64,000 nt of DNA. It comes from Candidatus Bathyarchaeota archaeon (lineage in GTDB: Archaea > Thermoproteota > Bathyarchaeia > Bathyarchaeales > Bathycorpusculaceae). The position numbers were made by a program, and so were the translations under genes. The notes under the pieces are model-generated. The model worked only from the letters and a program-made list of their open reading frames with translations, was not told the origin of the DNA and searched no databases. Positions 1-64,000 of this stretch are shown here, piece by piece (positions within the stretch are counted from its first letter, which is position 1; every line of letters starts with the position of its first letter). Location of the stretch: contig OY970340.1 of the NCBI GenBank assembly GCA_963717465.1, positions 96,001 to 160,000 on the forward strand, read 5' to 3'.

Positions 1-429
1 CGATTCCAGGTAACGTTTCTCTATGAGGGTGCCCTTGTAATCTTGAACCAAATTTTCTAAGTGTCATTAACTCTTCTTTTGGGAAATATCCTGCCTCAGC
101 CATTGCAGCATATAATCCTGGACAAACGTGACCGTTTGATAAAATACATCGATCCCGACCTTCCCAATTCGGATTTTTCGGATCGTGATTTAAAACATTA
201 AAGTAAAGTGCAGTAAATACGTCGGCTAAACCCATCGAACCTGCAGGGTGACCAGATTTTGCTTCATGAAGCATTTTAACAATATTTTGTCTAATATTAT
301 TTGATAATAAATAGAGTTTTTTTATATCAGTAATTTTTTTTGCTCCAACTCCAACTGATGGATTAGCTCAAGAAGCGTTTGCTTTGGAGGGTCATTAGTT
401 AGTTTTGGAATATTAACATCCGCTGTCAT
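1..429 (-). CDS. Transketolase, N-terminal (TPP-binding) subunit; runs off window start; 1-nt frameshift in an A-run near 335
   Basis: Manual translation gives SGHPAGSMGLADVFTALYF...RDRCILSNGHVCPGLYA...SRLQGHPH. The upstream part (ORF 322..519) joins it if one A is added to the 8-A run. Confidence 0.85.
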
Positions 430-559
430 TTTCTCCCACCAACCACTTTCCGATTTATTTCTCCCTCGAATTCCCGACTCGTAGATATTCTGAACTGCTT
501 CTGGAATGCTTTTTGCCATAAAAATTGCATTCGCTGCCGCAAGAATATTCGCTCCTGCT

Positions 560-1105
560 TCACACGCTCTCTCGGAAGTCTCTGCGATTTATTCCCCCAT
601 CAACTTCAATTTCGAGTTTTGGGAATTTTGCTCGAAGAGTACGAACTTTTGATTCGACTTCAGGAATATATTTTTGTCCACAAAAGCCGGGATTAACTGT
701 CATGAATAGAACTTGCTTAACCTCTTTATCATTAATATATGGATAGAGTTTTTCGATGGGTGTTGCTGGGTTAATAGCAAGGCCTATTTTTCCACCACCA
801 GCGAGCGTGCATGCTTTTTTTATTTTATTCCAATCAGAAATAGCCTCAACATGAACTAAATGCGTGTGTTTTCCAGGAATTTTTGAAATCCAATTTTCAG
901 GATCTTTTACCATCCAGTGGAATTCGTACAAGATTCCTGAGGGAAGATTTGTTAAACTTTCAAGCCCAATCGTTTTGTTAGGGACAAAAATATTATCCAT
1001 TATGTCGATGTGAACAGTTGTAACGCTTAGTTTTACTTTTTCGATGCGGACCAGCAATTCTTCTCGGCTATTTACTAGGATTGCGGGTAATACTTTTACA
1101 CCCAT
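560..1105 (-). CDS. rpe: Ribulose-phosphate 3-epimerase; C-terminus frameshifted near 580
   Basis: HIDIMD, FHWMV, MTVNPGFCGQ and EVDGGIN motifs. The expected tail (EAGANILAAANAIF) lies in another frame. Confidence 0.9.
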   Translation of the reverse strand: MGVKVLPAILVNSREELLVRIEKVKLSVTTVHIDIMDNIFVPNKTIGLESLTNLPSGILYEFHWMVKDPENWISKIPGKHTHLVHVEAISDWNKIKKACTLAGGGKIGLAINPATPIEKLYPYINDKEVKQVLFMTVNPGFCGQKYIPEVESKVRTLRAKFPKLEIEVDGGINRRDFRESV

Positions 1106-1344
1106 CCAAATCAACTATTAAACCTAAATTTTTTTAAATTTACTCGCCAATTATTTTTCGAACCTCTCTCGGAAAGAATTTACGAGATATATAAACTTTA
1201 TTACTTACTTGCCACGAGATGAACGCCACCACTTACTTGCTATGACATGAACACTGCCAGCGTTCAAGCCTTTTGGGAAAGTCATTGACTTTAATAATTG
1301 ATGTTCTTCGTGCTACTGTCGAAAGAAAAAATAAGTTTTTTACT

Positions 1345-2204
1345 TTATTGCAGATAGTCGTTTAGTCGCTTTTTTATGCTCACTACGGCTGCTGGACTTG
1401 GCACGCTATCGCTAACAACGATTTCTTTTGCTCCTGCAGCTCGAATTTTATCAAATGCGCTACCTACTAGTAAGCCGTGAGCTGAAGCGCAAACGATTCT
1501 TTTGGCGCCTGCCTTTTTGCATACCGTGGCGGCTTTAATCATCGTCTCTCCGCTAATAATCATGTCATCGATTAGAATTACGTCACGTCCAGCAATATCC
1601 ACATCCAATTTTTCAGAAGTGATTTGCCTAAAGGCAACTGGTCCATGGATGTATTCACCAAGGGTTTTTTCCATACTGATCCCGCCTTCTTTTTTAACCA
1701 AGTGGGCGGCACCTCGATCTGGTGCGAGATAAAGACAGGATTTGATACTCTTGGTTTAACATAATCAAATAAGTCGGTTACAATCGATCGATTCTCGATA
1801 TTTAAGCCGGCGACATTCTTTTTGGTTTCGCCTGATTGCAAAAAGTGGCAATCAAAAGTAATGAGCCCATCAAGGCCAGCACCAGACAGCAACTTGCACA
1901 CCATTGTCGCAGAATCTGTTTCTCCAGGTCTAGAAATTTCGTCTTGTCTTGAGTATGGAAGATATGGAATAATCGCTGTTACTTTTGATGCAACTGGTTT
2001 TACTGCGCTTAAAATTTGTAAAAGCTGCAGAAGGCGTGAATCCTGGTCTGGGTAGCACCTGTGTAAGATCGCAACGTGTTTTCCTTTTAATTTTTCAATA
2101 TCAGGAATGTAAATGTAATTCTCGCAGTCATGAAATTTTTTTATCTCAATGTTTGACTGCGCAAGATCAGAACAATTTGGACCCACTAGTAGAAATTTTT
2201 CCAT
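1345..2204 (-). CDS. prs: Ribose-phosphate pyrophosphokinase, split by a frameshift near 1725
   Basis: The N-half has IPYLPYSRQD and TFDCH. The C-half has the PRPP-binding motif VILIDDMIISGETM and SAHGL. Confidence 0.9.
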
Positions 2205-2345
2205 ACCACTAATTTGCTGGAAAGGTATAAAAAGCCTACCATGCTATCTTAGCAAACATAATAGCTCACAATTTATATTCGCAAGCATCGAAATTGCTTA
2301 GTTTAGACTACTTGACGTTTGTATTAATAGAAAAAGGATTGATTA

Positions 2346-2828
2346 ATGATGAAAGTTGCGTTTGATCTTGATGGTGTAGTTTTGCATCAAGAAATGTACT
2401 GTTTAAGGGCAATGGACTCTTGCAAGAATGAAGAAGAAAGATCCGAACTAATGAGGTACTATTATGCACGAAGAAGCATGCAACTAAACCCGATAGATTT
2501 TCTTGCAGATGATGATGAATTATTTTTTATTACGGGTCGGTCCATTTTGGTTGAAGATTTAACGAACAGATGGGCTAAGAAATACTTCCCGATGGCAATT
2601 GTCATAAACACGCGAACGGTGATGCCAAGTTCAGACAATGAATTGATGACAAAAAATTATGTGAATGACAGAAAAAAGGAATGGAGCTTGATACAAGCTG
2701 AAAGAAAAGCTGAAGCCCTTAACGACCACAAAATAGATGTGTTCTTCGAAGACGACCCAAACGTCGTAAAACACCTCAGGCATTTATGCACAAACACCAA
2801 AATAATTCAGTACGGCGGAAGATTCTGA
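2346..2828 (+). CDS. HAD-superfamily hydrolase (5'-nucleotidase-like)
   Basis: FDLDGV motif I, ITGR motif II, and C-terminal FFEDD. Confidence 0.7.
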   Translation: MMKVAFDLDGVVLHQEMYCLRAMDSCKNEEERSELMRYYYARRSMQLNPIDFLADDDELFFITGRSILVEDLTNRWAKKYFPMAIVINTRTVMPSSDNELMTKNYVNDRKKEWSLIQAERKAEALNDHKIDVFFEDDPNVVKHLRHLCTNTKIIQYGGRF

Positions 2829-2979
2829 ATAATCATTTGAGAGTCCGCCAAGTAATGGTGATGATATTGGATTTCCTTAGAAATCTTGCTTTGCGATTTG
2901 GGGAGAAAATTAGTTTGGGCAAGCAGCCTATTTAACGGTTTCTTGCATTGCAATCATCAATCAGTACACTTGATAGGTA

Positions 2980-3810
2980 TTAATGTCCCTTATTGTTTAT
3001 CTTTATTTTAAACCAATAAACTGTTTTTGTCAAATCTGCTAACCTGTTGATGACTATATTGTTCGAATAGTAATTGTGGCCAACAAGCAGGACGATCAGT
3101 ATGAATAATGGTGAGTAAGTAAAAATGATACAAAACACACTAGGATTAAGAGTATTTAGCAAAAGAATATAGGGAATTTGAAAAAGGTAAATCGGATAAG
3201 TTAGCTTGCTTATGAGACTAACAATTTCAGAGGGTTTTTTGGAAAAATGTATCATTTTTTGGGTTTTGGCACCAGCAAAAAATAAGGTCAAGTAGGCGAT
3301 GCTTGCTAAACCGGTATTCTGGAAGTTGACTACGCAGGTTAAATAGGCCAAATAACCACTTAAGCAACAGAAGGCTGTCAGGAAACAAAATTTGTTTTTC
3401 TTGTATAAAGCAAAGAGGCAATATCCGGCAAAAATGACCGGAACAAACCATAAGAAGCCAGAGGGGGAAGGCGAAAAGATTTGACCTAAAAAAGGGTAAA
3501 GAATCATTTGGCCTCGTTGGACGTCTGCTACATAAGGAACAGATATTAAAACTGCAATGACATATAGCGGATAAAGTTTTAAAAATTTTGATAAAACATA
3601 TTTTTTCGGCTGATCTGCTAAGCGGCTATTTGGTGCGAGGTATCCTGAAGCGTAAAAGAAAATTCCCACACTTGCAAATGCAATTGGACTTGATTCAAAA
3701 ATTACGTTCGGGTTAAAATTAGTGGCTATTAATAGTGTGTGGTAGATGAAAACAAGTATGCAAGCACTGAATTTAAGGTAGGTAACGCCGTGTGAGGCTG
3801 TCTCATCCAT
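2980..3810 (-). CDS. Acyltransferase family 3 (OafA-like) membrane protein
   Basis: VFIYH, VGIFFYASGY, KFLKLYPLY, LWFVPVI and YPIYLFQ motifs; polytopic. Confidence 0.7.
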   Translation of the reverse strand: MDETASHGVTYLKFSACILVFIYHTLLIATNFNPNVIFESSPIAFASVGIFFYASGYLAPNSRLADQPKKYVLSKFLKLYPLYVIAVLISVPYVADVQRGQMILYPFLGQIFSPSPSGFLWFVPVIFAGYCLFALYKKNKFCFLTAFCCLSGYLAYLTCVVNFQNTGLASIAYLTLFFAGAKTQKMIHFSKKPSEIVSLISKLTYPIYLFQIPYILLLNTLNPSVFCIIFTYSPLFILIVLLVGHNYYSNNIVINRLADLTKTVYWFKIKINNKGH

Positions 3811-3906
3811 AGGCGTTTACACTTTTCAAGCTATAAGTATCTTATTACTTACGAATCAATATTTAAAACCAATTTGCACTTTCTAACAAAGAATCGATGA
3901 ACTTGG

Positions 3907-4575
3907 ATGCATATCGATATATATCCATTAAAAAGCAAGCTTGAAATACGAGCTGGAAAATCAGCTTTAACTATGTCCTATACCAATGCAAAGAAGGCTG
4001 GAACGATAATTCTCGCTGGAAGTGCCCAGTACATTCTATGTTTAGTAATTGCCGAATCAATTTACCCACACTACAGTATTTCAACCAATTTCTTAAGTGA
4101 TCTGGGAGTTTGGGGCAACTCATCAGCATTTGTTTTTAATCCATCCATTATGCTTTTAGGCTTGGCTGTAATTGCAGGCTCGTATTTTCTAAGCAAAGAC
4201 CTTAAAATACGTGCAATTCCTATCTTACTGGCAGCGACAGGCGTAGGCTACTTGCTGGTAGGGATTTTTCCTGAGAACACTTTAATATGGTTGGGAAAGC
4301 CAATAATTCACTCCATTGGAGCTCTTTTAGCCTTTTCCGGTGGAGGAGTAGCAGCCATCTCATTTTACAAAATCACCAAAGGCCCGTACAGGTACATAAC
4401 TGTTATTTTAGGCGCAGTGATTCTTCTGGCAGCTGTGCTCTTTGTTATAACCAGTCAGTATAATTACTTGGGATTAGGGGTTGGCGGCATGGAGAGAGTG
4501 AACGCGGACCCTGCTCTGATTAGCTTAATTGGTTTTGGCGGATACCTACTCGGAAAAGCCAAAACAGAAACTTAA
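3907..4575 (+). CDS. DUF998-family membrane protein (true start probably MSYTN)
   Basis: YPHYSISTNFLSDLG, VGIFPE, and GGMER motifs. Confidence 0.7.
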   Translation: MHIDIYPLKSKLEIRAGKSALTMSYTNAKKAGTIILAGSAQYILCLVIAESIYPHYSISTNFLSDLGVWGNSSAFVFNPSIMLLGLAVIAGSYFLSKDLKIRAIPILLAATGVGYLLVGIFPENTLIWLGKPIIHSIGALLAFSGGGVAAISFYKITKGPYRYITVILGAVILLAAVLFVITSQYNYLGLGVGGMERVNADPALISLIGFGGYLLGKAKTET

Positions 4576-4747
4576 ATTACATATTTAAGATATACCTTGC
4601 TATAACTTAGCATTGGCAAACCAATCCTAAACTTCATGATACCTGTTGTTTTTAGATCGAAATCTTACATGGTTCATTTTAAAAGGTGAAAGGCTCAAGT
4701 TTCTGAAGATAAGAATAGCGTGCACGATCGTTTTTCATTATCAGTGC

Positions 4748-5122
4748 ATGAAAAGGGTGGTGGGGCTGCCCGGATTTAAACCGGAGTCTATAGAGCCCAA
4801 GACTTACGAGACGATCAACTGGCAAGAGTTCAAGCAGTACGTAGATAACAAATACGCCAAGGGTTATGCAATGTCAATCTACGAACACTCAAGAAAATAC
4901 TTTAATCTTCTGAGCAACGTTAACGGCATATTATCGATTAAGCCGACAGCAAGAAACAACACAATTAACTCACTTACAGCTTTGAGCAGATTCTTAGGAA
5001 ATTACGATTCTTTTCTGTCTGACATGAAAACACATGGAGTCAAACGATATAAGCCAGATGCTATTCATTGTAGTAACAGCCACACCAGCAAAACTCTTAG
5101 AGTGACCAAGTTATATTTTTGA
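4748..5122 (+). pseudogene. SSV-type tyrosine integrase C-terminal fragment (intC), truncated before the catalytic domain
   Basis: The frame reads through the att site as VGLPGFKPESIEPK, then INWQEFKQYV...ALSRFLG. It ends after about 120 codons without the R-HxxR-Y catalytic residues. Confidence 0.7.
4758..4801. repeat. att site: copy of the tRNA-Pro 3' half (anticodon loop to CCA)
   Basis: tggtggggctgcccggatttaaaccggagtctatagagcccaag versus 7571-7614, which has tttgaa in place of tttaaa. Confidence 0.95.
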
Positions 5123-5272
5123 CAGCCAGAATCGTGATCTTGAACCCAAATACAACTTGATTCATGCTAATTTTATCCCGTAATTCTTCCTCTTTTTCAG
5201 GTATCACGCTATTAAACTATTTATTTTTGACAAATTACTTTGACCAAAGGATGGCACGCCATTAGAGTTTGT

Positions 5273-5605
5273 TTACTTAGAAAGCAAATTATATCCGTTT
5301 TCTGTTAGTGCATAATAAGTTTTTTTCATTGTACCGATGCGAAAGCCTATAGCAAAATCAAATTTTAACAAATTATCAATAATAGTCATAATTTGTGCTA
5401 TAGACAAATTTGTTTTTTTAGCAATTCCTTCTCTTGATAGAGGTTCTTGAGCATTCAAAAATAAATCGATAACTTCTGAACCTTCAATTGGAGTAACGGC
5501 ACTAACTTCAAATTCAGCAAATGATTTCTGAACATCTGCTACAGTTTGACGTTTTCCACCCATTATTACCATTCTTGAAGTTACATCATTATTTTGCTTG
5601 TACAT
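5273..5605 (-). CDS. Small winged-helix DNA-binding protein (element cargo)
   Basis: PLSREGIAKKTNLSIAQI HTH-like segment and YALTENG wing. Confidence 0.55.
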   Translation of the reverse strand: MYKQNNDVTSRMVIMGGKRQTVADVQKSFAEFEVSAVTPIEGSEVIDLFLNAQEPLSREGIAKKTNLSIAQIMTIIDNLLKFDFAIGFRIGTMKKTYYALTENGYNLLSK

Positions 5606-5863
5606 GATTTTCTAATCAGCATTAATATATTAACAACATTTGTAACATATCTAATTTATCAAGTATAATTAATTTGCCCTAAGTCTAAAAATGCTTTTAA
5701 TTTTGAATTCTAATAGCAGCACGCCCTTTTCCATGTCAGCGCGCGTTCAAACTGTAGGCTTGTTGGACATGTCTACAATATTGATACCAAATATATAAAG
5801 TACAAATATTCTCAATGGCCAATTGTACAAATACCTGAATTCGATCTTTAAACGGTAACAAGC

Positions 5864-6235
5864 ATGAACAACAAAAACGAAAACACAACACTTTGGCTGC
5901 TTGAGGAAACGCGCGAAAAGGATAAAGAGAAAGCTCGTATAGCAAAAGCTTGCAAAACTCATCTAAACGCTGTTCAGGAGAAAAATTTTTGCTCTAAATG
6001 CAAGCAACCTTTTGACGAACCCCAGTTAGTTCAATACTACGCCTGCCCTCATTGCATGGCAAAAATAGAAGAAGAAACGAAACCAGGCTGCCAGTTTTAC
6101 CTCGGCTTCCTAAGCCAAAAAGACAAAACCCAATCATTGCCAACCGAGTGCGTAGAATGCCCCAAGGTTTTGGAGTGCATGTTGGACCGAGACCATTCTC
6201 CCAATGCCTTATCAGAAATTAAGAAGTGGTACTGA
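5864..6235 (+). CDS. Cys-rich putative zinc-binding protein
   Basis: CSKC, CPHC and ECVECPKVLEC motifs. Confidence 0.55.
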   Translation: MNNKNENTTLWLLEETREKDKEKARIAKACKTHLNAVQEKNFCSKCKQPFDEPQLVQYYACPHCMAKIEEETKPGCQFYLGFLSQKDKTQSLPTECVECPKVLECMLDRDHSPNALSEIKKWY

Positions 6236-6463
6236 GCCAGCCTCGCTAAATCCTACTCTAACTTTTTTGGCGTGCTATAAAGATTTTATGTTGTTGGTCA
6301 ATGGTTATTATCCAAGCAATTGCTGGTAACTGACCCACACTTGCTTTGCAATTAAGAAAGAATTTACAAGAAAGGAGTCTGAGTAAGTATCACAGATTTG
6401 AGCCTAATGCTCTGTTTATAGAGCATATGTTTAATTCCTGTCTGGGATGAAAAAAGTAAAATA

Positions 6464-7057
6464 TTATGGAACTGTTATTTCTTCATTAAATTGAATTGAT
6501 GTTTCATTGACTAGCAATATTCCAAGCATTGTTGTCTCATAAACTTTGAAAGTAAAATCAAAGGTAGTATTATAATACCCTGAAAACGCGTCATAAAATG
6601 CATAAGCCAATGAGCAATTATCTAAATTTAAATATTCAGGCACAAAAGCATATTGACGTATTGAGAAATCTCCATTTCCAATAAAATTAGATTGATAAGA
6701 AAATTGAAGACCTTCTCCTACAACATCAACACTTTGAACGAAAAAGTTTGTGCTTTGATTAATCTTAAGGATGTATAGACTTGCTAAACCAGTATTTGTA
6801 TTAGTAAAATTTTTGATTGCATTAAAGATAAGCAGCCATGTTGCTCCATTAGAGGAATAAAGACAAGAAGCATTGACATAATTTGGACCTGAACCAATAC
6901 CAGTAATCTTAAACGCGTCTTCAGAGGAAACAAGGGATAAATTATTAACCTGAACGTAGGTACGAGCATAATTTTCTAAGCAAACAACACTTATCAAAAC
7001 AATCATGAGAATGAGGGCAATTGTGATTAGCTTCTTATGCTTCAAATCTACTTTCAA
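6464..7057 (-). CDS. Hypothetical membrane-anchored/secreted protein
   Basis: N-terminal basic plus hydrophobic segment, several NxS/T sequons, low GC. Confidence 0.5.
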   Translation of the reverse strand: MKVDLKHKKLITIALILMIVLISVVCLENYARTYVQVNNLSLVSSEDAFKITGIGSGPNYVNASCLYSSNGATWLLIFNAIKNFTNTNTGLASLYILKINQSTNFFVQSVDVVGEGLQFSYQSNFIGNGDFSIRQYAFVPEYLNLDNCSLAYAFYDAFSGYYNTTFDFTFKVYETTMLGILLVNETSIQFNEEITVP

Positions 7058-7287
7058 CCCTTTTCATATTCCATAAACCATGCACATTGTTGATAAAGTT
7101 TCTGCTAATTAAACTCTAAAGCACTTATACTTAAAACTTTCAATTATTATGGCAAGTTATTTTTAAAATTCAACCACAATTTCAAGCTTCTTCAAGGCTT
7201 CTAAAAAACTGTTCTCAGGGGTGTTTAAATGCTGAATTGACCACTCTGGAGGTCCAAAACCTAAGAATGGGGTAAAATGAAAATCAA

Positions 7288-7614
7288 ATGCTTAAATTTG
7301 AATGCGAAGTTTGCAGTAAAGTTTCAACTGCTCAAATTTTCTTTAAGGCAAATGGAGAAATAGGTTATGGAAGAGCTAGGCAGTATATTAAGAGAGTAAA
7401 TGGCAAACCACAGTTTGAATATCATCCTCAAAGTATTGATTATTTGAAAAGAAAACTTTGGGAATTAGAAGTTGATAGCAATAATGAAGGCCACAATGGT
7501 CAAGTTATAATTAATGCCAATGGTGACTTACAAAACTTTTCAAGCTCTAAAATAAAATCAAGCTCTGTTTTGGTGGGGCTGCCCGGATTTGAACCGGAGT
7601 CTATAGAGCCCAAG
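7288..7614 (+). pseudogene. SSV-type integrase N-terminal fragment (intN), reading antisense into tRNA-Pro
   Basis: The ORF crosses the att repeat in the same frame as intC (VGLPGFEPESIEPK), so excision would fuse the two. Confidence 0.7.
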
Positions 7615-7648
7615 TCTACAAGCCTAGACCAAGCTAGCCGACAGCCCC
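7571..7648 (-). tRNA. tRNA-Pro (UGG), intronless, CCA encoded
   Basis: GGGGCTG acceptor pairs with CAGCCCC-ACCA. Anticodon arm GTAGA-CTTGGGC-TCTAT. T arm CCGG-TTCAAAT-CCGG. Confidence 0.95.
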
Positions 7649-7886
7649 AAACTTTGCCGAGAAACATAATTTCGCATGCACCATAAAAACCTTAGCTACA
7701 GACTAGTAAATTTGAAGTTGGATTAAGCGTTGTATTGTTGACTGATTAATCTGTGAAAAATGAGACTTTAAGTATTATCTCTGATTTCTATTGAAGCATT
7801 TTTCGCTATCTTGATTAATTACCATTCAATTGTCCGCTGGAAATAAATACTGGTAGTGCAATTTCGTATCAGTTGGAGGATAAAAG

Positions 7887-8309
7887 TTGTCTGTAGCACA
7901 AAGGAAGTTCCAAAGTGAAGTCGCATCATTAGCAGATAAAACTGTTGCCGTACTTACAACTAATGGAAAAACGTACACGGGAACATTAATCGGCATTAAT
8001 CCTGACAATCTAAGCCTCTGCATAGCTGAGGCAAAAGATGAAACAGGGAAAACTTCTCATCGTATCTTCTTGAACGGCAGCGTAGTAGCCGAAATAGCAA
8101 GCACGGAAAAACCCTTCGATCTTAAAGCATTAGCAGGTAGACTTGAGAAGGTATTTCCAACCATGGTCAAACTTTACGAAGACAAGGGTTTCATCTGGGT
8201 AATGGACAAGGTAAAATTAACTGAGCGCGGAGTAACTGAGGGCTCAGGACCAGCTGCCGAACGAGTACAAAGAGTATACGAACAGTTTATTAGCGAAATA
8301 AAAACCTAA
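7887..8309 (+). CDS. Lsm/SmAP3-type RNA-binding protein
   Basis: Sm1 motif (GKTYTGTLIGIN) plus C-terminal extension (GSGPAAERV). Confidence 0.8.
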   Translation: MSVAQRKFQSEVASLADKTVAVLTTNGKTYTGTLIGINPDNLSLCIAEAKDETGKTSHRIFLNGSVVAEIASTEKPFDLKALAGRLEKVFPTMVKLYEDKGFIWVMDKVKLTERGVTEGSGPAAERVQRVYEQFISEIKT

Positions 8310-9059
8310 ATAAACCAGCGCAATTGCTGCTCTTCTTTCTTCTTTTCTTCTGAAATACTTTTAACTAAACCGAAAGTCTCAATCATTTCCTTAATTTGAG
8401 CACCCGCAACATCAAGTTTAGACAAATCCACATTTAAACCAAGAAACTTATCCAGAGTCGTTAATGCGAGCTTTGCAGCACCAACATCAGGCTCAAGCCC
8501 AAGAGTATCCACAAGCAATGAGAAACCTTTCAGATTCCTGATTTTCGCTAACCCGATTGATAAGCCTGCAATGCCGAAAACATGCCCAACCATGACTTTG
8601 GTTCCTAAATCCAACACCTGCTTCATCGTTTCATCATCCGTGGCAGTGCTATAAGTCCCAGGGGTTTGTCGTTGATTCCTCTTTCTTGTAGCCTCCGATA
8701 GAAATTAGAAAACGGCAGCCAAGCTCCTGCGAAATATCCAACACTTTACCGCACAGTTCGTACTGCCCAACAGTTGTCAAAGCCTGAGTATTACCATACC
8801 AAATTATCAAGTCACGTTGACCATTCTCACGTTTAACAAAATAAAGCTCATTTATAGGCGAACAAGTTCCACCGCCCTTAGTTGTAACCGCGAAATCTTG
8901 AAAAGATGAGGACACTATTTGGGCAAAACAAGTAGCTTTCAACTCTGTAATTAAATGCAAAGCCGCAATATTAGCTACAAACCCGATGCCAGGCAATCCC
9001 TCAATGAGAATAGGATCATTAAGTTTTGGTTTTTCGCTGAGCACAATTGTGCAAACCAT
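8306..9059 (-). CDS. PAC2-family proteasome assembly chaperone, frameshifted near 8670
   Basis: ILIEGLPGIGFVA, SIGGY and PDVGAA motifs across two ORFs. Confidence 0.85.
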
Positions 9060-9280
9060 CGTTCGGCTTCCTTTCGACGCTAATAGATAAGACTAATGAT
9101 ATAAGGATGTCTTAAACCAAAATAACGTCATAAATAATTAAAAACGTGACCAACGAAATTACAAATTGCAATTACACTTGCTTTCCTTAAGCCAGATGAC
9201 AAAAACAATTACAATTAACTCTCTTAATTACGAATGTTAATGCTTTTTATTATCGAACACGATTCCATGATTAGGTTTGA

Positions 9281-10909
9281 GTGTTGAGTTTCGAAATTAA
9301 AGAAAAAGATTTACTGGGGAGAATCGGCAAATTGAAAACTAAAAGCGGTTCGATTGAAACTCCGCTTTTGTTTCCAGTGATTAATCCATATCTTCAGCCG
9401 ATTCCTCCAAAGAAGCTTAAGGAAACGTTTGGTTATGAAGCAGTTATAACGAATGCGTATATTATCAAAAAACGGTTCCAGAACAAACCCGTTGATGAGG
9501 GCTTGCACAAGTTTTTGGGTTTTGACGGTGCAGTCATGACTGATTCTGGAGCATACCAGATTCTTGTTTATGGTGGAGTAGAAGTTAATCAGAAGGAAAT
9601 TGTTGCCTATCAGGAAGCCATTGGAAGCGATATTGCCACTATACTTGATATTCCAACAGGCTGGAAAGTAACCAAAGAACAAGCACAATTAACCGTCGCT
9701 GAAACATTACGTCGCGCAAAAGATTTTTTCAAATTAAAAACCCGCGAAGACATTCTGTGGGTCGGTCCAGTTCAAGGCGGCAAACACTTAGATTTAGTTG
9801 CCAAGTCAGCTGTTCAAATGGGGAAACTGTCTTTTGATATTCACGCGTTGGGAAGCCCGACTGAAGTAATGGAAAACTATCGTTTTGACGTTTTAGCAGA
9901 TATGATTTTAACTGCTAAGAAAAACTTGCCCGTTCAAAGGCCGCTACATCTTTTCGGCGCTGGTCACCCCACAATGTTTTCGCTTGCAGTTTCTTTGGGA
10001 TGCGACCTCTTTGACTCCGCTGCCTACGCGTTGTATGCAAGAGAAAACCGTTACATGACAGAAAACGGTACATGGCGACTTGAAGAACTGGACTATTTTC
10101 CATGCAATTGCCCAAACTGCGCCAATGAAACACCTCGAGGATTAGAAAAAAAGACATTAAAAGAACGAGAAATTTTCCTTGCTGAACATAACCTGTACGT
10201 TTGCCAAGCAGAAATAAAACGCATTAAGCAGGCAATACGAAACGGCAGGCTTTGGGAACACACCGAAATGCGAGTCCATGCTCACCCTGCATTGCTGTCA
10301 GCTCTTAAGAAATTGAGGACAAACGCTGATTTCCTTGAAACTTTCAGTCCCACCGTTAAAAGTAACGGATTCTTCTATTTTGACGCTATCGGATTAGCGC
10401 GACCAGAAATAACTCATTACCGAAAACGTCTCCAACAAAATTACATGCCTCCAGAAAAAAAGAAGGCACTTTTTCTTGTACCACAAACAAGAAATAAACC
10501 GTTCCATAAAGCCCCAGAATTCAAGAAAATCAGGCAACTAATGCGAAACTTAGGCGAAAAATATTCTTCAAAAATTCACATTTGCGTCTACGAAGCCCCT
10601 TTCGGAGTTGTTCCATTAGAGCTTGATGAAGTCTACCCACTGTCTCAGCATGAAGCAGCCTTGCCACTTGACACGGAAACGGTGGATTACGTTGCAGGCC
10701 AAGTGGCTTCTTTCATTGAAAAATCAGCTTACAAGTCTATCGTGCTGCTTAATGACCCAAAAATTTGGGGTAACAAGATAACAAAAAAATGCAAATTAAC
10801 TTGCAAAAAGAAGGCTTTGCTTTTTGAGCACGTAGATGCAGATTTGGCTGGAACCAAAGAGATTTTAAGTCGTTTAGAGATGATTTTGCGGAAACATTTG
10901 AGCGGTTAA
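9281..10909 (+). CDS. tgtA: Archaeosine tRNA-guanine(15) transglycosylase
   Basis: MTDSGAYQ, PVQGG, HLFGAGHP, DLFDSAAY and zinc-site CNCPNC...H. Confidence 0.95.
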   Translation: MLSFEIKEKDLLGRIGKLKTKSGSIETPLLFPVINPYLQPIPPKKLKETFGYEAVITNAYIIKKRFQNKPVDEGLHKFLGFDGAVMTDSGAYQILVYGGVEVNQKEIVAYQEAIGSDIATILDIPTGWKVTKEQAQLTVAETLRRAKDFFKLKTREDILWVGPVQGGKHLDLVAKSAVQMGKLSFDIHALGSPTEVMENYRFDVLADMILTAKKNLPVQRPLHLFGAGHPTMFSLAVSLGCDLFDSAAYALYARENRYMTENGTWRLEELDYFPCNCPNCANETPRGLEKKTLKEREIFLAEHNLYVCQAEIKRIKQAIRNGRLWEHTEMRVHAHPALLSALKKLRTNADFLETFSPTVKSNGFFYFDAIGLARPEITHYRKRLQQNYMPPEKKKALFLVPQTRNKPFHKAPEFKKIRQLMRNLGEKYSSKIHICVYEAPFGVVPLELDEVYPLSQHEAALPLDTETVDYVAGQVASFIEKSAYKSIVLLNDPKIWGNKITKKCKLTCKKKALLFEHVDADLAGTKEILSRLEMILRKHLSG

Positions 10910-10911
10910 CC

Positions 10912-11517
10912 TTGATTAAAGCCGACTTTCACATTCACACTATATATTCTCCGGATTCACTTGTTCAGCCTAAGACATTAGTCGATATGCTTGTTTCAAA
11001 TAGTTCCATTAAGGTAGCCGCAATTACCGATCATGATTCTGTCAGGGCGTGCAAGATTACAAGGCAGTTAGCTGCGCCATATCCGGATATACTGATTATT
11101 CCAGGAATAGAGGTCAGCACAACAAACGGTGACATGCTTGTTTTAGGTACTGAGGAAGAGCCGCCTACGCCTTGGACGCCGGAAAACGTGATTGATTACG
11201 CAAAATCTATCGGGGCGGTATCAATTGTTGCACATCCTTATAGGTTGTATGGCATGGGTGATAAGGCGAGAAATTTGAAGGTTGACGCTATAGAAGTCCT
11301 TAATGGAGGAACATATCCAGCGGCAAATGAACGAGCTAAGCAGCTTGCTAAAGAAATGAGTTTACCTGGAACAGCTGGAAGTGATGCACATCAAACCTCA
11401 GAATTATTTAGTGTTTATAATCAAGTCCAAGCTTCACTAGATATCGATGACATTTTAGGGGCAATAAAGAAGGGTTTAATATCAACGTACCATTCAAATC
11501 AGTCAATACATTTTTAA
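10912..11517 (+). CDS. PHP-domain metallophosphoesterase
   Basis: DFHIHT, ITDHD, AHP and GSDAH motifs. Confidence 0.9.
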   Translation: MIKADFHIHTIYSPDSLVQPKTLVDMLVSNSSIKVAAITDHDSVRACKITRQLAAPYPDILIIPGIEVSTTNGDMLVLGTEEEPPTPWTPENVIDYAKSIGAVSIVAHPYRLYGMGDKARNLKVDAIEVLNGGTYPAANERAKQLAKEMSLPGTAGSDAHQTSELFSVYNQVQASLDIDDILGAIKKGLISTYHSNQSIHF

Positions 11518-11570
11518 AAGACAACAATTTCATGATTAATCGTGAATCGTAACTTAAGGATTGGTATTGA

Positions 11571-12827
11571 TTGGAGATTGGATTTTTAGGCGGAGCCAGA
11601 GAAGTAGGCAGAATTGGAATAACAGTAAAAACTCAAACTACCCAAGTTGTCTTAGACTACGGAGTGCTGCTTGACAGAGAACCAGGCTTTCCTATGCACA
11701 TACCGCCGAAAGACTTGAACGGCGTAATTCTTACACATAGCCACCTTGACCATTCAGGAGCAATACCAATCTTTTACATCAACGATCAAAAACCATTATA
11801 CACTAATAGACTTAATCTTGAGTTAACACAAATTCTCATCCAAGACTTCATCCACTTATCAAGTTACTATCTGCCATTCGAATATCTTGAGCTACAGACG
11901 ATGATGCGCAACAACAAACATCTGGATTTTGGAGTTGAAGAAGCAATCGGTGACATGAAAGTTAAGCTCTTAAACGCTGGACATACCCCTGGAAGCGCAC
12001 AAATTCTAATCGAAGCTGAAGGCAAAAAAATACTCTATACTGGCGATTACAACATGGAGGATAGCAGACTCTTGCAAGGCGCAACCATGGATTACGGGGA
12101 AGTAGATGCCGTTATCACCGAAAGCACGTATGCAAATGAGGATCACACCCCAAGACAGGACCTTGAAAAAAGATTTGTTCAAAGCGCCACGGATATCGTG
12201 GAAAGAGGAGGAACAGTTCTTGTCCCCGCATTCGGCGTTGGAAGAGCCCAAGAAATTGCCTGCATACTTACAGCCAACCATTTTGAATACCCAATAGTTC
12301 TTGACGGCATGGCACGGGAAGCAAGCCGAATAATCATGAATTACAAAGAATTCCTACGAGATCCCAAACTGTTCGTTAACGCAATGCATTCAGTAGAATG
12401 GGTTGAAGGCTGGAGAGACAGGCGAAGAGCCCTCAAAAATCCAAGTGTAATAATTTCTCCAGCAGGCATGCTAAAAGGCGGACCATCATCATTCTACATT
12501 TCGAAGGTAGGAAAAAAAGCGAATAATGCAGTTTTCCTAGTCAGTTATCAAATCCCAGGAACCCCTGGAAAAGAATTAATGGAGAAAGGAGTATGTACGA
12601 TTGATGGCAAAGTACGCAAAGTTAAAGCACACTACGAGCATTTTGATTTCTCTTCCCATTGCGGAGCAAGCCAACTTAAAGAGGGATTACAAAAACTGAA
12701 AGGCAAACCAAAAGTCTTCGTTGTCCACGGCGCTGAACACAACTGTGAACTCTTTGCGAACTGGGCAAAAACAGACCTTGGATTAGATGCTGTGGCACCG
12801 AGAACAGGCGAAACTTACAAAGTATAG
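11571..12827 (+). CDS. Metallo-beta-lactamase beta-CASP ribonuclease
   Basis: GGAREVGR, THSHLDHSG, AGHTPGS, FSSH and VHG motifs. Confidence 0.9.
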   Translation: MEIGFLGGAREVGRIGITVKTQTTQVVLDYGVLLDREPGFPMHIPPKDLNGVILTHSHLDHSGAIPIFYINDQKPLYTNRLNLELTQILIQDFIHLSSYYLPFEYLELQTMMRNNKHLDFGVEEAIGDMKVKLLNAGHTPGSAQILIEAEGKKILYTGDYNMEDSRLLQGATMDYGEVDAVITESTYANEDHTPRQDLEKRFVQSATDIVERGGTVLVPAFGVGRAQEIACILTANHFEYPIVLDGMAREASRIIMNYKEFLRDPKLFVNAMHSVEWVEGWRDRRRALKNPSVIISPAGMLKGGPSSFYISKVGKKANNAVFLVSYQIPGTPGKELMEKGVCTIDGKVRKVKAHYEHFDFSSHCGASQLKEGLQKLKGKPKVFVVHGAEHNCELFANWAKTDLGLDAVAPRTGETYKV

Positions 12828-12836
12828 GTTAAAATA

Positions 12837-13389
12837 ATGAAAATTGGAATTTTACCCGTTAAACAAATTGATCCTAACGTTTTAGTTGAGATTCAAAAAG
12901 GTTTAGTTAAAGTGTTTCCTGACACTTCCTGCACCGTTATCAATGATGTCTTTGCCTCTGGAAGAAACCTCATTTGATAAAAAACGTAATCAATACAATT
13001 CCAGTTCTATTCTTGAAGAATTAAGAAACTACTGCATAAAAAAAGCTGATTGCAACTGCGTACTTGGTTTAGTCGACAAAGATATTTTCGTGCCAGAACT
13101 TAATTACGTGTTCGGATTAGCCCATAATCCTGGGAATGCCGCTTTAATTTCTCTTCATCGCCTAAAACCAGAATTCTACGGTGAAACCGTCAACCATGAA
13201 CTTTACATTAATAGAGCATTGAAAGAAGCCGTGCATGAAATCGGGCACACCTTAGGCTTAGCACACTGCAGAAACAAAAGTTGTGTCATGCACTTCTCTA
13301 ATTCCATTTTTGACACAGATATAAAACAAAGCTTATTCTGTGACCAATGCGAATTAAAAGCGGCTGTAGCAATTAACAATTTAGGGTAA
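12837..13389 (+). CDS. amzA: Archaemetzincin (M54 Zn metalloprotease), +1 frameshift near 12951
   Basis: HEIGHTLGLAHC...CVMHFSNS...FCDQC motif. The N-terminus MKIGILPV lies in another frame. Confidence 0.9.
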
Positions 13390-13393
13390 TACT

Positions 13394-14224
13394 TTGACTG
13401 AAAAGTTTCAAGCTCATCTGGTTTATCTTGTTCCTGTACTTGCAAGTTTATCGGTCGGATTAGCATGCGCCTACTTACTTTGGTCCTCGTCAATTCAAAC
13501 TTTAGCTATAACTCCTTTCACTGAAAACTCCGCTGCTGGATCATTTAGCAACGCCTTCTATTTTCTAATAGCCGTCGCTTTGGGAGGAGCCTTCTTTTAC
13601 TTCTTAATTAGACGGAAAAAAGAAAGGATACTCAAAACAGTAATTGCTTTTGCCCTAACAACTGCTTCTTTACTCTTATCGATTGTTTATTTATCAGCAC
13701 TTTTTGCCTTCTTTCCAAACATTCCCTATCCAGATTTATTGTTAATTTCAATTTCAATATTAATTACCATCCTATTTGACTTAGCCATTTTCCGTTTAGG
13801 AAGCAAAGCAAGAAACACCGCAGTAATCTGCATCGGAGGAGCATTAGGCATGTTCTTTGGAGCCTCAATCCCACTATTCAGCGCTGTGTTAATCCTCGCC
13901 TTTCTAGCAATATACGATATATACGCCGTTTACCGTGGACCCGTAGGAAAAATTGCAAAATCCGGAATTGATGAGCTTAACGGTTTAACCTTCTCCTTCA
14001 AAGATATCCAAATGGGTCTTGGAGACTTAGCATTCTATTCAATGCTAACCGGAGCAATACTCTTCAACTATGATGTAATACCATGCATAATCTCAATCGT
14101 AGGCATTTTAGCAGGAGCATACTTAACCTTCAAGATGCTTGAAAAAAAAGGAATCTTTCCAGGATTACCATTCCCAATATTTCTTGGATTAGCAGCAGGA
14201 ATACTTACTGCACTAATCATCTAG
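13394..14224 (+). CDS. Presenilin/A22 intramembrane aspartyl protease
   Basis: YD, MGLGD and PGL motifs; multiple TM helices. Confidence 0.85.
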   Translation: MTEKFQAHLVYLVPVLASLSVGLACAYLLWSSSIQTLAITPFTENSAAGSFSNAFYFLIAVALGGAFFYFLIRRKKERILKTVIAFALTTASLLLSIVYLSALFAFFPNIPYPDLLLISISILITILFDLAIFRLGSKARNTAVICIGGALGMFFGASIPLFSAVLILAFLAIYDIYAVYRGPVGKIAKSGIDELNGLTFSFKDIQMGLGDLAFYSMLTGAILFNYDVIPCIISIVGILAGAYLTFKMLEKKGIFPGLPFPIFLGLAAGILTALII

Positions 14225-14358
14225 TCTTCCTCAAAAGCGCACTAAAGAAACTGTTTTTTCAAACCGACTAACAGGATAATGGAAATCGATGAAAAACAAG
14301 AGACAAAAACACTGAAATAGCAAATTAGCTCATAAGTTAGCAAAATTGTGATGATCCC

Positions 14359-14697
14359 TTGACGAAAGTTAAAATCGATCCTGGCGTATGCCAATTTGTT
14401 GCAGTAGTCAATGTCGAGAAAAAGACGCCGAAAGAGCTTGAAATAAACATTGAATCGCAATGCCCAAACATCGGAGCTTTTAAGGAAGCAATCAAAACTA
14501 TCCAGATAGCAGATGCGGTTAATAGGCCAAAGGCAAATCTTATACTTAAGAAAGCTGCAGAATCGTTGCCTCACTCTGACTGCCCTATTCCGATAGGAAT
14601 AATAAAGGCGTGCATGGTGGAAATTCATTTTGCTATAAAAAGGGATGCAAAAGTAGAATTCATAACGGAAGATAAACAAGCAAGCGAGCAAAAATAA
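14359..14697 (+). CDS. Small conserved Cys-containing protein (DUF6951-like)
   Basis: IDPGVC...SQCPNI...HSDCPIP pattern. Confidence 0.55.
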   Translation: MTKVKIDPGVCQFVAVVNVEKKTPKELEINIESQCPNIGAFKEAIKTIQIADAVNRPKANLILKKAAESLPHSDCPIPIGIIKACMVEIHFAIKRDAKVEFITEDKQASEQK

Positions 14698-14796
14698 GGG
14701 CTTCTTTCCAATTATTTTCGAACATCAGTGATTATTAAACATCAGTCACAAGACTTTTTCTTAAACACAAAAACTACTAGTTAATCGAGGCCATTT

Positions 14797-15159
14797 ATGT
14801 CAATAATTGCGAATACCGAAGACATCAATTGGAACTATAGAAAGCTGGATGAAAGGTTGGTTCGAATAAAAGCTACAAATGTTCGTGATAGTAAAGCAGT
14901 TGCAGTTGATGTTTTAACCAATATACCGATTACTTTTGATTTTTCAAAAGATATCCAGTTGGAATTTTTGGAACTAGACAAAGAATATTATGTTAACTTG
15001 GAGGTTTTTACTTCAGCAAACCTTAACGATGTTGGAAAAGATTTCATCGAGTTTTTCGAGGAAGCTGATGTTGACCAAAACATGGAAGATTTCATTAAGG
15101 CATACTTGTTTTACCCAGACAAGATAAGGTTTGAAGCAGTTGCGATTGAACCAGCCTAA
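14797..15159 (+). CDS. Hypothetical acidic protein
   Basis: 120-aa ORF with an RBS-like gagg upstream. Confidence 0.55.
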   Translation: MSIIANTEDINWNYRKLDERLVRIKATNVRDSKAVAVDVLTNIPITFDFSKDIQLEFLELDKEYYVNLEVFTSANLNDVGKDFIEFFEEADVDQNMEDFIKAYLFYPDKIRFEAVAIEPA

Positions 15160-15161
15160 GC

Positions 15162-16067
15162 TTATTTTAACACCATGTTAACGAATTTTTCTGGGTTAAA
15201 CAACTCTAAATCCTTGTATGTTTGACCAACACCGATAAACAATATTGGTTTTTGAGTGATGTAGGTGACACTTAAGGCTGAACCTCCTTTGACGTCAGCG
15301 TCAACTTTTGTTAAAATTGTAGCGTCAACGCCTATAGCCTTGTTGAATTCTTCGGCTTGCATTACTGCATCGTTTCCGATTAGGGAATCAATTGTTAGAA
15401 CAGTTAAATCTGGATTTACGACACGTTTTACCTTGACCAGTTCATTCATTAAGTTCTGATTTGTTTGCATTCTGCCAGCAGTATCGATTAAAACAACATT
15501 TACTCCATGAGCTTTAGCATGACTGATAGCATCAAACGCCACTGCAGCTGGATCAGCACCATAAGAATGCTTAATGACTCTTACGCCTAACCGTTTAGCA
15601 TGCTCTTCCAATTGTTCAATGGAACCAGCACGGTACGTGTCGCTACCAGCGAACACGGAAGAATAACCTTTATCTCTTAAAAACTGAGCAACCTTCGCAA
15701 TAGTAGTTGTTTTTCCAGTTCCATTGATTCCTACAAACAACATCACAAACGGTTCATTCTTCTTGCGCTTCTCATCAATTAGCTTTAGTAATTCAATCTT
15801 GCTGTTTGTAAGCATAACTTCCAAGAGAACTTTCCTAAGGTTTTCTTCGACAATTTGTTTGCGATCTTCTAAACGTTTAACTTGAACACCCGTTAAACGC
15901 TTCTCAAGCTCATCGCATATTTTGTCCGCTACTGGAAAAGCAACATCATTTTCTGCAAGATTCATTTTAAAATCCGCTAAAAGCGGTCGAAGGCTTTCAG
16001 GTTTAAGTTCAGTAGTTGTTACTTTAGTTACTAAACCCTTGAACCCTGACTTTAGCTTCTCAAACAT
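15162..16067 (-). CDS. ftsY: SRP receptor FtsY
   Basis: GINGTGKTTT, DTYRAG, DTAGR and TKVD motifs. Confidence 0.97.
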   Translation of the reverse strand: MFEKLKSGFKGLVTKVTTTELKPESLRPLLADFKMNLAENDVAFPVADKICDELEKRLTGVQVKRLEDRKQIVEENLRKVLLEVMLTNSKIELLKLIDEKRKKNEPFVMLFVGINGTGKTTTIAKVAQFLRDKGYSSVFAGSDTYRAGSIEQLEEHAKRLGVRVIKHSYGADPAAVAFDAISHAKAHGVNVVLIDTAGRMQTNQNLMNELVKVKRVVNPDLTVLTIDSLIGNDAVMQAEEFNKAIGVDATILTKVDADVKGGSALSVTYITQKPILFIGVGQTYKDLELFNPEKFVNMVLK

Positions 16068-16071
16068 CGGC

Positions 16072-16518
16072 TTAAGGGTTCCCTTCTGCCTCGCCAGCGC
16101 CAGTAAGGTAACTCTGAAGCGTTCTTCTTCCTTGGTTAATCCTTTCAGCCACTTGGGTAAACTGCTGTTGAGAGCTTACAAATGCTTTCTGCATCTGCTC
16201 TAAACGTTCTTTAAAAATTGCCTTTGTTTCCTGCACAGTCCTCTCCACAGACACACCAGCTCCTATTCCCACGATGACCTTGTCTGGATCTGCAAGTTTC
16301 ATCTTAACGTAAGAGCTACTGCCGATTGGAACAAGCATTTCCGCATTTTCTTTTTCTTTTTCCATTCCCTCTAAAGCGGCGCTTGCAAAAGTCAAATTAG
16401 AAATAGCAGCTTGAAGCATACCCATACGCTGTTGCAAAGCCTCAGCCGTTTGTTCCAAATAATCTAATTGCACGCTGAGATTTTGAAGGTCTTGTTGAGG
16501 ATTACGATTTTGTTCCAA
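16072..16518 (-). CDS. pfdA: Prefoldin alpha subunit
   Basis: LVPIGSSSYV...VIVGIGAGVSVE between coiled coils; conserved operon position. Confidence 0.95.
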   Translation of the reverse strand: MEQNRNPQQDLQNLSVQLDYLEQTAEALQQRMGMLQAAISNLTFASAALEGMEKEKENAEMLVPIGSSSYVKMKLADPDKVIVGIGAGVSVERTVQETKAIFKERLEQMQKAFVSSQQQFTQVAERINQGRRTLQSYLTGAGEAEGNP

Positions 16519-16521
16519 AAT

Positions 16522-16749
16522 TTATTCCCCACTAACAATTTTTTTCAAAACTGCATTTTCAATCTTCTCTGCAGGCACTTCTTCAACACTCGCAATTTTA
16601 ATGTGGAACCTTTTCACGCGGTGCCTGCTACCTATTTCCGCATATACTTTCTCTACGGCATGATCACTTTTGTCAGCCAATATTTCCTTAGCAAACGGTG
16701 TTCTCAAGTTTGGCTTGTTGATCTCTCCAGTTACTTTGAAAACCTTCAA
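16522..16749 (-). CDS. rpl18a: 50S ribosomal protein L18Ae/LX
   Basis: KVFKVTG...EKVYAEIGSRHRVKR; exact start uncertain. Confidence 0.9.
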   Translation of the reverse strand: MKVFKVTGEINKPNLRTPFAKEILADKSDHAVEKVYAEIGSRHRVKRFHIKIASVEEVPAEKIENAVLKKIVSGE

Positions 16750-16750
16750 T

Positions 16751-17431
16751 TCACTCGACTTCCTGCACAACATCCATTGCATTCCCAATTATAAACATCT
16801 CGGGTCCAGTTGTCATAGAACCAGCTACCGCTGCATGAGTATTAGCGATCAAGCCTGTACCGACATAGGGTACACCGCAGTTCACTGTTCCAACATCAAC
16901 AGGGACTTTGAATACGTTTTGTAAAGTCTCTTTTTCCGCATCTTTTAGAAGGGGATGAGCTAAAACGCCCTTATTTGTCGCCACAGCTAAAGATCCAACG
17001 TATGGTAACTCAGCAATTGTTGTTGGAACAACTTCAACGCAGAGAGTTTCAGCGATCAGGTTAACATCAGGTGATTTTAAGCGTGGATCACAAACGGCTC
17101 CGTTATCATTGGCTAAAACAAGGTTTCCATAAGCTGTCTTTTTTGTTTCCATAATAGTTATGTTACCTTTAAAACAAGATTTTATTTGACTCAATTCTTC
17201 CTCTCGAATTAAGCTTGGAAGAACAATTCCTTTAGAGTTTGCACAAGCCAACGCTCCCGCGAGAACTGAGCCGCTGATAGAAGTGTAAATGAGTTCGACT
17301 TTTAACCAATCAGCGATTTCCTGAGCCTTTTCCAAGGGCACCATGCGTGGGATGATTACAAACTTTTCAGTAGCCAATGAATAAACACCTATACTTGCGC
17401 TTCCAACTATGCTTGATAAGTAAACAGCCAA
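16751..17431 (-). CDS. eif6: Translation initiation factor 6
   Basis: GNLVLANDNGA and GTVNCGVPYVGTG motifs. Confidence 0.95.
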   Translation of the reverse strand: MAVYLSSIVGSASIGVYSLATEKFVIIPRMVPLEKAQEIADWLKVELIYTSISGSVLAGALACANSKGIVLPSLIREEELSQIKSCFKGNITIMETKKTAYGNLVLANDNGAVCDPRLKSPDVNLIAETLCVEVVPTTIAELPYVGSLAVATNKGVLAHPLLKDAEKETLQNVFKVPVDVGTVNCGVPYVGTGLIANTHAAVAGSMTTGPEMFIIGNAMDVVQEVE

Positions 17432-17570
17432 AATTATTCTTCCCTTAAAGAGACTCTAATTGAAAAAGTTTCACGCAAACTCCTTTTTTTAGATTGTGGT
17501 TCTTAAATGCCCCGAATGAACGCGAACAGAAATTCAAAAATTCTCAGCAAAAAGGTGCGAAATTAGAAAT

Positions 17571-18071
17571 TTATGTTTCGGCTAAATAAACGGTGATGTT
17601 GCCATCTTTATCTTTAGTAGCACGCACACGAATCTTTCTTGGAGGTTTCTCTATTCCTTTGCTCCAAATTTTTTCGTTAACTTCTTTGCTTATCGAAAGC
17701 TGAGGCAGTTCTTCCTCGTCTTCAGAGGGTTTTATGTCAAGCTTCATGTGCTTGATAATGAAGGCTTTAACCAGTTGCATTGCTCTTGGAGAACGCTTCT
17801 TCGGCGGCCTAACTAAAGCTTTTTGCAATGGAATAGTATAAACTCGCTCTTCAACGATTTCTTCCTCTTTCTTCTTTTTCTTCACCGTTTCTACTTTTTC
17901 TTCTGCTTCCTCTTTCTCTTCAGCTACAGGCTGCTCCTCAACTTTTTCCACTTCTTTTGAAGATTCTTCCTTGACTTCTTCCTTGCTTTCTTCGTCTTCT
18001 GTTAAGGCAGGCAGTTCTTCTTCCTCTACTTCTTCTACTGGTTTCTTACTGTTTTTGCTTTGTTTCGCCAT
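17571..18071 (-). CDS. rpl31e: 50S ribosomal protein L31e with long acidic N-terminal extension
   Basis: ERVYTIPL...VNEKIWSKGIEKPPRKIRVR. Confidence 0.95.
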   Translation of the reverse strand: MAKQSKNSKKPVEEVEEEELPALTEDEESKEEVKEESSKEVEKVEEQPVAEEKEEAEEKVETVKKKKKEEEIVEERVYTIPLQKALVRPPKKRSPRAMQLVKAFIIKHMKLDIKPSEDEEELPQLSISKEVNEKIWSKGIEKPPRKIRVRATKDKDGNITVYLAET

Positions 18072-18085
18072 TCGTCCTTACTCTC

Positions 18086-18244
18086 CTAAGCTTTTATTTT
18101 ACGAGTTCGCCAATTTCGTCTCTGTTTAGGGTTATTTCTTACTTTACCATCAGTTCTCGAAATTACCCATGTTGGAACAGAAGACTTTTCTTTAGTAGCT
18201 TTAGCAAGTCTACGTTTTTTTGCTGTAGGTTTAACTCGTGCCAT
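18086..18244 (-). CDS. rpl39e: 50S ribosomal protein L39e (absent from ORF track)
   Basis: Manual translation: MARVKPTAKKRRLAKATKEKSSVPTWVISRTDGKVRNNPKQRRNWRTRKIKA. Confidence 0.95.
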   Translation of the reverse strand: MARVKPTAKKRRLAKATKEKSSVPTWVISRTDGKVRNNPKQRRNWRTRKIKA

Positions 18245-18249
18245 TACTT

Positions 18250-18576
18250 TCAAATCCTTGTAATTTTTGTTTCTCGTTTCCGAGATTGAAGCGAAATTAA
18301 TATTTGTTTAAGTTGTGAATCGTTCAAAGGCGTAGGTAACTTTCCAGATTGAGCCATCTGAATCAATTGAAGCTCAATTTGATCCACAAAATCAGCTTTG
18401 ACCATCTTTAAATTATTTAGTCTCTGTCGTGCTTCATCGGTGAGGATTTGCTTTAGCAGGGCCTGTTTTTGAGCTTCAATTTGTTCTGATTGGGCTTGCT
18501 TCTCCTCATCGCCTGCTCGGTTCTGCATCGCCATAAGTTTTTTCTTTCGAATTTGCTCAAGTTCGTCATCAGACAT
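18250..18576 (-). CDS. PDCD5-like DNA-binding protein
   Basis: DELEQIRKKK...ILTDEARQRLNNLKMVK; conserved position after rps19e. Confidence 0.9.
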   Translation of the reverse strand: MSDDELEQIRKKKLMAMQNRAGDEEKQAQSEQIEAQKQALLKQILTDEARQRLNNLKMVKADFVDQIELQLIQMAQSGKLPTPLNDSQLKQILISLQSRKRETKITRI

Positions 18577-18581
18577 TGTAT

Positions 18582-19046
18582 CTATTCGCCTTGATATTTC
18601 TTGAGTTCAGGGATAGTCTTAACTATTTCCTTATTTAAATCTCCAGCAATTTCTTGGAGAAGCTTGCGTCCTTTAGGTGTCATTATTTTTCCTTGAGGTC
18701 TTGCAGTTTGAACTAATCCTGCTGCTTCAAGCTGCTGAAGAACCTTTCGAATGTTGTTACCGCCAGCTTTTATGGCATGTGAACGTTTTACGCCGAAGTT
18801 CTTTCTTCCCCCATAGTCTGCACGAAGCTTCTCAAGTCCAATCGGACCATGAATGTAAACCTTACGAAGCACTGAAGCACTGCGAACATACCACCAATTG
18901 GGGTTTTGAGGCTGCTTCTCAACATGCATACCTGTTTTGGCAACACTTGCCCATGAAGGAGGCTGAACTTCATCGATGTTTTCCTTCAAGTATTTTGCTA
19001 GCCTATCAATAAATTTTGATGCTGGAACGTCATAAGGAGTTGTCAA
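18582..19046 (-). CDS. rps19e: 30S ribosomal protein S19e
   Basis: WWYVRSASVLRK and LQQLEAAGLV motifs. Confidence 0.97.
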   Translation of the reverse strand: MTTPYDVPASKFIDRLAKYLKENIDEVQPPSWASVAKTGMHVEKQPQNPNWWYVRSASVLRKVYIHGPIGLEKLRADYGGRKNFGVKRSHAIKAGGNNIRKVLQQLEAAGLVQTARPQGKIMTPKGRKLLQEIAGDLNKEIVKTIPELKKYQGE

Positions 19047-19284
19047 GATGCTCTTGTCTCTTTTTTTGTTTTACCTTGCAGTAAAAACATGAAGCCCTAA
19101 TATAAATATTCTCTGAGACGAAAACTCAGTTATGTAAGATCGAATTTTTCTCTAATAAGATCTAAAAACAAAAGACAAGTGGAAAATAATATTAAATTTG
19201 GTTAAAGGCATGTTTTCTTCAGTTTTGTAAGCGCTCCTAATACAAGCATCTTATCGATATTCGACGATTTCAGTGATTTTATAA

Positions 19285-20748
19285 TTATTCGATTCGTCTA
19301 ACTTGGCGTTTGGCTATTGCACTAAAGCTTTTATAGAAGCTACGTAAGACGCCTCCGTACCATCGCTCATCAAAGGACATACCGATTAAATTGTCTACCC
19401 AGCGAAAGTCATGTTCTGCGCATTGGAACATAAGTTTTACATGAAGATCGTTGAGTTTTGTATCGTTGAACCAGTTTTCACTGCGGAATCTGCCCAATGG
19501 AACGAAATACAATGGAACAATAAGGCTGCGGTAGTCTTTGATGTCATCCAAAAGCTCCATCGTTTTAATGATGTCTTCCTCACGTTCTTCTGGTAATCCT
19601 AAAATTAATGTTGCTGCAGGTACTAACTTGTTATCATGCATTAATCCCAATCCAGTATGGACAACTTCCTTCCAATTCTCAGCCTTGAATGGATGCGCTT
19701 TTGCAGGCATAATTTTTTTGGCAATTTCAGGAGAGCCTGTCTCTATACCTATTTCTACGCCCCACCATGATTGTTTTTGAAGAATTATCTCTGATAATTT
19801 GGCGAAAAGTTTTGGATTAGCTGCAACAGCAGCTAAAGAACAATGGCTCCAACTTATTTGTTGACAGCCTTTGATTGCATCAGTATGTAACTGTATAAGT
19901 TTTTTTTCGTCAGGGATAGTATTGTTTGAACCGTACAGCATAACATCTTCGGCGTGAAGGCACGCGCCTTTGACTTTGCCTGATTTTAAATTAACATTTA
20001 TTTCCCGCTTCACTTTTTCAACAGGGTACCACCTTAGCGGCCTTAGCGTAACGTTACAGAATTTGCAGCCTCTGCAACACCCCCGACCAATTTCAACTAA
20101 GCCATTAACTGAGGGCTGAGTTATGTCAGGTATTTGATCAATTGTAGGAGCTTCACCTATGTCAACCTTGTAGTGTTTGGGCAGTTCTTGCCCTTCGATT
20201 GCGGCTTTGAAGATTTTTCCAACTATATTTTCAGATTCGCCCTCAATAATGCAGTCAATTCCGGCTTTTCTAACAAAGTTTTCCCTGTATGGAAACTGCC
20301 ATACTCCAGGGCCACCAACAATGATTTTTAATCCATTCTTTTTGGCCTGTCTAATAGCCGGATTACTTAGTAGTCCCTCGAAATGCTGAGCTAAAAAGGG
20401 CTTTTTCTTAAGAACCGAAGCAAGAGTACTAGACGCTGGGCCTAATCCAAATGGATCCATGGTATGAATACCAAGCACTTTTGTATCGTTTAGAAACTTA
20501 CTTAGGTATCTTGGATCTACCGTGTTAACATCAAAGCCGTCCTTTAATAGTTGGGCTTCAGTTTTCCGAAGTCCGTATGGCGCTGTTTCTGGATGCCCAT
20601 GGCTTGTCTTGAGAGGTGGGAAAAAAAGATAACTAAATATAAAATCTGGTATAAAATTTGGAGGAGCACAGGTTCCAAACCCTAAGAATTCATTGTGATG
20701 ATAATTGCTCATTAAAGTTCTATCTGCTGTAAGAAGCACCTTATCCAT
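19285..20748 (-). CDS. B12-binding radical SAM protein, GDGT ring synthase (GrsA/B)-like family
   Basis: CCRGCKFC radical SAM motif. The N-terminal LTADR...APYGLRK...MDPFGL pattern is recalled from Grs-family proteins. Confidence 0.65.
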   Translation of the reverse strand: MDKVLLTADRTLMSNYHHNEFLGFGTCAPPNFIPDFIFSYLFFPPLKTSHGHPETAPYGLRKTEAQLLKDGFDVNTVDPRYLSKFLNDTKVLGIHTMDPFGLGPASSTLASVLKKKPFLAQHFEGLLSNPAIRQAKKNGLKIIVGGPGVWQFPYRENFVRKAGIDCIIEGESENIVGKIFKAAIEGQELPKHYKVDIGEAPTIDQIPDITQPSVNGLVEIGRGCCRGCKFCNVTLRPLRWYPVEKVKREINVNLKSGKVKGACLHAEDVMLYGSNNTIPDEKKLIQLHTDAIKGCQQISWSHCSLAAVAANPKLFAKLSEIILQKQSWWGVEIGIETGSPEIAKKIMPAKAHPFKAENWKEVVHTGLGLMHDNKLVPAATLILGLPEEREEDIIKTMELLDDIKDYRSLIVPLYFVPLGRFRSENWFNDTKLNDLHVKLMFQCAEHDFRWVDNLIGMSFDERWYGGVLRSFYKSFSAIAKRQVRRIE

Positions 20749-21040
20749 TTCTTAAGCCTCTCCCCGTATGCTTTGACGAAAATTCTCCGAAATTTGTCTT
20801 TCTAATGAGGGTTTGTCTGAGATATAACTTTATCGTCGCTATTCTGCTTGTATTGCAGGTATTTAACCGCTTGAAACTTTCAGCCGGTTGTCATAGCAAC
20901 TAAATTGTTCTAATGCATGCTTTTTCAAAGTGTTTTTGCTTAGAAAATTACTTGACTAGAAAAATTTTGCTTTTCTCGTATTATGCATCTTATTTCAAAA
21001 CTCTAAAATGGCTAAATTAAAAAATTGGGGGGTTTTGAGT

Positions 21041-22402
21041 TTATCCCCATGTTGGGTAATCAAAACCCATATCTTTGAACTCTTTTGTAAATCGGTTATA
21101 GTGGTCCACTAATTCCTTCCTTGGTTTCAAAGTTTCCTGGTCATAGTATTCATAAAGGTTATGTGATAGCTGACCAAAGTCAAAAGCCTTCATAGCTGGT
21201 TCAAATTTCTTGATCCACTCTTTTATGAGCTTGTTGCCTTCACTTACTTTTGTTCCAGCCGCTGCTCTTGTGAATTCACTGCCAAACCTTGCGCTTATCG
21301 CAGGGAAAGTGCCTACCATCCACATTCCTTCTATCCCAGCTACACAACAAGTCATAACTGCCGCCGCTGTTCCATACCAGTCAACTTCATTCATAGGTTG
21401 ATTTAGACCAATTCCGCTAGTAAGCCATGGAGCTTTTATGTTTCTTTCTGCAGCTAAACCTACCGCTGAATTACTCCAAAAGACATCCGCACCTATGTAT
21501 TGATTATCAATGGTGTTGCTCATAGCCTGAGTGAATGAGCCATCAGCATAAGCCATCTGACCTATAGAGTGAGCCATAGATTCAAGTACTGATTCTTCTG
21601 GACCACTAATATACGCGTACAATGTAGGACTGGAACTCTGCCATGGAACAATTCCATGCTGCATAGCAAAGTAGGCAAGATTAATTCTATCAATGACTAT
21701 TCTCATGTCTTGCAGTATGTGTACTGGCATCATGCAGTTCCTAGGTGTGTAGTAGCCAGGGTCAAAAGCTTGCATCAAAGCAACCATGCTCGTTGCAGTC
21801 TCGGGAAAACCAAGTAACATGCCAGGTCTTCCAGCAGCACGCGCCGCAGCAGTCATCAGTTCACATTCAGTGTGAACCATCAGGGTTTCAGTAGGCGTTC
21901 CTCCTGTCGGTTTCTGACCAAAAGACGCCTCAATAATCGCGGGTATCATCCCGTCCGTCGTCGGTTCGCGAGCCATAAGATAAACAGCATCTCTCCATTG
22001 TCCTACGTCACTGCCCATCCAACCGCCAGCATTCAAACAGTATGGATGCTGCTTATCTTCAGGAGCTCTAATGTGCATTCTTAGTATATCTCTGCCTGTT
22101 CCCCACTCAACCTCATGCTTTCTTGTCTTAACAACTTCTTTAAGTTCATTTTCAGTGAACTTGACGAGGTGCTTAGTGTCTTTGCAATACAAACCGCATT
22201 GAACCAACAATTGTATGCCGGCTTCAAAAATAGCATCAGCCATTGCTGCATCCGACATAATTGGTTCGCCGTCAAATTTAATCTTGTAGTCTTGCACTAG
22301 TTTCTTGAGGATTGTTGGAAAATACGTGTTTTCAAATTCGTCTTCTTTCATTATTGGACCCGTTCGGGTTCTTTCTAAAACTTCCCACAATAAATGTCCC
22401 AT
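21041..22402 (-). CDS. MtmB-family corrinoid methyltransferase lacking pyrrolysine
   Basis: ERTRTGP, ADAIFEAG...G.YCKDT and AGRPGM..G.PET motifs. No in-frame TAG. Confidence 0.85.
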   Translation of the reverse strand: MGHLLWEVLERTRTGPIMKEDEFENTYFPTILKKLVQDYKIKFDGEPIMSDAAMADAIFEAGIQLLVQCGLYCKDTKHLVKFTENELKEVVKTRKHEVEWGTGRDILRMHIRAPEDKQHPYCLNAGGWMGSDVGQWRDAVYLMAREPTTDGMIPAIIEASFGQKPTGGTPTETLMVHTECELMTAAARAAGRPGMLLGFPETATSMVALMQAFDPGYYTPRNCMMPVHILQDMRIVIDRINLAYFAMQHGIVPWQSSSPTLYAYISGPEESVLESMAHSIGQMAYADGSFTQAMSNTIDNQYIGADVFWSNSAVGLAAERNIKAPWLTSGIGLNQPMNEVDWYGTAAAVMTCCVAGIEGMWMVGTFPAISARFGSEFTRAAAGTKVSEGNKLIKEWIKKFEPAMKAFDFGQLSHNLYEYYDQETLKPRKELVDHYNRFTKEFKDMGFDYPTWG

Positions 22403-22618
22403 ATTTTTTTCACCTTGCTTGCTTATTCTTTTCTTTTATCTTTTAATTATTTCTATTCCCGTGCAGCGTTTTGTTCATTCAATAGCTATGTTAGCTCGCA
22501 TAGATCAGAACATTCAGATTCTACCAAGGCAATGTTAGTTTTGATGTTGCATTTTTTAGAATTGTTTTTTGCATTCATTTTTTTTATCACGGGTTGCTAA
22601 TATATGCGTTCTGATAGA

Positions 22619-22730
22619 TAATTAAGTTAAATCATAAAGCAATTTCAGCTTTCGACACAAAACGGAAATAATTAGCCCATTGATAACAAATATTGTTGCA
22701 TTTCAACTTTTTTTTTGGCACAATGTGCAA
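22619..22730 (-). promoter_or_regulatory. Regulon promoter module 1 (mtmB-like gene)
   Basis: taattaag TATA, tttcgacacaaaa box, and cacaatgtg 100 bp from the TATA. Confidence 0.8.
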
Positions 22731-22832
22731 TCAATCTTTTAAGTTCCTTATTATTTTGGCTTAAACTGCCCAGGTGAAAACTGCTAAAAATGAAAGTAGC
22801 GTGGAGTAAGTAACAATGCTGCTTCGTGTCGA

Positions 22833-23441
22833 TTAAGACACGTCAACGGGTACTTTTGATGTGTGATCGCTTGTATTTTTATTGGGATTTGATTGTTTTG
22901 AGAGGTCAAAAAGGGCTTCCAAGTTTCGCAGCGAAAACGGCATTGGGGCGGACTTGCCCGTATGAAACATGACAGCGTGGGTGTTAAAGTTTCTTGGTCG
23001 GTGTTGCATTACCATCGATTCTTTTTGTACTTCATTAAACAATTCGATATAATCGTCGTAACTCTTGTGCACTGATATTACAAACCAGTTATTTCCCGAT
23101 AAACCTAGATCTTCAAGAACGCATAATACCTGAGGGTGTTTTTTCATTAATGCACGAAATTCAGAAGGATGAGCTGCATTTACTGTCTCAGGCGTTGAGG
23201 CGAATGTAAATACGATAACGTTTAAGCCTAATTTGTGGAAATCAGGAATTACAGTGTATTCTTTTATGTAACCTTCCTGCTCCAGCTTTCTCCTTCTCCT
23301 GGACAATGTCGTATTATTTATTCCAAGAGTTTTTGCAATTTCCCTATCGCTTTTGCCACCTAGCGCCATCAGAGCGAACAAGACTTTCAGTTTTTCCTGA
23401 GTCTTCTTGTCCAACGCACCCTCTTTGTTGGAATTACTCAT
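22833..23441 (-). CDS. Lrp/AsnC-like transcriptional regulator (paralog 1)
   Basis: KSDREIAKTLGINNTTLSRRRRKLEQEGYIKEYT HTH followed by a RAM-like domain. Confidence 0.85.
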   Translation of the reverse strand: MSNSNKEGALDKKTQEKLKVLFALMALGGKSDREIAKTLGINNTTLSRRRRKLEQEGYIKEYTVIPDFHKLGLNVIVFTFASTPETVNAAHPSEFRALMKKHPQVLCVLEDLGLSGNNWFVISVHKSYDDYIELFNEVQKESMVMQHRPRNFNTHAVMFHTGKSAPMPFSLRNLEALFDLSKQSNPNKNTSDHTSKVPVDVS

Positions 23442-23682
23442 AGAGTGAAATACACTGCTGACAGTTTTAAGTTTTCTTATTTTGCATGTCTAATAATAAA
23501 ATAGTAATTTCATGCAAAAATATTGGCTTAAAACGCAACAAAATACTAACTCTTAACCTTTTTCCGCTCTTCCGCTTGATGAGTTTCCATATAGTTATCA
23601 TGAGACATAAAGAATAATCTGCTTATTAACGGAAGAAGAAAAGGGATTTTTTTGCTTGGATTTCTTAAGACGTCTTGGCAGT

Positions 23683-24102
23683 CTACTCTGGTAGACCTGG
23701 AAACTCGCCTTTAATCTGCTGATAAACCTTCTTTAATGGCTCTTCAACTGGCGCCATGAAACCCAGATCACCCAGGTCACCCGACAACAGTGACATGGCT
23801 CCTTGCGAAAACAACGCGTCAGCACCCATCTTACCAGACCACCAATCATTTAGGTATTTAAGCTTAAGATACTGAATAGCCGCATTAGCCTCATCAACAC
23901 TACCCTTATTCACAACCCACTTCTTACCCTTCGAACCAATCTGCCAAACAACATCAGGAACATCACCAATACTCAACTCAACAATCATGTCATTCTCCTG
24001 ATCCTTACACGCATCAATAATAGCAGGATCATCAGCAAGCTTAGAATACAACTTATACGCGAAATTCATCAACTTATCTTCATAAGACATAACATTTTCC
24101 AC
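23683..24102 (-). CDS. SCP2 (sterol carrier protein 2)-like lipid-binding protein
   Basis: Size and pattern (W.I...K..VNKG...A...SGKMGADALFSQGAM...GDL) fit the SCP2 fold. Confidence 0.6.
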   Translation of the reverse strand: MENVMSYEDKLMNFAYKLYSKLADDPAIIDACKDQENDMIVELSIGDVPDVVWQIGSKGKKWVVNKGSVDEANAAIQYLKLKYLNDWWSGKMGADALFSQGAMSLLSGDLGDLGFMAPVEEPLKKVYQQIKGEFPGLPE

Positions 24103-24182
24103 CTTTCATTTTAAATTTTAGATTTTATACAGAGAAAAGAAAAAGAGGATAGATATTTTTGTTTTTCGGTTTTGCAGTTTAT

Positions 24183-24836
24183 TTAAGTTTTGCCTACGAG
24201 CATTCGTGCTTTTTTGATTGCGTCGCCGCAGTCTGCACCCCAAGTATCAGCCTTAATCCGCTTGCAGAAATCATCAGTCATCGGAGTACCGCCAACAAGC
24301 ACCTTATACTTCTTACGCAACCCACGCTCAACAAGCGTATCTACTAATGCTCTCTGATACGACATACTGCTAGTCATCAACGCACCCATAGCAACAATAT
24401 CAGCATGAACCTCTTCAGCCTTCTTCACATAGTCCTCGGTTGGAATCTCTTCACCTAAGTCATAAACGTCAAAGCCATCGGTACGCAACATGTCAGCAAT
24501 CAAGTTCTTGCCGATGCTGTGGATGTCACCGAAAGCCGTGCCAATTACGACTATGCCTTTTGCCTTTGGCAGCTTGTCTTTGGGATACTTTTCTTTGAGA
24601 TAGTTAACTGCAGCAGTCATCGCGTTAGCAGCCATAATCACGTAGGGTAGAGGATATTCAAAGCGGCCAAAACGGTCACCAACCTCTTTGATGCCAACAG
24701 ATAAGCCTTTCTCGATAGCATCCATAATCTCCAGCTTGTTCTCAACAGCTTCTTTTGCCGCTGCAACAGCCTTTTCCTCATCATAGTCAATGATTGCTTT
24801 AGCGAGGTGTTCAAGTACTTCAGCTTTAGTTACCAT
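24183..24836 (-). CDS. Methyltransferase cognate corrinoid protein (MttC/MtbC-like), copy 1
   Basis: GDIHSIGKN B12-binding motif, GALMTSSM, VGG, and N-terminal cap domain. Confidence 0.95.
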   Translation of the reverse strand: MVTKAEVLEHLAKAIIDYDEEKAVAAAKEAVENKLEIMDAIEKGLSVGIKEVGDRFGRFEYPLPYVIMAANAMTAAVNYLKEKYPKDKLPKAKGIVVIGTAFGDIHSIGKNLIADMLRTDGFDVYDLGEEIPTEDYVKKAEEVHADIVAMGALMTSSMSYQRALVDTLVERGLRKKYKVLVGGTPMTDDFCKRIKADTWGADCGDAIKKARMLVGKT

Positions 24837-24861
24837 ATATGATTCCTTCTTTTTTGTCTCC

Positions 24862-26451
24862 TTAGAATCTTGCGCCTGTGCCTGATTTGTCTATTGTGTA
24901 GCCGCCGATCTGGTACATTTTATCGTATCTGGCTATGATTGCATTCATTCTGTCTGCTACTTCTTTTGGTGGCAGTGGAGCAGGGAAGTCTTTAATGATC
25001 TTCTGGGTTAAAGCGTTTGCACGATCATCCATGCATTTCTTGTCCTCGATCCATCGTAGATATTGTCTAACTTCCCACAAACCGTAACCGTGACGCATCG
25101 GAGCGAACATTAATTCCATCATATTTTTCACTGTATCCTTGTCCTTCATGAAGTCGCCTCTGGGACCCTTATTAAGCCACCCTTCAGGTTGGTAACTCTT
25201 GGCTGAAAAGTCAACGTCCCTGAAATACCACTTCATTATTCTAATCATTTCAGCGCATATAGCATAACCCATCATGTTGATTCCGTTTGGACCTACGGTT
25301 GTGGACCATTCTCCTGTCTGATCAGTACCGTTTTGGAATGCATTAAGCAAATGCCAACTCATCATGCCGTTTTGCGTATCAGAACCACCAGCGCCAACCG
25401 ATCCTACGGCTTGGCCAGGCCACATCGTAGCTTTTGGTCGACTGTAATTGCGGTGCCAGAAGTTCACGTGAATAGCAAGTGCCTTACTAAATATTTCTTC
25501 AGTGGTTGCTAATTGCTGAGTGTATGGGTCCATAGGCATGACCAGATCGTAAGTCATAACTGGGACATGGCCTTTCCCAACTCCGTTCAATCCCAAACTT
25601 AAACCTACTGACATCGATAAAGCTGCGGCAACAGTAACTGCGTAAGCTCCCGTTAAGCTGCATGGACCTTGGAATCCAGGTATGCAAACATCTGTGTAGT
25701 CTATAAGCAGAGGTCTGCTCTTCGCCCAGCCTTCTAAAGTTCCGCTCATTCTGTCACTTGTTTTTTGGCCGTAAACTAGACCTGGTGTGTCTCCATGGTT
25801 AGTTATGAATGGTCTCTTCGCAAGCTCATCAAATCCTCCGAGAACCTCAGCGGCTAAATCAGTGTAACATTCAATATGATCAATTGCGTCAATATGCCAA
25901 ATATGCTTTGTAGTGCATTGAATAGTACTGTTGAGATCATGAGTATCCACTGGCAAACCAGCCTCAGCCAAATCCATAGGTAAGTATATGGGGCTAGTCA
26001 TGTCATACTCGGGGAAGTACTCAACAACTTTTTGCTCTTTCCAGTTGTCAGCATCTACTCCATCTCGGAATTCAAATAGTCGTGTATCAGGATTCCATTT
26101 TGCATAAAGGGCCATTATGCCGAAAGCTCCAACAAAGACATTGTTGCTTCCTGCTTGCATAAAGCAGTCTTCTTTAGGAGCCCTACCTGGCAGAACCAAG
26201 TTGCTCGGCACTGCGTCTATGCCTTCGACTGCAATAGCTTCAGGAATTTTTACGATTCCCTTCTTCTCATCAACAACGGTGCAACCTATGTCTTTGTAGA
26301 TTTTTTGAAGCTTAGGTGTGAGACCTCCAACCCCAACTCTTTCTAATAGATAAACTGCGGCTTGATGTATTGACATTAGTTCTTCTCTCGTCGCTATAGG
26401 CGGAGAAAATCTCTTAGGTATATTTGTTCCAGTTCTCATTTTTCTTTTCAA
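24862..26451 (-). CDS. MttB-superfamily methyltransferase, pyrrolysine-free, copy 1
   Basis: IHQAAVYLLERVG, GPCSLTG, D.Q.G, GPRGDF and PLPPKEV..MNAII pattern; directly upstream of the corrinoid gene; no TAG. Confidence 0.8.
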   Translation of the reverse strand: MKRKMRTGTNIPKRFSPPIATREELMSIHQAAVYLLERVGVGGLTPKLQKIYKDIGCTVVDEKKGIVKIPEAIAVEGIDAVPSNLVLPGRAPKEDCFMQAGSNNVFVGAFGIMALYAKWNPDTRLFEFRDGVDADNWKEQKVVEYFPEYDMTSPIYLPMDLAEAGLPVDTHDLNSTIQCTTKHIWHIDAIDHIECYTDLAAEVLGGFDELAKRPFITNHGDTPGLVYGQKTSDRMSGTLEGWAKSRPLLIDYTDVCIPGFQGPCSLTGAYAVTVAAALSMSVGLSLGLNGVGKGHVPVMTYDLVMPMDPYTQQLATTEEIFSKALAIHVNFWHRNYSRPKATMWPGQAVGSVGAGGSDTQNGMMSWHLLNAFQNGTDQTGEWSTTVGPNGINMMGYAICAEMIRIMKWYFRDVDFSAKSYQPEGWLNKGPRGDFMKDKDTVKNMMELMFAPMRHGYGLWEVRQYLRWIEDKKCMDDRANALTQKIIKDFPAPLPPKEVADRMNAIIARYDKMYQIGGYTIDKSGTGARF

Positions 26452-26498
26452 TCTCCCGTTATTTATTTGAATCTGTAAGTCTAAGTCGCCTTGTTAGG

Positions 26499-26610
26499 TA
26501 TTTAACTTAAATCATAAGCGATTCTCTTCTTCTGCTACAAAACTTGTCTGCCCACAGAAATAACCATCAAGATTGCTTCATTATGAGACGTTTTTTAATA
26601 CATTGTGCAA
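26499..26610 (-). promoter_or_regulatory. Regulon promoter module 2 (mttB-like 1)
   Basis: tatttaac, ttctgctacaaaa, and tacattgtg at 100 bp. Confidence 0.8.
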
Positions 26611-26776
26611 AATTTTTTTTGGCTTTTAACGAGAAAAGCAGTAAGACGCGATTAGTGAAAGAAGTCTTCAGGAAAAAAGTCTTGCGTAACACCAGGCGTT
26701 TTCAGTATATAAACACATTCGGCTTCTAAGCGACATACAAAAATTAAGAAAATAAAAAGGGGAGTGTAGTTGTTTT

Positions 26777-29092
26777 TTATGGTCCAATAGGTCCGATGTT
26801 GGCTGAGTACACTTTTGCAAGATTAACTTTGAAGCACCAAGCTCCAAGTTCAGGACTAAGCTGCTCTGGACTATCTGGCACTGTAACGTTGATGTTCCAG
26901 TCTGCCCATCCATAAAGTGTTGGTTCCTCAGCTGGTAATTCAGGACGCCACCAGCCATGCTCGGGTGAAACGATTTTTGGATTTACTCCGAAGTCGTAAC
27001 GTACTGTCTGCATGCATCTGCCAAGCGGCGTCTCAATGTAAATCCATTCGCCATCGCCAATGCCCATGTTACGAGCCGTCAGTGGATGCATTTTTACACG
27101 TGGAAACGGACGCAAATGACGCATCAATGTTAAATGTCGATGTTCGCCATGCTGTGCTTCTTGGAATCTGGCTCCACTGCACATAATCAACGGATAATCT
27201 TTTGCAATATCAGGCGCACTTACCGGAGTCCAAGCGCACTCCACATAGTACGGCAGAGGATCAAACCCAAAGTCCTCCAGAATCGTTGAGTAGAATACAA
27301 CTTTGCCTTCAGGGGTTCCGAAGCCTCTAATCAATCCAGTGGTTGGATCAATTTGCTCGTACTTCTTGAACGTGGGGTTCCATGGTGGTACACCTTTCCA
27401 TTCGCCTATAACTTGCTTACGTGTCCAGCCTACTGGCTCATAGAACCAATCTTGGAACTGCTCTAAAGTCTTCCATTTCCAAACTCTATCGATTTTTTCG
27501 TTACCCAACATTTTAGCAGCAATGTGTCGGAATATTACCGCGTCGTCTTCTAAGTCCCACAATCCCGGTATCTTTTGAGCTACTGCACGATCGCCTGCAA
27601 TCTCAAACTCGATTGATCCTTGACATGAAATGGTTGCATATCCAGAAGGTCTCTCGAATTGACTAGTACCAGGCAGCACATAATCTGCTAACATGGCCTC
27701 AGGTGTCATCGAAGCGCATTCCACATAAACGAACAGTTCAAGCTTCTTAAGAGCTTCATAAATCTTCTTAGTGTTCGGATAACCTCGCATTGGACCTATT
27801 TCACCAGCCAACATCGCCTTAACAGGGTAAGGTTTTTCCGTCAAAATTGCCTCTATCGTTGCAGGCCAATTTGGAGCAATTGGTCCGGTATGTGGACCAC
27901 CCTTCCAATAGCCTTTGTCCATTCCTGCCTCAACAAGCGCTGCACCACCTGGCATCGTTAGCATCTTATACTTGTCCGACCCTATCTGTTTCTCCATTAT
28001 GCCCATATCAGTTTCATTAGCACAATCTGCAGCGGCTTCAGCACCCGAATAGAACTTGGGTTTTTGGTGCAGATATTCTCCGCCTTCTATGTCTATGTTG
28101 CCTGTTAACGCGGGCAGCATATATTTTGATCGAACGTTGTTTAATGAGTTCCTGCCTGCCGATTCGATTGCATAACCGAATGGGAAAGTGCATGGACTGT
28201 TTTTCACTACCCACCTAGCTGCCTCTCTGATTCTCTCGGCAGGAATCCAAGTTATTTCCGCAGCTTTCTCAGGAGTATACTGCTTGGCTCTTTCTTTGAG
28301 CTTGTCAAATCCAAAAGTCCACTTCTCCACGAAATCATGATCGTACAAGTCTTCTTCGATGATCACGTTTATCATAGCCATATTTAGTGCAGTGTCAGTT
28401 CCAGGCCTAATCGCCAACCACATTTCAGAAAGTCTAGTTGTTTCCGTATATTTTGGATCGACATTGAGCATTTTTACGCCAGCCTCTATTCCTGCAACAA
28501 ATCCTGGCCAAGAATACGTCCAAGATTCACTTGGGTTTGTGCCAGTTGTAAAGATACCCTTTGTTTTACCGGGAGTTATCATTGCATACGTTAATCCCAC
28601 GCCGTAGCCTAATCCTAAGGCTTGGTACGTGGGTCCAGCTCATGTGGTAGCTGCAGCAGAACCCCAGTTTGGGGAGCCTATCAACATACAGAGTTGATAC
28701 AGTCCCAAAGCAAGGTTTGCGGCTCGACCTGTGCCGTGGAATCCGCATACGGATTCGCCGCCATTCTTTGCTATGATTTCTTTTAGTTTATCAGATATTT
28801 CACTAATTGCTTGTTCCCAAGATATTTTCTGCCATTTGCCTTCGCCACGCTTGCCTATACGCTTCATCGGGTACATTGGCCTATCCTTATGATAAATGTA
28901 CTCAACACCATACTTCCACTTCTGACAATAAGGACCAGGATTAAATGGACTATCCCAATCAGGCTCAATCTTTGTGATTTTTCCGTTCTCAACCGTCTCG
29001 ACAAGTTGGCAGGAACCAGTACTGCAAAAACCGCAAACGCATCTATGAATCCCATCGAAACTCTTTGGATCTTCAAGTTTTTCACTCATCAT
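26777..29092 (-). CDS. Mo/W-bis-PGD oxidoreductase, acetylene-hydratase-like clade, copy 1; 771 aa with in-frame TGA (codon 151, probable selenocysteine)
   Basis: CxxCxxxxC..C Fe-S motif, ISWEQA, IRPGTD, ADYVLP and HGWW motifs. ORFs 28640..29092 and 26777..28600 are in the same frame and separated only by TGA at 28642-28640. Confidence 0.9.
28596..28633 (-). promoter_or_regulatory. SECIS-like hairpin 6 nt downstream of the in-frame UGA (copy 1)
   Basis: CCCACG-UA-CC-A-AGCCU-UAGGAUU-AGGCU-AC-GG-CGUGGG; conserved in the paralog. Confidence 0.7.
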
Positions 29093-29167
29093 TCTATCTC
29101 CTATTTTCTCTTTAACCCATTTTTATTGTGCTTTCAACACAAGCCTTAACATATGCGGTCTGATTAC

Positions 29168-29279
29168 TATTTAAAGTTGAATTATAACCGTTTTTTGCTT
29201 TTGCTACAAAAATAGGAATTATCATAAAATAGCAGGGACACTTGTCGCATTATGAATAAAATTTTGATACAATGTGCAA
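29168..29279 (-). promoter_or_regulatory. Regulon promoter module 3 (Mo/W enzyme 1)
   Basis: tatttaaa, ttttgctacaaaa, and tacaatgtg at 100 bp. Confidence 0.8.
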
Positions 29280-29434
29280 TTTCCTTTTTTCTGGTTTGCA
29301 TTGCAAAACAAAACAAGTACTAAACACAATTCAACAACACTATTCTTGGATCTTTCCGTTGAACTATTAAACAAAAGATGAAAGCGCTAAAAAAACCTAA
29401 TTCACACCCATAGATATTGAGTCCTTAACTTAAG

Positions 29435-29736
29435 AAATTGACAACACAACAGCTAGTGGCTGCAGGAAATTAGGAGATACGTTAGTATCTACCTGTAGCC
29501 ACTACCAAGGCTATAGGAAAGAGGGATTAACTTTCCTATAGCCATCTACCTAAAGGTGAATAAATTTTGTTATTCTGTACGAAGCATCGTTCGCCTATCT
29601 TGCCTGTATTTCACATTAAATTCTCATGGACTGCGTAGTGCTTGGGGATGCCGTGATAGCTTGATGCCGAGCCCTCGTTTACCGTTGTTGGATGAGACAA
29701 TCTGTCCTTGATTTTTACTCTTTCAGTTTTACTTTT
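29435..29736 (-). ncRNA. Candidate small RNA C, with two 13-bp hairpins at its 3' end; homologous to sRNA A
   Basis: Downstream of promoter module 4 with no convincing CDS. Hairpins at 29454-29504 and 29509-29543. Shares both flanks with 30331-30405. Confidence 0.55.
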
Positions 29737-29758
29737 TTATTATCAATTGCTCTGTGGA

Positions 29759-29867
29759 TATTTAAATTAAATTATAAGCTGACTTTGAGTTTCGCAACAA
29801 AAAAAGAAATTTCACCCAATCATCATTTACATAATTGCATTAAAGCATCATTTTTAGCACAATGTGG
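29759..29867 (-). promoter_or_regulatory. Regulon promoter module 4 (no downstream CDS)
   Basis: tatttaaa, tttcgcaacaaaa, and cacaatgtg at 99 bp. Confidence 0.75.
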
Positions 29868-30001
29868 TATCCGTCTTTTTTTGATTTTCATCGAATCGTT
29901 TGTGCATAGAAAAGGCAATATTGGAAACCATTAAAAAGTACACGTTTAAAGTGAACGTTTTTTGATTACCCAAAAAAATCGGCAATTTAGCAGAAAGTGG
30001 T

Positions 30002-30080
30002 AAAAAAAAAAAGTAATCGATCAGAATATTTAGAAGCACTCATAACAAACTGACGACGGTCGCGAGGTACCGACGACCGC
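30002..30080 (-). ncRNA. Candidate small RNA B (about 80 nt; 5' GC hairpin, U11 terminator)
   Basis: GCGGUCG...CGACCGU hairpin starts at the expected TSS of module 5 and ends in 11 U. Confidence 0.6.
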
Positions 30081-30102
30081 ATCGTTATGGTAACGTGTAG
30101 GA

Positions 30103-30210
30103 TATTTAAGTTAAATTGCAAGCAAGTTACGGGTTTTGCCACAAAACTAGATAATAGATTTAATCTCTGCCGATTAAGTTGCATTCAGAACAATTTTCTA
30201 ACACAATGTG
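30103..30210 (-). promoter_or_regulatory. Regulon promoter module 5 (no downstream CDS)
   Basis: tatttaag, ttttgccacaaaa, and cacaatgtg at 99 bp. Confidence 0.8.
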
Positions 30211-30319
30211 GAGGGTTCTTCTTTGGTTATTATTGAAGTATTACGGTAGAGTTTACGTATTATTTGTATTAGAGGCCTCTAAAGCCATCTTTAAATATGC
30301 ATATTTTTCTTAATAATAA

Positions 30320-30427
30320 TAAAAATCGCAAAATTGACAACCTGCCAGATGGTGGCTACAGGTTGGGAGTTTGGCTTTCCTGTGGCCACCACCTAGAGGT
30401 GAATAGCGCGTCTTTAGAATGACGCGC
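30320..30427 (-). ncRNA. Candidate small RNA A (about 105 nt; 7-bp 5' hairpin plus long hairpin)
   Basis: GCGCGUC/GACGCGC begins at the expected TSS of module 6. Long stem at 30340-30400. U-rich end. Confidence 0.65.
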
Positions 30428-30449
30428 AGTCTATTTGCATCCTTATGGA

Positions 30450-30560
30450 TATTTAAGTTAAGTCGTAAACCGTTTTTGGGTTTTGCTACAAAACACGAAT
30501 ATAAATTTAATCAATATCAATTTAATTGCATTAATACAACATTTTTTAACACATTGTGCA
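30450..30560 (-). promoter_or_regulatory. Regulon promoter module 6 (no downstream CDS)
   Basis: tatttaag, ttttgctacaaaa, and cacattgtg at 100 bp. Confidence 0.8.
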
Positions 30561-30762
30561 AGTCGCTTTAACGTTCCTCCGATTAAAAGAAACAGAAGAT
30601 AGAACAGAAATTCAAAGCGGAATTGTAAAGCAAAGTTCAGCTTAATGCTTGAACTGTCACACTAAGCAAATTACTAAAAATAGTAATATTTGGCGTTATG
30701 CACAAAAGACTCACTATTCGCCAATTTAGCCATTAGTAGAAACTATTATCTCGTCAGCGTTT

Positions 30763-31341
30763 TTAAGAACGGGATTTAAGGGGTTTTCGAGTTGAAATTT
30801 CAGGTTGGAATAAAGCATTCAAGCTTCGCAATGAGAACGGCCTTGGAAACTTATTGCCTGTGCGGAACATAACGCTACGTGTTTCCACATGTGGTCGCTG
30901 AGGTAATAACAGTGTTTCTTTTTGCACTTCCTTAGACAATTCTACGAAACCATCATAGTTCTTATGCACAGATATCATGACCCAGTTCGTTGATTCTAAG
31001 CCTTGATCCTCTATAGCGCAAAGCACTTCAGGATGTCTCTGCATTAATTCACGAACTTTGCTAGTTTGTTCTGGTGTTATCACTTCAGTAGTTGAGGCAA
31101 ATGTAAATACGATAACATCTAGCCCCATTTTGTACAAGTTAGGGATTATAGTGTACTCTTTTATGTAACCATCCTGCTCCAGCTTCCTTCTCCTCCTAGA
31201 CAATGTCGTGTTACTAATTCCTAAAATTCTAGCAATTTCTCTATCGCTTTTACCGCCTAGCGCCATTAAGGCAAATAGAACTTTCAGGTTTTCCAAGGCT
31301 TTTCTATCTAACGTATCGTGCGTGCTCAAAAACTTATTCAT
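30763..31341 (-). CDS. Lrp/AsnC-like regulator (paralog 2)
   Basis: Same HTH as 22833..23441. Confidence 0.85.
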   Translation of the reverse strand: MNKFLSTHDTLDRKALENLKVLFALMALGGKSDREIARILGISNTTLSRRRRKLEQDGYIKEYTIIPNLYKMGLDVIVFTFASTTEVITPEQTSKVRELMQRHPEVLCAIEDQGLESTNWVMISVHKNYDGFVELSKEVQKETLLLPQRPHVETRSVMFRTGNKFPRPFSLRSLNALFQPEISTRKPLKSRS

Positions 31342-31484
31342 ACCAATGCATTATTCAACATAAAGCTTTAAATTTTTTTATTTCACATAGTGTGCCGAAT
31401 TAAAAAATTGAAGTTCTATTACTTTAAAAAATTCTGGAAAGTTTTGGTTTTTCTTATTTTAAGCATTACGTTGTCTGAGTAATT

Positions 31485-32090
31485 CTATGCATCAATGGGG
31501 TTGATTGTCTTGCCATCCCGCTTGTTTTTGACGCCATGCAATGGTTTGACAGATTGAAACAATGATTCCATGTTTCTGAACGAGAATGGTTTTGGAAACA
31601 TCTTATCCGTATGAAACATGAAAGTGTGAGTTTCGATGTGCGGTGGTTGATGAAGGGATAGTAATTCGTTTTGCACTTTTTTAGACAGGTCTATGAAACC
31701 ATCATAGTTCTTGTGCACAGTTATGCCAAGCCAGTTTGTACCTTCTAAACCTTGATCTTGTAGTATGCACAGAATTTCGGGATATTTCTGAATTAAATCA
31801 TGAGCCTCTTTAGATTGCACTGGTGTCACAACATCAGTAGTAGATGAAAAAGAAAACACTATAACCTCTAATCCCATTTTATGCAAATCAGGAATTATAG
31901 TATACTCTTTTATGTAACCATCCTGCTCCAGCTTCCTTCTCCTCCTAGACAATGTGGTATTACTAATCTCCAAAATCCGGGCAATCTCTCTGTCACTTTT
32001 ACCACATAACGCCATTAGAGCAAACAAAACTTGCAGGTTTTCCAGTAGCTTCTTATCTAACGTATCTTGCTTGCCCAAAAGCTTATTCAC
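31485..32090 (-). CDS. Lrp/AsnC-like regulator (paralog 3)
   Basis: Same HTH as paralogs 1 and 2. Confidence 0.85.
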   Translation of the reverse strand: MNKLLGKQDTLDKKLLENLQVLFALMALCGKSDREIARILEISNTTLSRRRRKLEQDGYIKEYTIIPDLHKMGLEVIVFSFSSTTDVVTPVQSKEAHDLIQKYPEILCILQDQGLEGTNWLGITVHKNYDGFIDLSKKVQNELLSLHQPPHIETHTFMFHTDKMFPKPFSFRNMESLFQSVKPLHGVKNKRDGKTINPIDA

Positions 32091-32254
32091 CCAATGTAGT
32101 ATTCACCAAAGCGGCTTTAAGTCTTTTCGTTTGACATCGAGACTAAACCAAAAATAACGACTTACCTAAAACAAAGTTTTAATTGAGATAACCAGCCAAG
32201 ACTATAAATAAAAAAGAAAAAGACAGAAGTCTCTGTCTTAGTTTTATTGCTTAT

Positions 32255-32908
32255 TTAGGTTTTGCCTACGAGCATTCGTGCCTTCTTAATGGCGTCACCG
32301 CAGTCTGCACCCCAAGTATCAGCCTTAATCCGCTTGCAGAAATCATCAGTCATCGGAGTACCGCCAACAAGAACCTTATACTTCTTACGCAACCCACGCT
32401 CAACAAGCGTATCAACGAGTGCTCTCTGATAAGACATACTGCTAGTCATCAACGCACCCATAGCAACAATATCAGCATGGACCTCTTCAGCCTTCTTCAC
32501 ATAATCCTCAGTTGGAATCTCTTCACCTAAATCATAAACATCAAAGCCATCAGTACGCAACATATCAGCAATCAAGTTCTTACCAATACTGTGAATATCA
32601 CCAAACGCTGTACCAATAACAACTATGCCTTTTGCCTTTGGCAGCTTATCTTTGGGATACTTTTCCTTGAGATAATTAACTGCAGCAGTCATCGCATTAG
32701 CAGCCATAATCACGTAGGGTAGTGGGTATTCGAAGCGGCCAAAGCGGTCACCAACTTCTTTGATGCCAACGGATAAGCCTTTCTCGATAGCGTCCATAAT
32801 CTCCAGCTTGTTCTCAACAGCCTCTTTAGCCGCTGCAACAGCCTCATCCTCATTATAATCAATGATAGCCTTAGCCAAATGCTCAAGAACTTCAGCCTTA
32901 GTCACCAT
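32255..32908 (-). CDS. Corrinoid protein, copy 2
   Basis: 214 of 217 residues identical to 24183..24836. Confidence 0.95.
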   Translation of the reverse strand: MVTKAEVLEHLAKAIIDYNEDEAVAAAKEAVENKLEIMDAIEKGLSVGIKEVGDRFGRFEYPLPYVIMAANAMTAAVNYLKEKYPKDKLPKAKGIVVIGTAFGDIHSIGKNLIADMLRTDGFDVYDLGEEIPTEDYVKKAEEVHADIVAMGALMTSSMSYQRALVDTLVERGLRKKYKVLVGGTPMTDDFCKRIKADTWGADCGDAIKKARMLVGKT

Positions 32909-32932
32909 AAAAATTCCCTTCTTTTGTCTCCT

Positions 32933-34507
32933 TTAGAATCTGGCGCCCGTTCCTGTTTTGTCTGCCGTGTAGCCGCCTATTTGGTACATCTTATCATACT
33001 TAGCAATAATTTCATTCATTTTGTCAGCTACGTCTTTTGGTGGTAATGGATTTGGAAATTCCTTTACGATCTTGTTAGTCAGGGCGAAAGCGCGATCATC
33101 CATGGTAAGCTTGTCTTCAATCCACCGAAGATATTGCCTCGTTTCCCATAAGCCATAACCATGACGCATAGGATAGAAGCCAGTATCTACCATGTTTTGC
33201 AAAGTGTATTTTTCCTTCATGAAGTCTCCTCTTGGGGTCTTCGTGAGCCATACATCTTTCATGTATGCGCCGGATGAAAAGTCTAAGTCCTTGAAATACC
33301 ATGTCATCATTCGAAGCATTTCAGCTGTCACAGCATAGCCCCATGGATTGATTCCATTCGGACCTACGGTGGAACTCCAACATCCTGTCTGATCAGTAGC
33401 GCTTTGGAGGGCGTTAAACAGATTGTAACTCATTAGGCCATTTTGTGTGTCTGAACCGCCACTGTAACCTCCTATGCTTTGTCCAGGCCACATTGTTGCT
33501 TTTGGCAAACTGTAGTTGCGGTGCCAGAAGTTCACATGAAGAGATAGCGCTTTACCGAATTGATCACCACATGCTGCTAGCATTTGCGTGTACGGCTCCA
33601 TGGGCATCACCAGATCATAGGTCATGACGGGGATATGGCCTTTTGCGACTCCGCCCATTCCCAAACCTAAACTTACCGCCATTCCTATAGATGAAGCCAC
33701 AGTCACTGAGTAGGCGCCCGTTAAGCTAATGGGACCTTGGAAACCAGGTATGCACACGTCAGTGAAATCTATAAGCAGAGGCCTGTTATTCTTCCAGCCT
33801 TCCAACGTACCAGTCATTCTGTCGCAAGTCTTTTGTCCATAAACTAAGCCTGGAGTGTCTCCATGGTTAGTTATGAACGGTCTCTTCGCAAGCTCATCAA
33901 ATCCTCCAAGAACCTCAGCAGCTAAATCAGTATAGCATTCAATATGATCAATTGCATCAATATGCCAAATATGCTTGGTAGTACATTGAATAGTGCTGTT
34001 AAGATCATGAGTATCCACTGGCAAACCAGCCTCAGCCAAATCCATAGGCAGGAAAATTGGGCTCGTCATATCGAACTCTGGGAAGTACTCAACAATTTTC
34101 TGCTCTCTCCAGTTGTCAGCGTCAACACAGTCTCTGAATTCAAAAAGTCGCGTAGCCGGATTCCATTTACCATAGAGAGCCATAATCCCAAAACCGCCTG
34201 CAAGAGTTCTGTTGCTTCCAGCGGATAAGAAACAGTCATTCTGGGGCGTCCTACCTGGCAAAATCTGCTCACTTGGTATTGCATTTACGGCTTCTACTGC
34301 AAGACCCTGAGACATCTTAGCAATTCCTTTCTTCTCGTCAACAGTGCAACCTAAATCCTTATAGACTTTGCAAAGCTTAGGAGTAACGCCTCCTACTCCA
34401 ATTCTTTCCAGCAGAAACATTGCGGCTTCATGGATTGACATTAATTCTTCTTTCGTTGCTAAAGAAGGGTTAGTGAACCTTCTAGGTACATTTATTCCTG
34501 TTCTCAA
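32933..34507 (-). CDS. MttB-superfamily methyltransferase, pyrrolysine-free, copy 2
   Basis: Full-length paralog of 24862..26451. Confidence 0.8.
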   Translation of the reverse strand: MRTGINVPRRFTNPSLATKEELMSIHEAAMFLLERIGVGGVTPKLCKVYKDLGCTVDEKKGIAKMSQGLAVEAVNAIPSEQILPGRTPQNDCFLSAGSNRTLAGGFGIMALYGKWNPATRLFEFRDCVDADNWREQKIVEYFPEFDMTSPIFLPMDLAEAGLPVDTHDLNSTIQCTTKHIWHIDAIDHIECYTDLAAEVLGGFDELAKRPFITNHGDTPGLVYGQKTCDRMTGTLEGWKNNRPLLIDFTDVCIPGFQGPISLTGAYSVTVASSIGMAVSLGLGMGGVAKGHIPVMTYDLVMPMEPYTQMLAACGDQFGKALSLHVNFWHRNYSLPKATMWPGQSIGGYSGGSDTQNGLMSYNLFNALQSATDQTGCWSSTVGPNGINPWGYAVTAEMLRMMTWYFKDLDFSSGAYMKDVWLTKTPRGDFMKEKYTLQNMVDTGFYPMRHGYGLWETRQYLRWIEDKLTMDDRAFALTNKIVKEFPNPLPPKDVADKMNEIIAKYDKMYQIGGYTADKTGTGARF

Positions 34508-34570
34508 TTTTTTTCTCTCCTAATTTTTAATTGTTTTTGACACGAAATTAAATATATGCGGTCTGATGTG

Positions 34571-34682
34571 TATTTAAGGTTAAATTATAAGTCAGTTTCA
34601 GCTTTTGCCACAAAATAAGACATTTCAACAATTGTCAATGACATTATCACATAATGAACAGAGTTTTTGGCACAATGTGCAA
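34571..34682 (-). promoter_or_regulatory. Regulon promoter module 7 (mttB-like 2)
   Basis: tatttaag, ttttgccacaaaa, and cacaatgtg at 100 bp. Confidence 0.8.
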
Positions 34683-34828
34683 CAATATATTTTGAACCTT
34701 TATCTGAAAAATCACAAATCAGAAAACATTTTAAAAGGAAAACAAGAAAACAAATGTCCGTTTTTTCACATTAACGATAAATAAGCAACTAAACAAAAAA
34801 ATAAAAAAAGAGTATTGAGGTTTTCTTC

Positions 34829-37145
34829 TTAAGGTCCCATGGGCCCGATGTTGGCTGAGTATACTTTTGCAAGATTAGCCTTGAAGCACCATGCACCAAG
34901 TTCAGGGCTAAGATGCTCTGGGCCGTCAGGCACTGTAACGTTAATGTTCCAGTCTGCCCATCCATAAAGCGTTGGTTCCTCAGCCGGCAACTCAGGACGC
35001 CACCAGCCGTGTTCTGGGTCGATTATCTTGGGGTTAACACCAAAATCATAACGTACTGTCTGTCTGCATCTGCCAAGCGGTGTTTCAATGTAAACCCATT
35101 CGCCATCTCCGATACCCATATTCCGTGCTGTAAGTGGATGCATCTTTACACGTGGAACCGGACGTAAATGACGCATTAACGTGAGATGTCGATGTTCACC
35201 ATGCTGCGCTTCTTGGAATCTGGCTCCACTGCACATAATCAGCGGATAGTCTTTTGCAATGTCTGGTGCACTGATCGGTGTCCATGCACATTCCACATAG
35301 TACGGCAACGGATTGTACCCAAGTTCTTCTAAGATGGTTGAGTAGAACGCAACTTTGCCCTCAGGGGTACCAAAGCCTCTAACCAGCCCAGTCTCTGGAT
35401 CGATCTCTTCGTATTTCTTGAACCTTGGCTCATAGGGCGGAACACCCTTCCATTCTTCAATAACTTGCTTTCGTGTCCAACCAGCGGGCTCGTAGAACCA
35501 AGCTTGAAATTCCTCTAGAGTCTTCCAATGCCAAACTTCATCAACTCTTTGTTTACCGACAACGGCGACAGCTAGGTCTCTGAATATGATGCTGTCGTCT
35601 TTTAGATCCCAAAGTCCAGGTATTTTCTGGGGTAGTGCGCGGTCGCCTGCAATCTCAAACTCAATCTGGCCTTGACATGAACAGGTTGCGTACCCAGATG
35701 GCCTCTCAAATTGACTGGTACCGGGCAGCACGTAATCTGCTATCATAGCCTCTGGAGTCATGGAAGCGCATTCTACGTAAACAAAGAGGTCAAGTTTCTT
35801 TAAAGCCTCGTAAACTTTCTTGGTGTTCGGATAGCCTCTCATGGGACCTACTTCACCGGAAAGCATAGCTTTAATGGGGTATGGTTTTCCCGTTAAAATC
35901 GTATCTATCGTGCTAGGGAAGTTTGGACCTATTGGCCCAGCGGATGGAACTCCCTTCCAGTATCCTTTATCCATTCCTGCAGCAATAATTGCACCTGCGC
36001 CAGGATAAGCCAGCATCTTATACTTGTCCGCTCCTATCTGGTTTGACATCATTGACATGTCACAAGCGTTTATGACATCAGTATGCATCTCAGTACCTGA
36101 GTGGAATTTGGGTTTTGCATGCAGATATTCGCCGCCTTCTACGTCAATGTTGCCTGTTAACGCAGGTAACATATATTTTGATCGGATGTTGCTCAAAGAG
36201 TTCCTGCCTGCTGATTCGATTGCGTAGCCGAATGGAAAATCGCATGGATGATTTTTCGCTATAAATCGGGCAGCTTCTTTTATCTTTTCAGCTGGAATCC
36301 AAGTAATTTCCGCAGCCTTCTCAGGCGTATACTGCTTAACGCGCTCTTTGAGCTTATCAAATCCAAAACACCATTTCTCCACAAAATCATGATCATACAA
36401 GTCCTCCTCAATGAGAACGTTCAACATAGCCATATTCAGCGCAGTATCAGTTCCAGGCCTAATTGCTAACCAAACTTCTGAAAGTCTACCAGTCTCAGTA
36501 AATCTTGGATCAACAGTGAGCATTTTTACGCCAGCATCTACACCTGCAACAAACCCAGGCCACGAATACGTCCAAGACTCTCTTGGGTTCGTACCAGATG
36601 CAAAGATACCCTTAGTCTTACCAGGAATTATGTTTGCATACGTTAATCCCACGCCATAGCCTACTCCTAAGGCTTGGATCGTGGGTCCGGCTCATGTCTG
36701 AGCAGCAGCGGAACCAAAGTTTGGGCTACCCATCATGATAAAGAAAGCAGCCTGTCCAAGACCCAGATTCGCAGCTTCGCCCGGTGCCGCTAAAGCCGCA
36801 AATTGATTCTCCACCGTACTTTTCCTTGATTTCTTTCACTTTTGTGGATATTTCTTCGGTCGCTTGTTCCCATGATATTCTTTGCCATTTGCCTTCTCCA
36901 CGTTTGCCTATTCTTTTTATTGGATACATCGGTCTGTCCTTGTTGTAAATGTATTCTAAACTGTACTTCCATTTTACACAATAGGGGCCCGGATTGAACG
37001 GGCTTTCCCAATCAGGCTCGACCTTTGTGATTTTTCCATTCTCAACAGTCTCAACAAGTTGACAGGAACCAGTACTGCAAAAACCGCAAACACACCTGTG
37101 AATCCCATCGAAACTCTTTGGATCTTCAAGTTTTTCACTCATCAT
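34829..37145 (-). CDS. Mo/W-bis-PGD oxidoreductase, copy 2; in-frame TGA at 36694-36692; one extra base near 36776 (probable sequencing indel)
   Basis: Span is 2317 nt, i.e. copy 1 length plus 1. The corrected frame reads GTGRAANLGLG...GSPNFGSAAAQT-TGA-AGPTIQALG. Confidence 0.88.
36648..36685 (-). promoter_or_regulatory. SECIS-like hairpin 6 nt downstream of the in-frame UGA (copy 2)
   Basis: CCCACG-AU-CCA-AGCCU-UAGGAGU-AGGCU-A-UGG-CGUGGG. Confidence 0.7.
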
Positions 37146-37204
37146 CCTATCTCCTATTTTTACTGTGTTTTTAGCACAAAAATGAATGTATGCAGCCTGA
37201 TGGA

Positions 37205-37316
37205 TATTTAAGGTTAGATTATAAGGCAGTTTGGATTTTTGCCACAAAATAAGGCATATAAGCAATTCTAATTGACATTATAGCATGAAAAGTATTTATT
37301 TTGGCACAATGTGCAA
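37205..37316 (-). promoter_or_regulatory. Regulon promoter module 8 (Mo/W enzyme 2)
   Basis: tatttaag, ttttgccacaaaa, and cacaatgtg at 100 bp. Confidence 0.8.
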
Positions 37317-37474
37317 CAGCACTTTAGGAACCTTTGTTAGGTACGAAAAACCACTCTTTTCTTGTTGATTGCTTTCCAGTTAGTTTTTGACTGATTAGTT
37401 AGACTTTGCAATTTAGAGTATCCTGAGATTGCTTTCTAGAGGAAATGATTCTTCGAGATTCTGAAAAATTCTAA

Positions 37475-37587
37475 CACATTGTGTTAAAAAAAACCGCAAT
37501 TTAATGCAACATTTCAAAACATTAGTTACCTCTTTCAGCTTGTTTTGAGGCAGAAATTTGAAAGCAATATACGACTTAGCTTAAATA
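37475..37587 (+). promoter_or_regulatory. Regulon promoter module 9, inverted (SDR pseudogene)
   Basis: cacattgtg, ttttgaggcagaa and cttaaata in mirrored order; spacing 104 bp. Confidence 0.7.
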
Positions 37588-37660
37588 ACATTGTAATCTC
37601 CTATTATTTTTCAATAAGAAAAGTTGGAGATTTTGACAAAGATAGAATTGAGGAATTTAA

Positions 37661-38507
37661 GATGGACATGAAGAATTTATTTGGTTATGAAAAGCAGACA
37701 GTGGTGGTTGTCGATGCCGCCTCTGGAATTGATAAGGAAACAGCTTAGATATTAGTTGAACTTGACGCCGAAGTGTACGGTTTAGATATTCAGGAAACCA
37801 AGACTTCAGGTGTTAAGTACATTAATGTAGACTTGAGGAAAAACAATCAATCGAGGCTGCAATCGCGAAGTTGCCTTCAAAGGTTGACAAGATTTTCAAT
37901 GTTGTAGGAATTGGCGAATCGCCGAATCGCGTTGATATAGTTCTAATAAATTTCGTTGGACACAGACATATCATTGAAAATCTTCTTCCACGGATGCCAG
38001 ATGGCAGTGGAGCTATTGCGATAGTTTCATCCCTTGGCGGCTTGGCTTGGTTGATGAACCTGCAGAATGTGCAAACTTTTCTTGCCATACCAGATTGGGA
38101 AGGCGCCGTTGCATGGCTTGAAGAACATAAAGAGGATCCTGAAATCATCGGCGGACCAAAGCAGAACATTAGAGAATATAATTTTTCCAAAGAATGTCTC
38201 GTTGCATACACCAAGGCACGCGCTTATCAGCTATCTCAAAGAGGCATTAGATTAAACACAATCATGCCTGGTGTCACTCAAACTCCGTTGTTGAAGGGAA
38301 TGACCGATGAACAGGGGAAAAAACATAATATCACTTATTGGACGTTACGCGAAGGCTGCTGAACAGGCATGGACGCTCGTATTTCTAAACAGCAATTTAG
38401 CAAGTTACATTAGTGGAGCAGACATCGTCGTTGACTATGGATTCTCAGGCGGCATATACACCGGTCAAGTAGATCTGTCAAAGACAGGTTGGCTGCCCTC
38501 TGTTTAA
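37661..38507 (+). pseudogene. Short-chain dehydrogenase/reductase (3-alpha-HSD/coniferyl-alcohol DH-like), disrupted
   Basis: YNFSK, IRLNTIMPG.TQTPL and SYISG..I.VDYG motifs. In-frame TAG at 37746, two frameshifts, and GxxxGxG degraded to DAASGID. Confidence 0.8.
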
Positions 38508-38737
38508 GAAGATCTAAACGGAATAAGCACTGCCCACAAGTTTTTCTTTTTTTATTTTGTTTTTAGTTTAGCGGAAAAGATCAGAAGTTAAAAAGAGGTT
38601 CTAAAAAGTTATCAAGCAAGCATTCATCTCTAAAGGAATGAACAAACATTCTTCTTAAAGACTGGGTTATCGGGTTTTAGAATTATTGATGAACAAAAGA
38701 TAATTAAACACGCGAAAAAGGGACTAAAAGAAGAAGA

Positions 38738-40567
38738 TTATTTTACGGTGACGGATTTAGCTAAGTTGCGAGGCATATCAGGATCAAGCTTTCTTTCTAA
38801 GGCTACATAATATGCAAGCAGTTGCAGGGGAACTACGAACGGGATTGGAGATAAAACAGGAGGTATGCCCTTTGGAACTTCAACCCAATCGTCTGCCAAC
38901 GCCTTGATTTCTTCATCGCCTTCTTCGATAATTGCAATGATTGATGCTCCTCTGGCTTTCATCTCCATAATGTTGCCTATCAATGTCTTGTGTGAATCAT
39001 CCTTTGGACAACTGAAGATAACTGGAAACTCGGGTTCAACAAGGCTAATTGGACCGTGCTTGCTTTCGCCTGCTGGAAAAGCGATAGATGGGATGTATGC
39101 GATTTCCATGAGTTTTAGTCTTCCTTCAAAAGCGGTGGCAGAGCTAATTCCCCTTCCTAGAAAGAAGAAAACCTTTGAATTACAATATTTCTTGGCGATA
39201 TGCTTGATTTTTTCCTCTTGAGTCAGAATCGTTTTATCAACTATATCAGGGAGTTTGTCGAGATTTTCTTCCAAGCGATCTATTTCATCCTGTGAAATCT
39301 TTCCTCTTTTCTTTGCTAATCTAAGTGCCAGTTGGGCTAAAACAGAAAGCTGAGAAGTGAAGGTTTTTGTCGCGGCAACTCCGATCTCTGGACCTGACTG
39401 TTGACCAATATACACTCTTGAGATGCGGGTCAAAGTGGAACCAATAACATTTGTAAGGCTTAAAATTGTGGCAGCGCGTTGCTGGGCAACGGTTACGGCT
39501 GCAAGGGTATCAGCCGTTTCTCCTGATTGACTTACAGCTAAAATAGTGCTGTCGATACTTACTGATTTACCATATTGTTCAATGAATTCGGAAGCATAAA
39601 CAGGATAAGAAGGCAGAAAGGCAAGTTTAGAGAACATGTATGATGCAGCTAAGCAGGCGTGATAACTTGTTCCGCAAGCAACCATAAACACTTCATTTGC
39701 ACGATCAAGGAAAGTTGAGATTAAATCCAGATAATGCTCTTGCATTCGAAGCGTATTTCGAAGGGTTGCAGGCTGCTCATGAATTTCTTTAATCATAAAA
39801 TGCGGATAACCCTGTTTAATAGCCATTTCAGCTGTCCACTCAATAATTTCTGGTTCACGGTTCACTATGCTGGAATCAGAAATCTTCTTAATCTCATAGC
39901 CCTGTGGAGAAAGAATTATCAGCTCACCATTGTTTACCGTTATTGCTTTGTTTGTTATCGGCAAGAAAGCTGGAATGTCTGATGCACAATAAACTCCATT
40001 GTCACTGATTCCTAAAACCAGTGGACTTTCGTTTCTGGCACAAATTATTTTATCTGGTTCTTTTGTAGAAATCACTGCTAAAGCATAGGATCCTTCAAGC
40101 CGTTCAATTGCATCCAGGACAGCGTCAGCTAATGATAATTTAGAATTGTTTTTCATAATTTCTTCAATCAAATGCGGAATAATTTCCGTGTCAGTTTTTG
40201 ACACAAATGTATGACCAAGATTTTGCAACTCAAGTTTAAGTTCAGCAAAATTCTCGATAATTCCGTTGTGAACCACTACTACTTGATTTTTGCAGTCTGA
40301 GTGCGGGTGTGCATTAACTTTCAATGGTGCACCATGCGTAGCCCATCTCGTGTGGCCAATTCCAACGCTTCCAGGCAAATCATCAAGGTTTAACTCTTTG
40401 TGCACTTCGTCTATTTTGCCCTGATCCTTTTTAGTGAATATTTTGCCATCTTGTATTGTTGATATTCCAACTGAATCATAACCTCGATATTCAAGACGTT
40501 TTAATGAGGCGTGTATTATTGGTGCTACTTTTCCTTCCTTTAAGACGCAACCGAAAATCCCACACAT
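38738..40567 (-). CDS. glmS: Glutamine--fructose-6-phosphate aminotransferase
   Basis: MCGIFG start, GHTRWATHG, SQSGETAD and PRNLAKSVTV motifs. Confidence 0.97.
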   Translation of the reverse strand: MCGIFGCVLKEGKVAPIIHASLKRLEYRGYDSVGISTIQDGKIFTKKDQGKIDEVHKELNLDDLPGSVGIGHTRWATHGAPLKVNAHPHSDCKNQVVVVHNGIIENFAELKLELQNLGHTFVSKTDTEIIPHLIEEIMKNNSKLSLADAVLDAIERLEGSYALAVISTKEPDKIICARNESPLVLGISDNGVYCASDIPAFLPITNKAITVNNGELIILSPQGYEIKKISDSSIVNREPEIIEWTAEMAIKQGYPHFMIKEIHEQPATLRNTLRMQEHYLDLISTFLDRANEVFMVACGTSYHACLAASYMFSKLAFLPSYPVYASEFIEQYGKSVSIDSTILAVSQSGETADTLAAVTVAQQRAATILSLTNVIGSTLTRISRVYIGQQSGPEIGVAATKTFTSQLSVLAQLALRLAKKRGKISQDEIDRLEENLDKLPDIVDKTILTQEEKIKHIAKKYCNSKVFFFLGRGISSATAFEGRLKLMEIAYIPSIAFPAGESKHGPISLVEPEFPVIFSCPKDDSHKTLIGNIMEMKARGASIIAIIEEGDEEIKALADDWVEVPKGIPPVLSPIPFVVPLQLLAYYVALERKLDPDMPRNLAKSVTVK

Positions 40568-40778
40568 TGCAAAGTTCACTTTCCAATTGCTTGTTGTTCT
40601 ATGCATAACCCTGGTTTATTAATAAGTTTTATTAAGAAACAATACATATGCTATAAAATTTTTTTTAATGGTCGGGTCTCATTTTTGTGTAATCACGCTT
40701 GGTGTAGGTCAATAATCTTTTGAACCATTATAAATAAATTTTTTATACTACTTTCCGCTTAACCCTACTGACATCAAG

Positions 40779-41738
40779 ATGGATAAAAAACTTCTTCTCC
40801 AAGAAAATGGCAACACCCAAGAAGTAAAAGAAATCAGCATAATCAAAGAGTCCACAAAAACTCAAGATCAATGCTAGGTAATCTAAGCTGGAAAATTCTA
40901 ACGATGCTATCAAAAGACGAAATGTACCCCATAGAAATCGCAAAACAACTCGGAATCCATGAGCAAAAAGTCTACTACCACATTAGAAAGCTAGCACAAT
41001 CAGGCGCCATAACTGTGATAAAAGAAGAAAAGAAAAAAGGTGCAACAGCAAAATACTATAAAACCGTTTCACCTGCTTTTGGAATAGAATTTTCCGGCGG
41101 CTATAAACAAATACAAAACATTCGCTTTACTGACGAACAATTAAAATTATTCTTCGATGAATTTGTCAGAAAGAAACATTCTGGATGGTAAAATAGTAGT
41201 TGGCAGTCCATTACCGCACGGCCCCTTTAAAACAAGCGCAAGAGACGGCCATTATGCTGCACATTTATCGCTTTTCTTAGGGCAATTTGCCAAAATGCCC
41301 TCTGAATTCGCGGTAAAATTGGACGTTGATGTTAAAGCTGAAAAAGAAGAGAAAAACAACTTAATCCTTGTTGGCGGTCCAGGAACAAACCTGCTTACAC
41401 AGGAAATAAACGATTATTTACCCATTAAATTTATAATGCAATCTTCCGAACAAGGTTTCTTGCTTGGCGGTTTGCAATCTCAAAAAACCATGAGAATTTA
41501 CACATCTGATGTTTCAGGATTAGTAGCTAAAATAGTGAATCCATGGGAAAAAACCAAACGCATCATAGTTTTAGCAGGAAACAAAGCTGTTGGAACAAAA
41601 GCTTGCGTTTTAGCCTTAACCAATTTCTGGAAAAAAACATTGCAAAATTATCAGGGGCAAGATACTTTTGCAGTTGTCATTCAAGGGTTCGATCTTGACG
41701 GCGACGGCAAAGTGGATTCAATCGAGGTTAATGAATAG
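40779..41738 (+). CDS. ArsR-type HTH regulator with C-terminal domain; several frameshifts
   Basis: MYPIEIAKQLGIHEQKVYYHIRKL HTH; continues in ORF 41157..41738 (NLILVGGPGTN). Confidence 0.75.
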
Positions 41739-42171
41739 TTGAGTTCTAAGAAAACTGAGAAAATTTTAGCTTACGGAAATCCTAACATCCAAGCTACTCA
41801 TCCAACTACTTTGATGCTCACAAAAGATAAGCATCTTTCAAAAACAGGTGATTGCATAATCGCGGTTGCCGCAAACAAAGCATTGGCAGATTTGAGCGAT
41901 GAATTTAAGAAAGCTCTCAAGGCGCCGAATGTTAAGTTAACAGTTCTAATCGAAGTGAATGGCTTAATTGAGCAAGTTACCGCTTTTGGCTCGTCAAAGC
42001 TTACTTTAACAGACAAAAATGATATAGTAATCAGAAAAAGCAGATTACGTTTGCGATCGGACATTAGCAATTCACTGCGATAAAGCTTCAAAGGATCTTT
42101 CAAGAAAACTTGTTGAAAAACTCAAAAAACCTGAAAACAAGGTAACCATAACACTTACTGTTGAAGACTAA
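41739..42171 (+). CDS. DUF371 family protein, frameshifted near the 3' end
   Basis: GNPNIQATHPTTL..TKD...GDCII and IVIRKS motifs. Confidence 0.8.
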
Positions 42172-43236
42172 ACAACCTTCACGTCCAAAACAATCTGCGA
42201 TTCAAAAGGAGCAGTTTCACGAACACTTCTAGCTTGAAGATATTTGTCCACTTTTCTGCCAGTTTTTTCAACCTCAACAGAAAATCGGTTTTTGAGGTTA
42301 TCCATTGAATCAGGCTTTCGGATGAAAGTGTAAAAATGAATTACGCCGCCTGAAAGCTTCAGCGATTGACAGGCAGCGGAAACATATTCTAACGCGGTTT
42401 CTGGCAGGTTCATGATGACGCGGTCTGCAACGCTGCTGAGTTTATTCGCTGCAACATGTTGGGCATCGCCTAAAATCGGGTGCACTCTGCTTTCTACCCT
42501 ATTAACCCTAATGTTAACCCTCAAAAACTCGATTGCTTGGGGATTAATGTCCACCGCGTAAACCTTGACTTTTGGATTTTTCTTGGCGATAAGCACCGAG
42601 AAAGGCCCAACTCCAGCAAACAAGTCAACAACTGTTTCATTTTCTTGAACCAGTGATGCCACGCGCTGGTGTTCATTGGAAAGTCTCGGTGAAAAATATG
42701 CTTTTTCAACATCAATGTGGTATATGCAGCCGAATTCCTTGTGGACCGTGTTGGTTTTGTTTTCTCCAGCGATGAAAGTAAATTGTCTTAACCGGTAAGT
42801 TCCACTTATTGCACCCGCTTTAGCGAGCACAGTTTTAACGTTTTTATGTGTTTGCAGGATTGCTTTGCCAATTTGGTTTGCGTAAATTTTCAATTCAGAC
42901 GGAACTTCAATGATAGCTATGTCACCAATGATGTCTAAGGCACGTGGCAAGTCTTCAAGCAAATTTGCCGGTATCTGCCCTTGGAGGACTTGCATGAAAG
43001 TTTTTGCGTTTTCTCGTTTCTCCAAAAAATCATCGGTTGTTAACTGTACATCGACCACTTGATCTTTAAGCATTGTCCACTCATTTTCTTGAGGTTGCCT
43101 CTCTAAGGGTATGCATAAAGTGTGTGTCTTGTCGTTTAATGCTCAAAGACTTGTCGATGAGTCCAAGTTTGTTAACTAAGGCTAAAGTTTTTTCTCCATG
43201 CGCTTTAGGAACTTTAAGGCAAACAGAACTTGGCAT
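42168..43236 (-). CDS. trm5: tRNA (guanine37-N1) methyltransferase Trm5 family; N-terminal domain frameshifted
   Basis: DIIGDIA, YFSPRL, DLFAGVGPF and DRVIMNLP motifs. Confidence 0.88.
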
Positions 43237-43240
43237 AAAA

Positions 43241-44279
43241 TCAACTGGTTTTTTCTATCTTGAAGAGGTTACTTACTTTTTGAATTGAAAATTTAACGCT
43301 TAACATTTTTTCCATGAGCCAAATGTTCGTTTCAAGATGCTGCGAAATTGTTGTGGTTAAGAAGACTTGATTTCCCCTTAGCCAAAGAGATGTAGGGAAT
43401 AAGCATATCAGCCAAGTACACGTCAACTGTCGGCGAAAAACTCAGGTCGCCAAGAAGCTTGAATGCAGCTTGTTTTCCAACAGTTTCACTTGTTTTTCCG
43501 AGCTCACCTATTGCGTCAGCACCGATGATTACTCCTTTTTCAGTTTCTGCCCACAATGTGATTGAACTGCCTTTTTGGAATTCGTTTGATTGGTCGTTTA
43601 CAACCTGTATGTTAGCGTTGAAGCCTTTTTGAAGGAGAATATCTTGTGCTGTTTTTGCTTGACGGCGAGCTACTTCTTTATCGGAAAGGAAAGTGCAAAC
43701 GGAAATCCCGTTTACGCTTTTAAGTTTGCCAAAGTCTTTAAGCAGAATAGGCTTTAGATTGCGATTCGGTGTTACATTCATTGTGGCTTCGCCCATCCCT
43801 TTTGGATAATAACCATATTTTTGGACGGTTATTTCTGCTTCAACACCCATTTGCTTTAGAACAGGGAGCAGGATATTGCGTAAGTAATTAATTGTTGGTG
43901 AATGGGAAACATCTGTCCCGCCTTTAGACACGTGCAGGCGAACAGGATTTTTAGAGAATAAGCTAATCGGCAAGGTGGCAAGGTACAGCATCGGGATGCT
44001 TCCGGCAGTTTGGATTTCTGCTTCCACGTTTCCTCCGATTATTTCATTTGGAGCAAACCAAAGTTCTTTTGAGCCAAGGCTTGCCCCTTCAATTTTTGCT
44101 TTGCAGAGTTTAGCTGCTGTTTGTACAGCTTCTAAATGTTGCGGTTTTAAGCCCGATGGTGATCGGCGCTGTCTTATGTTGTAGATGTGTAATGGTTGTG
44201 CTGTTATGGCTGATATTGCCATTGAAAGGCGAAGTAGTGTGCCGCTTCCACTTTTTTGGCTTCCATCAACCTCTAACAT
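43241..44279 (-). CDS. rtcA: RNA 3'-terminal phosphate cyclase; C-terminus frameshifted
   Basis: LEVDGS..SG..LR, GLKPQH, GGTDV and GYYPKG.G motifs; tail ISQHLETNIW in the adjacent frame. Confidence 0.92.
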
Positions 44280-44373
44280 ACTAATTCTTTCCAATGCAAG
44301 GTCTGATATTTGAGTTTGCAAATAATTAATAAGCGCCTTACATGTATTTAGGAATTTGAGGGGAAACGTTAAC

Positions 44374-44805
44374 ATGAGTGCTGACAAAGCGAAAATGGAT
44401 CAGTTAATTAGTAAACTTGATGAACTTCTTTCAGTTTTAGGCAAAGCTACAGAGGAACTCCGGACAATTTCAGCTTCGATGAAGTCGCTTGCAGTCGCCC
44501 AAATTACTCAGCCCGTACCTCAAACACCAACTTCAGTCCCGCGTGCAGCAGCCGAAAGCGGACCGCGCGCAGTAGCTGATAGCGGAAAGAAACGTTCACT
44601 TGATGATATTCGCATGTCATTTCCTGAAGACTTGGAAGCAAGATTGACGTTCGAAGAAAAGGGCGATTACATAATTATTAAGCCTAAACAGTTTTTAGGC
44701 TCTGAAAACTTTGCAAAGATTGCTTCTGCAGCACGAGGAATGGGTGGAGAATACATAAGCGCGGGGAAAGATTCTCATTTTAGGGTACCTAAGAAGAAAG
44801 CATGA
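44374..44805 (+). CDS. Conserved hypothetical protein
   Basis: Coiled-coil N-terminus and compact C-domain (FLGSENFAKIA...GGEYISAGKDSHFRVP). Confidence 0.65.
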   Translation: MSADKAKMDQLISKLDELLSVLGKATEELRTISASMKSLAVAQITQPVPQTPTSVPRAAAESGPRAVADSGKKRSLDDIRMSFPEDLEARLTFEEKGDYIIIKPKQFLGSENFAKIASAARGMGGEYISAGKDSHFRVPKKKA

Positions 44806-44808
44806 AAT

Positions 44809-45081
44809 TTACCGCGTCTTAAAATTGTGAAATTCGTTGATGCTGTCTTCCCATTTCAATTCTACGTTTTCCACTTTTGCTCTTGAAGGCCCATGCTTAC
44901 AAAATTCAACGATTGACTTGACAGATTCTTCTTCTCCTTCAAAAACGGCTTCCACTCTGCCATCAGGCAAGTTTCGAATCCATCCCTTAACATCAAGATT
45001 CTCCGCTTGCCGCCTTGTCGTTTGCCGGAAGAAAACGCCTTGAACTTTACCGCTTATGAAAATGTGAGCCCTCGTTTTCAT
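44809..45081 (-). CDS. acyP: Acylphosphatase
   Basis: GKVQGVFFR and GWIRNLPDGRVE motifs. Confidence 0.95.
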   Translation of the reverse strand: MKTRAHIFISGKVQGVFFRQTTRRQAENLDVKGWIRNLPDGRVEAVFEGEEESVKSIVEFCKHGPSRAKVENVELKWEDSINEFHNFKTR

Positions 45082-45150
45082 AACTTCTTCAATGGCATAA
45101 TAGACTAATAAATTTTAAAACTATATCCAAGAAACGCTTAATCTGGCTTT

Positions 45151-45618
45151 TTAAACTTGATATTTTATTTTTTCTCCAACAGAAAATAAGAAAAGAATTG
45201 CTGAACCAGGACCCAAATGCTTGAAAGTTTTAGTCAATTCGTGGACAACACTAGCATAATTATTTGACTTGTCCGAGCTGTCAATATAAGCCTGAAAAGA
45301 GCCGTATTCGTTGTGTATTTGCATGAATTTTCGGGCATTTAATATTGTTGCTTGGATTTTACTTCTGTTGCGTACAATCCCTTTGTCCTTCAGTAAACGT
45401 TCAAGGTCATCATCGTTAAAGCGAGCAACTGTCGGGATAGAAAAATTGTGAAAAGCCTTTTTTGTGGTTGACCACTTATTATCGATTACATGCCAGTTTA
45501 ATCCTGCCTGAAAAATTATTCTGCTTAAATTTTCAAAGTATTCATTATCGTTTGAAGGCCGCTTTTCCCTGAACCACCATTCTGGAGGCTGCCATTCATG
45601 TTCTTGCATTAAAATCAC
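45151..45618 (-). CDS. tag: DNA-3-methyladenine glycosylase I
   Basis: FQAGLNW, GIVRNRSKI and FKHLGP motifs. Confidence 0.85.
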   Translation of the reverse strand: MILMQEHEWQPPEWWFREKRPSNDNEYFENLSRIIFQAGLNWHVIDNKWSTTKKAFHNFSIPTVARFNDDDLERLLKDKGIVRNRSKIQATILNARKFMQIHNEYGSFQAYIDSSDKSNNYASVVHELTKTFKHLGPGSAILFLFSVGEKIKYQV

Positions 45619-45855
45619 CTAAGTATTTCGCTCAGTTAAAGGGCAAATTCTTGGTCGTCTAAAACCATATTTTCGACCAAAAATAGGGAGTTTTTGTTCA
45701 GATTTAAGGCGTTGTGGTTGCTTTTTGTGGTTACAATTGGCTTTTTTTCGTTTGCTTGACTTTACTTTAACTTACCTCTGTGCTGTCGTAATTAGTTGTT
45801 TGTGAATTTGCTTTAAATGGATTTTTAGCCTCAAATATGTTTAGAGAGTAATTGT

Positions 45856-46191
45856 ATGTATAAGAACAATATTGGGAAATTAATGGTGTACGCGTCGACT
45901 GGTTTTCAAGAACGCAAACGGTTAGAGTCTGTTAGAGCAGCTGCAAAAGAAACTGCTAAACGTTTGAATCTTGATTTTGAAATGGTGCATTTCGAAAAAT
46001 CGGGTTCGCCAATTTACGTGTACTATGAGGATGACGGCGAAGAAGCAATCCCCCTTTATTGTGATGAGGGAAAAATGACTGGATTAGACGAGATATGCTC
46101 TAAATTAAGAAACATGATGTTTGTTTTATCTTTTCATCCAAAGCATACAGCGCTAAAACAGCTACGAAACGAGATTGTTAAACTTTCTTAA
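45856..46191 (+). CDS. Conserved hypothetical protein
   Basis: 111-aa ORF with normal composition; converges on the arcadin-like gene. Confidence 0.6.
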   Translation: MYKNNIGKLMVYASTGFQERKRLESVRAAAKETAKRLNLDFEMVHFEKSGSPIYVYYEDDGEEAIPLYCDEGKMTGLDEICSKLRNMMFVLSFHPKHTALKQLRNEIVKLS

Positions 46192-46501
46192 AATGAATAC
46201 CTTGATTTTCTAAAGCTACCTCGTAAACTTGGTTAACATCGAAGGTTATGCCCAAATCGTCGTACTCCTGTTCTGTTAAAAACAGAATTATTTTCGGCGT
46301 GGACATTTGCGTTTTCTGCGGCAGAAACGGCATTTGCTGTTGCAAAGCTTGCATTATGTCTTGAGCCATTTTTGCTTCCTCCGATTGTGGTCTAAGAACG
46401 TACGGGTTGACTTCTCGTTCTTCAAGCAACTCTATTCTTTTTCCAAGGTTGCCATCTAAATCTCTGGTTGACTCAATTCTGTTAACTCTTACGCGGAACA
46501 T
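46178..46501 (-). CDS. Arcadin-1-like protein
   Basis: GKRIEL.E...KIILFLTE.EY..LG..F.VN.VYEV pattern recalled for arcadin-1. Confidence 0.6.
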   Translation of the reverse strand: MFRVRVNRIESTRDLDGNLGKRIELLEEREVNPYVLRPQSEEAKMAQDIMQALQQQMPFLPQKTQMSTPKIILFLTEQEYDDLGITFDVNQVYEVALENQGIHFKKV

Positions 46502-46652
46502 GGTCGGTTACACATCAATAGGGATTATTTAACTCATCATTTTAAGCTATTCTCTTTTTTTTCAGTTAACTTTATTCTTGCAAAAAATTTTCATGATTAA
46601 AAAGTAATTTTCTCTTATGTTCTTGATCCACTAATCGTTAGGAGGTGGAACA

Positions 46653-47816
46653 TCAGGAGGCGGTGACGGTGGTCACATTATTTGTGTTTGTTATGGATGG
46701 ATTAGTTTGTTGCCTTCTTCTCCTTTTCACTACGTAAATTATCAGTGCACTGATCCCTCCTGCGATGAAAAGAATTGCTATTGCAATCAGATACCATGGA
46801 ACAACTATAGCGTATATTACTGAACTTGTCGCACCAGCATATACGTCATTTCCTGACCAGCTTGCCAAAAAAGTGTATACACCAAGCGATTCAGGGTTCT
46901 ATGTATAAGTGAATTCGCCATTTGATTGTGTTGATGTTGTTCCTATCTGAGCTCCAATTAGAATCATCAAATTGCTCGTACAAAGTCACATTTTGATTTT
47001 CCAATGTCGGATTAATTTGGCCATTAAGAGTGAAATCATTATCCTGCAATTAGCACATTAAAAGTGGTTCCTAACGATAAAGTGCTTGACTGTCAATAGT
47101 ATTATAGCTGGCTGAAACTTGTCCAAGGCAATGCTTGCAACGTATTTTCTAAAGTGATCACTTGAGATGATGCAGATATAAATTCAGTGGGGCATTCTCC
47201 GATTCGCCATCCTTCCTGCCAATCCCCGCCTGTGCATTCACCAATGTAGTAATCTCGTGTCGTTATAGGTTACATAGTAATAGTTTGTGTATCTTATTTC
47301 CGTCGGAGGACTGTTAAGGTGAACACCAATCTCCATATGCTCCTGCGACTCATAATACAAAAGCACCACGTTAAATCCGCCGGCAATAAGTATTGAAGCG
47401 GCAATGTCAGAGAATAGGTCGCATTTTCCCACACCATTGCCATGGTTTCAACAGGGTATGTTTCAGCAGAATTTTCTTGATATGTTATTTGGTGAACAAT
47501 CATCAAAACTCCGTTAGCGTAGTCTTCTTGGTCATTGTATATTTGCCATAACTTGTCAGCTATAGGCTTTAACGCGTAAGGCGTAACGAACTTAGAAAAA
47601 TCGTTGGCCGAATGTAATTGATGATTCAAACCACTGTAATATTGAACTAGCGATTCAGGAATTGAAACATACAGTTGATAAGTAACATTTCCCCCTGGTT
47701 TATTGGTTAATTGATAAGTAATATTGTAATCCTGCGCTAAACAAGTAGGTAAAAAGGAAAGCGCAATAGCAACACAGAACTACAATCACCAAAGCTTTAA
47801 AGAATATGATTTTCAT
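46653..47816 (-). pseudogene. Fragmented surface protein (transglutaminase-like plus Ig-like domain, C-terminal TM)
   Basis: Consecutive pieces: signal peptide, KFVTPYALKPIA, GKCDLFS...HMEIGV, ASWSGN..YAGA, then TM plus RRRR. Many frame breaks. Confidence 0.6.
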
Positions 47817-47901
47817 ACTCACACTTTTACGGATAAGGGTTTATAACTATTTTAAATGAAGAATTACGAGTTAAAATATTTATTTCCAATTTATGCACAA
47901 T

Positions 47902-48735
47902 TTATTTACTAATTGTTTTTAGACCACTCTTCTCAATTAATTTTGAAAGTTGACTTTTTGCTTTCTCAAGTTTTTCATTCGGCTCGTCATCACTTTGACC
48001 AACAATGGTAAAGTGAATTTCGATATGAGGCTTTGCGGAGCCTATTTTAACATGAGATTTAACGTAAACGCCCTTGTTATCGTTCATGACTTTATCGATT
48101 AGCGGTGATAAGACGGATTCCATTAAGCTATCAATGAACAAGCTTGTTTCATAAAATCCATTCTTACCCGAAGCCTGCTTAAGCATTGGAGCAATCGTTT
48201 CTTGAAATATTGCCTCCATTTCCAAAGGCACTCCTGGCAAAGCGAACAGAATTGTTCCTTGCAAATCGACCAAAACGCCAGGCGCTGTTCCAACTGGATT
48301 ATGCAGTGGTTCAGCTTTTTCAGGTAACATTGCCATCTTTAACCTTGGCTTTGTTAACTCAAAGTCAACTGGAAGATTTCTCTGTTTAGCAAATTCCTTG
48401 TATCGCTGCTTGATCATTTCCAATGCTTTTTCATTTAATTCTAGTTTTCGGTTTAACCCTTCTGCAATGCCCAGCAAGGTCTTGTCATCAAAGGTTGGTC
48501 CTAAACCGCCAGTGGTAATTATAAACCCCGGTTTCCTGGCTAAAGCTTCCTTGACAGTGGTAGCGATTTCTTCTGTTATGTCTTGAATTACAGTTACACG
48601 TTTAACATTCACACCCAAACGCGTTGCTTGAAAAGATAAGTAATGAGCGTTAGTATCATGTATCTTACCTATAAGCAACTCATTGCCCACGCAGATTATC
48701 TCAAGATCAGCCACCATGCTTTTCACGCTTAACAT
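47902..48735 (-). CDS. CinA-like molybdopterin-binding domain protein
   Basis: VGNELLIG...DTN, TTGGLGPTFDD, NPVGTAPG and LPGVP motifs. Confidence 0.9.
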   Translation of the reverse strand: MLSVKSMVADLEIICVGNELLIGKIHDTNAHYLSFQATRLGVNVKRVTVIQDITEEIATTVKEALARKPGFIITTGGLGPTFDDKTLLGIAEGLNRKLELNEKALEMIKQRYKEFAKQRNLPVDFELTKPRLKMAMLPEKAEPLHNPVGTAPGVLVDLQGTILFALPGVPLEMEAIFQETIAPMLKQASGKNGFYETSLFIDSLMESVLSPLIDKVMNDNKGVYVKSHVKIGSAKPHIEIHFTIVGQSDDEPNEKLEKAKSQLSKLIEKSGLKTISK

Positions 48736-48812
48736 TGTTAATAAAAGAACCCAGTTTTAAGTTTTAAAGTGTTTACTGATTAAACGATTAAAAGCTTAGC
48801 GTTTGACGGCGT

Positions 48813-49016
48813 TTACTTTTTACTTAGATACCATTTTAAGTACTCTTTTCTGCGGTTTTGTCTTATTTCTTCAGGTGTTTCTTCATTCGGCCTGTTTTTT
48901 TCTCGAAGTTCACTGATTTCCTGCTGTGTTACTGATAACCCGCAGCTTTTGCACACGTAGTGTTTGGTGGATATCATGTACTGCATTTCTCCGCCGCATT
49001 CAGGACAATACGTCAT
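48813..49016 (-). CDS. Small zinc-ribbon protein
   Basis: CPECGG...CKSCG. Confidence 0.75.
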   Translation of the reverse strand: MTYCPECGGEMQYMISTKHYVCKSCGLSVTQQEISELREKNRPNEETPEEIRQNRRKEYLKWYLSKK

Positions 49017-49226
49017 TTACAGTTCACTTTTGAATTTAACATCATTACTGAGAGATATTAGTCTTATGCGATTTATTCGTCCTTCTATACGTTATTTTTT
49101 ATCAAACATTAGGTTCCGACCGCTCGTCATCGAAGTAAGCAAAGTTTTTCACCTAAGAAGCAATAAAAAACAGAAAACAATCGAAATAGTGTAAAGTTTT
49201 TATCTAAATTAAACAATTTTCACTGT

Positions 49227-52109
49227 ATGCCCGAAGAATCGCCAAGAACGACTAACCAATTTCGCAAATTCGGCAATTATCTTGTAGGAGATATACCATG
49301 GGGAACGCATCTTTGTCAATTTTACGAGTCAAAACAAGACTTAATCGACATTTTGGTTCCTTACTTTGCTGAAGGTCTCAACAGCAATGAATTCTGCATG
49401 TGGGTTACTTCTCCACCTCTTGAGGTTAAAGAAGCCAAACAAGCACTTGCCAAAGCAGTCTCAAATATAGATGACTATCTGCGAAAAGGGCAACTTGAGG
49501 TAATGTCTTATAACGATTGGTACTTGCAAAGTGGAAAGTTTGATGCTGACCGAGTCCTACAGGGTTGGGTTGACAAAGAGAAGAAAGCATTGGAAAGTGG
49601 TTTCGAAGGTTTACGTCTTAGCGGTAACACTTTCTGGGTTGAACGGAGTCTTTGGCAAAATTTTGCCTCTTATGAAAAGACCGTGAACTCGATTATCGGC
49701 AAGCACAAGATGCTTGCCCTTTGCACCTATCGTTTATCGAACTGCTCAGGCACGGATGTTGTAGACGTGGTTCGCAATCATGTTGGAGCGCTGATTAAAC
49801 AAGGCAAAAAATGGGTTCTAGTTGAGGATGTAGTGCACCGTAAGAAAGCCGAGCAAGAGCTTTGGAATGCGAAGACCGATTGGGAACGAACTTTTGATGC
49901 TATTCCTGATTTCATAGCAATCTTGGATAATAAGTTTAGAATAGTGCGGGTTAATTTGGCTATGGCAAAGCAGTTAGGGGTATCTCCTGAAGATGCTGTG
50001 GGATTGAAATGTTATGAATGCGTTCATGGAACAGCATCTCCGCCGAATTATTGTCCCCATGCCCAACTATTAAGAGATGGCAAGGAGCATTCCAGCGAGG
50101 TTTTTGAAGATCGTCTTGGCGGGGACTTTTTGGTTAGCACCACTCCGCTTGTGGATGAAAATAAAAAATTAATTGGTTGTGTGCATGTTGCACGGAACAT
50201 TACTCATCGTAAAAAAGCCGAAGATGATCTTAAGAGAAGTGAACAGCGGTGGATAACCACTGTGTCTAGCATTGGCGATGGGGTTATTACGACTAATTTG
50301 GATGGTAATGTCACTTTCCTTAATAGCGTTGCACAAGAGTTGACTGGTTGGAAGCTTAATGAAGCTTTACAAAAGCCGCTTAAAGAAGTCTTCAATATAG
50401 TTAATGAATTCAGCCGTAAGGAAGTTGAAAACCCAGTTAGCCGAGTTCTCAAGGAAGGTACAATTGTAGGGCTTGCTAATCATACACTTCTAATAAAGAA
50501 GAACGGTGAAGAAATTCCCGTTGACGATAGTGGTGCTCCGATAAAAGATAAAGACGGACACGTTTCGGGTGTTGTGCTAGTTTTCCGCGATATAACTGTG
50601 CGGAAAAAAATGGAGAAGGAGTTAATCAGCCTTGCCAAGTTTCCGTCCGAAAACCCGAATATCGTATTGCGTGTCGACAAAAGCGGTGTTATCTTGTATG
50701 CTAATCCTGGGAGCCAAAACTTGCTTTACCAGATCAAATTAGAGCCAGGCGATCTAATTCAAGAACCTTGGCTTTCAAACATAACTGAGGCTTTTTCTAC
50801 TAACAGCAAGATAGTTTTTGAAGAAAAAGTAGGAGAACGCGTCTTTTTGTTTAATACTGCGCCGATTCTTCAGGAAGGATACGTGAATGTTTATGGAATC
50901 GACATTACTGAACGCAAGAAAGCTGAAGAAGCACTTAAAGAGAGTGAAGAACGCTTTTCCAAGGCATTTAATGCAAATCCTAATCCTATACTAATCCAAA
51001 GAGTCAGCAATACTATATTTGTTGACACGAACGAAGCATACTTGCACCTGTTTGGGTTCAAGAAACATGAAATTATTGGGCACACGGCTGCAGAGCTGGG
51101 AATAGTAATAGACCCTAAAGTCAGAGCGGAAATAATTAGTGGGTCAAAGCAACACAAAATTGCTAGCAATGAATCCGTATTCATGACGAGGAGAGGAGAA
51201 CATCGGTATCTGTTGATTTCAACGGCAATAATCACTTTTAATGGAGAAGATCACTTTTTATCGATTCTTACAGATATCACAGAGCGTAAGAAATCGGAAG
51301 AAGACCTAAGAGAACGCACTCAGCAATTAGAAGTTTCACAAAAAAAACTTGAAGAAAATGCTTTCCAGCTTGAGGAGTATGCAAGCCAAATGGAGGACCT
51401 TGCAAAGGCTAGGCTGGAGCAACTTAAGGATGCTGAAAGATTGGCTGCAATTGGGGCAACGGCAGGCATGGTTGGTCATGACATCCGTAATCCCCTACAA
51501 TCTATAATGAATGACTTGTATTTAGCGAAGATAGACTTATCTGATCTTCCAGATAGTGAACAAAAGGAGAGTATTCTAGAAAGCGTGAGAGCAATTGAAC
51601 AATCCGTGGATTATGTTAATAAGATTGTTCAGGACTTGCAGGACTTTGCAAAACAAATCAAGCCTACCAAAAAAGAAACCGAAGTTGAAGAACTAATTAG
51701 TCTAGTTATTTCAAAAAGTAATTTGCTTCCAAACATTAAAGTAAAAACGAAAGTTCAGAAAGAAGCAAACACAATTATAACTGATCCAGATTTGCTTAGA
51801 AGAATTATTAGCAACTTAGTTTCAAACGCGTTCCAAGCAATGCCAAACGGTGGGAAACTCGATATAGACGTTTATATGGAAAGAGAAAGCGTCGTCATTT
51901 CAGTCAGTGATTCTGGCCATGGAATTCCTGAAGATGCAAGAGACAAGCTGTTCACTCCGCTTTTTACAACTAAATCTAAAGGTCAAGGTTTCGGTTTAGC
52001 TGTAGTCAAACGCATTACTGAAGCCTTAGATGGCTCTGTGTCCTTCGAGAGTGAAGTTGGCAAAGGAACTAAATTCATTTTAAAGTTTCCAAAATCATCT
52101 AAAGTCTAA
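49227..52109 (+). CDS. MEDS-PAS(x4) sensor histidine kinase
   Basis: WGTHLCQFY (MEDS), PAS repeats, GHDIRNPL H-box, and N/G1/F/G2 boxes. Confidence 0.92.
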   Translation: MPEESPRTTNQFRKFGNYLVGDIPWGTHLCQFYESKQDLIDILVPYFAEGLNSNEFCMWVTSPPLEVKEAKQALAKAVSNIDDYLRKGQLEVMSYNDWYLQSGKFDADRVLQGWVDKEKKALESGFEGLRLSGNTFWVERSLWQNFASYEKTVNSIIGKHKMLALCTYRLSNCSGTDVVDVVRNHVGALIKQGKKWVLVEDVVHRKKAEQELWNAKTDWERTFDAIPDFIAILDNKFRIVRVNLAMAKQLGVSPEDAVGLKCYECVHGTASPPNYCPHAQLLRDGKEHSSEVFEDRLGGDFLVSTTPLVDENKKLIGCVHVARNITHRKKAEDDLKRSEQRWITTVSSIGDGVITTNLDGNVTFLNSVAQELTGWKLNEALQKPLKEVFNIVNEFSRKEVENPVSRVLKEGTIVGLANHTLLIKKNGEEIPVDDSGAPIKDKDGHVSGVVLVFRDITVRKKMEKELISLAKFPSENPNIVLRVDKSGVILYANPGSQNLLYQIKLEPGDLIQEPWLSNITEAFSTNSKIVFEEKVGERVFLFNTAPILQEGYVNVYGIDITERKKAEEALKESEERFSKAFNANPNPILIQRVSNTIFVDTNEAYLHLFGFKKHEIIGHTAAELGIVIDPKVRAEIISGSKQHKIASNESVFMTRRGEHRYLLISTAIITFNGEDHFLSILTDITERKKSEEDLRERTQQLEVSQKKLEENAFQLEEYASQMEDLAKARLEQLKDAERLAAIGATAGMVGHDIRNPLQSIMNDLYLAKIDLSDLPDSEQKESILESVRAIEQSVDYVNKIVQDLQDFAKQIKPTKKETEVEELISLVISKSNLLPNIKVKTKVQKEANTIITDPDLLRRIISNLVSNAFQAMPNGGKLDIDVYMERESVVISVSDSGHGIPEDARDKLFTPLFTTKSKGQGFGLAVVKRITEALDGSVSFESEVGKGTKFILKFPKSSKV

Positions 52110-52293
52110 TTGCAAATCAGCATTTAACGTTCAATTCTTTTGCAGCGATTCCCGTTTAGCCATGCGTTAATTCAAGCATTTAAGGTGGTCAAAAAGTAAT
52201 TGCATCATTTCATCTATTTTAAACAAGGTTAATTAGTTGCAGTCAATTTCGTTTGTCTTTAAAGCTAGCGACATCTGCGTTTCTCTGCAGCAC

Positions 52294-53064
52294 TTAATGC
52301 TTCGGGTAAGCAACTTGAGGTCTTTTAGTTATAAAGGACTTGTCAACGTCTTCGCAAATTCTAATTGCAAGCTTAATAGGTATTCCAAGCGCCATGTGGT
52401 CTTCTGGGAACCAACAGTTGCCAGTAGGATCAACTGGTCCTATATAAGCCGAGTCTTTGGGTGCTTTTTCTGTTAATCCAGCTGGATAAGTCAGTATTGT
52501 AGAGCAAAATGGACCCCAAGCACAGTTTACAGCGTTGAATGGTTCTATGCTGCCGAAATGGATAAGGCTGCAAAGATTGCGTATTTGTTCAGCATTGCCA
52601 AAGCATATGATTGCTTTAACATCAGTGTCTTTGGCACACTCTTCACAAGGGCTTATAACAGTATACGATCCTAACGGTGAAATTGTGCCGACAGCCTTTT
52701 TTGATTCTCTAACAACTTCTGGACTGGCTTTCAAGAATTCCGCTTCACCATTCCTGAACTCCTTTGTGCCATAAGAAATAAAATAGTCGAGTAAAGGCGC
52801 CATTTTCCCGTATCCAGTCCAACCTACGCCTCCGGGACAGCATCCGTCGATTGCTCCTTTGCCAAAATAGAGCGGTGGAGTGTTTTCCTTGAAAGCTGCT
52901 GTAAATATAGCTTTTACGAGACATTGGTTCAATGAAGTTATCGGTATTGCATTTTCTGGAATGGTTTCTGTGCCGTACACGCATAACGGTTTTGCCTTTA
53001 ATCTTCCTGCGAAATTAATTTTTTGTCCGATTTCTAATATTGATAATGAACCCATAATGTTCAC
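52294..53064 (-). CDS. DUF169 family protein
   Basis: CCPGG..W.G, EFLKASPE and WGPFC motifs. Confidence 0.65.
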   Translation of the reverse strand: MNIMGSLSILEIGQKINFAGRLKAKPLCVYGTETIPENAIPITSLNQCLVKAIFTAAFKENTPPLYFGKGAIDGCCPGGVGWTGYGKMAPLLDYFISYGTKEFRNGEAEFLKASPEVVRESKKAVGTISPLGSYTVISPCEECAKDTDVKAIICFGNAEQIRNLCSLIHFGSIEPFNAVNCAWGPFCSTILTYPAGLTEKAPKDSAYIGPVDPTGNCWFPEDHMALGIPIKLAIRICEDVDKSFITKRPQVAYPKH

Positions 53065-53239
53065 CTTAATGTTGAGTTCCTAATTAACCGCAATAAAGTG
53101 AGACTTATTTAACAATTATGCAAAAAAGCGATAAAGAAAAAATGCCGATCTCAAGCAACGTCTAGTTTTCGCATACTGTCAGAAAAAAGAAAACCTTTTC
53201 GAAGAATTTTTTGACTTTACTCGGGAATTTCTTTTTAGC

Positions 53240-54221
53240 CTAAATTGGGTAGGCTCCGCATATTCGGCAGAATTGCACTCGTGTTTTTACGTAACCTTTG
53301 CATTCGGGGCATTGTCTTGCGCCATCAATTGCAATTGGGATATTCTGAGGGTTTTCCGAAGATTTTCCTAAAGTACTTGTAGTAAAATAGTTGTTCTTTA
53401 TCACGGATTTGTACGTCATCTTTTTCGAGAATACGCTTCTTTTCCTCTTTGAATTCTTTGTCGTTAAACTCTTTCGCTAAAACTGTGCTAAGAGCGTCTG
53501 CTCCTGTTCCTTGTTCTATGGGTGCTTTTGCCCGCCAGATAACTTCTTTTGGTATAGCGTCCTCGTAGGATTTGCGTAATAATCCATTTGCTGAATTTTT
53601 CGCCTTCATGTAGGTTTATTTTAACTTTTATCGGCAATTTTTTTGCCCAATCCATGAATAATGGTCCAGATACGGCTGTTTTACATCCATCCCAGTGACT
53701 GTGCCATTGGCGTTGAAGAGAAACTCATTCCAGCCCACATGTTCAATTGTTGCTGTTGAAACTCTTTTTCTGAGAAGTGAAATTGCCAGGGATAACCGAA
53801 TAGCTCGTCTAATCCATCTCCTGTGAAGACTGTTTTTAATCCCTTATTTTTCATGACGTTAAGCCGATATAAATTGGGATGCTGTTTCTTACTTCCATAG
53901 GATCAAATGTCTTTAGAATTTTGATTACTTCGGGAGCGGTTTTTATAGCATCTTCTTTTGTAAAAATGTGAGTTTGATGGGAGAGTTTAAGGAAACTACC
54001 ATTTTCTCAACGAATTTTGTATCTCTTGGGTTTCCTTGTTCAAAAGCTATTGTTAAAGCGGACAGATTCGGCTTGTGCTTCACTGCCTCATAAGCTATGA
54101 CTGAAGTGTCAGTTCCCGCAGAAAATAAGATACCTTCAGCCATATTTTTCAAAACAACTTTCTTTATTAAATCACGTGTTTCAGATATTAAAGGAAGATA
54201 TTTTTCAGCCTCAAGCGCCAT
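53240..54221 (-). CDS. Asparagine-synthase C-terminal-domain-like protein with C-terminal zinc ribbon; multiple frameshifts
   Basis: LFSAGTDTS PP-loop, FTGDGLDELF, WRAKAPIEQGTG, and CPECKG...FCRICGAYPI across several frames. Confidence 0.75.
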
Positions 54222-54425
54222 TTCGATTCCTCTCTGTCTAAAAGCTTGTTTTGCATCCACTATTTAAACTTACTATTTGAAGCATGGAATTCTAGAAAAC
54301 ATGACAAGTGAGGCAAGTAAGGTACTATAAACTGGATAATTGTTGAATATCAGGAATTTCCATCCATGAATACATAAAGCTTCAATTAAAAAATTAGCCA
54401 GAACGGAATTCTAAAGAATAGGGGA

Positions 54426-55337
54426 TTAATATTGGAAAATTTTGTGAATCGGATGTGAGCTATTTAGCAGTTTTGTTCCTAAACCAGAAGTTGCTGTTGC
54501 GATGTAAGTGTCAGTTATGGCGACTGCTGGGAACACCCATTCTGCTTGCTCTGCTGGACCAATCATAAGCCAGTTTGCGCCTGCCGTTTGCATGATAGCG
54601 TTTGTTGCAGTTACACAGCCCTTTCGAAATTCTTTGGCAATTTTCGTTTTGACCCAACTCATTGTTGTAGCAACATTTCCACTTACTAAACCAACGGGAT
54701 GCCCATACTTTTCCTTTATTAGTGACATAGCTCTAACTGCGGTACCCATTTCAGGAGTGAACGCGGGGATAGAAGCGTCAATCAACGGCTTTGTAATTCC
54801 AGCTTTATGAGCTAACGCTAATACTTCATCAATAATCTGCAATTTTCCCTCAGCACTGTTGTCTTGAGGATTATCAGCGATAACGATACACGCTTTTATT
54901 CCAGATTCCTTAAGCACAGCCAATTCCGCCTTATCAATGCCCTTGTAAATCGAGTTGTATATGCATCTATCTTGAAGACCCATTTGCTTAGCAAGCTTTG
55001 CGGCACCTATATGAGCGTCATGACCCACAGCATCAAGCAAGAGTGGTGCATCACTGTGTTTAGCAAGGAAATCCATGTATTTTCCAAAAGCTTCTTCGGT
55101 CGTGCCAAATACATCAAAGGCAAATTTGACCCCAGTTAGGTCACTTTGAGTTTGTACTCTGTTGATTATTTTTTCTGCCTCATTCTTATCAAAGATGCCT
55201 TTATCGACATCTTGAACAATTTTTTGAGTAAGCCAAAAGATTGAGCACATCAAAAAAGTGGGTAACTCGCCAGGCTGACCGCCGACTTTTACTCCACCTA
55301 TCTCGTAAATATTTTGTTTAGTTTTAAACTTAAACAT
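54426..55337 (-). CDS. mtrH: MtrH/MtgA-family methylcorrinoid:tetrahydropterin methyltransferase
   Basis: GGVKVGGQPGELPT..SIF, IYNSI and HPIHKIF motifs. Confidence 0.88.
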   Translation of the reverse strand: MFKFKTKQNIYEIGGVKVGGQPGELPTFLMCSIFWLTQKIVQDVDKGIFDKNEAEKIINRVQTQSDLTGVKFAFDVFGTTEEAFGKYMDFLAKHSDAPLLLDAVGHDAHIGAAKLAKQMGLQDRCIYNSIYKGIDKAELAVLKESGIKACIVIADNPQDNSAEGKLQIIDEVLALAHKAGITKPLIDASIPAFTPEMGTAVRAMSLIKEKYGHPVGLVSGNVATTMSWVKTKIAKEFRKGCVTATNAIMQTAGANWLMIGPAEQAEWVFPAVAITDTYIATATSGLGTKLLNSSHPIHKIFQY

Positions 55338-55781
55338 TTAACTTTCACTAGTTATTTTTTTATTTATCGCTTTTTTAGCAATTTTAACGGCTTCATCTTT
55401 GTCTTTACCAAAGAATGCACCGAATTTGTCAGCATCTTCTTTTTTAACCGCAGCACCGCCGATAATGATAGTTAATTTGTCTGTCAATTTGGTTACTTTT
55501 AATGTTTCCGCTATCATCTGCAAATTATTCTTCGCCGCCAGCGTATTTATTGAAAGCACAAGCAGGTTTGCCCTATTTTCTTTTACTTTATCAATAAAAA
55601 CTTTTGGGGCAACATTTTTTCCGACGTCAATAGTCTTAAAACCAGCGCGTTTTAATGATCGACGAACCGTTTCTTTCGGGGCATCATGCATGTCAGGTTC
55701 TAGATTTCCTATAACTAAAACTCCGAGAGGGTTTTTTGGCTCAGGCGGTTCTTTTTCCATCACAGACTTAAGCCATGACAT
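55338..55781 (-). CDS. Stand-alone cobalamin-binding domain protein
   Basis: GNLEPDMHDAPK variant of DxHxxG, IDVGKNV, and IIGGAAV. Confidence 0.8.
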   Translation of the reverse strand: MSWLKSVMEKEPPEPKNPLGVLVIGNLEPDMHDAPKETVRRSLKRAGFKTIDVGKNVAPKVFIDKVKENRANLLVLSINTLAAKNNLQMIAETLKVTKLTDKLTIIIGGAAVKKEDADKFGAFFGKDKDEAVKIAKKAINKKITSES

Positions 55782-56095
55782 TCAACATTAACCTTTTTGA
55801 GTTTTTCTTTTTCTATTTTGCAGTATAAAAGGCAATATGTGATAACTTATATGGCTTTTCACAAGAATTGAGTGTTTTATCATTCAAATAATGTATTATC
55901 GCTTAATTTCTTTGTTATCAAATCATTGTAACGGTTTCCAGTTTGTTCGGAAATCAAACAATTTCCATGAATGTTCTTGTCACTCGTTTTTGTTGGGTAA
56001 CTTCATATTTTTATCGATTTTAGTTTTTGACCTGAAATTTCATAGAAAAATTAATTTTCTTAAAAAAATTATTAAATTAAGGGATGCAATACAAT

Positions 56096-56677
56096 TTGGC
56101 TAAAGAGTCTGTTTTAACTGTTTTTACAATTGGGCATTCTACCCGAACGCTTGAGGAGTTCACGGGTTTGCTCAAGGTATACGGTGTTTCCTTAGTTGTA
56201 GATGTCCGAACGGTTCCCCATAGCCGTTACAACCCACAGTTTAACAAAGAAAACTTGCCAAGCGCACTCAAACCAATCGGCATAAAATACATTCATATGC
56301 CAGAAATCGGCGGATTACGCAGACCAAAACGAGACTCAATAAACATCGCATGGAAGAACAGCAGCTTTAGAGGTTACGCGGACTTTATGCAGACAAAAGA
56401 ATTCACCGATAACCTGCTGAAGCTAATCACTCTTGCTCGCGAAAATTGCCTTGCAATCATGTGCGCTGAAGCTGTGCCTTGGCGATGCCACCGAAATCTG
56501 CTCTCTGATGCGTTGGTTGTTCGGCATGTGAAGGTGATGCATATTTTAAATGCAAATAGTTGCGTTAGCCACGAATTGAATGAGACTGCTCATGTTGAGG
56601 GAAACATGGTAACTTATCCATTGTTCAACAAAGAAACACCTCAGAGAACACTCGGCGATTTTGGGTCAAACGTTTAA
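56096..56677 (+). CDS. DUF488 family protein
   Basis: FTIGHSTR, DVRTVPHSR and MCAEAVPWRCHR motifs. Confidence 0.9.
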   Translation: MAKESVLTVFTIGHSTRTLEEFTGLLKVYGVSLVVDVRTVPHSRYNPQFNKENLPSALKPIGIKYIHMPEIGGLRRPKRDSINIAWKNSSFRGYADFMQTKEFTDNLLKLITLARENCLAIMCAEAVPWRCHRNLLSDALVVRHVKVMHILNANSCVSHELNETAHVEGNMVTYPLFNKETPQRTLGDFGSNV

Positions 56678-58044
56678 AGTTGTGATTCTGAAATTTTCTG
56701 CAGTTTTGCGATGAAAAAACCATTGCATTGATCAATATGTGGGTATAATCTTCGGCATTTTGTTAGGTCATGCATGCCAGCTGAACCAAGTTGTGGCTTA
56801 ATTTCCGTCAGAGCGAATTCCGGATGCGAATTCAAAAATTTTTCAATTATCAACTCATTCTCCTCTAAGGTTATGCTGCATGTAGAATAAGTTAAAGCGC
56901 CTCCCAACTTCACTTTTTCAGCACAATTGTTGATCATTTGCCACTGAATTGCTGCCATTCTCTGGATAGACGCAGGTTTAATTCGCCATTTAGCTGAAGG
57001 CTGCTTGGCAAAGACACCTGTACTCGTGCATGGAGGATCTAAGACTACTAAATCTGCTTCACAATTGATCGGCAAAGAAGCACAAGCATTCGCGATCAAA
57101 GGTTCTGCAATATTTACTCCCATTAATTCTACTTGTTGTTTCCAGACTTTTATTCGTCGAGATGAAAAATCAACTGAATATATTTCTCCGTTGTTTTGCA
57201 TGAGTTGAGCGAGATAAGTGGTTTTTGCGCCTGGAGCTGCACAGACATCAAATACGGTGCTGCCAATTTTCGGGTCGGCAGCTTCAGCTGCAAAACAGCT
57301 CGCTTTATCCTGAACATAAAACAGTCCATCCTTGAAACTGTGCAACGAGTTTAATGGATGCTTTATGTTTGGCAAGCTATAGGTATATTTTAACGGTTCA
57401 ATTTTTATCGGTTGCAAGCCTTCTTCGCCGAGCCTGTGCAGGGTCTCCTCTTCAGAAGCCTTCAGAGTGTTCAGTCGAATGTAAGTTGGCGGTGGAGTTA
57501 CACTTCCCTTAAGAAAGGCTAATGCTTCGTCGTGTCCGAAAAGGTTGAAGCAATAGCTAACGAACCAAGATGGATGAAAAGTTTGAACACTAACTTTTTC
57601 CTCATCGCTTACTCCGTTTAAGATCGTTTCCAATTGTCGCGTCAGCAAAACGCCCAGTACAGGCTCCACTTCGATCAGGGTTTTCCAGCCTAATATTGAC
57701 CTGCCAAGACCTGCAATGCTCTTCGCTTCATCGAGGTTAATTTTGCCCCAATTTTTTTCCACGCGTGTTTGGTAAACATAAAGCCTCAGAAAAGATTGAA
57801 CCCCAAGGTTAAATTCCACTATTTTTTTGGGCGCAATTACCGAGTTAACAAATTTATCTATGAGATTTTTGCGTCTTGTAGTTTCAACCACTAAACCGAA
57901 AGCATAACGAATTGAGTCAGGACTGCTTATGTTCAACTGTTTTGTTGTCCTTACTAAGGCTAAGCGTTCACTTAGTCTTTGTTTTTCCATCCAGCTTAAT
58001 GTTTCAATGGCAACGGTCCAAGCATCTTTTAACAAATTATTCAC
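56674..58044 (-). CDS. RsmB/NOP2-family RNA m5C methyltransferase
   Basis: DVCAAPGAKT, LDPPCT and YSTCS..EENE motifs. Confidence 0.92.
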   Translation of the reverse strand: MNNLLKDAWTVAIETLSWMEKQRLSERLALVRTTKQLNISSPDSIRYAFGLVVETTRRKNLIDKFVNSVIAPKKIVEFNLGVQSFLRLYVYQTRVEKNWGKINLDEAKSIAGLGRSILGWKTLIEVEPVLGVLLTRQLETILNGVSDEEKVSVQTFHPSWFVSYCFNLFGHDEALAFLKGSVTPPPTYIRLNTLKASEEETLHRLGEEGLQPIKIEPLKYTYSLPNIKHPLNSLHSFKDGLFYVQDKASCFAAEAADPKIGSTVFDVCAAPGAKTTYLAQLMQNNGEIYSVDFSSRRIKVWKQQVELMGVNIAEPLIANACASLPINCEADLVVLDPPCTSTGVFAKQPSAKWRIKPASIQRMAAIQWQMINNCAEKVKLGGALTYSTCSITLEENELIIEKFLNSHPEFALTEIKPQLGSAGMHDLTKCRRLYPHIDQCNGFFIAKLQKISESQL

Positions 58045-58224
58045 AGCCTAAATGATTATCAGGGTTCTAAATAAGAATTAGAGTAAATAAAGCTGAAATT
58101 AAGAATAAATCATCATTTTTAGCCGACCTTATTTGACTAATTTTTGCCTTGAATCTTTTATCATCTGGCAAGCAAAGATTTTAGTGTCGTTGCACCATAG
58201 AAATGCCAAGGTAAAGAAGGGAAA

Positions 58225-60936
58225 ATGGCTCAGCAAAAGTTAGACGCTTATTACAAAACGACAGATAAGCCTGTAAAGAACACGGAAACCGTGACGAAGG
58301 CATCAGCTTCACAAGTTCAAGCAACAAGTATTCCAGTTGAGAAAAGGAAAGAAAAGAAACGCCGAAATTTTCCTCTTGTTGCGCCTAAAAATCTTCCGCC
58401 GTCATATTTTGTTTCAGCATCCTATGATGGGCGCCAAAAAAAAGCAGTAGTGAAACTGTATGAACCTGAGTCAGGTCAAATATTTTTCTGGTATGATAAC
58501 ACTGGTCACAAACCTTACTGCTTAACTAACTTGTCACCGTATGATCTGGAGAAAATTGACCGTTTAGTTAATCATGAGGGTTTTGATAGCCTTGAACTTA
58601 TTGAAAAGTTTAATCCATTAATCAACGAGCAAGTTAAAGTTACAAGAATACTGGCAAAGGATCCTTTAGCTATCGGCGGACGACCAGGAGGCACGATCAG
58701 AGATATTATTCCGCAAGATTTTCCAGAAGTTGCTGACGGCAAAATTGAGCCTGAAGAAATTAAGATTTGGGAATCCAAAATCAAGTATTACCAGTCTTAT
58801 ATTTATGACCGACAGCTTTTGCCAGGCATGATTTATGAAGTGAAAGATGATAAGCTTGTACTCAAGATTGTTGATGATGCGGAAAAGTCTCTTAACCAGA
58901 TAAGATCAATTTTCACTGATGCCACAGAAGAAGAACGGGAATACTTGGAAGCGTGGGCTAGACTGCTTGAGTACCCAGCGCCAAAGTTTCGAAGAGCAGC
59001 TGTAGACATTGAGGTTTATGCGCCTGTTGCAACAAGAGTTCCTGATCCTCGTGAAGCTGTCTATCCAGTGATAGCTACTTCCGTTTATAGTTCAGATGGC
59101 GAAAAAAAAGTTCTGATATTGAGACGCGAAGGCGTTAGAGAAGGCAATCAACATTTAGCAGCTGACATCACATTGGAATACTGCGACACGGAAGAGGAAT
59201 TACTAAAAAAAGTCTTCGAAGTTCTCAACGATTACCCATTCATCTTAACATTCAATGGAGACGACTTTGACCTACGCTACCTTACGCATCGCGCCTTAAA
59301 CTTGGGCTTAAACAGGAATGAGGTTCCAATAGAGGTTGGCAAACGAGTATGCCTCTTAAAATACGGGGTACACATTGACCTCTACAAATTCTTCTTCAAT
59401 AGGTCAATTCAAATCTACGCTTTCAACAATCGCTACCGAGATGTTACACTAGGCGACGTGGGAAACGCGCTTATTGGATTAGAAAAAATTCATTTGGAAA
59501 AAAACTTCGGAGACCTAAACTACTCTGAGCTTGCGCAGTACTGCCTGAGAGATTCAGAAATCACTTACAAACTAACCAGCTTTGACGATGACTCCGCAAT
59601 GAAGCTCATTTTAGTATTAGCTAGAATAAGCAGCATGCCGATGGAAGACGTTAGCCGCCAAGGCGTATCTCGATGGATCCGTAATTTTATGCATCGAGAA
59701 CACAGAAAAAGAAATTATTTAATTCCTAACGCTCAAGACATTCTTACAGCAAAAGGCAAAACCGCCACTATCGCTATTATTAAAGGGAAAAAGTACAAGG
59801 GTGCCATCGTAGTCGAGCCGACTCCTGGAGTGCATTTTAACGTTGCCGTCATGGATTTTCCAAGCCTATATCCATCGATAATTAAAGTTTGGAACCTTGG
59901 TTACCAGTCAATACTTTGCAATCACCCTGAATGCAGAAAACACGTTATACCTGATACACCTCACTGGGTATGCGTCAAAAAGAGAGCACTAGAAAGCCTG
60001 CTTATCGGTTCATTGAGAGATTTGCGTGTCCGCTGGTACAAGCAACGCTCAAAAGATAAGACATTGCCACCTGAATTGAGAAGCTGGTACAACATTACTC
60101 AAGGAGCACTAAAAGTTATTTTAAACGCGAGTTACGGAGTTTTCGGCGCTGACAGTTTTGACTTGTATTGTCCACCAGTTGCGGAAGCAACAGCAGCCAT
60201 CGGCAGGTACTCTATAACTCAAATACTTAAACACGCAGAAACATTAGGCATCCAAGTGCTATATGGCGACACAGATAGCTTGTTTTTGAAAAACCCTTCT
60301 AAAGAGCAAATTGACGCGTTAATCCGTTATACGGAACACGAATTGAATATGGGCATCGACATGGATAAGAACTACAGGTACGCAGTTTTCAGTTCCCGCA
60401 AAAAAAATTATCTGGGCGTACTTGAAGATGGCACTGTTGACGTGAAAGGTTTAACGGGAAAGAAAAAACACATTCCAATATTCATAAAGAACGCTTTCAA
60501 CAATATGAAAGAGCGCTTAGCAAAAGTTAAGAGCCCAACGGATTTTGAAAAGGCAAAAAAAGACATCGCTGACATAGTTCGCGACCGCTACACGAAGCTT
60601 AAGAGAAGAGAGTGGGACAACATCAGCGAACTTGCATTTCATGTGGTCTTAGGAGAAGAACTCGTGCATTATACCAAAACAACGCCCCAGCACGTTAAGG
60701 CAGCGAGAATTCTGCAGCAAAACGGAGTTGAACTAAAAGCAGGCGATTTGATTAGCTTCGTTAAGGTCATAAGGGAGCCACGTGTGAAACCTGTTGAGTT
60801 AACTTCAAAAAATGAGGTTGATGTGGACAAGTATATTGATTACTTGCATTCCACTTTTGATCAGGTTCTTGACGCTTTAGGCTTAAGTTTCGACGAGATT
60901 ATTGGCTTAACAAAGCTTGAAAGATTCCTTGCTTAG
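58225..60936 (+). CDS. polB1: Family B DNA polymerase (PolB1-type)
   Basis: DIEV and FNGDDFD exonuclease motifs; DFPSLYPSII, KVILNASYGVFG and YGDTDS. Confidence 0.95.
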   Translation: MAQQKLDAYYKTTDKPVKNTETVTKASASQVQATSIPVEKRKEKKRRNFPLVAPKNLPPSYFVSASYDGRQKKAVVKLYEPESGQIFFWYDNTGHKPYCLTNLSPYDLEKIDRLVNHEGFDSLELIEKFNPLINEQVKVTRILAKDPLAIGGRPGGTIRDIIPQDFPEVADGKIEPEEIKIWESKIKYYQSYIYDRQLLPGMIYEVKDDKLVLKIVDDAEKSLNQIRSIFTDATEEEREYLEAWARLLEYPAPKFRRAAVDIEVYAPVATRVPDPREAVYPVIATSVYSSDGEKKVLILRREGVREGNQHLAADITLEYCDTEEELLKKVFEVLNDYPFILTFNGDDFDLRYLTHRALNLGLNRNEVPIEVGKRVCLLKYGVHIDLYKFFFNRSIQIYAFNNRYRDVTLGDVGNALIGLEKIHLEKNFGDLNYSELAQYCLRDSEITYKLTSFDDDSAMKLILVLARISSMPMEDVSRQGVSRWIRNFMHREHRKRNYLIPNAQDILTAKGKTATIAIIKGKKYKGAIVVEPTPGVHFNVAVMDFPSLYPSIIKVWNLGYQSILCNHPECRKHVIPDTPHWVCVKKRALESLLIGSLRDLRVRWYKQRSKDKTLPPELRSWYNITQGALKVILNASYGVFGADSFDLYCPPVAEATAAIGRYSITQILKHAETLGIQVLYGDTDSLFLKNPSKEQIDALIRYTEHELNMGIDMDKNYRYAVFSSRKKNYLGVLEDGTVDVKGLTGKKKHIPIFIKNAFNNMKERLAKVKSPTDFEKAKKDIADIVRDRYTKLKRREWDNISELAFHVVLGEELVHYTKTTPQHVKAARILQQNGVELKAGDLISFVKVIREPRVKPVELTSKNEVDVDKYIDYLHSTFDQVLDALGLSFDEIIGLTKLERFLA

Positions 60937-61485
60937 TCATTTTTGTTCCAAAACTTTTAGTCCACGAGACTTTAAGGGTCCTACAACATTTGGTCGGCTG
61001 AGAGTTGAAAGCAGAATGTATCCTAATACGCCTACAGTGATTAAGCTGCTTATCGTTATGCTGGTTATGCTTGCTAACCAAATGGGCAAAACTCCTAAAA
61101 CATTAGGTGGAGGAAAGAACAGCCAAAGATAACCACCAACAATAAATCCAATGGGCAAAGCACCGATGATGCAGGCTGGTAAGCGATATCTTCTCAGGAG
61201 CATAATAAGACATGCAGCGACCAGATTAGCAATCGGACCCAAAATCACATCCGTTGGGTTTACGTAGAAGTAAGCGTTTGTCAAAAGGCAGCCAACAGTG
61301 ACTCCACCAACTACAGGCCAACCGAAAAGTGCTGCTAAAGGAATAAGGGCATCAGCGATTCGCAATTGAATTGGACCAAAAGTAATAATAGGACTTCCTG
61401 AGACGAAGGATTCTAAAATGTTTATGACAACGTAGAGCGCAGTGAAAACGGCTGTCAGGGTTAAGTCTCGACTATTGAAATTCAC
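60937..61485 (-). CDS. queT: QueT-family ECF S-component transporter (GTG start after GGAGGT)
   Basis: ALYV...FGPIQLRIADAL...GCLLTN. Confidence 0.8.
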   Translation of the reverse strand: MNFNSRDLTLTAVFTALYVVINILESFVSGSPIITFGPIQLRIADALIPLAALFGWPVVGGVTVGCLLTNAYFYVNPTDVILGPIANLVAACLIMLLRRYRLPACIIGALPIGFIVGGYLWLFFPPPNVLGVLPIWLASITSITISSLITVGVLGYILLSTLSRPNVVGPLKSRGLKVLEQK

Positions 61486-61555
61486 TTTTACACCTCCTAC
61501 ACCGGGGTTTCTTTTCATGGCGGAACGGGTGGAGGCACCACCTACCCGCCAATTG
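61486..61555 (-). promoter_or_regulatory. Structured 5' leader of queT (candidate riboswitch)
   Basis: GC-rich hairpin at 61518-61551 contains GCCUCC, complementary to the GGAGGU RBS. TATA-like TTTAATAA near 61580. Confidence 0.5.
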
Positions 61556-61626
61556 ACGATTCACATGTAAAACAGGTTATTAAACGTTCCAACTTAAAAC
61601 ACGAAAAAAGGGGCATGTGAAATGAA

Positions 61627-62520
61627 TCATAACAGCGCAAACAGAAGGGCTAATAAAGTGAAAACCAAGAAGATTAAAGCGACAATTGCGACGGCTCTGC
61701 GCTCAGTCATTGGATGCTTGTAAGTTATTAAAGTCATTAAGCTGCGTACATGATTGGAAACAAGTTTTTCTCCGTCGAATGCCACTTGTGCTTTTTTCCT
61801 GACAAAGAAGACTGTTGCAAGAATCAATATGGAATTGAAGACGTAGGGCAAGATGGAGATTATCATGAAAGATTTTAGATCTGCAATTACCGCGAATGAG
61901 GCTATTGTCATGCCAATGGCAAAGGAGCCAGAGTTTCCGACAAATATTTTGCCCTGAAAGTTAAAGCCTGTAAGTATTAACCATACTATCAAGGGTCCTG
62001 TTAAGAGATAAACGTATGAGTTTGATAGCGCCATCAATCCAAGAAGCACTATTGCCGAACAGATCGTTTCGAGACCATTAAAACCGCCGAGCATGTTAAC
62101 CGTGTTGGTTACTATCATGACGATCAACGGTATGATTATGAAGATGTACACGGAGCCAAATTGTATGGATCCAAAATAGGGCAGTGAGATGGATGTTCGA
62201 ATAGCGCTGTTTTGCACGCCTTCATAGGCATAGTACATTAAGGGTAGTGCGGCAATCAGTGGCATGAAGGCCTTGTAGCGCCATTTCAGATCCATCCAAT
62301 CGTCTAAGAGACCCATGAAACCACCGAAAAGTATGCATACAGCCAGCGTTAATGAGGCTGAGACCCCGTTTATTGATGTGTCGATGCCTAGCCTGAAGAT
62401 TTTGCTAAGAAAATAAATTACGAAAAGGTAAATGGTGGTTATTAAGATGTAAATTACACCGTAACCATTTGGAACTAAAGGTTGCCCAGGTTTATGTTGA
62501 TCTGGAACCTTTGGAAACAT
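61627..62520 (-). CDS. UDP-GlcNAc:dolichol-phosphate GlcNAc-1-P transferase (glycosyltransferase family 4, AglH/Alg7-like)
   Basis: DQHKPG, GLLDDW, NTVNMLGGFNGLE and FVGNSGS motifs. Confidence 0.85.
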   Translation of the reverse strand: MFPKVPDQHKPGQPLVPNGYGVIYILITTIYLFVIYFLSKIFRLGIDTSINGVSASLTLAVCILFGGFMGLLDDWMDLKWRYKAFMPLIAALPLMYYAYEGVQNSAIRTSISLPYFGSIQFGSVYIFIIIPLIVMIVTNTVNMLGGFNGLETICSAIVLLGLMALSNSYVYLLTGPLIVWLILTGFNFQGKIFVGNSGSFAIGMTIASFAVIADLKSFMIISILPYVFNSILILATVFFVRKKAQVAFDGEKLVSNHVRSLMTLITYKHPMTERRAVAIVALIFLVFTLLALLFALL

Positions 62521-62546
62521 GACGTTCGCGTCCTAACTTTCTTGAA

Positions 62547-64000
62547 TTAACCAGTCGAAGTTGCGTTATCGTAAGCGCTCCAGTTAATTTGGTACAGGGC
62601 AACCAGCGGTATGAGATAGACCCCTGTACCAATTTCATACTGCGTAGTCACATCTAAACCCTCAATATGCGCAAGCGTAAAGTAAGTTGGTGTTGCTCCT
62701 GTTTGACCACTAATATAATTGCTCAAGTCGTTCTCAGATGCCCATGTCTGCTCCACATTACTCAACAACTTGAAAATAGTCGAGTTAAGGCCCATAGCAT
62801 TCCATTGCCATGTATTTGTAGTTGTGTTTTCTAAGCCGAAGTTGTTTTGGTTTGTCCAATTGTATTCATTATTCATCCAGCTTGTTCCAAAAGATTCATT
62901 ACTCATGAATCTGCTCTGTGCTTCTCCGGAAATGCTTGCCATCCACGACCATTTACCTTCATCGCCATAACCTGCAAAACCGACCGAGTATCCGCTGCTT
63001 GAAGCTTGAAGTTCAAGTGTCACGAAAACTAGTACGTAGGAAGCATTATAGTGCTGTAGCATTTGTAGTGATTGAGTTTCAGTAGCCATAAAACTGTATG
63101 CTTGATTTTCAATTTGTGTAGTATTCTCAGTCGTGTTATCCGTTATTGTTGTGACATTTCCCTGTACAGTCAGCCATTCGCCGTAATCCCACCATGCACT
63201 AACTACTGTTGTAGAGTTAAGATTAGTCTTCATCCAGTTCAGCATATTTGACCATTGTGGCACTGATGTTGCAAGCGGAAGGCTAGAGGCTGTTATCGTT
63301 AGTGGCACGTAAGCGGAAGAGTATGCCCTAGGTACGCCGTTTGTTTGAGGAGAAAACGCAAGATTACTAACCAACAAAACAAAAATCAATAAGACAGCGA
63401 TAATGCTGAACTCTTTGCCAACACGGCGCAAACGCTGCTTCGCCTTCACTGAAATATGCGAAGGTTCCTTAAGAAGCAAGTAGAAGGGTTTAAGCACGCC
63501 CACAATGCCTAAGGCAGCAATCAATCCAAAAGCTGGAGCCAAAATCACCAGTAACCGCACCATCGAAGCTGCAAAATACAAGCCCGTTAAACCGAATAAT
63601 ATCAAGAAAATGTTTTTTGTAGTTGGATTTCTAATTACAAAGTACAATCCAATTATGAAGAATAGTATGGAGATTCCAAATTCAACGTACATTTGACCCC
63701 ACGAGGTAATTGCGTGTTCAGCAACCGAAGCTAAGATTGGAGTGTCGACTCGATAGAACGGGTCAACTGTCGATACAAATTTGGTTGCAATACTTGATAT
63801 CTTGCCATCATGCCATAAATATGCAAGACCACCAGCTAAGGCAGCAATTATGAAGCCGGAAAGAACAGTCTTGTATTTCATAGATTTGAGTTCCTGCCAG
63901 ATTTCTGACACGAATAGCAACACGAACACGGCTGAAGCTGCCAATACCGGAGCTGTCAGAAGATAGTCGATGGTCAGATAGGTCATGTTTATGCTTAAGA
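62547..64000 (-). CDS. aglB: Oligosaccharyltransferase AglB/STT3 (5' part outside window)
   Basis: SVAEH and WWDYG motifs. Confidence 0.92.
   Translation of the reverse strand, partial: LSINMTYLTIDYLLTAPVLAASAVFVLLFVSEIWQELKSMKYKTVLSGFIIAALAGGLAYLWHDGKISSIATKFVSTVDPFYRVDTPILASVAEHAITSWGQMYVEFGISILFFIIGLYFVIRNPTTKNIFLILFGLTGLYFAASMVRLLVILAPAFGLIAALGIVGVLKPFYLLLKEPSHISVKAKQRLRRVGKEFSIIAVLLIFVLLVSNLAFSPQTNGVPRAYSSAYVPLTITASSLPLATSVPQWSNMLNWMKTNLNSTTVVSAWWDYGEWLTVQGNVTTITDNTTENTTQIENQAYSFMATETQSLQMLQHYNASYVLVFVTLELQASSSGYSVGFAGYGDEGKWSWMASISGEAQSRFMSNESFGTSWMNNEYNWTNQNNFGLENTTTNTWQWNAMGLNSTIFKLLSNVEQTWASENDLSNYISGQTGATPTYFTLAHIEGLDVTTQYEIGTGVYLIPLVALYQINWSAYDNATSTG

Follow-up and report, generated by a model that had tools for sequence, protein, structure and literature searches.

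Positions 21041-38507 of a 64,000-nucleotide stretch of a Candidatus Bathyarchaeota archaeon genome (the window) most likely constitute one node of a dispersed catabolic regulon, whose likely substrates are aromatics bearing methoxy or methyl groups, or else molecules of a steroid-like kind. The island carries two minus-strand cassettes of the same order, each with a selenocysteine (Sec)-type Mo/W enzyme, an MttB-like methyltransferase, a corrinoid protein and one or more Lrp-like regulators. An MtmB-like gene, an SCP2-fold protein, a broken short-chain dehydrogenase (SDR) and a 1.67-kb CDS-free block complete it. This layout, described in an earlier note on the same DNA, is borne out by ORFs, Pfam matches and a predicted fold. 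The family assignments hold as well: the Mo/W enzyme belongs to the acetylene-hydratase clade with Sec, both methyltransferase types are free of pyrrolysine (Pyl), the regulators are Lrp-like and the 139-aa protein SCP2-like, each by fold.

Organization of the island

Gene calls in the window combine ORFs and Pfam matches, and are on the minus strand unless stated otherwise. The island is flanked by a radical-SAM gene (19285-20748) and GlmS (38738-40606), and contains the following features.

21041..22402, minus: MtmB-like methyltransferase, 453 aa, no pyrrolysine codon (PF05369, E 4e-47)
22593..22742, minus: promoter module before the MtmB-like gene (alignment; nhmmer E 6e-30)
22833..23441, minus: Lrp/AsnC-like regulator, 202 aa (HTH_24, E 2e-8)
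23683..24102, minus: 139-aa protein, SCP2-like predicted fold (AF2 model and Foldseek)
24183..24836, minus: corrinoid protein 1, 217 aa, motif D-I-H-S-I-G (B12-binding, E 1e-21; B12-binding_2, E 5e-19)
24862..26451, minus: MttB-like methyltransferase 1, about 525 aa, Pyl-free (PF06253, E 4e-15)
26475..26623, minus: promoter module before MttB-like 1 (alignment; nhmmer E 1e-27)
26777..29092, minus: Mo/W bis-MGD enzyme copy 1, 771 aa (Pfam Molybdop_Fe4S4, Molybdopterin, Molydop_binding)
28596..28633, minus: in-ORF hairpin, candidate SECIS (alignments, pair counts)
29093..30762, minus: CDS-free block (ORF scan, promoter and motif searches)
29148..29291, minus: promoter module before Mo/W copy 1 (alignment; nhmmer E 2.5e-27)
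29450-29562 and 30333-30436, minus: conserved small-RNA motif (motif family by nhmmer; folds)
29745-29880, 30075-30226 and 30423-30574, minus: orphan promoter modules in the CDS-free block (alignment; nhmmer)
30763..31341, minus: Lrp-like regulator, 192 aa (HTH_24, E 2e-9; in the regulator alignment)
31485..32090, minus: Lrp-like regulator, 201 aa (HTH_24, E 1e-6; in the regulator alignment)
32255..32908, minus: corrinoid protein 2, 217 aa (Pfam; 98.6% aa identity to copy 1)
32933..34507, minus: MttB-like methyltransferase 2, 524 aa (PF06253, E 3e-16; 74% aa identity to copy 1)
34551..34695, minus: promoter module before MttB-like 2 (alignment; nhmmer E 2e-31)
34829..37145, minus: Mo/W enzyme copy 2, frame broken (two pieces, 81% and 85% identical to copy 1)
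37185..37329, minus: promoter module before Mo/W copy 2 (alignment; nhmmer E 2e-31)
37465..37589, plus: divergent promoter module facing the SDR (nhmmer E 2.5e-6)
37600..38507, plus: SDR remnant in at least four frame pieces (stop-to-stop ORFs; adh_short, adh_short_C2)

In cassette 1 the 139-aa gene takes the place of the second regulator of cassette 2. One extra nucleotide near 36777, some 83 nt before the TGA, breaks the frame of Mo/W copy 2 and is either a real mutation or an assembly indel; UvrA, UvrB and ArgRS are likewise split by frameshifts in the same assembly, where frameshifts are also common among the regulon genes. In the SDR remnant, the adh_short and adh_short_C2 matches are confined to the C-terminal part, and the genome has a paralog of 74% identity at 1.263 Mb.

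Promoter modules and regulators

The island genes share one repeated promoter, as the earlier note had described. This module of ~135 nt is present in nine copies, eight of which align on the minus strand with three conserved boxes and a TATA-like box, while the ninth, on the plus strand, faces the SDR. Genome-wide, nhmmer finds 44 matches, and those mapped lie directly upstream of Mo/W, MttB-like, enoate-reductase-type, KstD-like, SCP2 and corrinoid genes; no module precedes the Lrp-like genes themselves. The common modules suggest that the island genes are co-regulated. Within the CDS-free block, which has no ORF above 65 aa on the gene strand, each of the three orphan modules leads into structured non-coding sequence with T-runs, and the block matches no Rfam family.

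The regulator at 22833..23441 (AF2 model, pLDDT 72) combines a wHTH with a beta-alpha-beta-beta-alpha-beta domain, as do Lrp/AsnC (feast/famine) regulators. Its top Foldseek matches are nearly all Lrp/AsnC-family chains (E 1e-7 to 7e-4), with ST1022, PH1519 and E. coli Lrp reached at E 1e-7. Unlike that family, the protein has no Pfam AsnC_trans_reg match, is about 200 aa long, including an additional tail at the C-terminus, and belongs to a set of 25 loci associated with a single promoter module. Across 12 paralogs, mean identity is 66% in the HTH half and 39% in the second domain.

Selenocysteine-containing Mo/W enzyme

Copy 1 contains one in-frame UGA (28640-28642), read as Sec151; the UGA of copy 2 is at 36692-36694. 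In alignment the TGA falls in the column of the metal-ligand Cys, a residue present there in 27/27 aligned homologs; the TGA is retained in 10 Mo/W paralogs and one 42%-identical paralog. Machinery for Sec is encoded in the genome, with SepSecS (E 6e-120) and two tRNA-Sec matches above the family cut-off. The candidate SECIS hairpin lies downstream of the UGA, from which a spacer of 6 nt separates it. In its alignment 93.4% of cells are paired and four pairs are changed on both sides; its covariation score is reached by 0 of 500 shuffles, and its fold z-scores are weak (-0.5 to -1.5).

Copy 1 is homologous along its full length to the Pelobacter acetylenicus acetylene hydratase (2e7z; residues 18-755, E 1.5e-102), whereas matches of the Mo/W enzyme to DMSO/TMAO reductases are much weaker (E about 1e-28 and weaker). 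Both have an N-terminal [4Fe-4S] motif and bis-MGD domains, and both appear to be cytoplasmic and to stand alone without a partner subunit; copy 1 has no Tat motif. However, the metal ligand is Sec here and Cys in acetylene hydratase, and is followed by Ala instead of Ile. Directly following the second cluster Cys, 10/10 Mo/W paralogs have Ser, where acetylene hydratase has an Asp with a catalytic role. Given Sec as the ligand and the loss of this Asp, the enzyme is judged not to be an acetylene hydratase.

The characterised enzymes nearest to acetylene hydratase are catechol dehydroxylases, according to PMC7028382. By their description there, the soluble Gordonibacter catechol dehydroxylases (Dodh/Cldh) share the bis-MGD branch of the window's enzyme, have a similar size and carry no Tat signal, but they use Cys and have an adjacent small 4Fe-4S protein. 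The same layout occurs at a Gordonibacter faecis homolog of the Mo/W enzyme, 38% identical and followed by a gene for a 73-aa 4Fe-4S ferredoxin. A reductive dehydroxylase would need such a ferredoxin partner, and none lies beside the Mo/W genes within the window.

Methyltransferases and carrier proteins

The MtmB-like protein matches MtmB (PDB 1l2q) at E 5e-37, and the Pyl of that protein is aligned with a Gly here. For MttB-like 1 the best PDB match is MttB (7xcm), at E 4e-16 and over the N-terminal part only, and its clade is very rare, with only 9 of 1.84 billion representatives at E <= 1e-30. In common with the non-Pyl MttB superfamily (MtgB, MtpB, MtcB, MtyB), the island proteins score above the PF06253 cut-off, lack a Pyl codon and have a cognate corrinoid protein adjacent; unlike those members, they form a very distant and rare clade accompanied by an SCP2-fold protein instead of a betaine transporter. 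The seven near-identical corrinoid copies in the genome share 94-100% aa identity against 84-94% DNA identity, and the adjoining MttB-like genes share 71-84% DNA identity. These values are consistent with a carrier common to the cassettes and almost invariant among them.

The 139-aa protein, whose gene follows the corrinoid gene in 5 cassettes, has no Pfam match even at E 10. Its AF2 model (pLDDT 70) finds SCP2 proteins as the best Foldseek PDB matches (1wfr, E 2.6e-3, TM 0.48; 2cx7; UbiJ-SCP2), none of them at E <= 0.001.

Two known systems offer comparisons. The AbeABC/EmtAB steroid C-methyl transferases, likened here by family grouping (PMC11912376), also use an MtmB-family methyltransferase 1 (MT1) without Pyl, and a KstD-like flavoenzyme adjoins in two sister cassettes; in contrast, the window's MtmB-like gene has no KstD-like neighbor, the host is an archaeon and the second methyltransferase (MT2) is of MtrH type. 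The corrinoid O-demethylases, Methermicoccus Mto and MtgABC of Ca. Baizosediminiarchaeum, have the same four-part logic (MT1, corrinoid protein, MT2 and activase) that feeds a C1 carrier, but with another MT1 family, the Bathyarchaeia MtgB being an unrelated protein of about 300 aa (PMC10989822).

A dispersed family within the genome

The earlier note read the island as a pathway with 'two substrate variants', but the island is not self-contained. It is one node among 10 Mo/W paralogs and 15 of methyltransferase 1 (9 MttB-like, 6 MtmB-like), and the MtrH-type MT2 and RACo are encoded about 650 kb outside it. There, MtrH, RACo, a URO-D methyltransferase and another corrinoid protein are encoded next to an MttB-like copy at 745 kb; RACo is encoded once more at 2.82 Mb.

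Mo/W and methyltransferase genes are partly linked across this genome. Of the 10 Mo/W copies, only four have an MttB-like gene within 4 kb, forming four cassettes with at least three gene orders, while five have no methyltransferase gene of either type (MttB-like or MtmB-like) within 8 kb, and 5 of 9 MttB-like copies have no nearby Mo/W gene. The paralogous cassettes arose by duplication and are therefore not independent observations. Sister loci add KstD-like (FAD_binding_2) genes directly beside MtmB-like genes (L009, L097), enoate-reductase-type genes next to 4 Mo/W copies, SDRs, a CrtC-type lipocalin, two true SCP2 matches and GcvH genes near two MttB-like copies. No BCCT or betaine/choline-type transporter occurs in any flank scanned.

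Linkage in other genomes

Outside this genome, linkage of Mo/W and methyltransferase genes is at about chance level. Among class relatives, a corrinoid or methyltransferase gene accompanies the Mo/W homolog at 0/4 loci, and in a wider set a corrinoid protein lies within 10 kb at 3/76 loci and is absent at 73/76. Two of the 76, both bacterial, show operonic linkage, in that a corrinoid methyltransferase operon closes with an acetylene-hydratase-like gene. Their orders are URO-D, corrinoid, RACo, MtrH, URO-D, acetylene-hydratase-like gene, TRAP transporter (L044) and corrinoid, URO-D, acetylene-hydratase-like gene (L016). The unit conserved elsewhere pairs MttB-like with corrinoid and includes one more small ORF, whose alignment to the 139-aa protein in L087 is only weak; these units lie on contigs of just 2.8 and 4.0 kb, on which no Mo/W gene is seen. 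The linkage data speak largely against an obligate coupling of the two chemistries, yet the idea is not refuted, because the two bacterial loci join both families in operons.

Function of the regulon

A hydrophobic substrate, as the earlier note suggested, is plausible in view of the SCP2-fold carriers, the enoate-reductase-type, KstD-like and SDR genes of sister cassettes and the lack of a betaine-type transporter in the scanned flanks. The best explanation, which we give about an even chance, is that a ligand-inducible regulon demethylates hydrophobic compounds of aromatic or steroid-like type while the Mo/W enzyme alters a ring oxygen function. Lrp/AsnC-type sensors, with a conserved DNA-binding half and a divergent, putatively ligand-binding half, would bind palindromic boxes of the module before each catabolic gene. 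MttB-like and probably also MtmB-like proteins, whose families are clear, would act as substrate-specific methyltransferases 1, passing the methyl group to Co(I) of the near-invariant corrinoid protein, and the SCP2-fold protein may carry poorly soluble substrate or product. The MtrH-type enzyme encoded elsewhere would move the methyl group on to a pterin carrier, presumably H4MPT given the MtrH family, and RACo, also encoded elsewhere, would re-reduce cobalt. The Mo/W enzyme, predicted to be cytoplasmic with one [4Fe-4S] cluster and Sec as metal ligand, may change an oxygen function of these same compounds; the likeliest reaction is removal or addition of a ring hydroxyl, as by a dehydroxylase or hydratase. 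Against this explanation stand the near-chance linkage of the two modules in other genomes, the quaternary-amine substrates of the characterised non-Pyl MttB relatives that the searches turned up, the missing ferredoxin partner beside the window's Mo/W genes and the many frameshifted regulon genes of this assembly.

Narrower pathways can be drawn from the same genes. In lignin or polyphenol breakdown, the methyltransferases would O-demethylate methoxy-aromatics to catechols, from which the Mo/W-Sec enzyme would take off a hydroxyl. For lignans, this route of O-demethylation and dehydroxylation is divided among different gut bacteria. We consider this possible but doubtful for the island: the Gordonibacter homolog with its small ferredoxin, the L044 and L016 operons, the nearness of catechol dehydroxylases to acetylene hydratase (PMC7028382) and the O-demethylation known in Bathyarchaeia (PMC10989822) speak for it, but neither MttB-like nor MtmB-like proteins are among the known O-demethylase families, Bathyarchaeia MtgB is unrelated (PMC10989822), Pfam finds neither a ferredoxin partner nor a transporter in the window, and operonic linkage is confined to 2/76 loci. 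A steroid or terpenoid route can be advanced only tentatively. An AbeA/EmtA-type MtmB-like enzyme would remove an angular methyl after KstD-type desaturation, enoate-reductase-type enzymes and SDRs would reduce rings, and the Mo/W enzyme would hydrate or dehydroxylate the scaffold. The KstD-like genes beside MtmB-like genes, the enoate-reductase-type genes flanking 4 Mo/W copies and the genome's SCP2 proteins, SDRs and CrtC-type lipocalin agree with this; however, the window's MtmB-like gene has no such neighbor, and enzymes of the acetylene-hydratase clade are not known to act on steroids. AbeA/EmtA do group with MtmB (PMC11912376), but a methanogen is reported to need a non-Pyl MtmB homolog for tetramethylammonium and choline use (PMC13044021).

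It is rather unlikely that the Mo/W and methyltransferase cassettes serve different substrates and stand together only through segmental duplication and a common regulator and promoter family. Their separable distribution in the genome, the missing linkage at all four class-relative loci and at 73/76 wider loci, and the MttB-like plus corrinoid units on short contigs fit such independence, but four cassettes hold both genes within 4 kb in at least three orders, all under the same promoter module, and two bacterial operons join the families. Quaternary-amine demethylation of glycine-betaine type by the MttB-like and MtmB-like proteins, while the Mo/W enzyme has no part in it or uses an N-oxide, is improbable. 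Every characterised non-Pyl MttB relative that the searches turned up acts on a quaternary amine and not on an O- or C-methyl group, and GcvH near two MttB-like copies recalls archaeal clusters described in PMC11291895; yet the scanned flanks hold no betaine/choline transporter, the cassettes come with SCP2-fold carriers, the clade is far from characterised members (partial best PDB match, E 4e-16) and the Mo/W enzyme is much nearer to acetylene hydratase than to DMSO/TMAO reductases. Within the ligand-inducible regulon that we favor, the Mo/W and methyltransferase modules are proposed to be separable units of one regulon, with no obligate enzyme pair.

Organization of the island

The island (window 21041-38507) is flanked by a radical-SAM gene and GlmS. 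The gene inventory and coordinates that the earlier note had assigned to it proved correct when compared with ORFs and Pfam domains.

Features of the island, in 5'-to-3' order of the minus strand, followed by the outward-facing gene

37145-34829, minus strand: Mo/W enzyme copy 2, first in this order
34507-32933, minus strand: MttB-like 2
32908-32255, minus strand: corrinoid protein 2
32090-31485 and 31341-30763, minus strand: two winged helix-turn-helix (wHTH) regulators
30762-29093, minus strand: CDS-free block of 1.67 kb
29092-26777, minus strand: Mo/W enzyme copy 1
26451-24862, minus strand: MttB-like 1
24836-24183, minus strand: corrinoid protein 1
24102-23683, minus strand: 139-aa protein
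23441-22833, minus strand: third wHTH regulator
22402-21041, minus strand: MtmB-like gene, last in this order
about 37600-38507, plus strand: short-chain dehydrogenase (SDR), facing outward from the island

Mo/W copy 2 shares 81-85% identity with copy 1 and has one extra base near 36777. An assembly indel is a likely cause, because UvrB, UvrA, ArgRS, MtrH, and the corrinoid activase RACo are each likewise broken into overlapping ORFs in this assembly (L093:11068-15911, L098:11203-13150, L101:12317-15987); copy 2 is not called a pseudogene here. These split genes suggest that the assembly, a single contig, contains many indel errors, consistent with its completeness estimate of 88%. Among sequencing runs, none of RNA was listed for this genome; one DNA run, X1, contains a small share of it, and comparison of X1 with the island returned a few 151-nt contigs at 99% identity or more, in 10 of 30 bins, none of them crossing the copy-2 frameshift.

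Identity of the Mo/W enzyme

Copy 1 encodes 771 aa when one TGA is read through, with Fe4S4, Molybdopterin, and Molydop_binding domains (Pfam). Its closest solved relative in a PDB comparison is acetylene hydratase (2e7z, E 1.5e-102, residues 18-755), with which it has in common the bis-MGD fold, an N-terminal [4Fe-4S] cluster, and a cytoplasmic, monomeric context. The TGA falls on the tungsten-ligand Cys of acetylene hydratase, a column occupied by Cys in all 27 aligned homologs (38-44% identity). In acetylene hydratase the Asp directly after the second cluster Cys is catalytic. The Mo/W enzyme has Ser at this place (C-S instead of C-D); the motif CGFCSTG occurs in 10/10 paralogs, and none of 28 aligned family members has the Asp. 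Because this residue is missing, a true acetylene hydratase was ruled out, and the Mo/W enzyme is best described, from its sequence, as a predicted Sec-type member of the acetylene-hydratase branch. Thiosulfate/polysulfide reductase, the database label on homologs, was also rejected: thiosulfate reductase, the next PDB family (PsrA-type, 2vpw), matches at only E 1.5e-49, the N-terminus of copy 1 has no Tat motif, and no partner subunits accompany the enzyme.

The genome contains further relatives at 1.822 Mb. A second Sec-type Mo enzyme (U139), 42% identical, lies at L099:11090-13366 (+), and 2 kb from it, at L099:6825-9071 (+), is a 748-aa paralog of the Cys type with 31% identity; a TrmB-like regulator is nearby.

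Predicted selenocysteine decoding

The genome encodes SepSecS (E 6e-120) and two tRNA-Sec matches above the family cut-off. An in-frame UGA takes the place of a functional Cys, and together with this genomic Sec machinery it makes the Mo/W enzyme a predicted selenoprotein. Downstream of the 10 Mo/W stop codons only T-runs were seen, with no conserved 3'UTR hairpin (SECIS). A hairpin instead lies inside the ORF, at window 28596-28633 (-), separated from the 3' side of the UGA by a 6-nt spacer, and occupies the same place in nine other Mo/W paralogs. Its outer stem, CCCACG/CGUGGG, is invariant in 10/10 paralogs, a conservation that is confounded by that of the protein. In two paralogs the inner stem is preserved by paired synonymous changes in Leu codons, and another two maintain it with different sequences; the 42%-identical Sec-type enzyme forms the same fold with other bases (L099:11513-11550). 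Across the 11 aligned sequences 93.4% of cells are paired and four pairs have changed on both sides; the covariation score was reached by 0/500 shuffles, while single-sequence fold z-scores are weak (-0.5 to -1.5). The hairpin would be a candidate SECIS at the bacterial position in an archaeal genome.

A promoter-module match (E 3e-8) lies at genome 849834-849912 (-), about 3 kb from the SepSecS/tRNA-Sec locus (845.7-846.9 kb), and the regulon may be linked to Sec supply. Sec as a metal ligand in the acetylene-hydratase/catechol-dehydroxylase branch was not found in the searches made, and passages of a 2026 selenoproteome review mention neither Bathyarchaeia nor such an enzyme.

Methyltransferases and their corrinoid partners

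The MttB-like proteins match PF06253 above the Pfam cut-off, contain no in-frame UAG, and are encoded next to a cognate corrinoid protein, which places them in the non-Pyl MttB superfamily. The paralog at L010, another locus of this genome, covers profile positions 33-494 of 500. The solved relatives are remote (MttB 7xcm, E 4e-16 over the N-terminal part only; MtgB, E 3e-8), and the proteins fall outside the characterized quaternary-amine subfamilies. They are also very rare. When 5.8 billion proteins were searched by word index, 19 matched at E <= 1e-5, of which only six were non-self with at least 49% identity; among 1.84 billion representatives searched with a profile, nine reached E <= 1e-30. 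Only two of the nine are strong: the representative of the clade itself (E 9e-271) and the nearest outside it (E 5e-91), which is followed by one at 2e-40.

The MtmB-like protein matches PF05369 (E 4e-47) and has Gly at the pyrrolysine position of 1l2q; MtmB-like genes have a KstD-like neighbor only in the sister cassettes L009 and L097. The corrinoid proteins carry the D-I-H-S-I-G motif and both B12 domains. The 139-aa protein has no Pfam match and aligns to a true SCP2 paralog at only E 1.3 in BLASTP. When its model (pLDDT 70) was compared with the PDB by Foldseek, SCP2 proteins ranked highest, at a weak E 2.6e-3 and TM 0.48.

Amplification across the genome

Paralogs were counted by tblastn over the 3.05-Mb genome. 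Ten full-length Mo/W loci have at least 68% identity, and fragments and two distant paralogs were found besides; the other families comprise nine MttB-like loci (69-100%), six MtmB-like loci, seven corrinoid proteins at 94-100%, five copies of the 139-aa protein, and 25 regulator loci. An MttB-like copy at 745 kb adjoins a URO-D methyltransferase, MtrH, another corrinoid protein, and RACo; therefore a second methyltransferase and an activase exist, outside the island.

The corrinoid and 139-aa proteins encoded at this locus match the window copies residue for residue (100% identity). The corrinoid genes have 84-94% DNA identity against 94-100% in protein. For the pair at window 24183-24836 and genome 747074-747724, protein identity is 100% and DNA identity 93.7%, and therefore extreme purifying selection, not recent conversion, explains the match. 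The MttB-like genes beside them share 71-84% DNA identity. This pattern fits one corrinoid carrier that docks to common partners, with the diverging MttB-like proteins as putative substrate-specific methyltransferases.

Genes for glycine-cleavage H-protein (GcvH) lie near two of the MttB-like/corrinoid cassettes (L096:3943-4404, L101:4017-4445). The arrangement recalls the clusters of MttB-like, MtbC-like, GcvH, and MtrH genes in Asgard and TACK archaea reported in sections of PMC11291895.

A common promoter module, small RNAs, and regulators

The island contains a repeated promoter module of about 135 nt, of which eight minus-strand copies align and a ninth faces the SDR.

Elements of the promoter module

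Box 1: TTGCACATTGTGCC
Box 2: AATGCAA
Box 3: palindrome TTTTGTRGCAAAA
TTAACTTAAATATCC element: resembles archaeal BRE/TATA

The module stands ahead of both Mo/W genes, both MttB-like genes, and the MtmB-like gene, and is absent ahead of the island regulator genes. A profile of it has 44 genome matches at E <= 0.01. Those that were mapped stand directly ahead of Mo/W, MttB-like, enoate-reductase-type (Oxidored_FMN + Pyr_redox_2), KstD-like (FAD_binding_2), SCP2, and corrinoid genes. Each of the three Lrp-like genes has a 24-nt repeat immediately ahead of it (23460-23483, 31361-31384, 31437-31460), apparently a separate leader or promoter element common to the regulators.

The CDS-free block holds three further promoter modules about 345 nt apart, each followed by hairpins and T-runs. 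Two of these units share a conserved motif, in which a GC-rich hairpin is followed by UAUUCACCUCUA and a second hairpin. With four copies used to build an nhmmer profile, 12 rows were obtained genome-wide at E <= 1, four being the training copies, and most rows adjoin cassettes of the same kind. No Rfam family was detected on 19000-41000 at E <= 1 apart from a single chance-level lncRNA row. When the small-RNA loops were paired with the ribosome-binding regions of island genes, 3/65 loop-target pairs scored within the top 5% set by 590 background regions, a share that in this crude test is about chance level overall. For the ig_c loop, pairing with the two Mo/W start regions reached -16.7 and -18.1 kcal/mol and is for that reason only a lead.

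The regulators are predicted to be of Lrp/AsnC type, with an N-terminal wHTH and a C-terminal RAM-type domain. Pfam detects only the HTH; the AF2 model adds a beta-alpha-beta-beta-alpha-beta domain, and nearly all of the structures that Foldseek ranks highest for it are Lrp/AsnC proteins (E 1e-7 to 7e-4). Among 12 regulators compared, mean identity is 66% in the HTH half and 39% in the second domain, which would fit many sensors addressing one operator.

Linkage of the Mo/W and methyltransferase genes

The earlier note proposed that Mo/W redox chemistry is coupled to methyl transfer, a linkage that stands only in part. Within this genome an MttB-like gene lies within 4 kb of 4/10 Mo/W copies, in at least three gene orders; with MtmB-like genes counted as well and the limit set at 8 kb, five copies have such a neighbor. 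Enoate-reductase-type neighbors accompany four of the ten, and a regulator stands alongside nine. Linkage also appears in two deltaproteobacterial operons that unite a corrinoid methyltransferase system with an acetylene-hydratase-like gene. At L016:1109-5581, corrinoid and URO-D genes lie directly upstream of it; at L044:2487-15369 the order is URO-D, MerR-B12, corrinoid, RACo, MtrH, URO-D, the acetylene-hydratase-like gene, and a TRAP transporter.

Among other relatives linkage is weak. Five same-genus genomes yielded no member of the Sec-type Mo/W clade, and only four others of 151 sampled class genomes have a Mo/W match, at 40-43% identity; none of these four has a corrinoid or methyltransferase gene near it in the contig parts examined. 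A corrinoid protein occurs within 10 kb at 3/76 wider-family loci, a set to which L016 and L044 belong, about the chance expectation in corrinoid-rich genomes, and tblastn detected no MttB-like gene at any of the 76. The MttB-like clade itself was found in 1/151 class genomes and 2/401 phylum genomes. A metagenome scan with the MttB-like alignment yielded one contig of 2.8 kb, too short for linkage, and the contig of G234 measures 4 kb. We conclude that the Mo/W and methyltransferase modules belong to one regulon, and they may act on the same compounds.

In one class relative of the same order a Cys-type homolog lies beside aldehyde:ferredoxin oxidoreductase and an iron alcohol dehydrogenase (L106:6685-11165), a context that would suit a true acetylene-to-acetaldehyde enzyme. 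This MttB-like clade was seen on just two foreign contigs, both short; on each a small divergent gene stands upstream of the MttB-like/corrinoid pair (L087:3-185 (-), L092:2083-2721 (+)), with no Lrp-like regulator on either; by eye, the gene in L087 resembles a ribbon-helix-helix protein.

Probable substrates and significance

The substrates of the island are probably hydrophobic, because its genes and their paralogs keep company with putative SCP2-fold carriers, KstD-like, enoate-reductase-type, and SDR neighbors, and a CrtC-type lipocalin, and no betaine-type transporter was found in any flank scanned. Removal of methyl groups from steroid-like compounds is a tentative reading, argued by analogy with the AbeA/EmtA precedent among MtmB relatives described in parts of PMC11912376. 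Methylated aromatic substrates, such as those derived from lignin or polyphenols, are an equally tentative reading, in which the Mo/W enzyme would act like a catechol dehydroxylase. Catechol dehydroxylases are kin to acetylene hydratase according to portions of PMC7028382, and the operons L016 and L044 point the same way. So does a Gordonibacter faecis homolog with a small ferredoxin alongside, 38% identical to the Mo/W enzyme. Gordonibacter-type soluble catechol dehydroxylases have an adjacent small 4Fe-4S electron-transfer protein; such a protein was seen at L023, a wider-family locus, but Pfam detected none beside the Mo/W genes within the window, and only the paralog MoW6 has a ferredoxin nearby. 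The Bathyarchaeia O-demethylase MtgB, of about 300 aa, is unrelated to the MttB-like and MtmB-like proteins here (excerpts of PMC10989822).

Taken as a whole, the genome hints, with low confidence, at an archaeon that has put together, and later amplified more than ten-fold, a previously undescribed anaerobic pathway for methylated polycyclic compounds, whether of the steroid, lignan, or another type. Such a pathway would join a Sec-ligated acetylene-hydratase/catechol-dehydroxylase branch to an orphan MttB branch, decode UGA through a bacterial-style in-ORF hairpin, and be run by about 25 Lrp-type sensors on one promoter module and a private small-RNA family. The MttB-like clade is among the rarest branches of a superfamily with mostly unknown substrates. 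The substrate methyltransferase, its corrinoid protein, RACo, and MtrH are clonable candidates for testing archaeal demethylation of steroid-like or lignin-derived compounds. With 10 Mo/W, 15 substrate methyltransferase, and 25 regulator genes and 44 promoter modules in one genome, the system points to a major uncharacterized form of anaerobic life on complex organic matter.

Follow-up and report, generated by a model that had tools for sequence, protein, structure and literature searches.

A probable selenocysteine metal ligand in an acetylene hydratase-like enzyme family of a Bathyarchaeon, with a candidate SECIS hairpin inside the reading frame

In Pelobacter acetylenicus, acetylene hydratase (2e7z) is a single-subunit enzyme without a Tat signal, in which a Cys ligates the metal and the Asp after the second cluster Cys is catalytic. 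The catechol dehydroxylases (Dadh, Cldh and others) have been placed beside it, and the available portions of the paper concerned (eLife 2020; PMC7028382) delimit the group by more than 30% identity and E < 1e-34 to Dadh/Cldh, together with a closer relationship to Dadh/Cldh and acetylene hydratase than to the rest of the bis-MGD enzymes. Formate dehydrogenase (FDH) and formylmethanofuran dehydrogenase B are the only Mo/W selenoenzymes met in the accessible part of a 2026 review (PMC13188914). As to the decoding of selenocysteine (Sec), Bathyarchaeotal machinery built on a PSTK-aSelB fusion is already published: a fused Sec-encoding system was described in “diverse Bathyarchaeota” (Mukai et al. 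2022; PMC8762117), in a text whose accessible part does not contain “SECIS” and uses “selenoprotein” once, with Figure 9B and the supplements lying outside that part. A sequence-only reading of the DNA analyzed here had taken archaeal Sec to be established only for Methanococcales, Methanopyrus, and Asgard archaea, a view outdated by the available text of that study and by NCBI annotations.

The gene at the center of our analysis, copy 1, lies in a window of 64,000 nucleotides from a Candidatus Bathyarchaeota archaeon (contig OY970340.1, positions 96,001 to 160,000), and all coordinates below are those of this window. Its main features, with the evidence for each, are as follows.

26777..29092, minus strand: copy 1, bis-MGD enzyme gene of 771 codons with predicted Sec151 (TGA=U translation, Pfam, PDB match)
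28640..28642, minus strand: in-frame TGA, the putative Sec151 codon, predicted Mo/W ligand (alignment to the 2e7z Cys, homolog column, paralogs)
29009..29041, minus strand: N-terminal Cys motif C18-x-C20-x2-C23-S24-x3-C28, [4Fe-4S] site (Pfam Molybdop_Fe4S4, alignment to 2e7z)

The plus-strand TCA at 28640-28642 is a TGA on the coding strand. Translated with TGA=U, the gene stays open on both sides of this codon and yields the 771 residues claimed by the sequence-only reading, with one recoded codon only, U151, in the context ...IGSPNWGSAAATT-U-AGPTYQ... (26777-29092 (-), TGA=U). Table 11 translation instead produces two ORFs of 150 and 607 aa, and the suspicion that gene callers split the gene is borne out by deposited proteins of 596-607 aa, which are fragments of copy 1 and its close relatives, the latter taken to be of Sec type. 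Three Pfam domains score above their cut-offs, namely Molybdop_Fe4S4 (PF04879, covering residues 19-68), Molybdopterin (PF00384), and Molydop_binding (PF01568); the combination of molybdopterin, MGD-binding, and N-terminal Fe4S4 domains places the protein in the DMSO-reductase (bis-MGD) superfamily. The best PDB match by phmmer is acetylene hydratase 2e7z (E 1.5e-102, residues 18-755), with FDH structures also among the matches, and U151 aligns with the ligand Cys of ...SPNWTSA-MYMC-IGNT in 2e7z.

In domain order, N-terminal Fe-S motif, and ligand column, copy 1 agrees with acetylene hydratase, and both are single-subunit forms that lack a Tat signal. The two differ at the ligand, which is Cys in 2e7z and would be Sec in copy 1, and after the second cluster Cys, where the Asp of 2e7z is replaced by Ser24 (C-x2-C-S-x3-C). 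Copy 1 was therefore rejected as an acetylene hydratase proper, and that identity also fails against a separate true ortholog in the same genome, a Cys-type protein that keeps C-x2-C-D-x2-C and scores 875 bits to 2e7z, compared with 347 bits for copy 1. The closest homologs, at 40-44% identity, are proteins of Chloroflexota/Dehalococcoidia type. Homologs from Gordonibacter, Ellagibacter, and Eggerthellaceae share 31-38% identity over nearly the full length. A possible resemblance to the catechol dehydroxylase group consists in this identity to homologs and in the possession of an own regulator by most paralogs, while a Sec is found in none of the relatives examined. With Sec-type FDH and formylmethanofuran dehydrogenase B, copy 1 has in common the DMSO-reductase superfamily and a Sec that would ligate Mo/W at the corresponding position, but it belongs to another subfamily and reads T-U-A-G-P where Table 1 of the review, within its accessible part, gives UHxP (PMC13188914). 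A Mo/W enzyme with a Sec ligand that is neither a formate nor a formylmethanofuran dehydrogenase looks new.

Among homologs, the column of Sec151 is occupied by Cys in all 16 aligned full-length proteins. The sequence-only reading had proposed looking for alternation of Cys and TGA at this column; tblastn of related loci found Cys at 49 of 50 sites and TGA at none of them. A related-locus search with the single copy 1 protein returned no relative, an alignment-based scan returned relatives of the Cys type and no others, none above 40% identity, and an order-wide search of 400 other genomes found a homolog at E<=1e-150 in one, without a stop.

Within its own single-contig genome, by contrast with these relatives, the TGA is anything but rare. 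There are 11 paralogs, eight intact and three decayed, and TGA stands at the same column in all of them, which excludes a chance origin. The median dN/dS among paralogs is 0.123 upstream of the TGA and 0.122 downstream, and dS is mostly above 1. One of the decayed members, copy 2, lies in the same window and is 81-82% identical to copy 1 at the protein level.

34829..37145, minus strand: copy 2, paralog sharing the TGA, interrupted by a 1-base insertion near 36775-36776 (DNA alignment, translations, identity)
36692..36694, minus strand: TGA of copy 2, same column (paralog alignment)

The insertion shifts the frame of copy 2 and reflects either recent pseudogene formation or an error in the assembly; the public runs listed included none of RNA, and in two DNA runs (peat and freshwater sediment), no contig among the 151-nt, low-depth contigs spans the TGA or the frameshift. 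Counting eight intact and three decayed members, this may be the largest single selenoprotein family known to us in an archaeon, and its Mo/W enzymes, with their putative Sec ligand, fall in the acetylene hydratase/catechol-dehydroxylase clade.

The genome also contains the machinery that such a family would need, and which the sequence-only reading had left to be searched for: two genes for tRNA-Sec (Rfam scores of 71.8 and 61.8 bits, gathering score 47), SepSecS (488.9 bits), SelD (240 bits, carrying its own TGA), and PSTK and SelB, fused in two frames of 744 and 740 aa. Among named proteins, those closest to the PSTK-SelB fusion come from Ca. Bathyarchaeota/Bathyarchaeia, at 69-70% identity, in keeping with the earlier assignment of the DNA to a probable Bathyarchaeon, and homologous fusions of ~720-735 aa are common, some of them annotated Bathyarchaeota/Bathyarchaeia at NCBI; one Archaeoglobus species carries the fusion too. 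SepSecS was detected in 11 of 400 genomes sampled. The fusion architecture agrees with that of the Bathyarchaeotal system as given in the accessible text of Mukai et al. 2022 (PMC8762117), to which this genome adds a second fusion that has diverged and whose GTPase motifs are altered, along with another tRNA-Sec. Pfam assigns KTI12, GTP_EFTU, GTP_EFTU_D2, and aSelB_III to the second fusion ORF, and the SECIS-binding winged-helix family of bacterial SelB is absent from it, the scan being of this fusion only. The GTPase-degenerate PSTK-SelB and its tRNA-Sec may be specialized for the acetylene-hydratase-like selenoenzyme family. In-frame TGA codons occur at the HdrA-MvhD and SelD sites of the genome as well, which are known Sec positions. 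A coding-potential screen for further selenoproteins was noisy and missed SelD, whose Sec is near the N-terminus, so the selenoproteome given here is a minimum; a PDB search with the read-through protein P0122 gave no meaningful match.

The presence of the machinery, the Cys at this column in homologs, and the retention of TGA across old paralogs under purifying selection together give strong support to the proposal that a Sec occupies the metal-ligand position, and the in-frame TGA of copy 1 almost certainly encodes selenocysteine in that role. For the reading as a whole, in which Sec151 at the Mo/W-ligand position is supplied by the archaeal Sec route with a fused PSTK-aSelB, we give a probability of roughly 0.88, judged from sequence. 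On this reading, copy 1 would encode a cytoplasmic, single-subunit bis-MGD enzyme of ~85 kDa from the acetylene hydratase/catechol-dehydroxylase-like clade. Its Sec-tRNASec would be made from tRNA-Sec by PSTK, SepSecS, and SelD and delivered by the aSelB fused to PSTK; with less certainty, an in-frame hairpin of ~38 nt, with a core stem 6 nt past the UGA, would direct recoding.

Evidence for such a hairpin comes from both copies in the window and from the other paralogs.

28596..28633, minus strand: conserved in-ORF hairpin of copy 1, candidate SECIS (folding, covariation, synonymous identity)
36648..36685, minus strand: hairpin of copy 2 (folding)

All statistics given here for the acetylene-hydratase-like family refer to the 11 paralogs of this genome. 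In every one of them the hairpin, about 38 nt long, folds with an MFE of -17 to -24.5 kcal/mol, and its core stem begins 6-7 nt past the UGA. Paired cells make up 89% of the hairpin compared with 23-47% of slid controls, and five pairs are changed on both sides; no shuffle out of 500 reached as high a score. Synonymous-codon identity, in 15-codon windows of the gene, peaks at the hairpin (0.774 vs. 0.572 overall), although part of the nucleotide conservation there derives from coding, because the hairpin overlaps the conserved peptide GPT...GYGVG. The 3'-UTR is where methanogens and Asgard archaea carry their SECIS, and a SECIS within the gene is the bacterial position, for which we know of no archaeal example. 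In the 150 nt after the stop codons of the 11 genes, we found no stable stem-loop of the 3'-UTR SECIS type, the best 60-nt folds reaching -5 to -13 kcal/mol. These flanks are AT-rich, and in ten of them the folding is weaker than the average for the genome, while the flank of the eleventh extends into the following gene; one paralog has its downstream neighbor starting ~50 nt past the stop. The 3' flanks of HdrA orthologs are unalignable between genomes, except for the two closest, which share ~60 nt. At the other Sec sites, the TGA forms of HdrA and MvhD in four genomes show a post-UGA MFE of -20.7 to -27.4 (z of -2.0 to -3.2 within the gene), with a core stem 6 nt past the UGA, whereas the Cys-codon forms range from z +1.7 to -1.1 with one exception at -2.1 (MvhD); for SelD, z is -2.1 to -3.2 in TGA forms and -0.7 to -0.9 in Cys forms.

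How else could the codon be read? Since TGA terminates 253 of the 1032 ORFs of at least 300 codons, its genome-wide reassignment to a sense codon is effectively refuted: several genes do carry an in-frame TGA, but those examined lie in columns that hold a conserved Cys or a known Sec, and both TCA-anticodon tRNAs are tRNA-Sec by Rfam. That the TGA is a real stop, leaving a pseudogene or a pair of genes (one for a 150-aa Fe-S fragment, the other for 607 aa from a GTG 13 codons downstream), is how gene callers annotate the locus, and three paralogs are clearly decaying, the frameshifted copy 2 included. This is nevertheless extremely unlikely, given that eight paralogs are otherwise intact under purifying selection of equal strength on either side of the codon, that TGA recurs at the Sec positions of SelD and HdrA-MvhD, and that splitting the gene would eliminate the metal ligand and divide one fold, whose match to 2e7z runs unbroken through residues 18-755. 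We consider it very unlikely, too, that the UGA is read as Cys or another standard residue, for instance through conversion of Sep-tRNASec to Cys-tRNASec by SepCysS. The homologs do have Cys here, and the accessible text of Mukai et al. (PMC8762117) discusses both acceptance of Sep-tRNASec by SepCysS and a missing SepCysE in Bathyarchaeota; the same text, however, proposes that the PSTK-SelB fusion prevents cross-talk with SepCysS. The Sec pathway is moreover complete, SelD and SepSecS included, and keeping TGA instead of TGY in 11 paralogs over dS above 1 would be pointless with Cys as the product.

A different kind of alternative accepts the decoding of UGA and questions the hairpin, which would then not be a SECIS: the element would lie elsewhere, in a distant 3'-UTR or a 5'-UTR, or not be needed, and the hairpin would merely slow the ribosome or be a by-product of coding constraints. 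Several observations speak for it or limit the case for the hairpin. Reviews locate archaeal SECIS elements in UTRs, as far as their accessible parts go (PMC13188914; PMC11227280). The covariance model R1, built from the hairpin, matches its 11 training paralogs only, so no primary-sequence motif is shared with the HdrA, MvhD, and SelD hairpins, and an Rfam scan of 32 kb around four selenoprotein loci found no SECIS family at E<=1. The overlap with the conserved peptide is another such point. Within the acetylene-hydratase-like family, folding energy alone fails to separate Sec from Cys forms (post-codon mean of the Cys homologs -15.3, with 19 of 49 at -17 or below); going by organism names, the strong folds among them probably come from GC-richer bacteria. 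Comparison with the bacterial element (bSECIS) cuts both ways: the geometry here is of bacterial type, an in-ORF stem-loop directly 3' of the UGA, and little primary-sequence similarity between families is also a feature of bSECIS in the accessible part of the review (PMC13188914), but it occurs here in an archaeon that has PSTK and SepSecS, and whose SelB, of archaeal type, showed no bacterial SECIS-binding winged-helix domain in the Pfam scan of the second fusion ORF. Against this alternative stand the association of the hairpins with TGA rather than TGY when orthologs of three unrelated proteins are compared site by site, the unstructured and mostly unalignable 3' flanks, the compensatory changes, and a synonymous constraint that peaks exactly at the hairpin. 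On balance, we regard a hairpin without SECIS function as unlikely. Because the hairpins follow UGAs and not the Cys codons of orthologs (HdrA-MvhD, SelD), and because the 3' flanks contain no stable hairpin, we infer that the in-ORF hairpin probably directs recoding, as a SECIS in the bacterial position rather than in the 3'-UTR. Its reader could be the fused PSTK or else the C-terminus of aSelB. By a narrower judgment, we lean toward the view that Bathyarchaeia with PSTK-aSelB combine an in-frame hairpin ~6 nt past the codon with archaeal/eukaryal Sec biosynthesis, as a third archaeal mode of recoding.

The neighborhood of both copies offers some indication of function.

24183..24836, minus strand: corrinoid (B12-binding) protein (Pfam B12-binding, B12-binding_2)
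24862..26451, minus strand: MttB-superfamily methyltransferase homolog of 529 aa without an in-frame TAG, downstream of copy 1 (Pfam MTTB, 4.2e-15)
30763..31341, minus strand: winged-helix HTH regulator, upstream of copy 1 (Pfam HTH_24)
31485..32090, minus strand: second winged-helix HTH regulator (Pfam HTH_24)
32255..32908, minus strand: corrinoid protein downstream of copy 2 (Pfam B12-binding)
32933..34507, minus strand: MttB-superfamily homolog downstream of copy 2 (Pfam MTTB, 2.7e-16)

No NCBIfam equivalog cut-off was reached: the 24862..26451 protein scores 113 bits with TIGR02369, under the cut-off of 525, and the 24183..24836 protein 197.7 bits with TIGR02370, compared with 215.3. HTH genes comparable to those listed stand beside five of the seven other paralog loci scanned. 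Most of the eight intact paralogs have an HTH regulator of their own, and two adjoin MttB-like methyltransferase and corrinoid genes. We tentatively suggest that the intact paralogs are substrate-specific enzymes for aromatic (catechol or methoxy-aromatic) compounds rather than acetylene hydratases, an assignment we hold with less than even confidence.

Bathyarchaeia are abundant in sediment and peat and have been linked to the turnover of aromatic and methylated compounds. The gene calls split every gene of this family, which is therefore invisible in their annotations. With a Sec-ligated enzyme in the acetylene hydratase/dehydroxylase clade, selenium-metal chemistry would reach into a different reaction class, and comparisons could draw on natural Sec/Cys pairs. 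If an in-ORF element is indeed read by a SelB of archaeal type, this would bear on the co-evolution of SECIS position and SelB domains, and would represent a compact recoding cassette that can be tested in reporters.

The in-frame TGA of copy 1, the gene of a bis-MGD enzyme related to acetylene hydratase, is real and, with high probability, a selenocysteine codon. Translation of window 26777-29092 (minus strand) with TGA as U gives a single 771-residue protein with one recoded codon, U151 (...LIGSPNWGSAAATT-U-AGPTYQALGLGYGVG...), reproducing the frame open on both sides that the sequence-only reading had described, and Pfam identifies it as a bis-MGD oxidoreductase by its three domains, Fe4S4, Molybdopterin and Molydop_binding. 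Among solved structures acetylene hydratase (2e7z; E 1.5e-102, over residues 18-755) comes closest, and the HMMER alignment sets U151 opposite the Cys of its ...SPNWTSA-MYMC-IGNT, in agreement with the proposed metal-ligand position. In the 2e7z structure paper, tungsten is reportedly bound by this Cys of MYMC-IGNT. The relevant features in the window are:

28640-28642, minus strand (TCA on the plus strand): in-frame TGA of copy 1, read in the coding direction
28640-29092 and 26777-28600, minus strand: the 150-aa and 607-aa pieces of the copy 1 reading frame under table 11
36692-36694, minus strand: TGA of copy 2, a paralog of copy 1 in the window, at the same column
near 36775-36776, minus strand: 1-base insertion in copy 2, an extra A in CGAAGC, ~80 nt upstream of its TGA

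A whole-genome search of the single contig (3,053,889 bp) recovered 11 paralogs with one TGA each, in addition to a 137-aa fragment. On translation and extraction, every one of the 11 has its TGA at the same column; eight are otherwise intact and three are broken elsewhere. Copy 2 is among the latter, its insertion marking either a very recent pseudogene or else an assembly error; none of the public contigs found spans the insertion. Across the eight intact paralogs, median dN/dS is 0.123 before the TGA and 0.122 after it, and therefore the same purifying selection acts on both halves of the gene; dS is mostly >1, which makes the TGA codon older than the saturation of synonymous sites. The shared column and the selection on both sides rule out an origin of the TGA by chance or decay. 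TGA remains an ordinary stop in this genome, as it terminates 253 of the 1032 ORFs of at least 300 codons. Close relatives (62-91% identity) occur in the protein database only as pieces of 560-607 aa, as a caller stopping at the TGA would yield, which bears out the earlier remark that gene callers split this gene. Homologs elsewhere have Cys at the U151 column, in 16/16 aligned full-length homologs (38-44% identity) and at 49 of 50 tblastn sites of related loci; the remaining site is Gly, and none is TGA.

The genome encodes the Sec machinery whose presence had been proposed as a check: two tRNA-Sec genes, SepSecS, SelD, and two PSTK-SelB fusions (744-aa and 740-aa frames). ARAGORN detected both tRNA-Sec genes (Rfam 71.8 and 61.8 bits, gathering score 47), which share 96% identity and differ by a compensatory exchange in the acceptor stem. 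The first adjoins SepSecS (488.9 bits, cut-off 224.85), and SelD is itself interrupted in frame by a TGA where its Sec is known to lie. The second tRNA-Sec lies beside a PSTK-SelB fusion only 54% identical to the other one, in whose sequence the GTPase motifs GHVDHGKT, DLPGH and NKID are altered to GHCKHGKT, EMPGN and SKID; no close relative of this second fusion was found among the best 120 database matches. Their genome coordinates are:

C1:2827363-2829585, minus strand: second PSTK-SelB fusion, adjoining the second tRNA-Sec
C1:2829638-2829725, minus strand: second tRNA-Sec

At C1:904785-904882 (minus strand) ARAGORN further calls a 'tRNA-???' of 98 nt whose anticodon has four bases (ccgg), possibly a tRNA interrupted by an intron. 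In total the program detects only 38 tRNA genes although the 3.05-Mb genome is closed, and completeness by marker genes is 88%; this suggests that some tRNAs are split or contain introns and that marker sets represent the lineage poorly.

RNA folding points to a candidate for the signal that recodes the UGA of the paralogs. Beyond their stops, all 11 genes have AT-rich flanks that open with oligo-T tracts, and in one case the next gene begins ~50 nt after the stop. Ten flanks fall short of the genome-wide mean in folding stability (z +1.1 to +2.1), while the eleventh runs into the neighbouring gene and stands at z -0.3; the best 60-nt folds reach -5 to -13 kcal/mol. A hairpin of -17 to -24.5 kcal/mol directly follows the UGA in 11/11 paralogs, with the layout UGA-GCUGGA-[CCCACG-UA-CCA-AGCCU]-UAGGAUU-[AGGCU-A-UGG-CGUGGG]. 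In the 11-sequence alignment 89% of cells are paired, compared with 23-47% when the 3' partners are slid, and five pairs show changes on both sides; none of 500 shuffles reached the observed values, and a 42%-identical paralog keeps the stem via CCAACG:CGUUGG. Synonymous-codon identity peaks in a 15-codon stretch that begins two codons past U151 (0.774 versus 0.572 for the whole gene). The hairpin overlaps a conserved peptide, no sequence motif common to the hairpins was found, and within the acetylene-hydratase-like family Sec forms cannot be told from Cys homologs by folding energy.

A screen for in-frame TGAs with strong downstream folds (background 1% quantile -17.7) brought up two more selenoprotein genes, each with two in-frame TGAs:

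C1:1519920-1522484 (sub-locus L126:2921-5485), minus strand: HdrA-MvhD (FlpD) fusion, 854 aa
C1:2822987-2824237 (sub-locus L127:3988-5238), minus strand: 416-aa protein without a Pfam or NCBIfam family

The two Sec of the fusion occupy known HdrA and FlpD/MvhD positions, and at both sites, with folds of -25.8 and -22.9 kcal/mol, the stem begins 6 nt after the UGA. Both TGAs and the strong hairpins are retained by the orthologs of three related genomes; over the four genomes, the post-UGA window is among the gene's most stable at 8/8 TGA-form sites (z -2.0 to -3.2), whereas TGT/TGC-form sites with nearly identical peptides have z +1.7 to -1.1 in eight of nine cases and -2.1 in one. SelD behaves similarly, with z -2.1 to -3.2 in TGA forms (3/3, a count leaving out a fourth in another genome, G051, outside the search pattern) versus -0.7 and -0.9 in Cys forms (2/2). 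The 3' flanks of the HdrA-MvhD genes are unaligned between genomes, except that the two closest share the first ~60 nt, while the ORFs are 81-86% identical. The SelB of the genome harbouring these in-ORF hairpins is of archaeal type. From these comparisons we conclude that an in-ORF hairpin directly 3' of the UGA is probably tied to Sec decoding in this lineage. In the 416-aa protein, the U207 column is Cys in 7/7 distant homologs and the U267 column in 6/7; its gene is flanked by those of a RACo-type corrinoid activase and of a corrinoid protein, which suggests that it may represent a new selenoprotein methyltransferase family.

Homologs of the PSTK-SelB fusion (~720-735 aa) are numerous in the database, and the closest organism-named ones come from Candidatus Bathyarchaeota/Bathyarchaeia (69-70% identity), making the initial guess of a probable Bathyarchaeon a reasonable one. 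The Sec trait is patchy: a sample of 400 other genomes of the class contained SepSecS in 11 cases, and same-genus genomes contained it in 0/36 in one draw and 3/39 in another. At E<=1e-150, the acetylene-hydratase-like family was found in only one of 400 other genomes of the order, in a copy without a stop. Mukai et al. 2022 (PMC8762117) describe, for 'diverse Bathyarchaeota' and a single Archaeoglobus, a Sec-encoding system that is atypical in having PSTK fused to aSelB, as a 2022 review (PMC9499178) restates. Archaeal Sec is thus not limited to methanogens and Asgard archaea; the earlier restriction to Methanococcales, Methanopyrus and Asgard archaea is outdated, and a claim to a first archaeal Sec user outside methanogens and Asgard archaea is not new. 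'SECIS' is absent from the text of PMC8762117, though its Figure 9B or supplements may show selenoprotein genes, and a 2017 mBio paper contains none of 'SECIS', 'SelB' or 'hairpin'. The accessible text of an Asgard selenoproteome paper (PMC11227280) and a 2026 review (PMC13188914) places archaeal SECIS elements in 3'-UTRs and lacks 'Bathyarchae'. The open-access literature searched yielded neither a Bathyarchaeal selenoproteome nor a SECIS from this group; both the Sec enzyme family and the in-ORF position of its likely SECIS appear to be new within that literature.

As to function, copy 1 has the cluster motif C-x2-C-S-x3-C, with Ser24 at the position of acetylene hydratase's Asp, and reaches no NCBIfam equivalog cut-off. 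A true ortholog of that enzyme is encoded separately, ~2 kb upstream of the most divergent Sec paralog:

C1:1817825-1820071 (sub-locus L143:826-3072), plus strand: acetylene hydratase ortholog, 748 aa, 875 bits to 2e7z

This ortholog keeps the Asp and the Cys ligand, whereas copy 1 combines Ser24 with Sec, and copy 1 is thereby ruled out as acetylene hydratase proper. Its named relatives are a Ca. Hecatellales archaeon (40%), Dehalococcoidia, and many Eggerthellaceae, Gordonibacter and Ellagibacter (31-38%); catechol dehydroxylases have been characterised in the last three. An eLife paper (PMC7028382) puts the catechol dehydroxylases beside acetylene hydratase and mentions archaeal homologs. 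Downstream of copies 1 and 2 each lie an MttB-like methyltransferase and a corrinoid protein; the MttB-like ORFs at 24862-26451 and 32933-34507 are both uninterrupted. The window also holds a full-length MtmB homolog (21041-22402, minus strand; Pfam MtmB 161 bits, profile positions 4-449 of 450) without an in-frame TAG, hence a non-pyrrolysine member. Two other paralogs have a cupin or SCP2 protein downstream, and a third has a flavin/pyridine-nucleotide oxidoreductase upstream. Among the seven further paralog loci scanned, five lie close to a winged-helix HTH gene, and two more such genes stand upstream of copy 1. These HTH neighbours and differing adjoining genes would suit a set of substrate-specific, inducible enzymes, which we infer may act on catechol or methoxy-aromatic compounds.

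Follow-up and report, generated by a model that had tools for sequence, protein, structure and literature searches.

The present analysis shows that, in two paralogous Mo/W enzyme genes of Candidatus Bathyarchaeota archaeon, an in-frame TGA is followed after 6 nt by a hairpin that is conserved as an RNA structure, and suggests that this hairpin is probably a Sec-recoding signal adjoining the UGA, bacterial in its position and used by archaeal machinery. The two genes lie in the window, i.e., the whole stretch of 64,000 nt of contig OY970340.1 (GCA_963717465.1) that was analysed, and all coordinates (Table 1) are positions in this window. The first-pass annotation had proposed a bacterial-type or new mode of UGA decoding. 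The conserved in-frame hairpin stands and the bacterial machinery does not, while a decoding function is what we infer from the comparisons given below.

Table 1. Features of the two gene clusters, with positions in the window.
Feature	Position	Strand	Remarks
Copy 1 (paralog p1)	26777..29092	-	acetylene-hydratase-like Mo/W-bis-pterin oxidoreductase, 771 aa; PF04879, PF00384, PF01568
Sec-type UGA, copy 1	28640..28642	-	TGA column common to 11 paralogs of the genome
Spacer GCUGGA, copy 1	28634..28639	-	6 nt between UGA and helix
In-frame hairpin, copy 1	28596..28633	-	folding; RNAalifold consensus; pair counts; suppressed synonymous variation
3' flank, copy 1, containing T-tracts (TTTTT, TTTT, TTTTT)	26735..26776	-	tracts begin ~20 nt past TAA
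MttB-superfamily methyltransferase, downstream of copy 1	24862..26451	-	PF06253; TIGR02369 113 bits, below cut-off
Corrinoid (B12-binding) protein	24183..24836	-	second copy at 32255-32908
Copy 2 (paralog p8)	34829..37145	-	same enzyme; two pieces, residues 1-132 and 118-771
Sec-type UGA, copy 2	36692..36694	-	TGA column of the paralogs
In-frame hairpin, copy 2	36648..36685	-	loop UAGGAGU; one A-U pair more than copy 1
Second MttB-superfamily methyltransferase, downstream of copy 2	32933-34507		

Copy 1 contains a single in-frame stop, a TGA (U151 in the translation). Its product matches acetylene hydratase 2e7z with an E value of 1.5e-102 over query residues 18-755, and in this alignment U151 falls on the Cys that ligates the metal in that enzyme (MYMCIGNT). 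The two marks of a selenoprotein gene, a TGA at a functional Cys column of the homologs and a Sec machinery in the genome, are both found here, and U151 is accordingly predicted to be Sec at the catalytic Cys position. Copy 2 is broken, an extra A near 36777 shifting the frame 82 nt before the TGA, as judged from the alignment with three paralogs. The fold family and the position of the ligand match those of acetylene hydratase and the Mo/W bis-pterin enzymes. However, the present genes encode Sec instead of Cys and are linked to genes of an MttB-like methyltransferase and a corrinoid protein.

The hairpins described in the first-pass annotation are real in both genes, and they lie on the minus strand, in frame, 6 nt past the TGA. 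In copy 1, the lower stem CCCACG/CGUGGG and the upper stem AGCCU/AGGCU are separated by an internal loop, with UACCA on the 5' side and ACGG on the 3' side, and the apical loop UAGGAUU begins at nt 26 counted from the U of the UGA. The two copies indeed differ at only 5 of the 57 nt past the TGA: one difference is in the spacer, two are in the internal loop, one is in the apical loop, and the last, a C-to-U change, adds the extra A-U pair. A 66-nt piece of copy 1 has a folding energy of -22.2 kcal/mol (z -2.87, 1/200 shuffles as good), and the corresponding piece of copy 2 has -21.8 kcal/mol (z -2.16, 8/200). With the protein held fixed, 81 of 1000 synonymous recodings of copy 1 are as stable as the native sequence (z -1.48), and the single-site folding signal at copy 1 is therefore only modestly above the expectation from the protein sequence. 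The case draws its weight from other sites and other genomes, with which this site was compared.

The same TGA and hairpin are present in all 11 TGA-bearing paralogs of the genome, which have 42-81% protein identity to copy 1 and of which at least 8 are intact. The helix follows directly past the UGA in each of them, with a spacer of 6 nt in 10 paralogs and of 7 nt in p11. RNAalifold, a check that the first-pass annotation had put forward, recovers both noted stems de novo from the 11 paralogs. In their alignment, 89% of the cells are paired, as compared with 22-47% once the 3' partners have been shifted along. Both-sided changes occur in 5 of 14 pairs, a number reached by 2 of 500 shuffles; they trace back to roughly two lineages (p11; p2 together with p4), and the 11 paralogs constitute one family. 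In p11, the pairing is kept via both-sided changes that alter residues. In the lower stem, the residues P-T and V-G dictate four of the six pairs, and the two that involve purely third codon positions (CCC with GUG, and ACG with GGC) are unchanged in all 10 close paralogs. The synonymous-codon identity in U+1..U+15 is 0.765, compared to a gene mean of 0.564, which ranks 4 of 758 windows; synonymous variation is suppressed over the hairpin region.

The search for a similar hairpin after other in-frame TGAs of the genome, suggested along with the original observation, was successful for hdrA and mvhD and unsuccessful for the genome's own selD. At HdrA U212, a hairpin of -25.8 kcal/mol follows a 6-nt spacer, with the loop beginning at nt 26, and at MvhD U682 a hairpin of -22.8 kcal/mol follows a spacer of the same length, with the loop beginning at nt 23. 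The register of the helix is thus fixed at three unrelated sites. Synonymous recoding matches the native energy in 0/1000 cases for HdrA U212 and in 5/1000 for MvhD U682. The hairpins are kept at both UGAs in all five Sec HdrA-MvhD orthologs, and they are restricted to the Sec-coding genes, in line with the first-pass expectation that they should accompany TGA and be absent from Cys homologs: neither hairpin is kept in any of the 26 Cys HdrA-MvhD orthologs that were folded, which are 67-81% identical over the tested segments and have local peptides near-identical to the Sec forms, and an equivalent helix is found in 0 of 23 Cys homologs of the Mo/W enzyme. A point against the interpretation as a Sec signal is that, in the Cys homologs at the Mo/W loci L047 and L061 (same place) and L059, a helix is located 6-7 nt past the Cys codon. 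Another 13 homologs have Cys at both HdrA-MvhD sites, and at 13 remoter loci listed as HdrA homologs with one TGA, the TGA is away from the Sec positions.

The selD gene does not provide clean support for a rule of a 6-nt spacer. The genome's own selD fits less well, with -9.1 kcal/mol in 54 nt and a long helix that begins after 9 nt and is also common to the Cys-selD orthologs of the same genus. In the distant Sec selD genes (44-46% identity), a helix past a 6-nt spacer is found in 3/3. The hairpins of the HdrA, MvhD, and Mo/W classes have no sequence motif in common, and specific recognition by one factor is therefore not evident.

When the genome was scanned for an in-register helix with 5 bp or more and an MFE of at most -16, 12 of 14 Sec sites were retrieved, as compared with 3 among the 3428 remaining in-frame TGA candidates; the scan demanded 15 or more open codons both before and after the TGA, such that short genes could escape it. 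The 40 best-coding read-through candidates were found by Pfam to be neighbouring genes in one frame, with no further selenoprotein among them. The 24 best hairpin-bearing candidates and 7 in-register candidates either have a non-coding look or have the TGA as a true stop.

The host is archaeal (Bathyarchaeia), as had been recognized before, with PolB, an archaeosine TGT with DUF5591, and TYW2 in the window, and with SepSecS and a Methanococcus-like aSelB in the genome. The Sec machinery of the genome comprises two tRNA-Sec, two PSTK-aSelB fusion genes, SepSecS (488.9 bits), and SelD. In the fusion, a single frame carries the KTI12/PSTK domain, the EF-Tu domains I-III, and a short domain IV of the archaeal kind, with Pfam matches to KTI12, GTP_EFTU, D2, and aSelB_III. 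Its aSelB part can be aligned from one end to the other with the Methanococcus SelB 4ac9 (residues 19-478 of 482, corresponding to query 288-739). The machinery is not bacterial, contrary to what the first-pass annotation had contemplated: the best match to SelA in the genome reaches 20.5 bits, where the cut-off is 267.9, and the winged-helix domain PF09107 of SelB has 0 matches in the genome, the E. coli control being positive. Of the 581 positions of the bacterial SelB model, the two SelB genes match no more than 2-338 or 3-324. A search for relatives of the fusion gave 372 at E <= 1e-20, for which the sources that name an organism are all Bathyarchaeota or Bathyarchaeia, and the fusion is present in all five tested genomes with Sec hdrA or Sec selD. 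An Asgard host, which had also been considered, was set aside on account of the source names of the fusion relatives. A protein atlas search with the fusion returned only look-alikes of the CysN/CysC type.

On the basis of these comparisons, the hairpin would act in cis as a Sec-recoding signal within the coding region and be the counterpart of the SECIS in the Bathyarchaeial lineage. From work on the ribosome, a helix starting 6 nt past the A-site codon is placed at the mRNA entry channel, so that the 6-nt spacer would put the present helix at that position while the UGA occupies the A site. There it could slow the ribosome or hinder the release factor, and its upper part could be offered to the complex delivering the Sec-tRNA, which would be archaeal and consist of the PSTK-aSelB fusion acting together with SepSecS, SelD, and tRNA-Sec. 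The hairpin would in this way drive Sec insertion and may be the main or the only signal for it.

The position of the hairpin resembles that of the bacterial SECIS (e.g., that of E. coli fdhF), which is likewise a stem-loop within the ORF just 3' of the Sec UGA. In the consensus model of the bacterial element, the apical loop is 16-37 nt from the UGA and contains a G; here the start of the loop lies at nt 23-26, counted from the U of the UGA, and the loop also contains a G. The differences are that the helix here starts 6 nt past the UGA and that the bacterial element is used with SelA and read by the winged-helix domains of SelB, neither of which is found here, where the route is the archaeal one of PSTK and SepSecS. 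In eukaryotes, the SREs of SEPN1 and SELENOP are, according to the portions of the literature at hand, also in-ORF stem-loops adjoining the UGA, and the one of SEPN1 reportedly has a spacer of 6 nt. The SRE accompanies an obligatory 3'UTR SECIS and is present in some genes only, whereas here no UTR element is found and three families are complete. The methanogen eaSECIS and the Asgard eSECIS-like elements belong to the same domain of life and to the same kind of Sec synthesis (PSTK, SepSecS, and aSelB). In the available part of the source, archaeal SECIS elements are located in UTRs and have either GAA_A with three consecutive G-C/C-G pairs or an AUGA_GA core (PMC11227280). The hairpins of copies 1 and 2 are in frame and lack GAA_A, and they are thus not of the methanogen type; lacking the AUGA_GA kink-turn core and an A-rich apical loop, they are not of the Asgard/eukaryotic type either.

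We have also considered that decoding does not involve the hairpin at all, the latter being a by-product of the codons of the peptide after U151, which is rich in Gly, Ala, and Pro, or serving, e.g., mRNA stability. The fraction of copy 1 recodings that fold equally well and the residue-fixed pairs of the lower stem agree with this, but the invariant third-position pairs, the suppressed synonymous variation, the survival of the pairing in p11 through residue-altering changes, and, for HdrA-MvhD, the absence of the hairpins from all 26 folded Cys orthologs together with the rarity of equally stable recodings all speak against it, and this explanation is already disfavoured and quite improbable. 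An origin as a relic, in which the gene was acquired with its SECIS from a Sec-using bacterium, would account for the bacterial position of the hairpin, and the nearest full-length relatives with a named source are from Dehalococcoidales, Chloroflexota, and Pseudomonadota (~38-40% identity). Such an origin is nevertheless very unlikely, because TGA is found at the U151 column in 0 of 77 aligned metagenomic relatives, which have Cys in 73 cases, TAT in 2, CGG in 1, and CAC in 1. Within the phylum, the relatives that were aligned from other genomes have no TGA at this column either. Analogous hairpins are present in the archaeal genes hdrA and mvhD, and constraint acts on the helix among the archaeal paralogs. 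The relatives come from a genome search and one metagenome scan; a scan of the genome contigs with P0001 gave no relative.

A further alternative is that the hairpin is only an enhancer of the SRE kind and that the obligatory SECIS is elsewhere, either in trans or a long way downstream within the operon. SREs enhance recoding at some eukaryotic Sec UGAs and are dispensable for it, and an archaeal SECIS can be effective at a distance of hundreds of nucleotides, which in a reporter was 520-679 nt. The lack of a common motif in the hairpins would also fit this alternative, as would the spacer between the stop and the next ORF, which is unexplained past copies 1 and 2 and amounts to ~320-325 nt, such that the earlier statement that there is little room for a 3'UTR element was overstated. 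The U-rich tract noted soon past the stop is found in both genes, however, with T-tracts beginning ~15-25 nt past the stop in copies 1 and 2 and soon past it in all 8 intact paralogs; those past copy 1 are likely an archaeal terminator, at which transcription would end. For selD and p6, the stop is ~60 and ~50 nt ahead of the next gene, respectively. Moreover, no conserved structure was found in the flanks: RNAalifold gives 0 consensus pairs for 8 paralogs (200 nt on the 5' side and 250 nt on the 3' side) and likewise for five Sec hdrA genes (260 nt on the 3' side). Across 11 loci (55,971 bases), none of the Rfam SECIS families is matched even with E values allowed up to 5. Home-made patterns for methanogen-type and eukaryote-like SECIS match 0 of 11 gene flanks, which is weak evidence, as the patterns had no positive control and match almost none of 600 control flanks either. 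In the three families, no Sec UGA is without a hairpin, unlike the patchy pattern reported for SREs, and on balance we regard the enhancer alternative as doubtful.

A more specific form of the preferred interpretation, in which the hairpin is the recoding signal, can be put forward tentatively. Bathyarchaeia may possess a third, independently evolved kind of Sec decoding, where the helix at the entry site is read directly by the PSTK-aSelB fusion and no UTR SECIS is needed. The RNA-binding PSTK part or domain IV would then be the tether, taking the role that the winged-helix domains have in bacterial SelB. This would be a case of convergence with bacteria and might extend to other archaea with the fusion, of which Archaeoglobus provides a case. 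Methanogen aSelB is reported to show no SECIS binding in vitro, which counts against the interpretation as a recoding signal, and according to reviews a factor that binds the archaeal SECIS is not known; if the direct reading is correct, the long-sought archaeal SECIS reader would be named for the Bathyarchaeial lineage. The hairpin and the fusion form a compact pair that is amenable to testing.

The PSTK-aSelB fusion system of Bathyarchaeota has been described before (PMC8762117; PMC9499178) and is present here in two copies, the second of which has GTPase motifs of degenerate appearance. Neither PMC8762117 nor PMC5424206 uses the term SECIS in its main text, and the available text of PMC8762117 and PMC9499178 contains no mention of it. 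Reviews, in the sections at hand, place the archaeal and eukaryotic SECIS in UTRs and describe in-ORF SECIS for bacteria only, and a full-text literature search found no published description of a UGA-adjacent in-ORF Sec hairpin in archaea. The combination of archaeal Sec machinery and UGA-adjacent hairpins in one lineage breaks with the UTR-only rule, and a hairpin within the ORF explains why surveys of 3' flanks would miss such selenoproteins. It may also offer a short, portable recoding signal for engineering. The archaeal selenoproteins gain an acetylene-hydratase-like Mo/W family with several intact copies in a single genome, and the location of the UGA within the ORF explains the cutting of these genes by gene callers, the close homologs in the protein collection all being listed at ~440-607 aa.

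The two hairpins reported by the first-pass annotation lie on the minus strand, within two tandem copies of one gene (see the table below). In the RNA of both copies, 6 nt past the UGA, a lower stem CCCACG/CGUGGG, an internal loop, an upper stem AGCCU/AGGCU, and a 7-nt loop can form, as that annotation had described; its count of 5 differences among the 57 nt downstream of the UGA is likewise correct, these falling before the stem, in bulge or loop positions, or adding a pair. The folding energies are -22.2 kcal/mol (z -2.87) and -21.8 kcal/mol (z -2.16) for copies 1 and 2, respectively. The protein of copy 1 contains Fe4S4, molybdopterin, and dinucleotide-binding domains, the set of a Mo/W bis-pterin oxidoreductase, and among solved structures acetylene hydratase comes closest (2e7z, E 1.5e-102, query 18-755). 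The Sec residue, U151, pairs in the alignment with the Cys of MYMCIGNT in 2e7z, which is the tungsten ligand. Because of a surplus A, copy 2 is either a pseudogene or affected by an assembly error.

Features of the Mo/W enzyme region, in window coordinates
Feature	Position	Strand	Remarks
Copy 1	29092..26777	minus	771-aa translation; TGA at residue 151 is the only in-frame stop
Hairpin of copy 1	28596..28633	minus	
Hairpin of copy 2	36648..36685	minus	
Surplus A in copy 2	near 36777	minus	relative to three paralogs; frame shifted 82 nt upstream of the TGA
Cassette: HTH regulator, Sec Mo/W enzyme, MttB-like methyltransferase, corrinoid protein	22833-29092 and 30763-37145		tandem duplicate
Second synonymous-identity peak, copy 1	about 28280-28345		
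TAGGAGATA, copy 1	~29093-29110		conserved a few bases ahead of the ATG in most of 8 paralogs; likely a ribosome-binding site
MtmB homolog	21041-22402	minus	453 aa; single open frame without in-frame TAG
Radical SAM gene	19285-20748		adjoins the MtmB homolog

When the protein of copy 1 (P0001) is used as query, 20 places are matched in this genome, 11 of which have exactly one TGA, always in the same column; intact genes for the enzyme number at least 8, broken ones at least 3. A helix follows the UGA directly in all 11 paralogs (copy 1 being p1), with a spacer of 6 nt in 10 of them, while p11, which is 42% identical, has a 7-nt spacer and a lower stem displaced by one base. RNAalifold, a check suggested in the first-pass annotation, recovers both stems from the paralogs without any hint (11 pairs). 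In a 14-pair structure, 89% of the cells are paired, compared to 22-47% with slid partners, and both-sided changes occur at 5 of the 14 pairs, a number reached in 2 of 500 shuffles and derived from about two lineages, namely p2 with p4, and p11. In p2 and p4, U-A becomes C-G via two synonymous Leu codons, while four pairs are changed in p11, some with residue changes. The two third-codon-position pairs of the lower stem are invariant in the 10 close paralogs. The synonymous-codon identity of codons U+1 to U+15 in eight paralogs is 0.765, compared with 0.564 (sd 0.078) on average, which ranks 4th among 758 windows. These comparisons show the hairpin to be a conserved RNA structure. A second peak of synonymous-codon identity, at codons ~250-270 of the eight paralogs, is as high as the first (window start 250, 0.765) and could result from gene conversion or from another RNA element.

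A caution comes from synonymous recodings, in which the peptide is fixed and the codons are resampled by genome usage (1000 trials per site). Recodings as stable as the native sequence number 81 for copy 1, where the hairpin is thus only modestly more stable than its peptide predicts, 32 for p6, 9 for p7, 3 for p9a, and 18 for p11. They number 0 and 5 for U212 of HdrA and U682 of MvhD, respectively, and 1 for the long helix of the genome's own selD.

All 3442 in-frame TGAs of the genome that are flanked by open frames were scanned by folding the 54 nt past the TGA. The mean energy is -7.4 kcal/mol (sd 3.7), and -18 is reached by 1%. An HdrA-MvhD fusion supplies the two strongest candidates with a two-sided coding signal, its Sec codons U212 (-25.8 kcal/mol) and U682 (-22.8 kcal/mol), each followed by a 6-nt spacer and a 6-bp lower stem; hdrA is one of the genes in which the first-pass annotation had proposed to look. 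Helices in exactly this register with 5 bp or more and an MFE of -16 or below are found at 12 of 14 Sec sites versus 3 of the 3428 other candidates, and none of these 3 looks coding. Counted by independent gene family the figure is 3 of 4, the exception being the genome's own selD. The three hairpin classes share an architecture of 6-nt spacer, 6-bp lower stem, interruption, upper stem, and 5-7-nt loop, but no sequence motif.

HdrA-MvhD is present in 241 of the 301 Bathyarchaeia genomes searched. Among the 30 loci listed, four carry a TGA in each of the two positions, and none of these four lacks either hairpin (HdrA site, -20.7 to -26.8; MvhD site, -22.8 to -23.5). In the remaining 26, which have Cys codons and local peptides nearly identical to those of the Sec genes, the hairpins are missing; the energies range from -5.6 to -13.4 for HdrA and from -8.9 to -20.8 for MvhD, where the folds are inconsistent. 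This is the reverse of the equal conservation in Cys homologs that had been named as evidence against the proposal. A further 14 loci include one, a broken gene from the same genus, in which both TGAs occur with their hairpins, and 13 that have Cys at both positions. In the case of the Mo/W enzyme, relatives from elsewhere in the phylum and the genome's own Cys paralog, aligned at the U151 column, show 23 Cys codons and 1 His codon, and no helix equivalent to the hairpin is present in them. Exceptions are L047/L061 (the same place) and L059, loci in other Thermoproteota genomes, where helices of -14.9 and -18.6 kcal/mol start 6-7 nt past the Cys codon; these may be former Sec genes, or the helices may have arisen by chance.

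The selD gene was found in 10 of 151 Bathyarchaeia genomes, with a TGA in 4 of them, this genome included. The evidence from this gene, another that the annotation had singled out, is mixed: in the three distant Sec genes a 6-nt spacer precedes the helix, while in this genome's copy the sole helix is a long one that begins after 9 nt (-40.8 over 120 nt) and is common to the Sec gene and to Cys orthologs of the same genus (selD loci L161-L166 of this genus).

The window encodes a family-B DNA polymerase, an archaeosine TGT with DUF5591, TYW2, and an S-layer domain. The genome (3.05 Mb, one contig) has two tRNA-Sec genes, SepSecS (488.9 bits), and SelD with its own TGA. PSTK and SelB are joined in one open frame in two genes of 744 and 740 codons, in which Pfam identifies KTI12/PSTK, EF-Tu domains, and aSelB_III. 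In the alignment of the SelB part with Methanococcus SelB (4ac9, 482 residues), residues 19-478 of the latter are covered. The machinery is not of the bacterial type, as neither SelA (best match 20.5 bits, cut-off 267.9) nor the bacterial SelB winged-helix domain (E. coli control detected) was found in the genome. At E <= 1e-20, 372 relatives of the fusion were found, with named sources in Bathyarchaeota or Bathyarchaeia, and once each in Nitrososphaerota and Nanoarchaeia. Each of the five genomes tested that have a Sec form of hdrA or selD carries the fusion. Such a fusion has already been published (PMC8762117, PMC9499178).

The flanks yielded no signal of this kind; in all 8 intact paralogs, T-tracts follow the stop shortly. 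RNAalifold gives no pair in the 200 nt upstream and 250 nt downstream of eight paralogs, while the same procedure yields 12 pairs on UGA+60, and no pair in the 260 nt downstream of five Sec hdrA genes. The Rfam SECIS families have no match in 55,971 bases at E up to 5, and home-made GAA_A-type and AUGA_GA-type patterns, for which there was no positive control, occur in 0 of 11 gene flanks. A remote SECIS element elsewhere is still conceivable; in Methanococcus, a 3'UTR SECIS acts across 520-679 nt. Import of a bacterial selenoprotein gene is less in keeping with the distribution of the TGA. Out of 534 metagenomic relatives the best 80 were taken, of which 77 are alignable at the U151 column, with 73 Cys, 2 TAT, 1 CGG, 1 CAC, and no TGA. 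Since the aligned relatives in the phylum likewise lack the TGA there, it looks as if this lineage itself invented the Sec form together with the hairpin.

The in-frame hairpins are thus real, and the main idea of the first-pass annotation holds as a putative new decoding mode, not as a bacterial one. A helix 6 nt past the A-site codon stands at the mRNA entry of the ribosome, the site of read-through and frameshifting stimulators. The helix could mark the UGA in that it slows the ribosome or hinders the release factor, and in that it presents its upper part to the PSTK-aSelB/Sec-tRNA complex, or to an adaptor. The common architecture without a common motif argues for recognition by shape and position; the fusion as the reader of the helix is speculation. 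In position, the hairpin resembles the bacterial SECIS and the eukaryotic Sec redefinition element, but it does not belong to the bacterial SECIS family, because the defining reader and synthesis route of that family are absent here. It also has none of the hallmarks of methanogen and Asgard SECIS given in PMC11227280, and the published Asgard selenoprotein lists, in the portions available, include no molybdopterin enzyme. A full-text search, with subscription journals and figures outside its scope, found no published SECIS in Bathyarchaeia and no in-ORF SECIS in any archaeon; the available sections of PMC9499178, PMC8211752, and PMC9723677 describe no Bathyarchaeial SECIS.

The second PSTK-aSelB gene (G000:C1:2827363-2829725 of this genome, outside the window; loci L009, L002) adjoins the second tRNA-Sec and is 54% identical to the first. 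By eye, its GTPase motifs look degenerate (GHCKHGKT; EMPGN versus DLPGH and SKID versus NKID in the first). In relatives (contigs G396:C5, G558:C23, and G570:C9) a two-Sec hdrA-mvhD lies 5-7 kb from PSTK-aSelB, forming a Sec island, and a tRNA-Sec-like sequence is visible at locus L119; in this genome, hdrA-mvhD and PSTK-aSelB are about 570 kb apart.

Follow-up and report, generated by a model that had tools for sequence, protein, structure and literature searches.

Mechanisms are known for few archaeal small RNAs (sRNAs). For two of M. mazei, sRNA154 and sRNA41, a masking of ribosome-binding sites is described (PMC5867862), and the same is described for sRNA162 (PMC3510493); the mode of action proposed here for a family of archaeal RNAs, and its connection with methyl-group metabolism, are those described for sRNA154 (by means of its loop 2), sRNA41 and sRNA162 (PMC5867862, PMC3510493). 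However, no similarity in sequence or in covariance model joins the family to these RNAs, and the Rfam scans were empty; the sources describe the M. mazei sRNAs as single genes, whereas here there are about 11 paralogues built on one scaffold, behind a promoter shared with their presumed targets, and the proposal made here, unlike those RNAs, is a prediction from sequence.

A second point of comparison is LhrC1-5 of Listeria monocytogenes, described as multicopy homologous sRNAs, poor in G and under one regulator, in which C-rich motifs, found in the loops and also in a stretch that is single-stranded, bind the purine-rich sequence preceding the start codon and so prevent translation (PMC4132741). 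Judged by that description, the present family resembles LhrC1-5 in having several copies behind one type of promoter, G-poor loops, a single-stranded stretch similar to an anti-Shine-Dalgarno (anti-SD) sequence and, in eight of twelve loops, a C-rich motif. The LhrC RNAs are, however, bacterial and unrelated in sequence, and the family differs from them in its much longer, sequence-conserved stem, in its three types of loop and in a promoter common to it and the operons presumed to be its targets. A tandem arrangement occurs among some LhrC genes. The family belongs neither to the M. mazei sRNA families nor to LhrC, and no archaeal family of multicopy sibling sRNAs was found in the literature searched.

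The locus considered here lies in a window of 64,000 nucleotides (contig OY970340.1, positions 96,001 to 160,000, forward strand) from a Candidatus Bathyarchaeota archaeon. The genome is a single contig of 3.05 Mb with 40% G+C, and it is archaeal, its single rRNA locus scoring 1475 bits with the archaeal SSU model versus 1089 with the bacterial one. Two RNAs predicted in this window, here called A and C, would be members of a set of about 11 paralogous genes for sibling base-pairing sRNAs that mask ribosome-binding sites, a reading in which, taken as a whole, our belief and our doubt are evenly balanced. Sibling sRNAs are in any case a better description than the “scaffold plus guide” put forward in an earlier, sequence-only reading, which in the sense of an RNA-guided effector is unsupported, because no effector gene is associated with the copies.

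Predicted RNA genes, promoter modules and hairpins in the window

Between two minus-strand genes there is a spacer of 1.67 kb without credible ORFs (29093-30762), and no small ORF that was convincing or conserved was found on the minus strand of 29380-30450. The spacer contains three tandem predicted RNA genes, A, B and C, and four copies of a promoter module of about 115 nt, made up, as read on the minus strand, of two palindromic boxes, one distal and one proximal (the latter with two half-sites of five bases and a three-base spacer), and of a TATA box at a fixed distance. The genes that flank it in the window encode a Mo-oxidoreductase with an in-frame TGA (28640-28642), an MttB-like methyltransferase, a corrinoid protein and HTH_24/TrmB-like regulators, and a second operon of such genes is present in the same window (Pfam domains). 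The features of the spacer, in the direction of the minus strand, and the repeats that mark them are the following:

30447..30560, minus strand: promoter module 4, which would drive C (repeats D1, D2 and D4; module scan, site 126450 minus); TATA box about 30448-30457, proximal palindromic box 30481-30493, distal palindromic box 30550-30558
30321..30428, minus strand: predicted small RNA gene C, about 108 nt (sequence, fold, covariance-model match of 92.5 bits)
30406-30427, minus strand: 5′ GC hairpin of C
30391-30405, minus strand: single-stranded 5′ motif of C
30343-30398, minus strand: long hairpin of C, with core arms 30350-30362 and 30379-30391
30363-30378, minus strand: apical loop of C
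30330-30342, minus strand: conserved tail of C, with a T-run at 30321-30325
30100..30215, minus strand: promoter module 3, which would drive B (reference copy of D1, D4; module scan); TATA box about 30102-30111, proximal palindromic box 30134-30146, distal box 30202-30210
30002..30078, minus strand: predicted small RNA gene B, about 77 nt (module site 126103 minus)
29756..29870, minus strand: promoter module 2, upstream of A (D1, D2 and D4; site 125759 minus); TATA box about 29758-29767, proximal box 29790-29803, distal palindromic box 29858-29866
29389..29735, minus strand: predicted RNA gene A (inverted repeats I18 and I25; fold; covariance-model match of 26 bits)
29563-29735, minus strand: unique leader of A, followed by the shared 5′ motif, 29548-29562
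29509-29543, minus strand: hairpin 1 of A
29454-29504, minus strand: hairpin 2 of A
29435-29446, minus strand: conserved tail of A, with a run of 7 T at 29389-29395
29093..29280, minus strand: promoter module 1 and 5′ UTR of the Mo-oxidoreductase gene (ATG at 29092); TATA box 29168-29177, proximal box 29199-29211, ribosome-binding region 29095-29108
29454-29466 with 29492-29504: inverted repeat of hairpin 2 of A (I25/I18 set), 13 nt, 92%
29509-29521 with 29531-29543: inverted repeat of hairpin 1 of A, 13 nt, 100%
30347-30362 with 30379-30394: inverted repeat of the hairpin of C (I12 set), 16 nt, 88%
29548-29562 and 30391-30405: direct repeat (D14/D5), 15 nt, 93%
29435-29466 and 30331-30362: direct repeat (D14/D5), 32 nt, 78%

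C has its 5′ hairpin about 20-25 nt downstream of the TATA box. B has the same type of promoter, followed by a different, single-copy body whose fold is weakly better than that of shuffles (z -1.95) and by a run of 11 T (30002-30012); the length of about 345 nt given to A assumes a start behind module 2. Neither the body of B nor the leader of A has a second copy in the genome (blastn). The loop of hairpin 2 of A is antisense to 29095-29108, the ribosome-binding region of the Mo-oxidoreductase gene, and in inverted repeat I16 (14 nt) positions 29466-29479 are 93% complementary to the 5′ UTR of the same gene (29093..29280).

The sequence-only reading had located three hairpins, at 29454-29504, 29509-29543 and 30351-30390, and the inverted-repeat listing contains them there, under the identifiers I25, I18 and I12 (I18 and I25 being those of A); the flanks that it had seen as common to A and C are genuine direct repeats (D14, D5). 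The extended stem of about 21 bp that it had attributed to A belongs instead to C, which has 21 pairs in the minus-strand fold, and the stems of A have 13 pairs in hairpin 1 and about 13 in hairpin 2. On the minus strand the fold of C (30320-30432) reaches -47.5 kcal/mol (z -5.75) and that of A (29435-29565) reaches -47.3 kcal/mol (z -5.62), and none of the 200 shuffles equaled either value; in both window copies the fold of the plus strand is slightly better still, at -48.4 and -50.3 kcal/mol.

A structured RNA family and the promoter it shares

A covariance model, R1, built from five copies (the first copies having come from BLAST and motif scans), gives 10 sense matches in the genome, scoring between 99 and 25.7 bits, together with a degenerate one of 19.2 bits. 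These 11 copies occupy six genomic places, and the remaining matches of R1 are reverse-strand echoes of the same loci; in other words, what had been described as two loci is a family of about 11 members at six places, a real family of structured RNAs with a conserved stem. Its layout begins with a TATA box and a spacer of about 20-25 nt; after these come a 5′ hairpin rich in G and C, about 15 nt of single-stranded motif, the long hairpin, a tail that five copies conserve, and a T-run. A TATA box and a promoter module, as predicted from the sequence, precede each of the 11 copies in one and the same orientation, and T-runs, as read from the sequence, come about 15-65 nt past the hairpin in 8 of them. 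A and the copies at genome positions 1217097 and 2496773 form a subtype with a double hairpin and a longer leader; both A and copy 2496773 lie immediately upstream of a Mo-oxidoreductase operon's promoter module, a placement that is synteny between paralogous loci. The neighbours of all 11 copies are MttB-like, corrinoid, Mo-oxidoreductase, HTH regulator, SDR or CrtC-like genes, and two copies, 1217978 and the degenerate 2987229, run straight into genes in the manner of leaders.

The conservation of the fold was tested on the model-fitted alignment of the 10 sense matches, where 93.8% of 192 cells form standard pairs and double-sided changes appear in 8 of 21 pairs, versus 3.0 +/- 1.2 in shuffles (none of 500 reaching 8), figures that overstate independence because the sequences are paralogues and the alignment leans to the model. 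When the partner is slid by 1-3 columns, pairing drops to 21-50%. The claim that changes in the stem preserve pairing is therefore borne out among the paralogues, and all of the covariation comes from those of one genome, because no orthologues were found. The sequence of the stem is itself conserved, 2 of 15 pairs being invariant and 5 more varying on one side only, and the apical loops are unpaired in the minimum-energy folds.

As for the strand, the alignment of the family holds 17 G-U cells versus 2 A-C cells, and both A-C cells sit in the two window copies, so that the strand is undecidable from A and C alone. The doubt expressed on this point in the sequence-only reading was thus correct for those two copies, where both the A-C cells and the plus-strand folds uphold it, but the data of the family favor the minus strand, since the 17 G-U pairs would turn into mismatches if the RNA were that of the opposite strand. 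Together with the polarity of the promoter and the T-runs, the G-U cells make it very likely that the RNA is that of the minus strand of the window.

The family corresponds to none in Rfam, in keeping with the sequence-only reading, which could assign it to no known family: a scan of the whole window with Rfam 15 at gathering thresholds returned only a tRNA, and a permissive scan of 28900-31000 returned eight weak matches to unrelated families, far below the gathering scores. With R1, no orthologues were found in 36 genomes of the same genus and 24 of the same order (E<=0.001), nor in 40 genomes of the same genus (E<=1); the two same-genus sets overlap in 36 genomes, giving 0 of 64 related genomes in total, in which a subset of the first-look candidates was scored. 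When species-representative genomes were searched for exact occurrences of a degenerate pattern covering the 5′ motif and the stem, one chance match appeared, in a coding region of an unrelated MAG; metagenome contigs gave none. So far as the 64 related genomes show, the family is restricted to this one.

The promoter extends beyond the RNA genes. In the genome, the pattern of proximal box and TATA box has 22 sites, and 19 of these show a fixed geometry of 45-46 nt; seven of the 19 precede RNA genes (six of the hairpin family, and B) and twelve precede operons or genes, of which seven are of Mo-oxidoreductases with an in-frame TGA, two MttB-like, one MtmB-like and two of other kinds. The polarity of the module is fixed, because before protein genes it always points at the gene, with the ATG about 85 nt past the TATA box. 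The Mo-oxidoreductase has about 10 paralogues in the genome, with 68-82% identity, and no match at E<=1e-30 in 45 genomes of the same genus; its relatives have only 35-42% identity and are found in 12 of 400 genomes sampled across the phylum. The genome encodes SepSecS and two predicted tRNA-Sec genes, and the promoter of the family would be one common to operons of selenium-containing enzymes.

Loops, candidate targets and competing explanations

The mechanism that we prefer would be as follows. The sibling sRNA genes would stand behind one and the same archaeal module, with its two palindromic boxes and TATA box, which would be common to the operons for Mo-oxidoreductases (with the in-frame TGA), MttB-like methyltransferases and corrinoid proteins; as the module is shared, the sRNAs should be made together with the regulon. 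Each RNA would consist of a GC-rich 5′ hairpin, a short anti-SD-like motif, a long hairpin with a C/U-rich loop, and a U-rich tail with the T-run, and its loop, possibly also its 5′ motif, would pair with ribosome-binding sites of the regulon, in such a way that the initiation of translation would be blocked. In the loops of type 2 (hairpin 2 of A, and copies 1217500 and 2796800), the proposed target is the ribosome-binding site of the Mo-oxidoreductase. At least some members of the family probably do block the ribosome-binding sites of these operons; transcription, termination, target binding and the direction of the regulation are what we infer from the sequence.

There are twelve apical loops, all of them G-poor and C/U-rich, among which three types recur. 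Type 1, of 16 nt, is conserved in C and in copies 1217978 and 2488172, is shortened at 2793720 and is partly kept at 2987229, and the 5′ hairpins of the copies that carry this C-type loop have diverged; type 2 is that of copies 1217500 and 2796800 and, in part, of hairpin 2 of A; type 3 is that of the first hairpins of the three double-hairpin copies. The loops of the window trio are therefore unrelated to one another, as had been noted, but this does not extend to the family, and the notion of a freely variable loop fails with the C-type loop, which three copies conserve and a fourth has in shortened form. In eight of the twelve loops there is, as read by eye, the C-rich four-base motif known from descriptions of Gram-positive sRNAs (PMC4132741), and three of the other four hold a related C/U-rich motif. 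The single-stranded 5′ motif contains a run of seven bases identical with the 3′ end of the 16S rRNA of the host.

The Mo-oxidoreductase paralogues have one conserved ribosome-binding region, to which the type 2 loop is antisense. When the loops were compared with the start regions of 1562 long ORFs, 7 of the 10 Mo-oxidoreductase paralogues fell in the top 2% for loop 1217500, as did 8 of 10 for loop 2796800, while with hairpin 2 of A the best 3.5% took in 7 of 10. All of this amounts to about one evolutionary event, because the start regions are paralogous and the three loops homologous. The strongest duplex, of -31.3 kcal/mol versus a background minimum of -24.7 in the 1562 start regions, joins two tandem antisense sites in one loop to two tandem sites in the leader of paralogue 616633. 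With the three type-2 loops, 6-7 of 12 regulon 5′ UTRs rank in the top 5% of 1200 random genomic windows. In the stricter control, in which the loops themselves were shuffled, 2796800 was equaled in 1 of 300 cases, 1217500 in 5-10 of 300, and hairpin 2 of A in 18-23 of 300, the last a marginal result of which a part is composition, because C/U-rich loops pair readily with purine-rich leaders. The antisense support thus appears good for the two copies 2796800 and 1217500, and marginal for hairpin 2 of A.

The remaining loops, that is, the C-type loops (C and three others), that of hairpin 1 of A and the others, stood at chance level against the regulon leaders. No exact target of at least 10 nt was found near a start codon, and nothing above chance came from a duplex scan of the C-type loop over 12,599 candidate start regions. 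The loop of hairpin 1 of A has a complementarity of 10 in 11 to the coding region just after the post-TGA hairpin in two Mo-oxidoreductase paralogues, which we treat as chance because the other double-hairpin copies lack a matching change to their neighboring paralogues. Between the 5′ motif and the start region of an unannotated regulon gene of about 130 aa, pairing is better than with any one of 1200 random windows; this gene has no Pfam match and its start region recurs in five paralogues, but the pairing is weak evidence, because the partner of the 5′ motif is a very strong Shine-Dalgarno sequence.

Alternatively, the copies could be cis-acting 5′ leader modules, in which, for instance, the anti-SD-like 5′ motif would fold onto its own gene's ribosome-binding site, the stand-alone copies being decayed or orphaned. 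Two of the 11 copies do enter a gene without a T-run, 1217978 that of an SDR and the degenerate 2987229 a CrtC-like gene, and these two are better described as 5′ leaders of genes; another CrtC-like gene follows downstream of copy 2796800, at a distance of about 270 nt, and A and 2496773 lie upstream of Mo-oxidoreductase genes. However, a T-run and a complete second module separate A and 2496773 from the Mo-oxidoreductase gene, T-runs follow 8 of the 11 copies, and C, 176374 and 2793720 have no same-strand gene downstream, so that a location in the 5′ UTR, as a riboswitch or cis-leader would have, fits only 2 of 11; for the family as a whole we consider this explanation unlikely. The leader-like copies suggest, therefore, that what was duplicated may have been a unit of promoter plus leader, some copies of which became stand-alone RNAs.

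Another possibility, also rather improbable for the family, is that of a protein-binding RNA, a sponge or scaffold whose stem, C-type loop and U-rich tail would be recognized by, for example, an Lsm-type chaperone or a regulator of the regulon. It would account for the C-type loop, near-identical in three copies and retained in part by two others although their 5′ hairpins have diverged, for the lack of any convincing mRNA target of this loop, and for the conservation of the stem in its sequence and not only in its pairing. The antisense matches of the type-2 loops, on the other hand, are better explained by RNA-RNA pairing, and no consistent partner appears among the neighbors except the HTH regulators, whose domains bind DNA. 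For the hairpin of C (30351-30390), a protein partner is a fair alternative.

Far less probable is a miniature mobile or palindromic repeat (MITE- or REP-like) without function as RNA. Such elements are, like the family, short intergenic inverted repeats, and several intergenic copies, some in tandem clusters, do recall them, but there are just 11 copies at 6 places; each stands behind a TATA box in the same fixed orientation and within one set of related gene clusters, and none is inside a gene; their flanks are conserved but asymmetric, and in DNA the bases of the 17 G-U pairs would be mismatched. The sequence-only reading had itself named many dispersed copies with target-site duplications, or an absence of covariation, as what would speak against a structured RNA; what was found is a low copy number, no duplicated flanking bases (the flanks of all copies having been read by eye) and covariation. 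An operator acting at the level of DNA was also considered and is unlikely.

Finally, a selenocysteine-insertion signal, acting in trans or from the upstream leader to decode the TGA of the Mo-oxidoreductase, can practically be dismissed, in spite of the tie between the family and a Mo-oxidoreductase regulon with an in-frame TGA, of the SepSecS and two predicted tRNA-Sec genes, of Mo-oxidoreductase 3′ UTRs that seem too short for a conventional archaeal element (the eight 3′ regions examined run into T-rich stretches no more than about 30 nt past the stop, with no shared structure) and of the fact that no Rfam SECIS model matches the gene region, because the Rfam SECIS families do not match the hairpins either, six Mo-oxidoreductase paralogues have no member of the family nearby, and a hairpin directly after the TGA in the coding sequence, with a lower helix invariant in 9 of 9 paralogues and an upper helix that holds in 7 of 9, is a simpler candidate. 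Archaeal SECIS elements are, like the family, hairpin RNA elements tied to selenoprotein genes, but the models described for them have an internal purine loop together with a short upper stem of G/C, or else a kink-turn-like core (PMC13188914), and the hairpins of the family have neither an internal loop nor another feature of the euryarchaeal or Asgard types so described; theirs is an uninterrupted long stem with an open loop, and they form separate units, located upstream of the selenoprotein genes or at a distance from them, not parts of 3′ UTRs.

The regulon and the meaning of the family

Within the reading of sibling sRNAs, a network of cross-talk can be imagined, in which a regulator would switch on its own Mo-oxidoreductase or methyltransferase operon together with a sibling sRNA, the loop of which would block the other, paralogous operons. 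We give this extension a small chance. If it were true, a hierarchy of substrates would be encoded in RNA, and the family would be the first multicopy sRNA system in Archaea with a “scaffold plus exchangeable antisense loop”, born and expanded with a recently amplified gene family in a single lineage.

The circuit is legible from one genome, in its shared promoter, its two operator boxes, its HTH regulators, about 10 operons and about 11 sRNA genes. If the masking of ribosome-binding sites were unconfirmed, the family would still be an unusually clear example of the duplication of a promoter plus leader; if confirmed, it would show a family of regulatory RNAs arising and diversifying together with an amplified family of metabolic genes, and would offer a simple test system for the RNA-based control of translation in Archaea.

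Promoter module of the regulon

The regulon, in which operons for Mo-oxidoreductases, MttB-like proteins and corrinoid proteins are joined by predicted RNA genes, is defined by a promoter module that combines a TATA box with two palindromic boxes, one distal and one proximal; in the proximal box, three bases separate two half-sites of five bases each. This module is common to the operon genes and the RNA genes, and it occurs with fixed geometry at 19 sites genome-wide, among them the following in the window:

29165-29280, 29756-29870, 30100-30215 and 30447-30560: promoter module sites
34571-34615 and about 37200-37330: further promoter module sites

Several sites adjoin genes for HTH_24/TrmB-like regulators, and the palindromic boxes are candidate operator sites for these neighbours.

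Predicted RNA genes and their associated genes

One gene behind the module is distinct:

30002-30078, minus strand: predicted RNA gene B, with a run of 11 Ts as its 3′ end

Despite having the same module, its body is unrelated to the RNA family (about 11 predicted small-RNA genes with a long conserved-stem hairpin and a single-stranded 5′ motif); no second copy of this body was found elsewhere in the genome, and its fold is only weakly better than that of shuffles (z -1.95). Two further features involve the family itself, and are given in coordinates of the whole genome contig (C1):

C1:1216279-1216698 and 2493367-2493762, with sites near 2783821, 2784751 and 2833913: family of proteins of about 130 aa
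C1:1218043-1218833 (locus L037, 6044-6834): SDR gene into which the RNA-family copy at 1217978 runs

The genes for the proteins of about 130 aa, for which there is no Pfam match, are located in the regulon's gene clusters. A single very strong ribosome-binding region, with full complementarity to the RNA family's 5′ motif, is shared by all five. The SDR gene is split: one ORF encodes 171 aa and the other 107 aa, and jointly they correspond to one SDR domain.

In-frame TGA codons and predicted selenocysteine machinery

28640-28642, minus strand: in-frame TGA of the Mo-oxidoreductase gene, at about codon 150
28596-28633, minus strand: hairpin directly 3′ of this TGA, inside the coding sequence
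34829-37265, minus strand: second Mo-oxidoreductase copy
C1:845695-846923 and 2829638-2829723, outside the window: two tRNA-Sec genes (ARAGORN prediction) and a SepSecS gene

The in-frame TGA is also present in eight paralogues genome-wide, and the lower helix of the hairpin that follows it is invariant in 9/9 copies, synonymous third positions included. In the second window copy, the stretch upstream of the TGA is out of frame: codon 139 reads TAG and, counted from the ATG, the TGA lies at nucleotide 451, as against 450 in the other copies. Either this copy is a pseudogene or the assembly is wrong by one base here.

Rfam SECIS models gave no match in the Mo-oxidoreductase gene region. Archaeal SECIS elements, according to passages of a review (PMC13188914), sit in 3′ UTRs, and an element within this coding sequence would therefore be unusual. 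In the eight Mo-oxidoreductase 3′ regions examined, T-rich runs lie no more than about 30 nt past the stop, and no common conserved structure was found.

One predicted tRNA-Sec gene directly adjoins the SepSecS gene (400 bits), and neither a SelA domain nor a bacterial SelB winged-helix domain was found in the genome; this combination of genes points to an archaeal-type Sec pathway, which would serve the Mo-oxidoreductase paralogues, roughly ten in number, whose genes contain the in-frame TGA.
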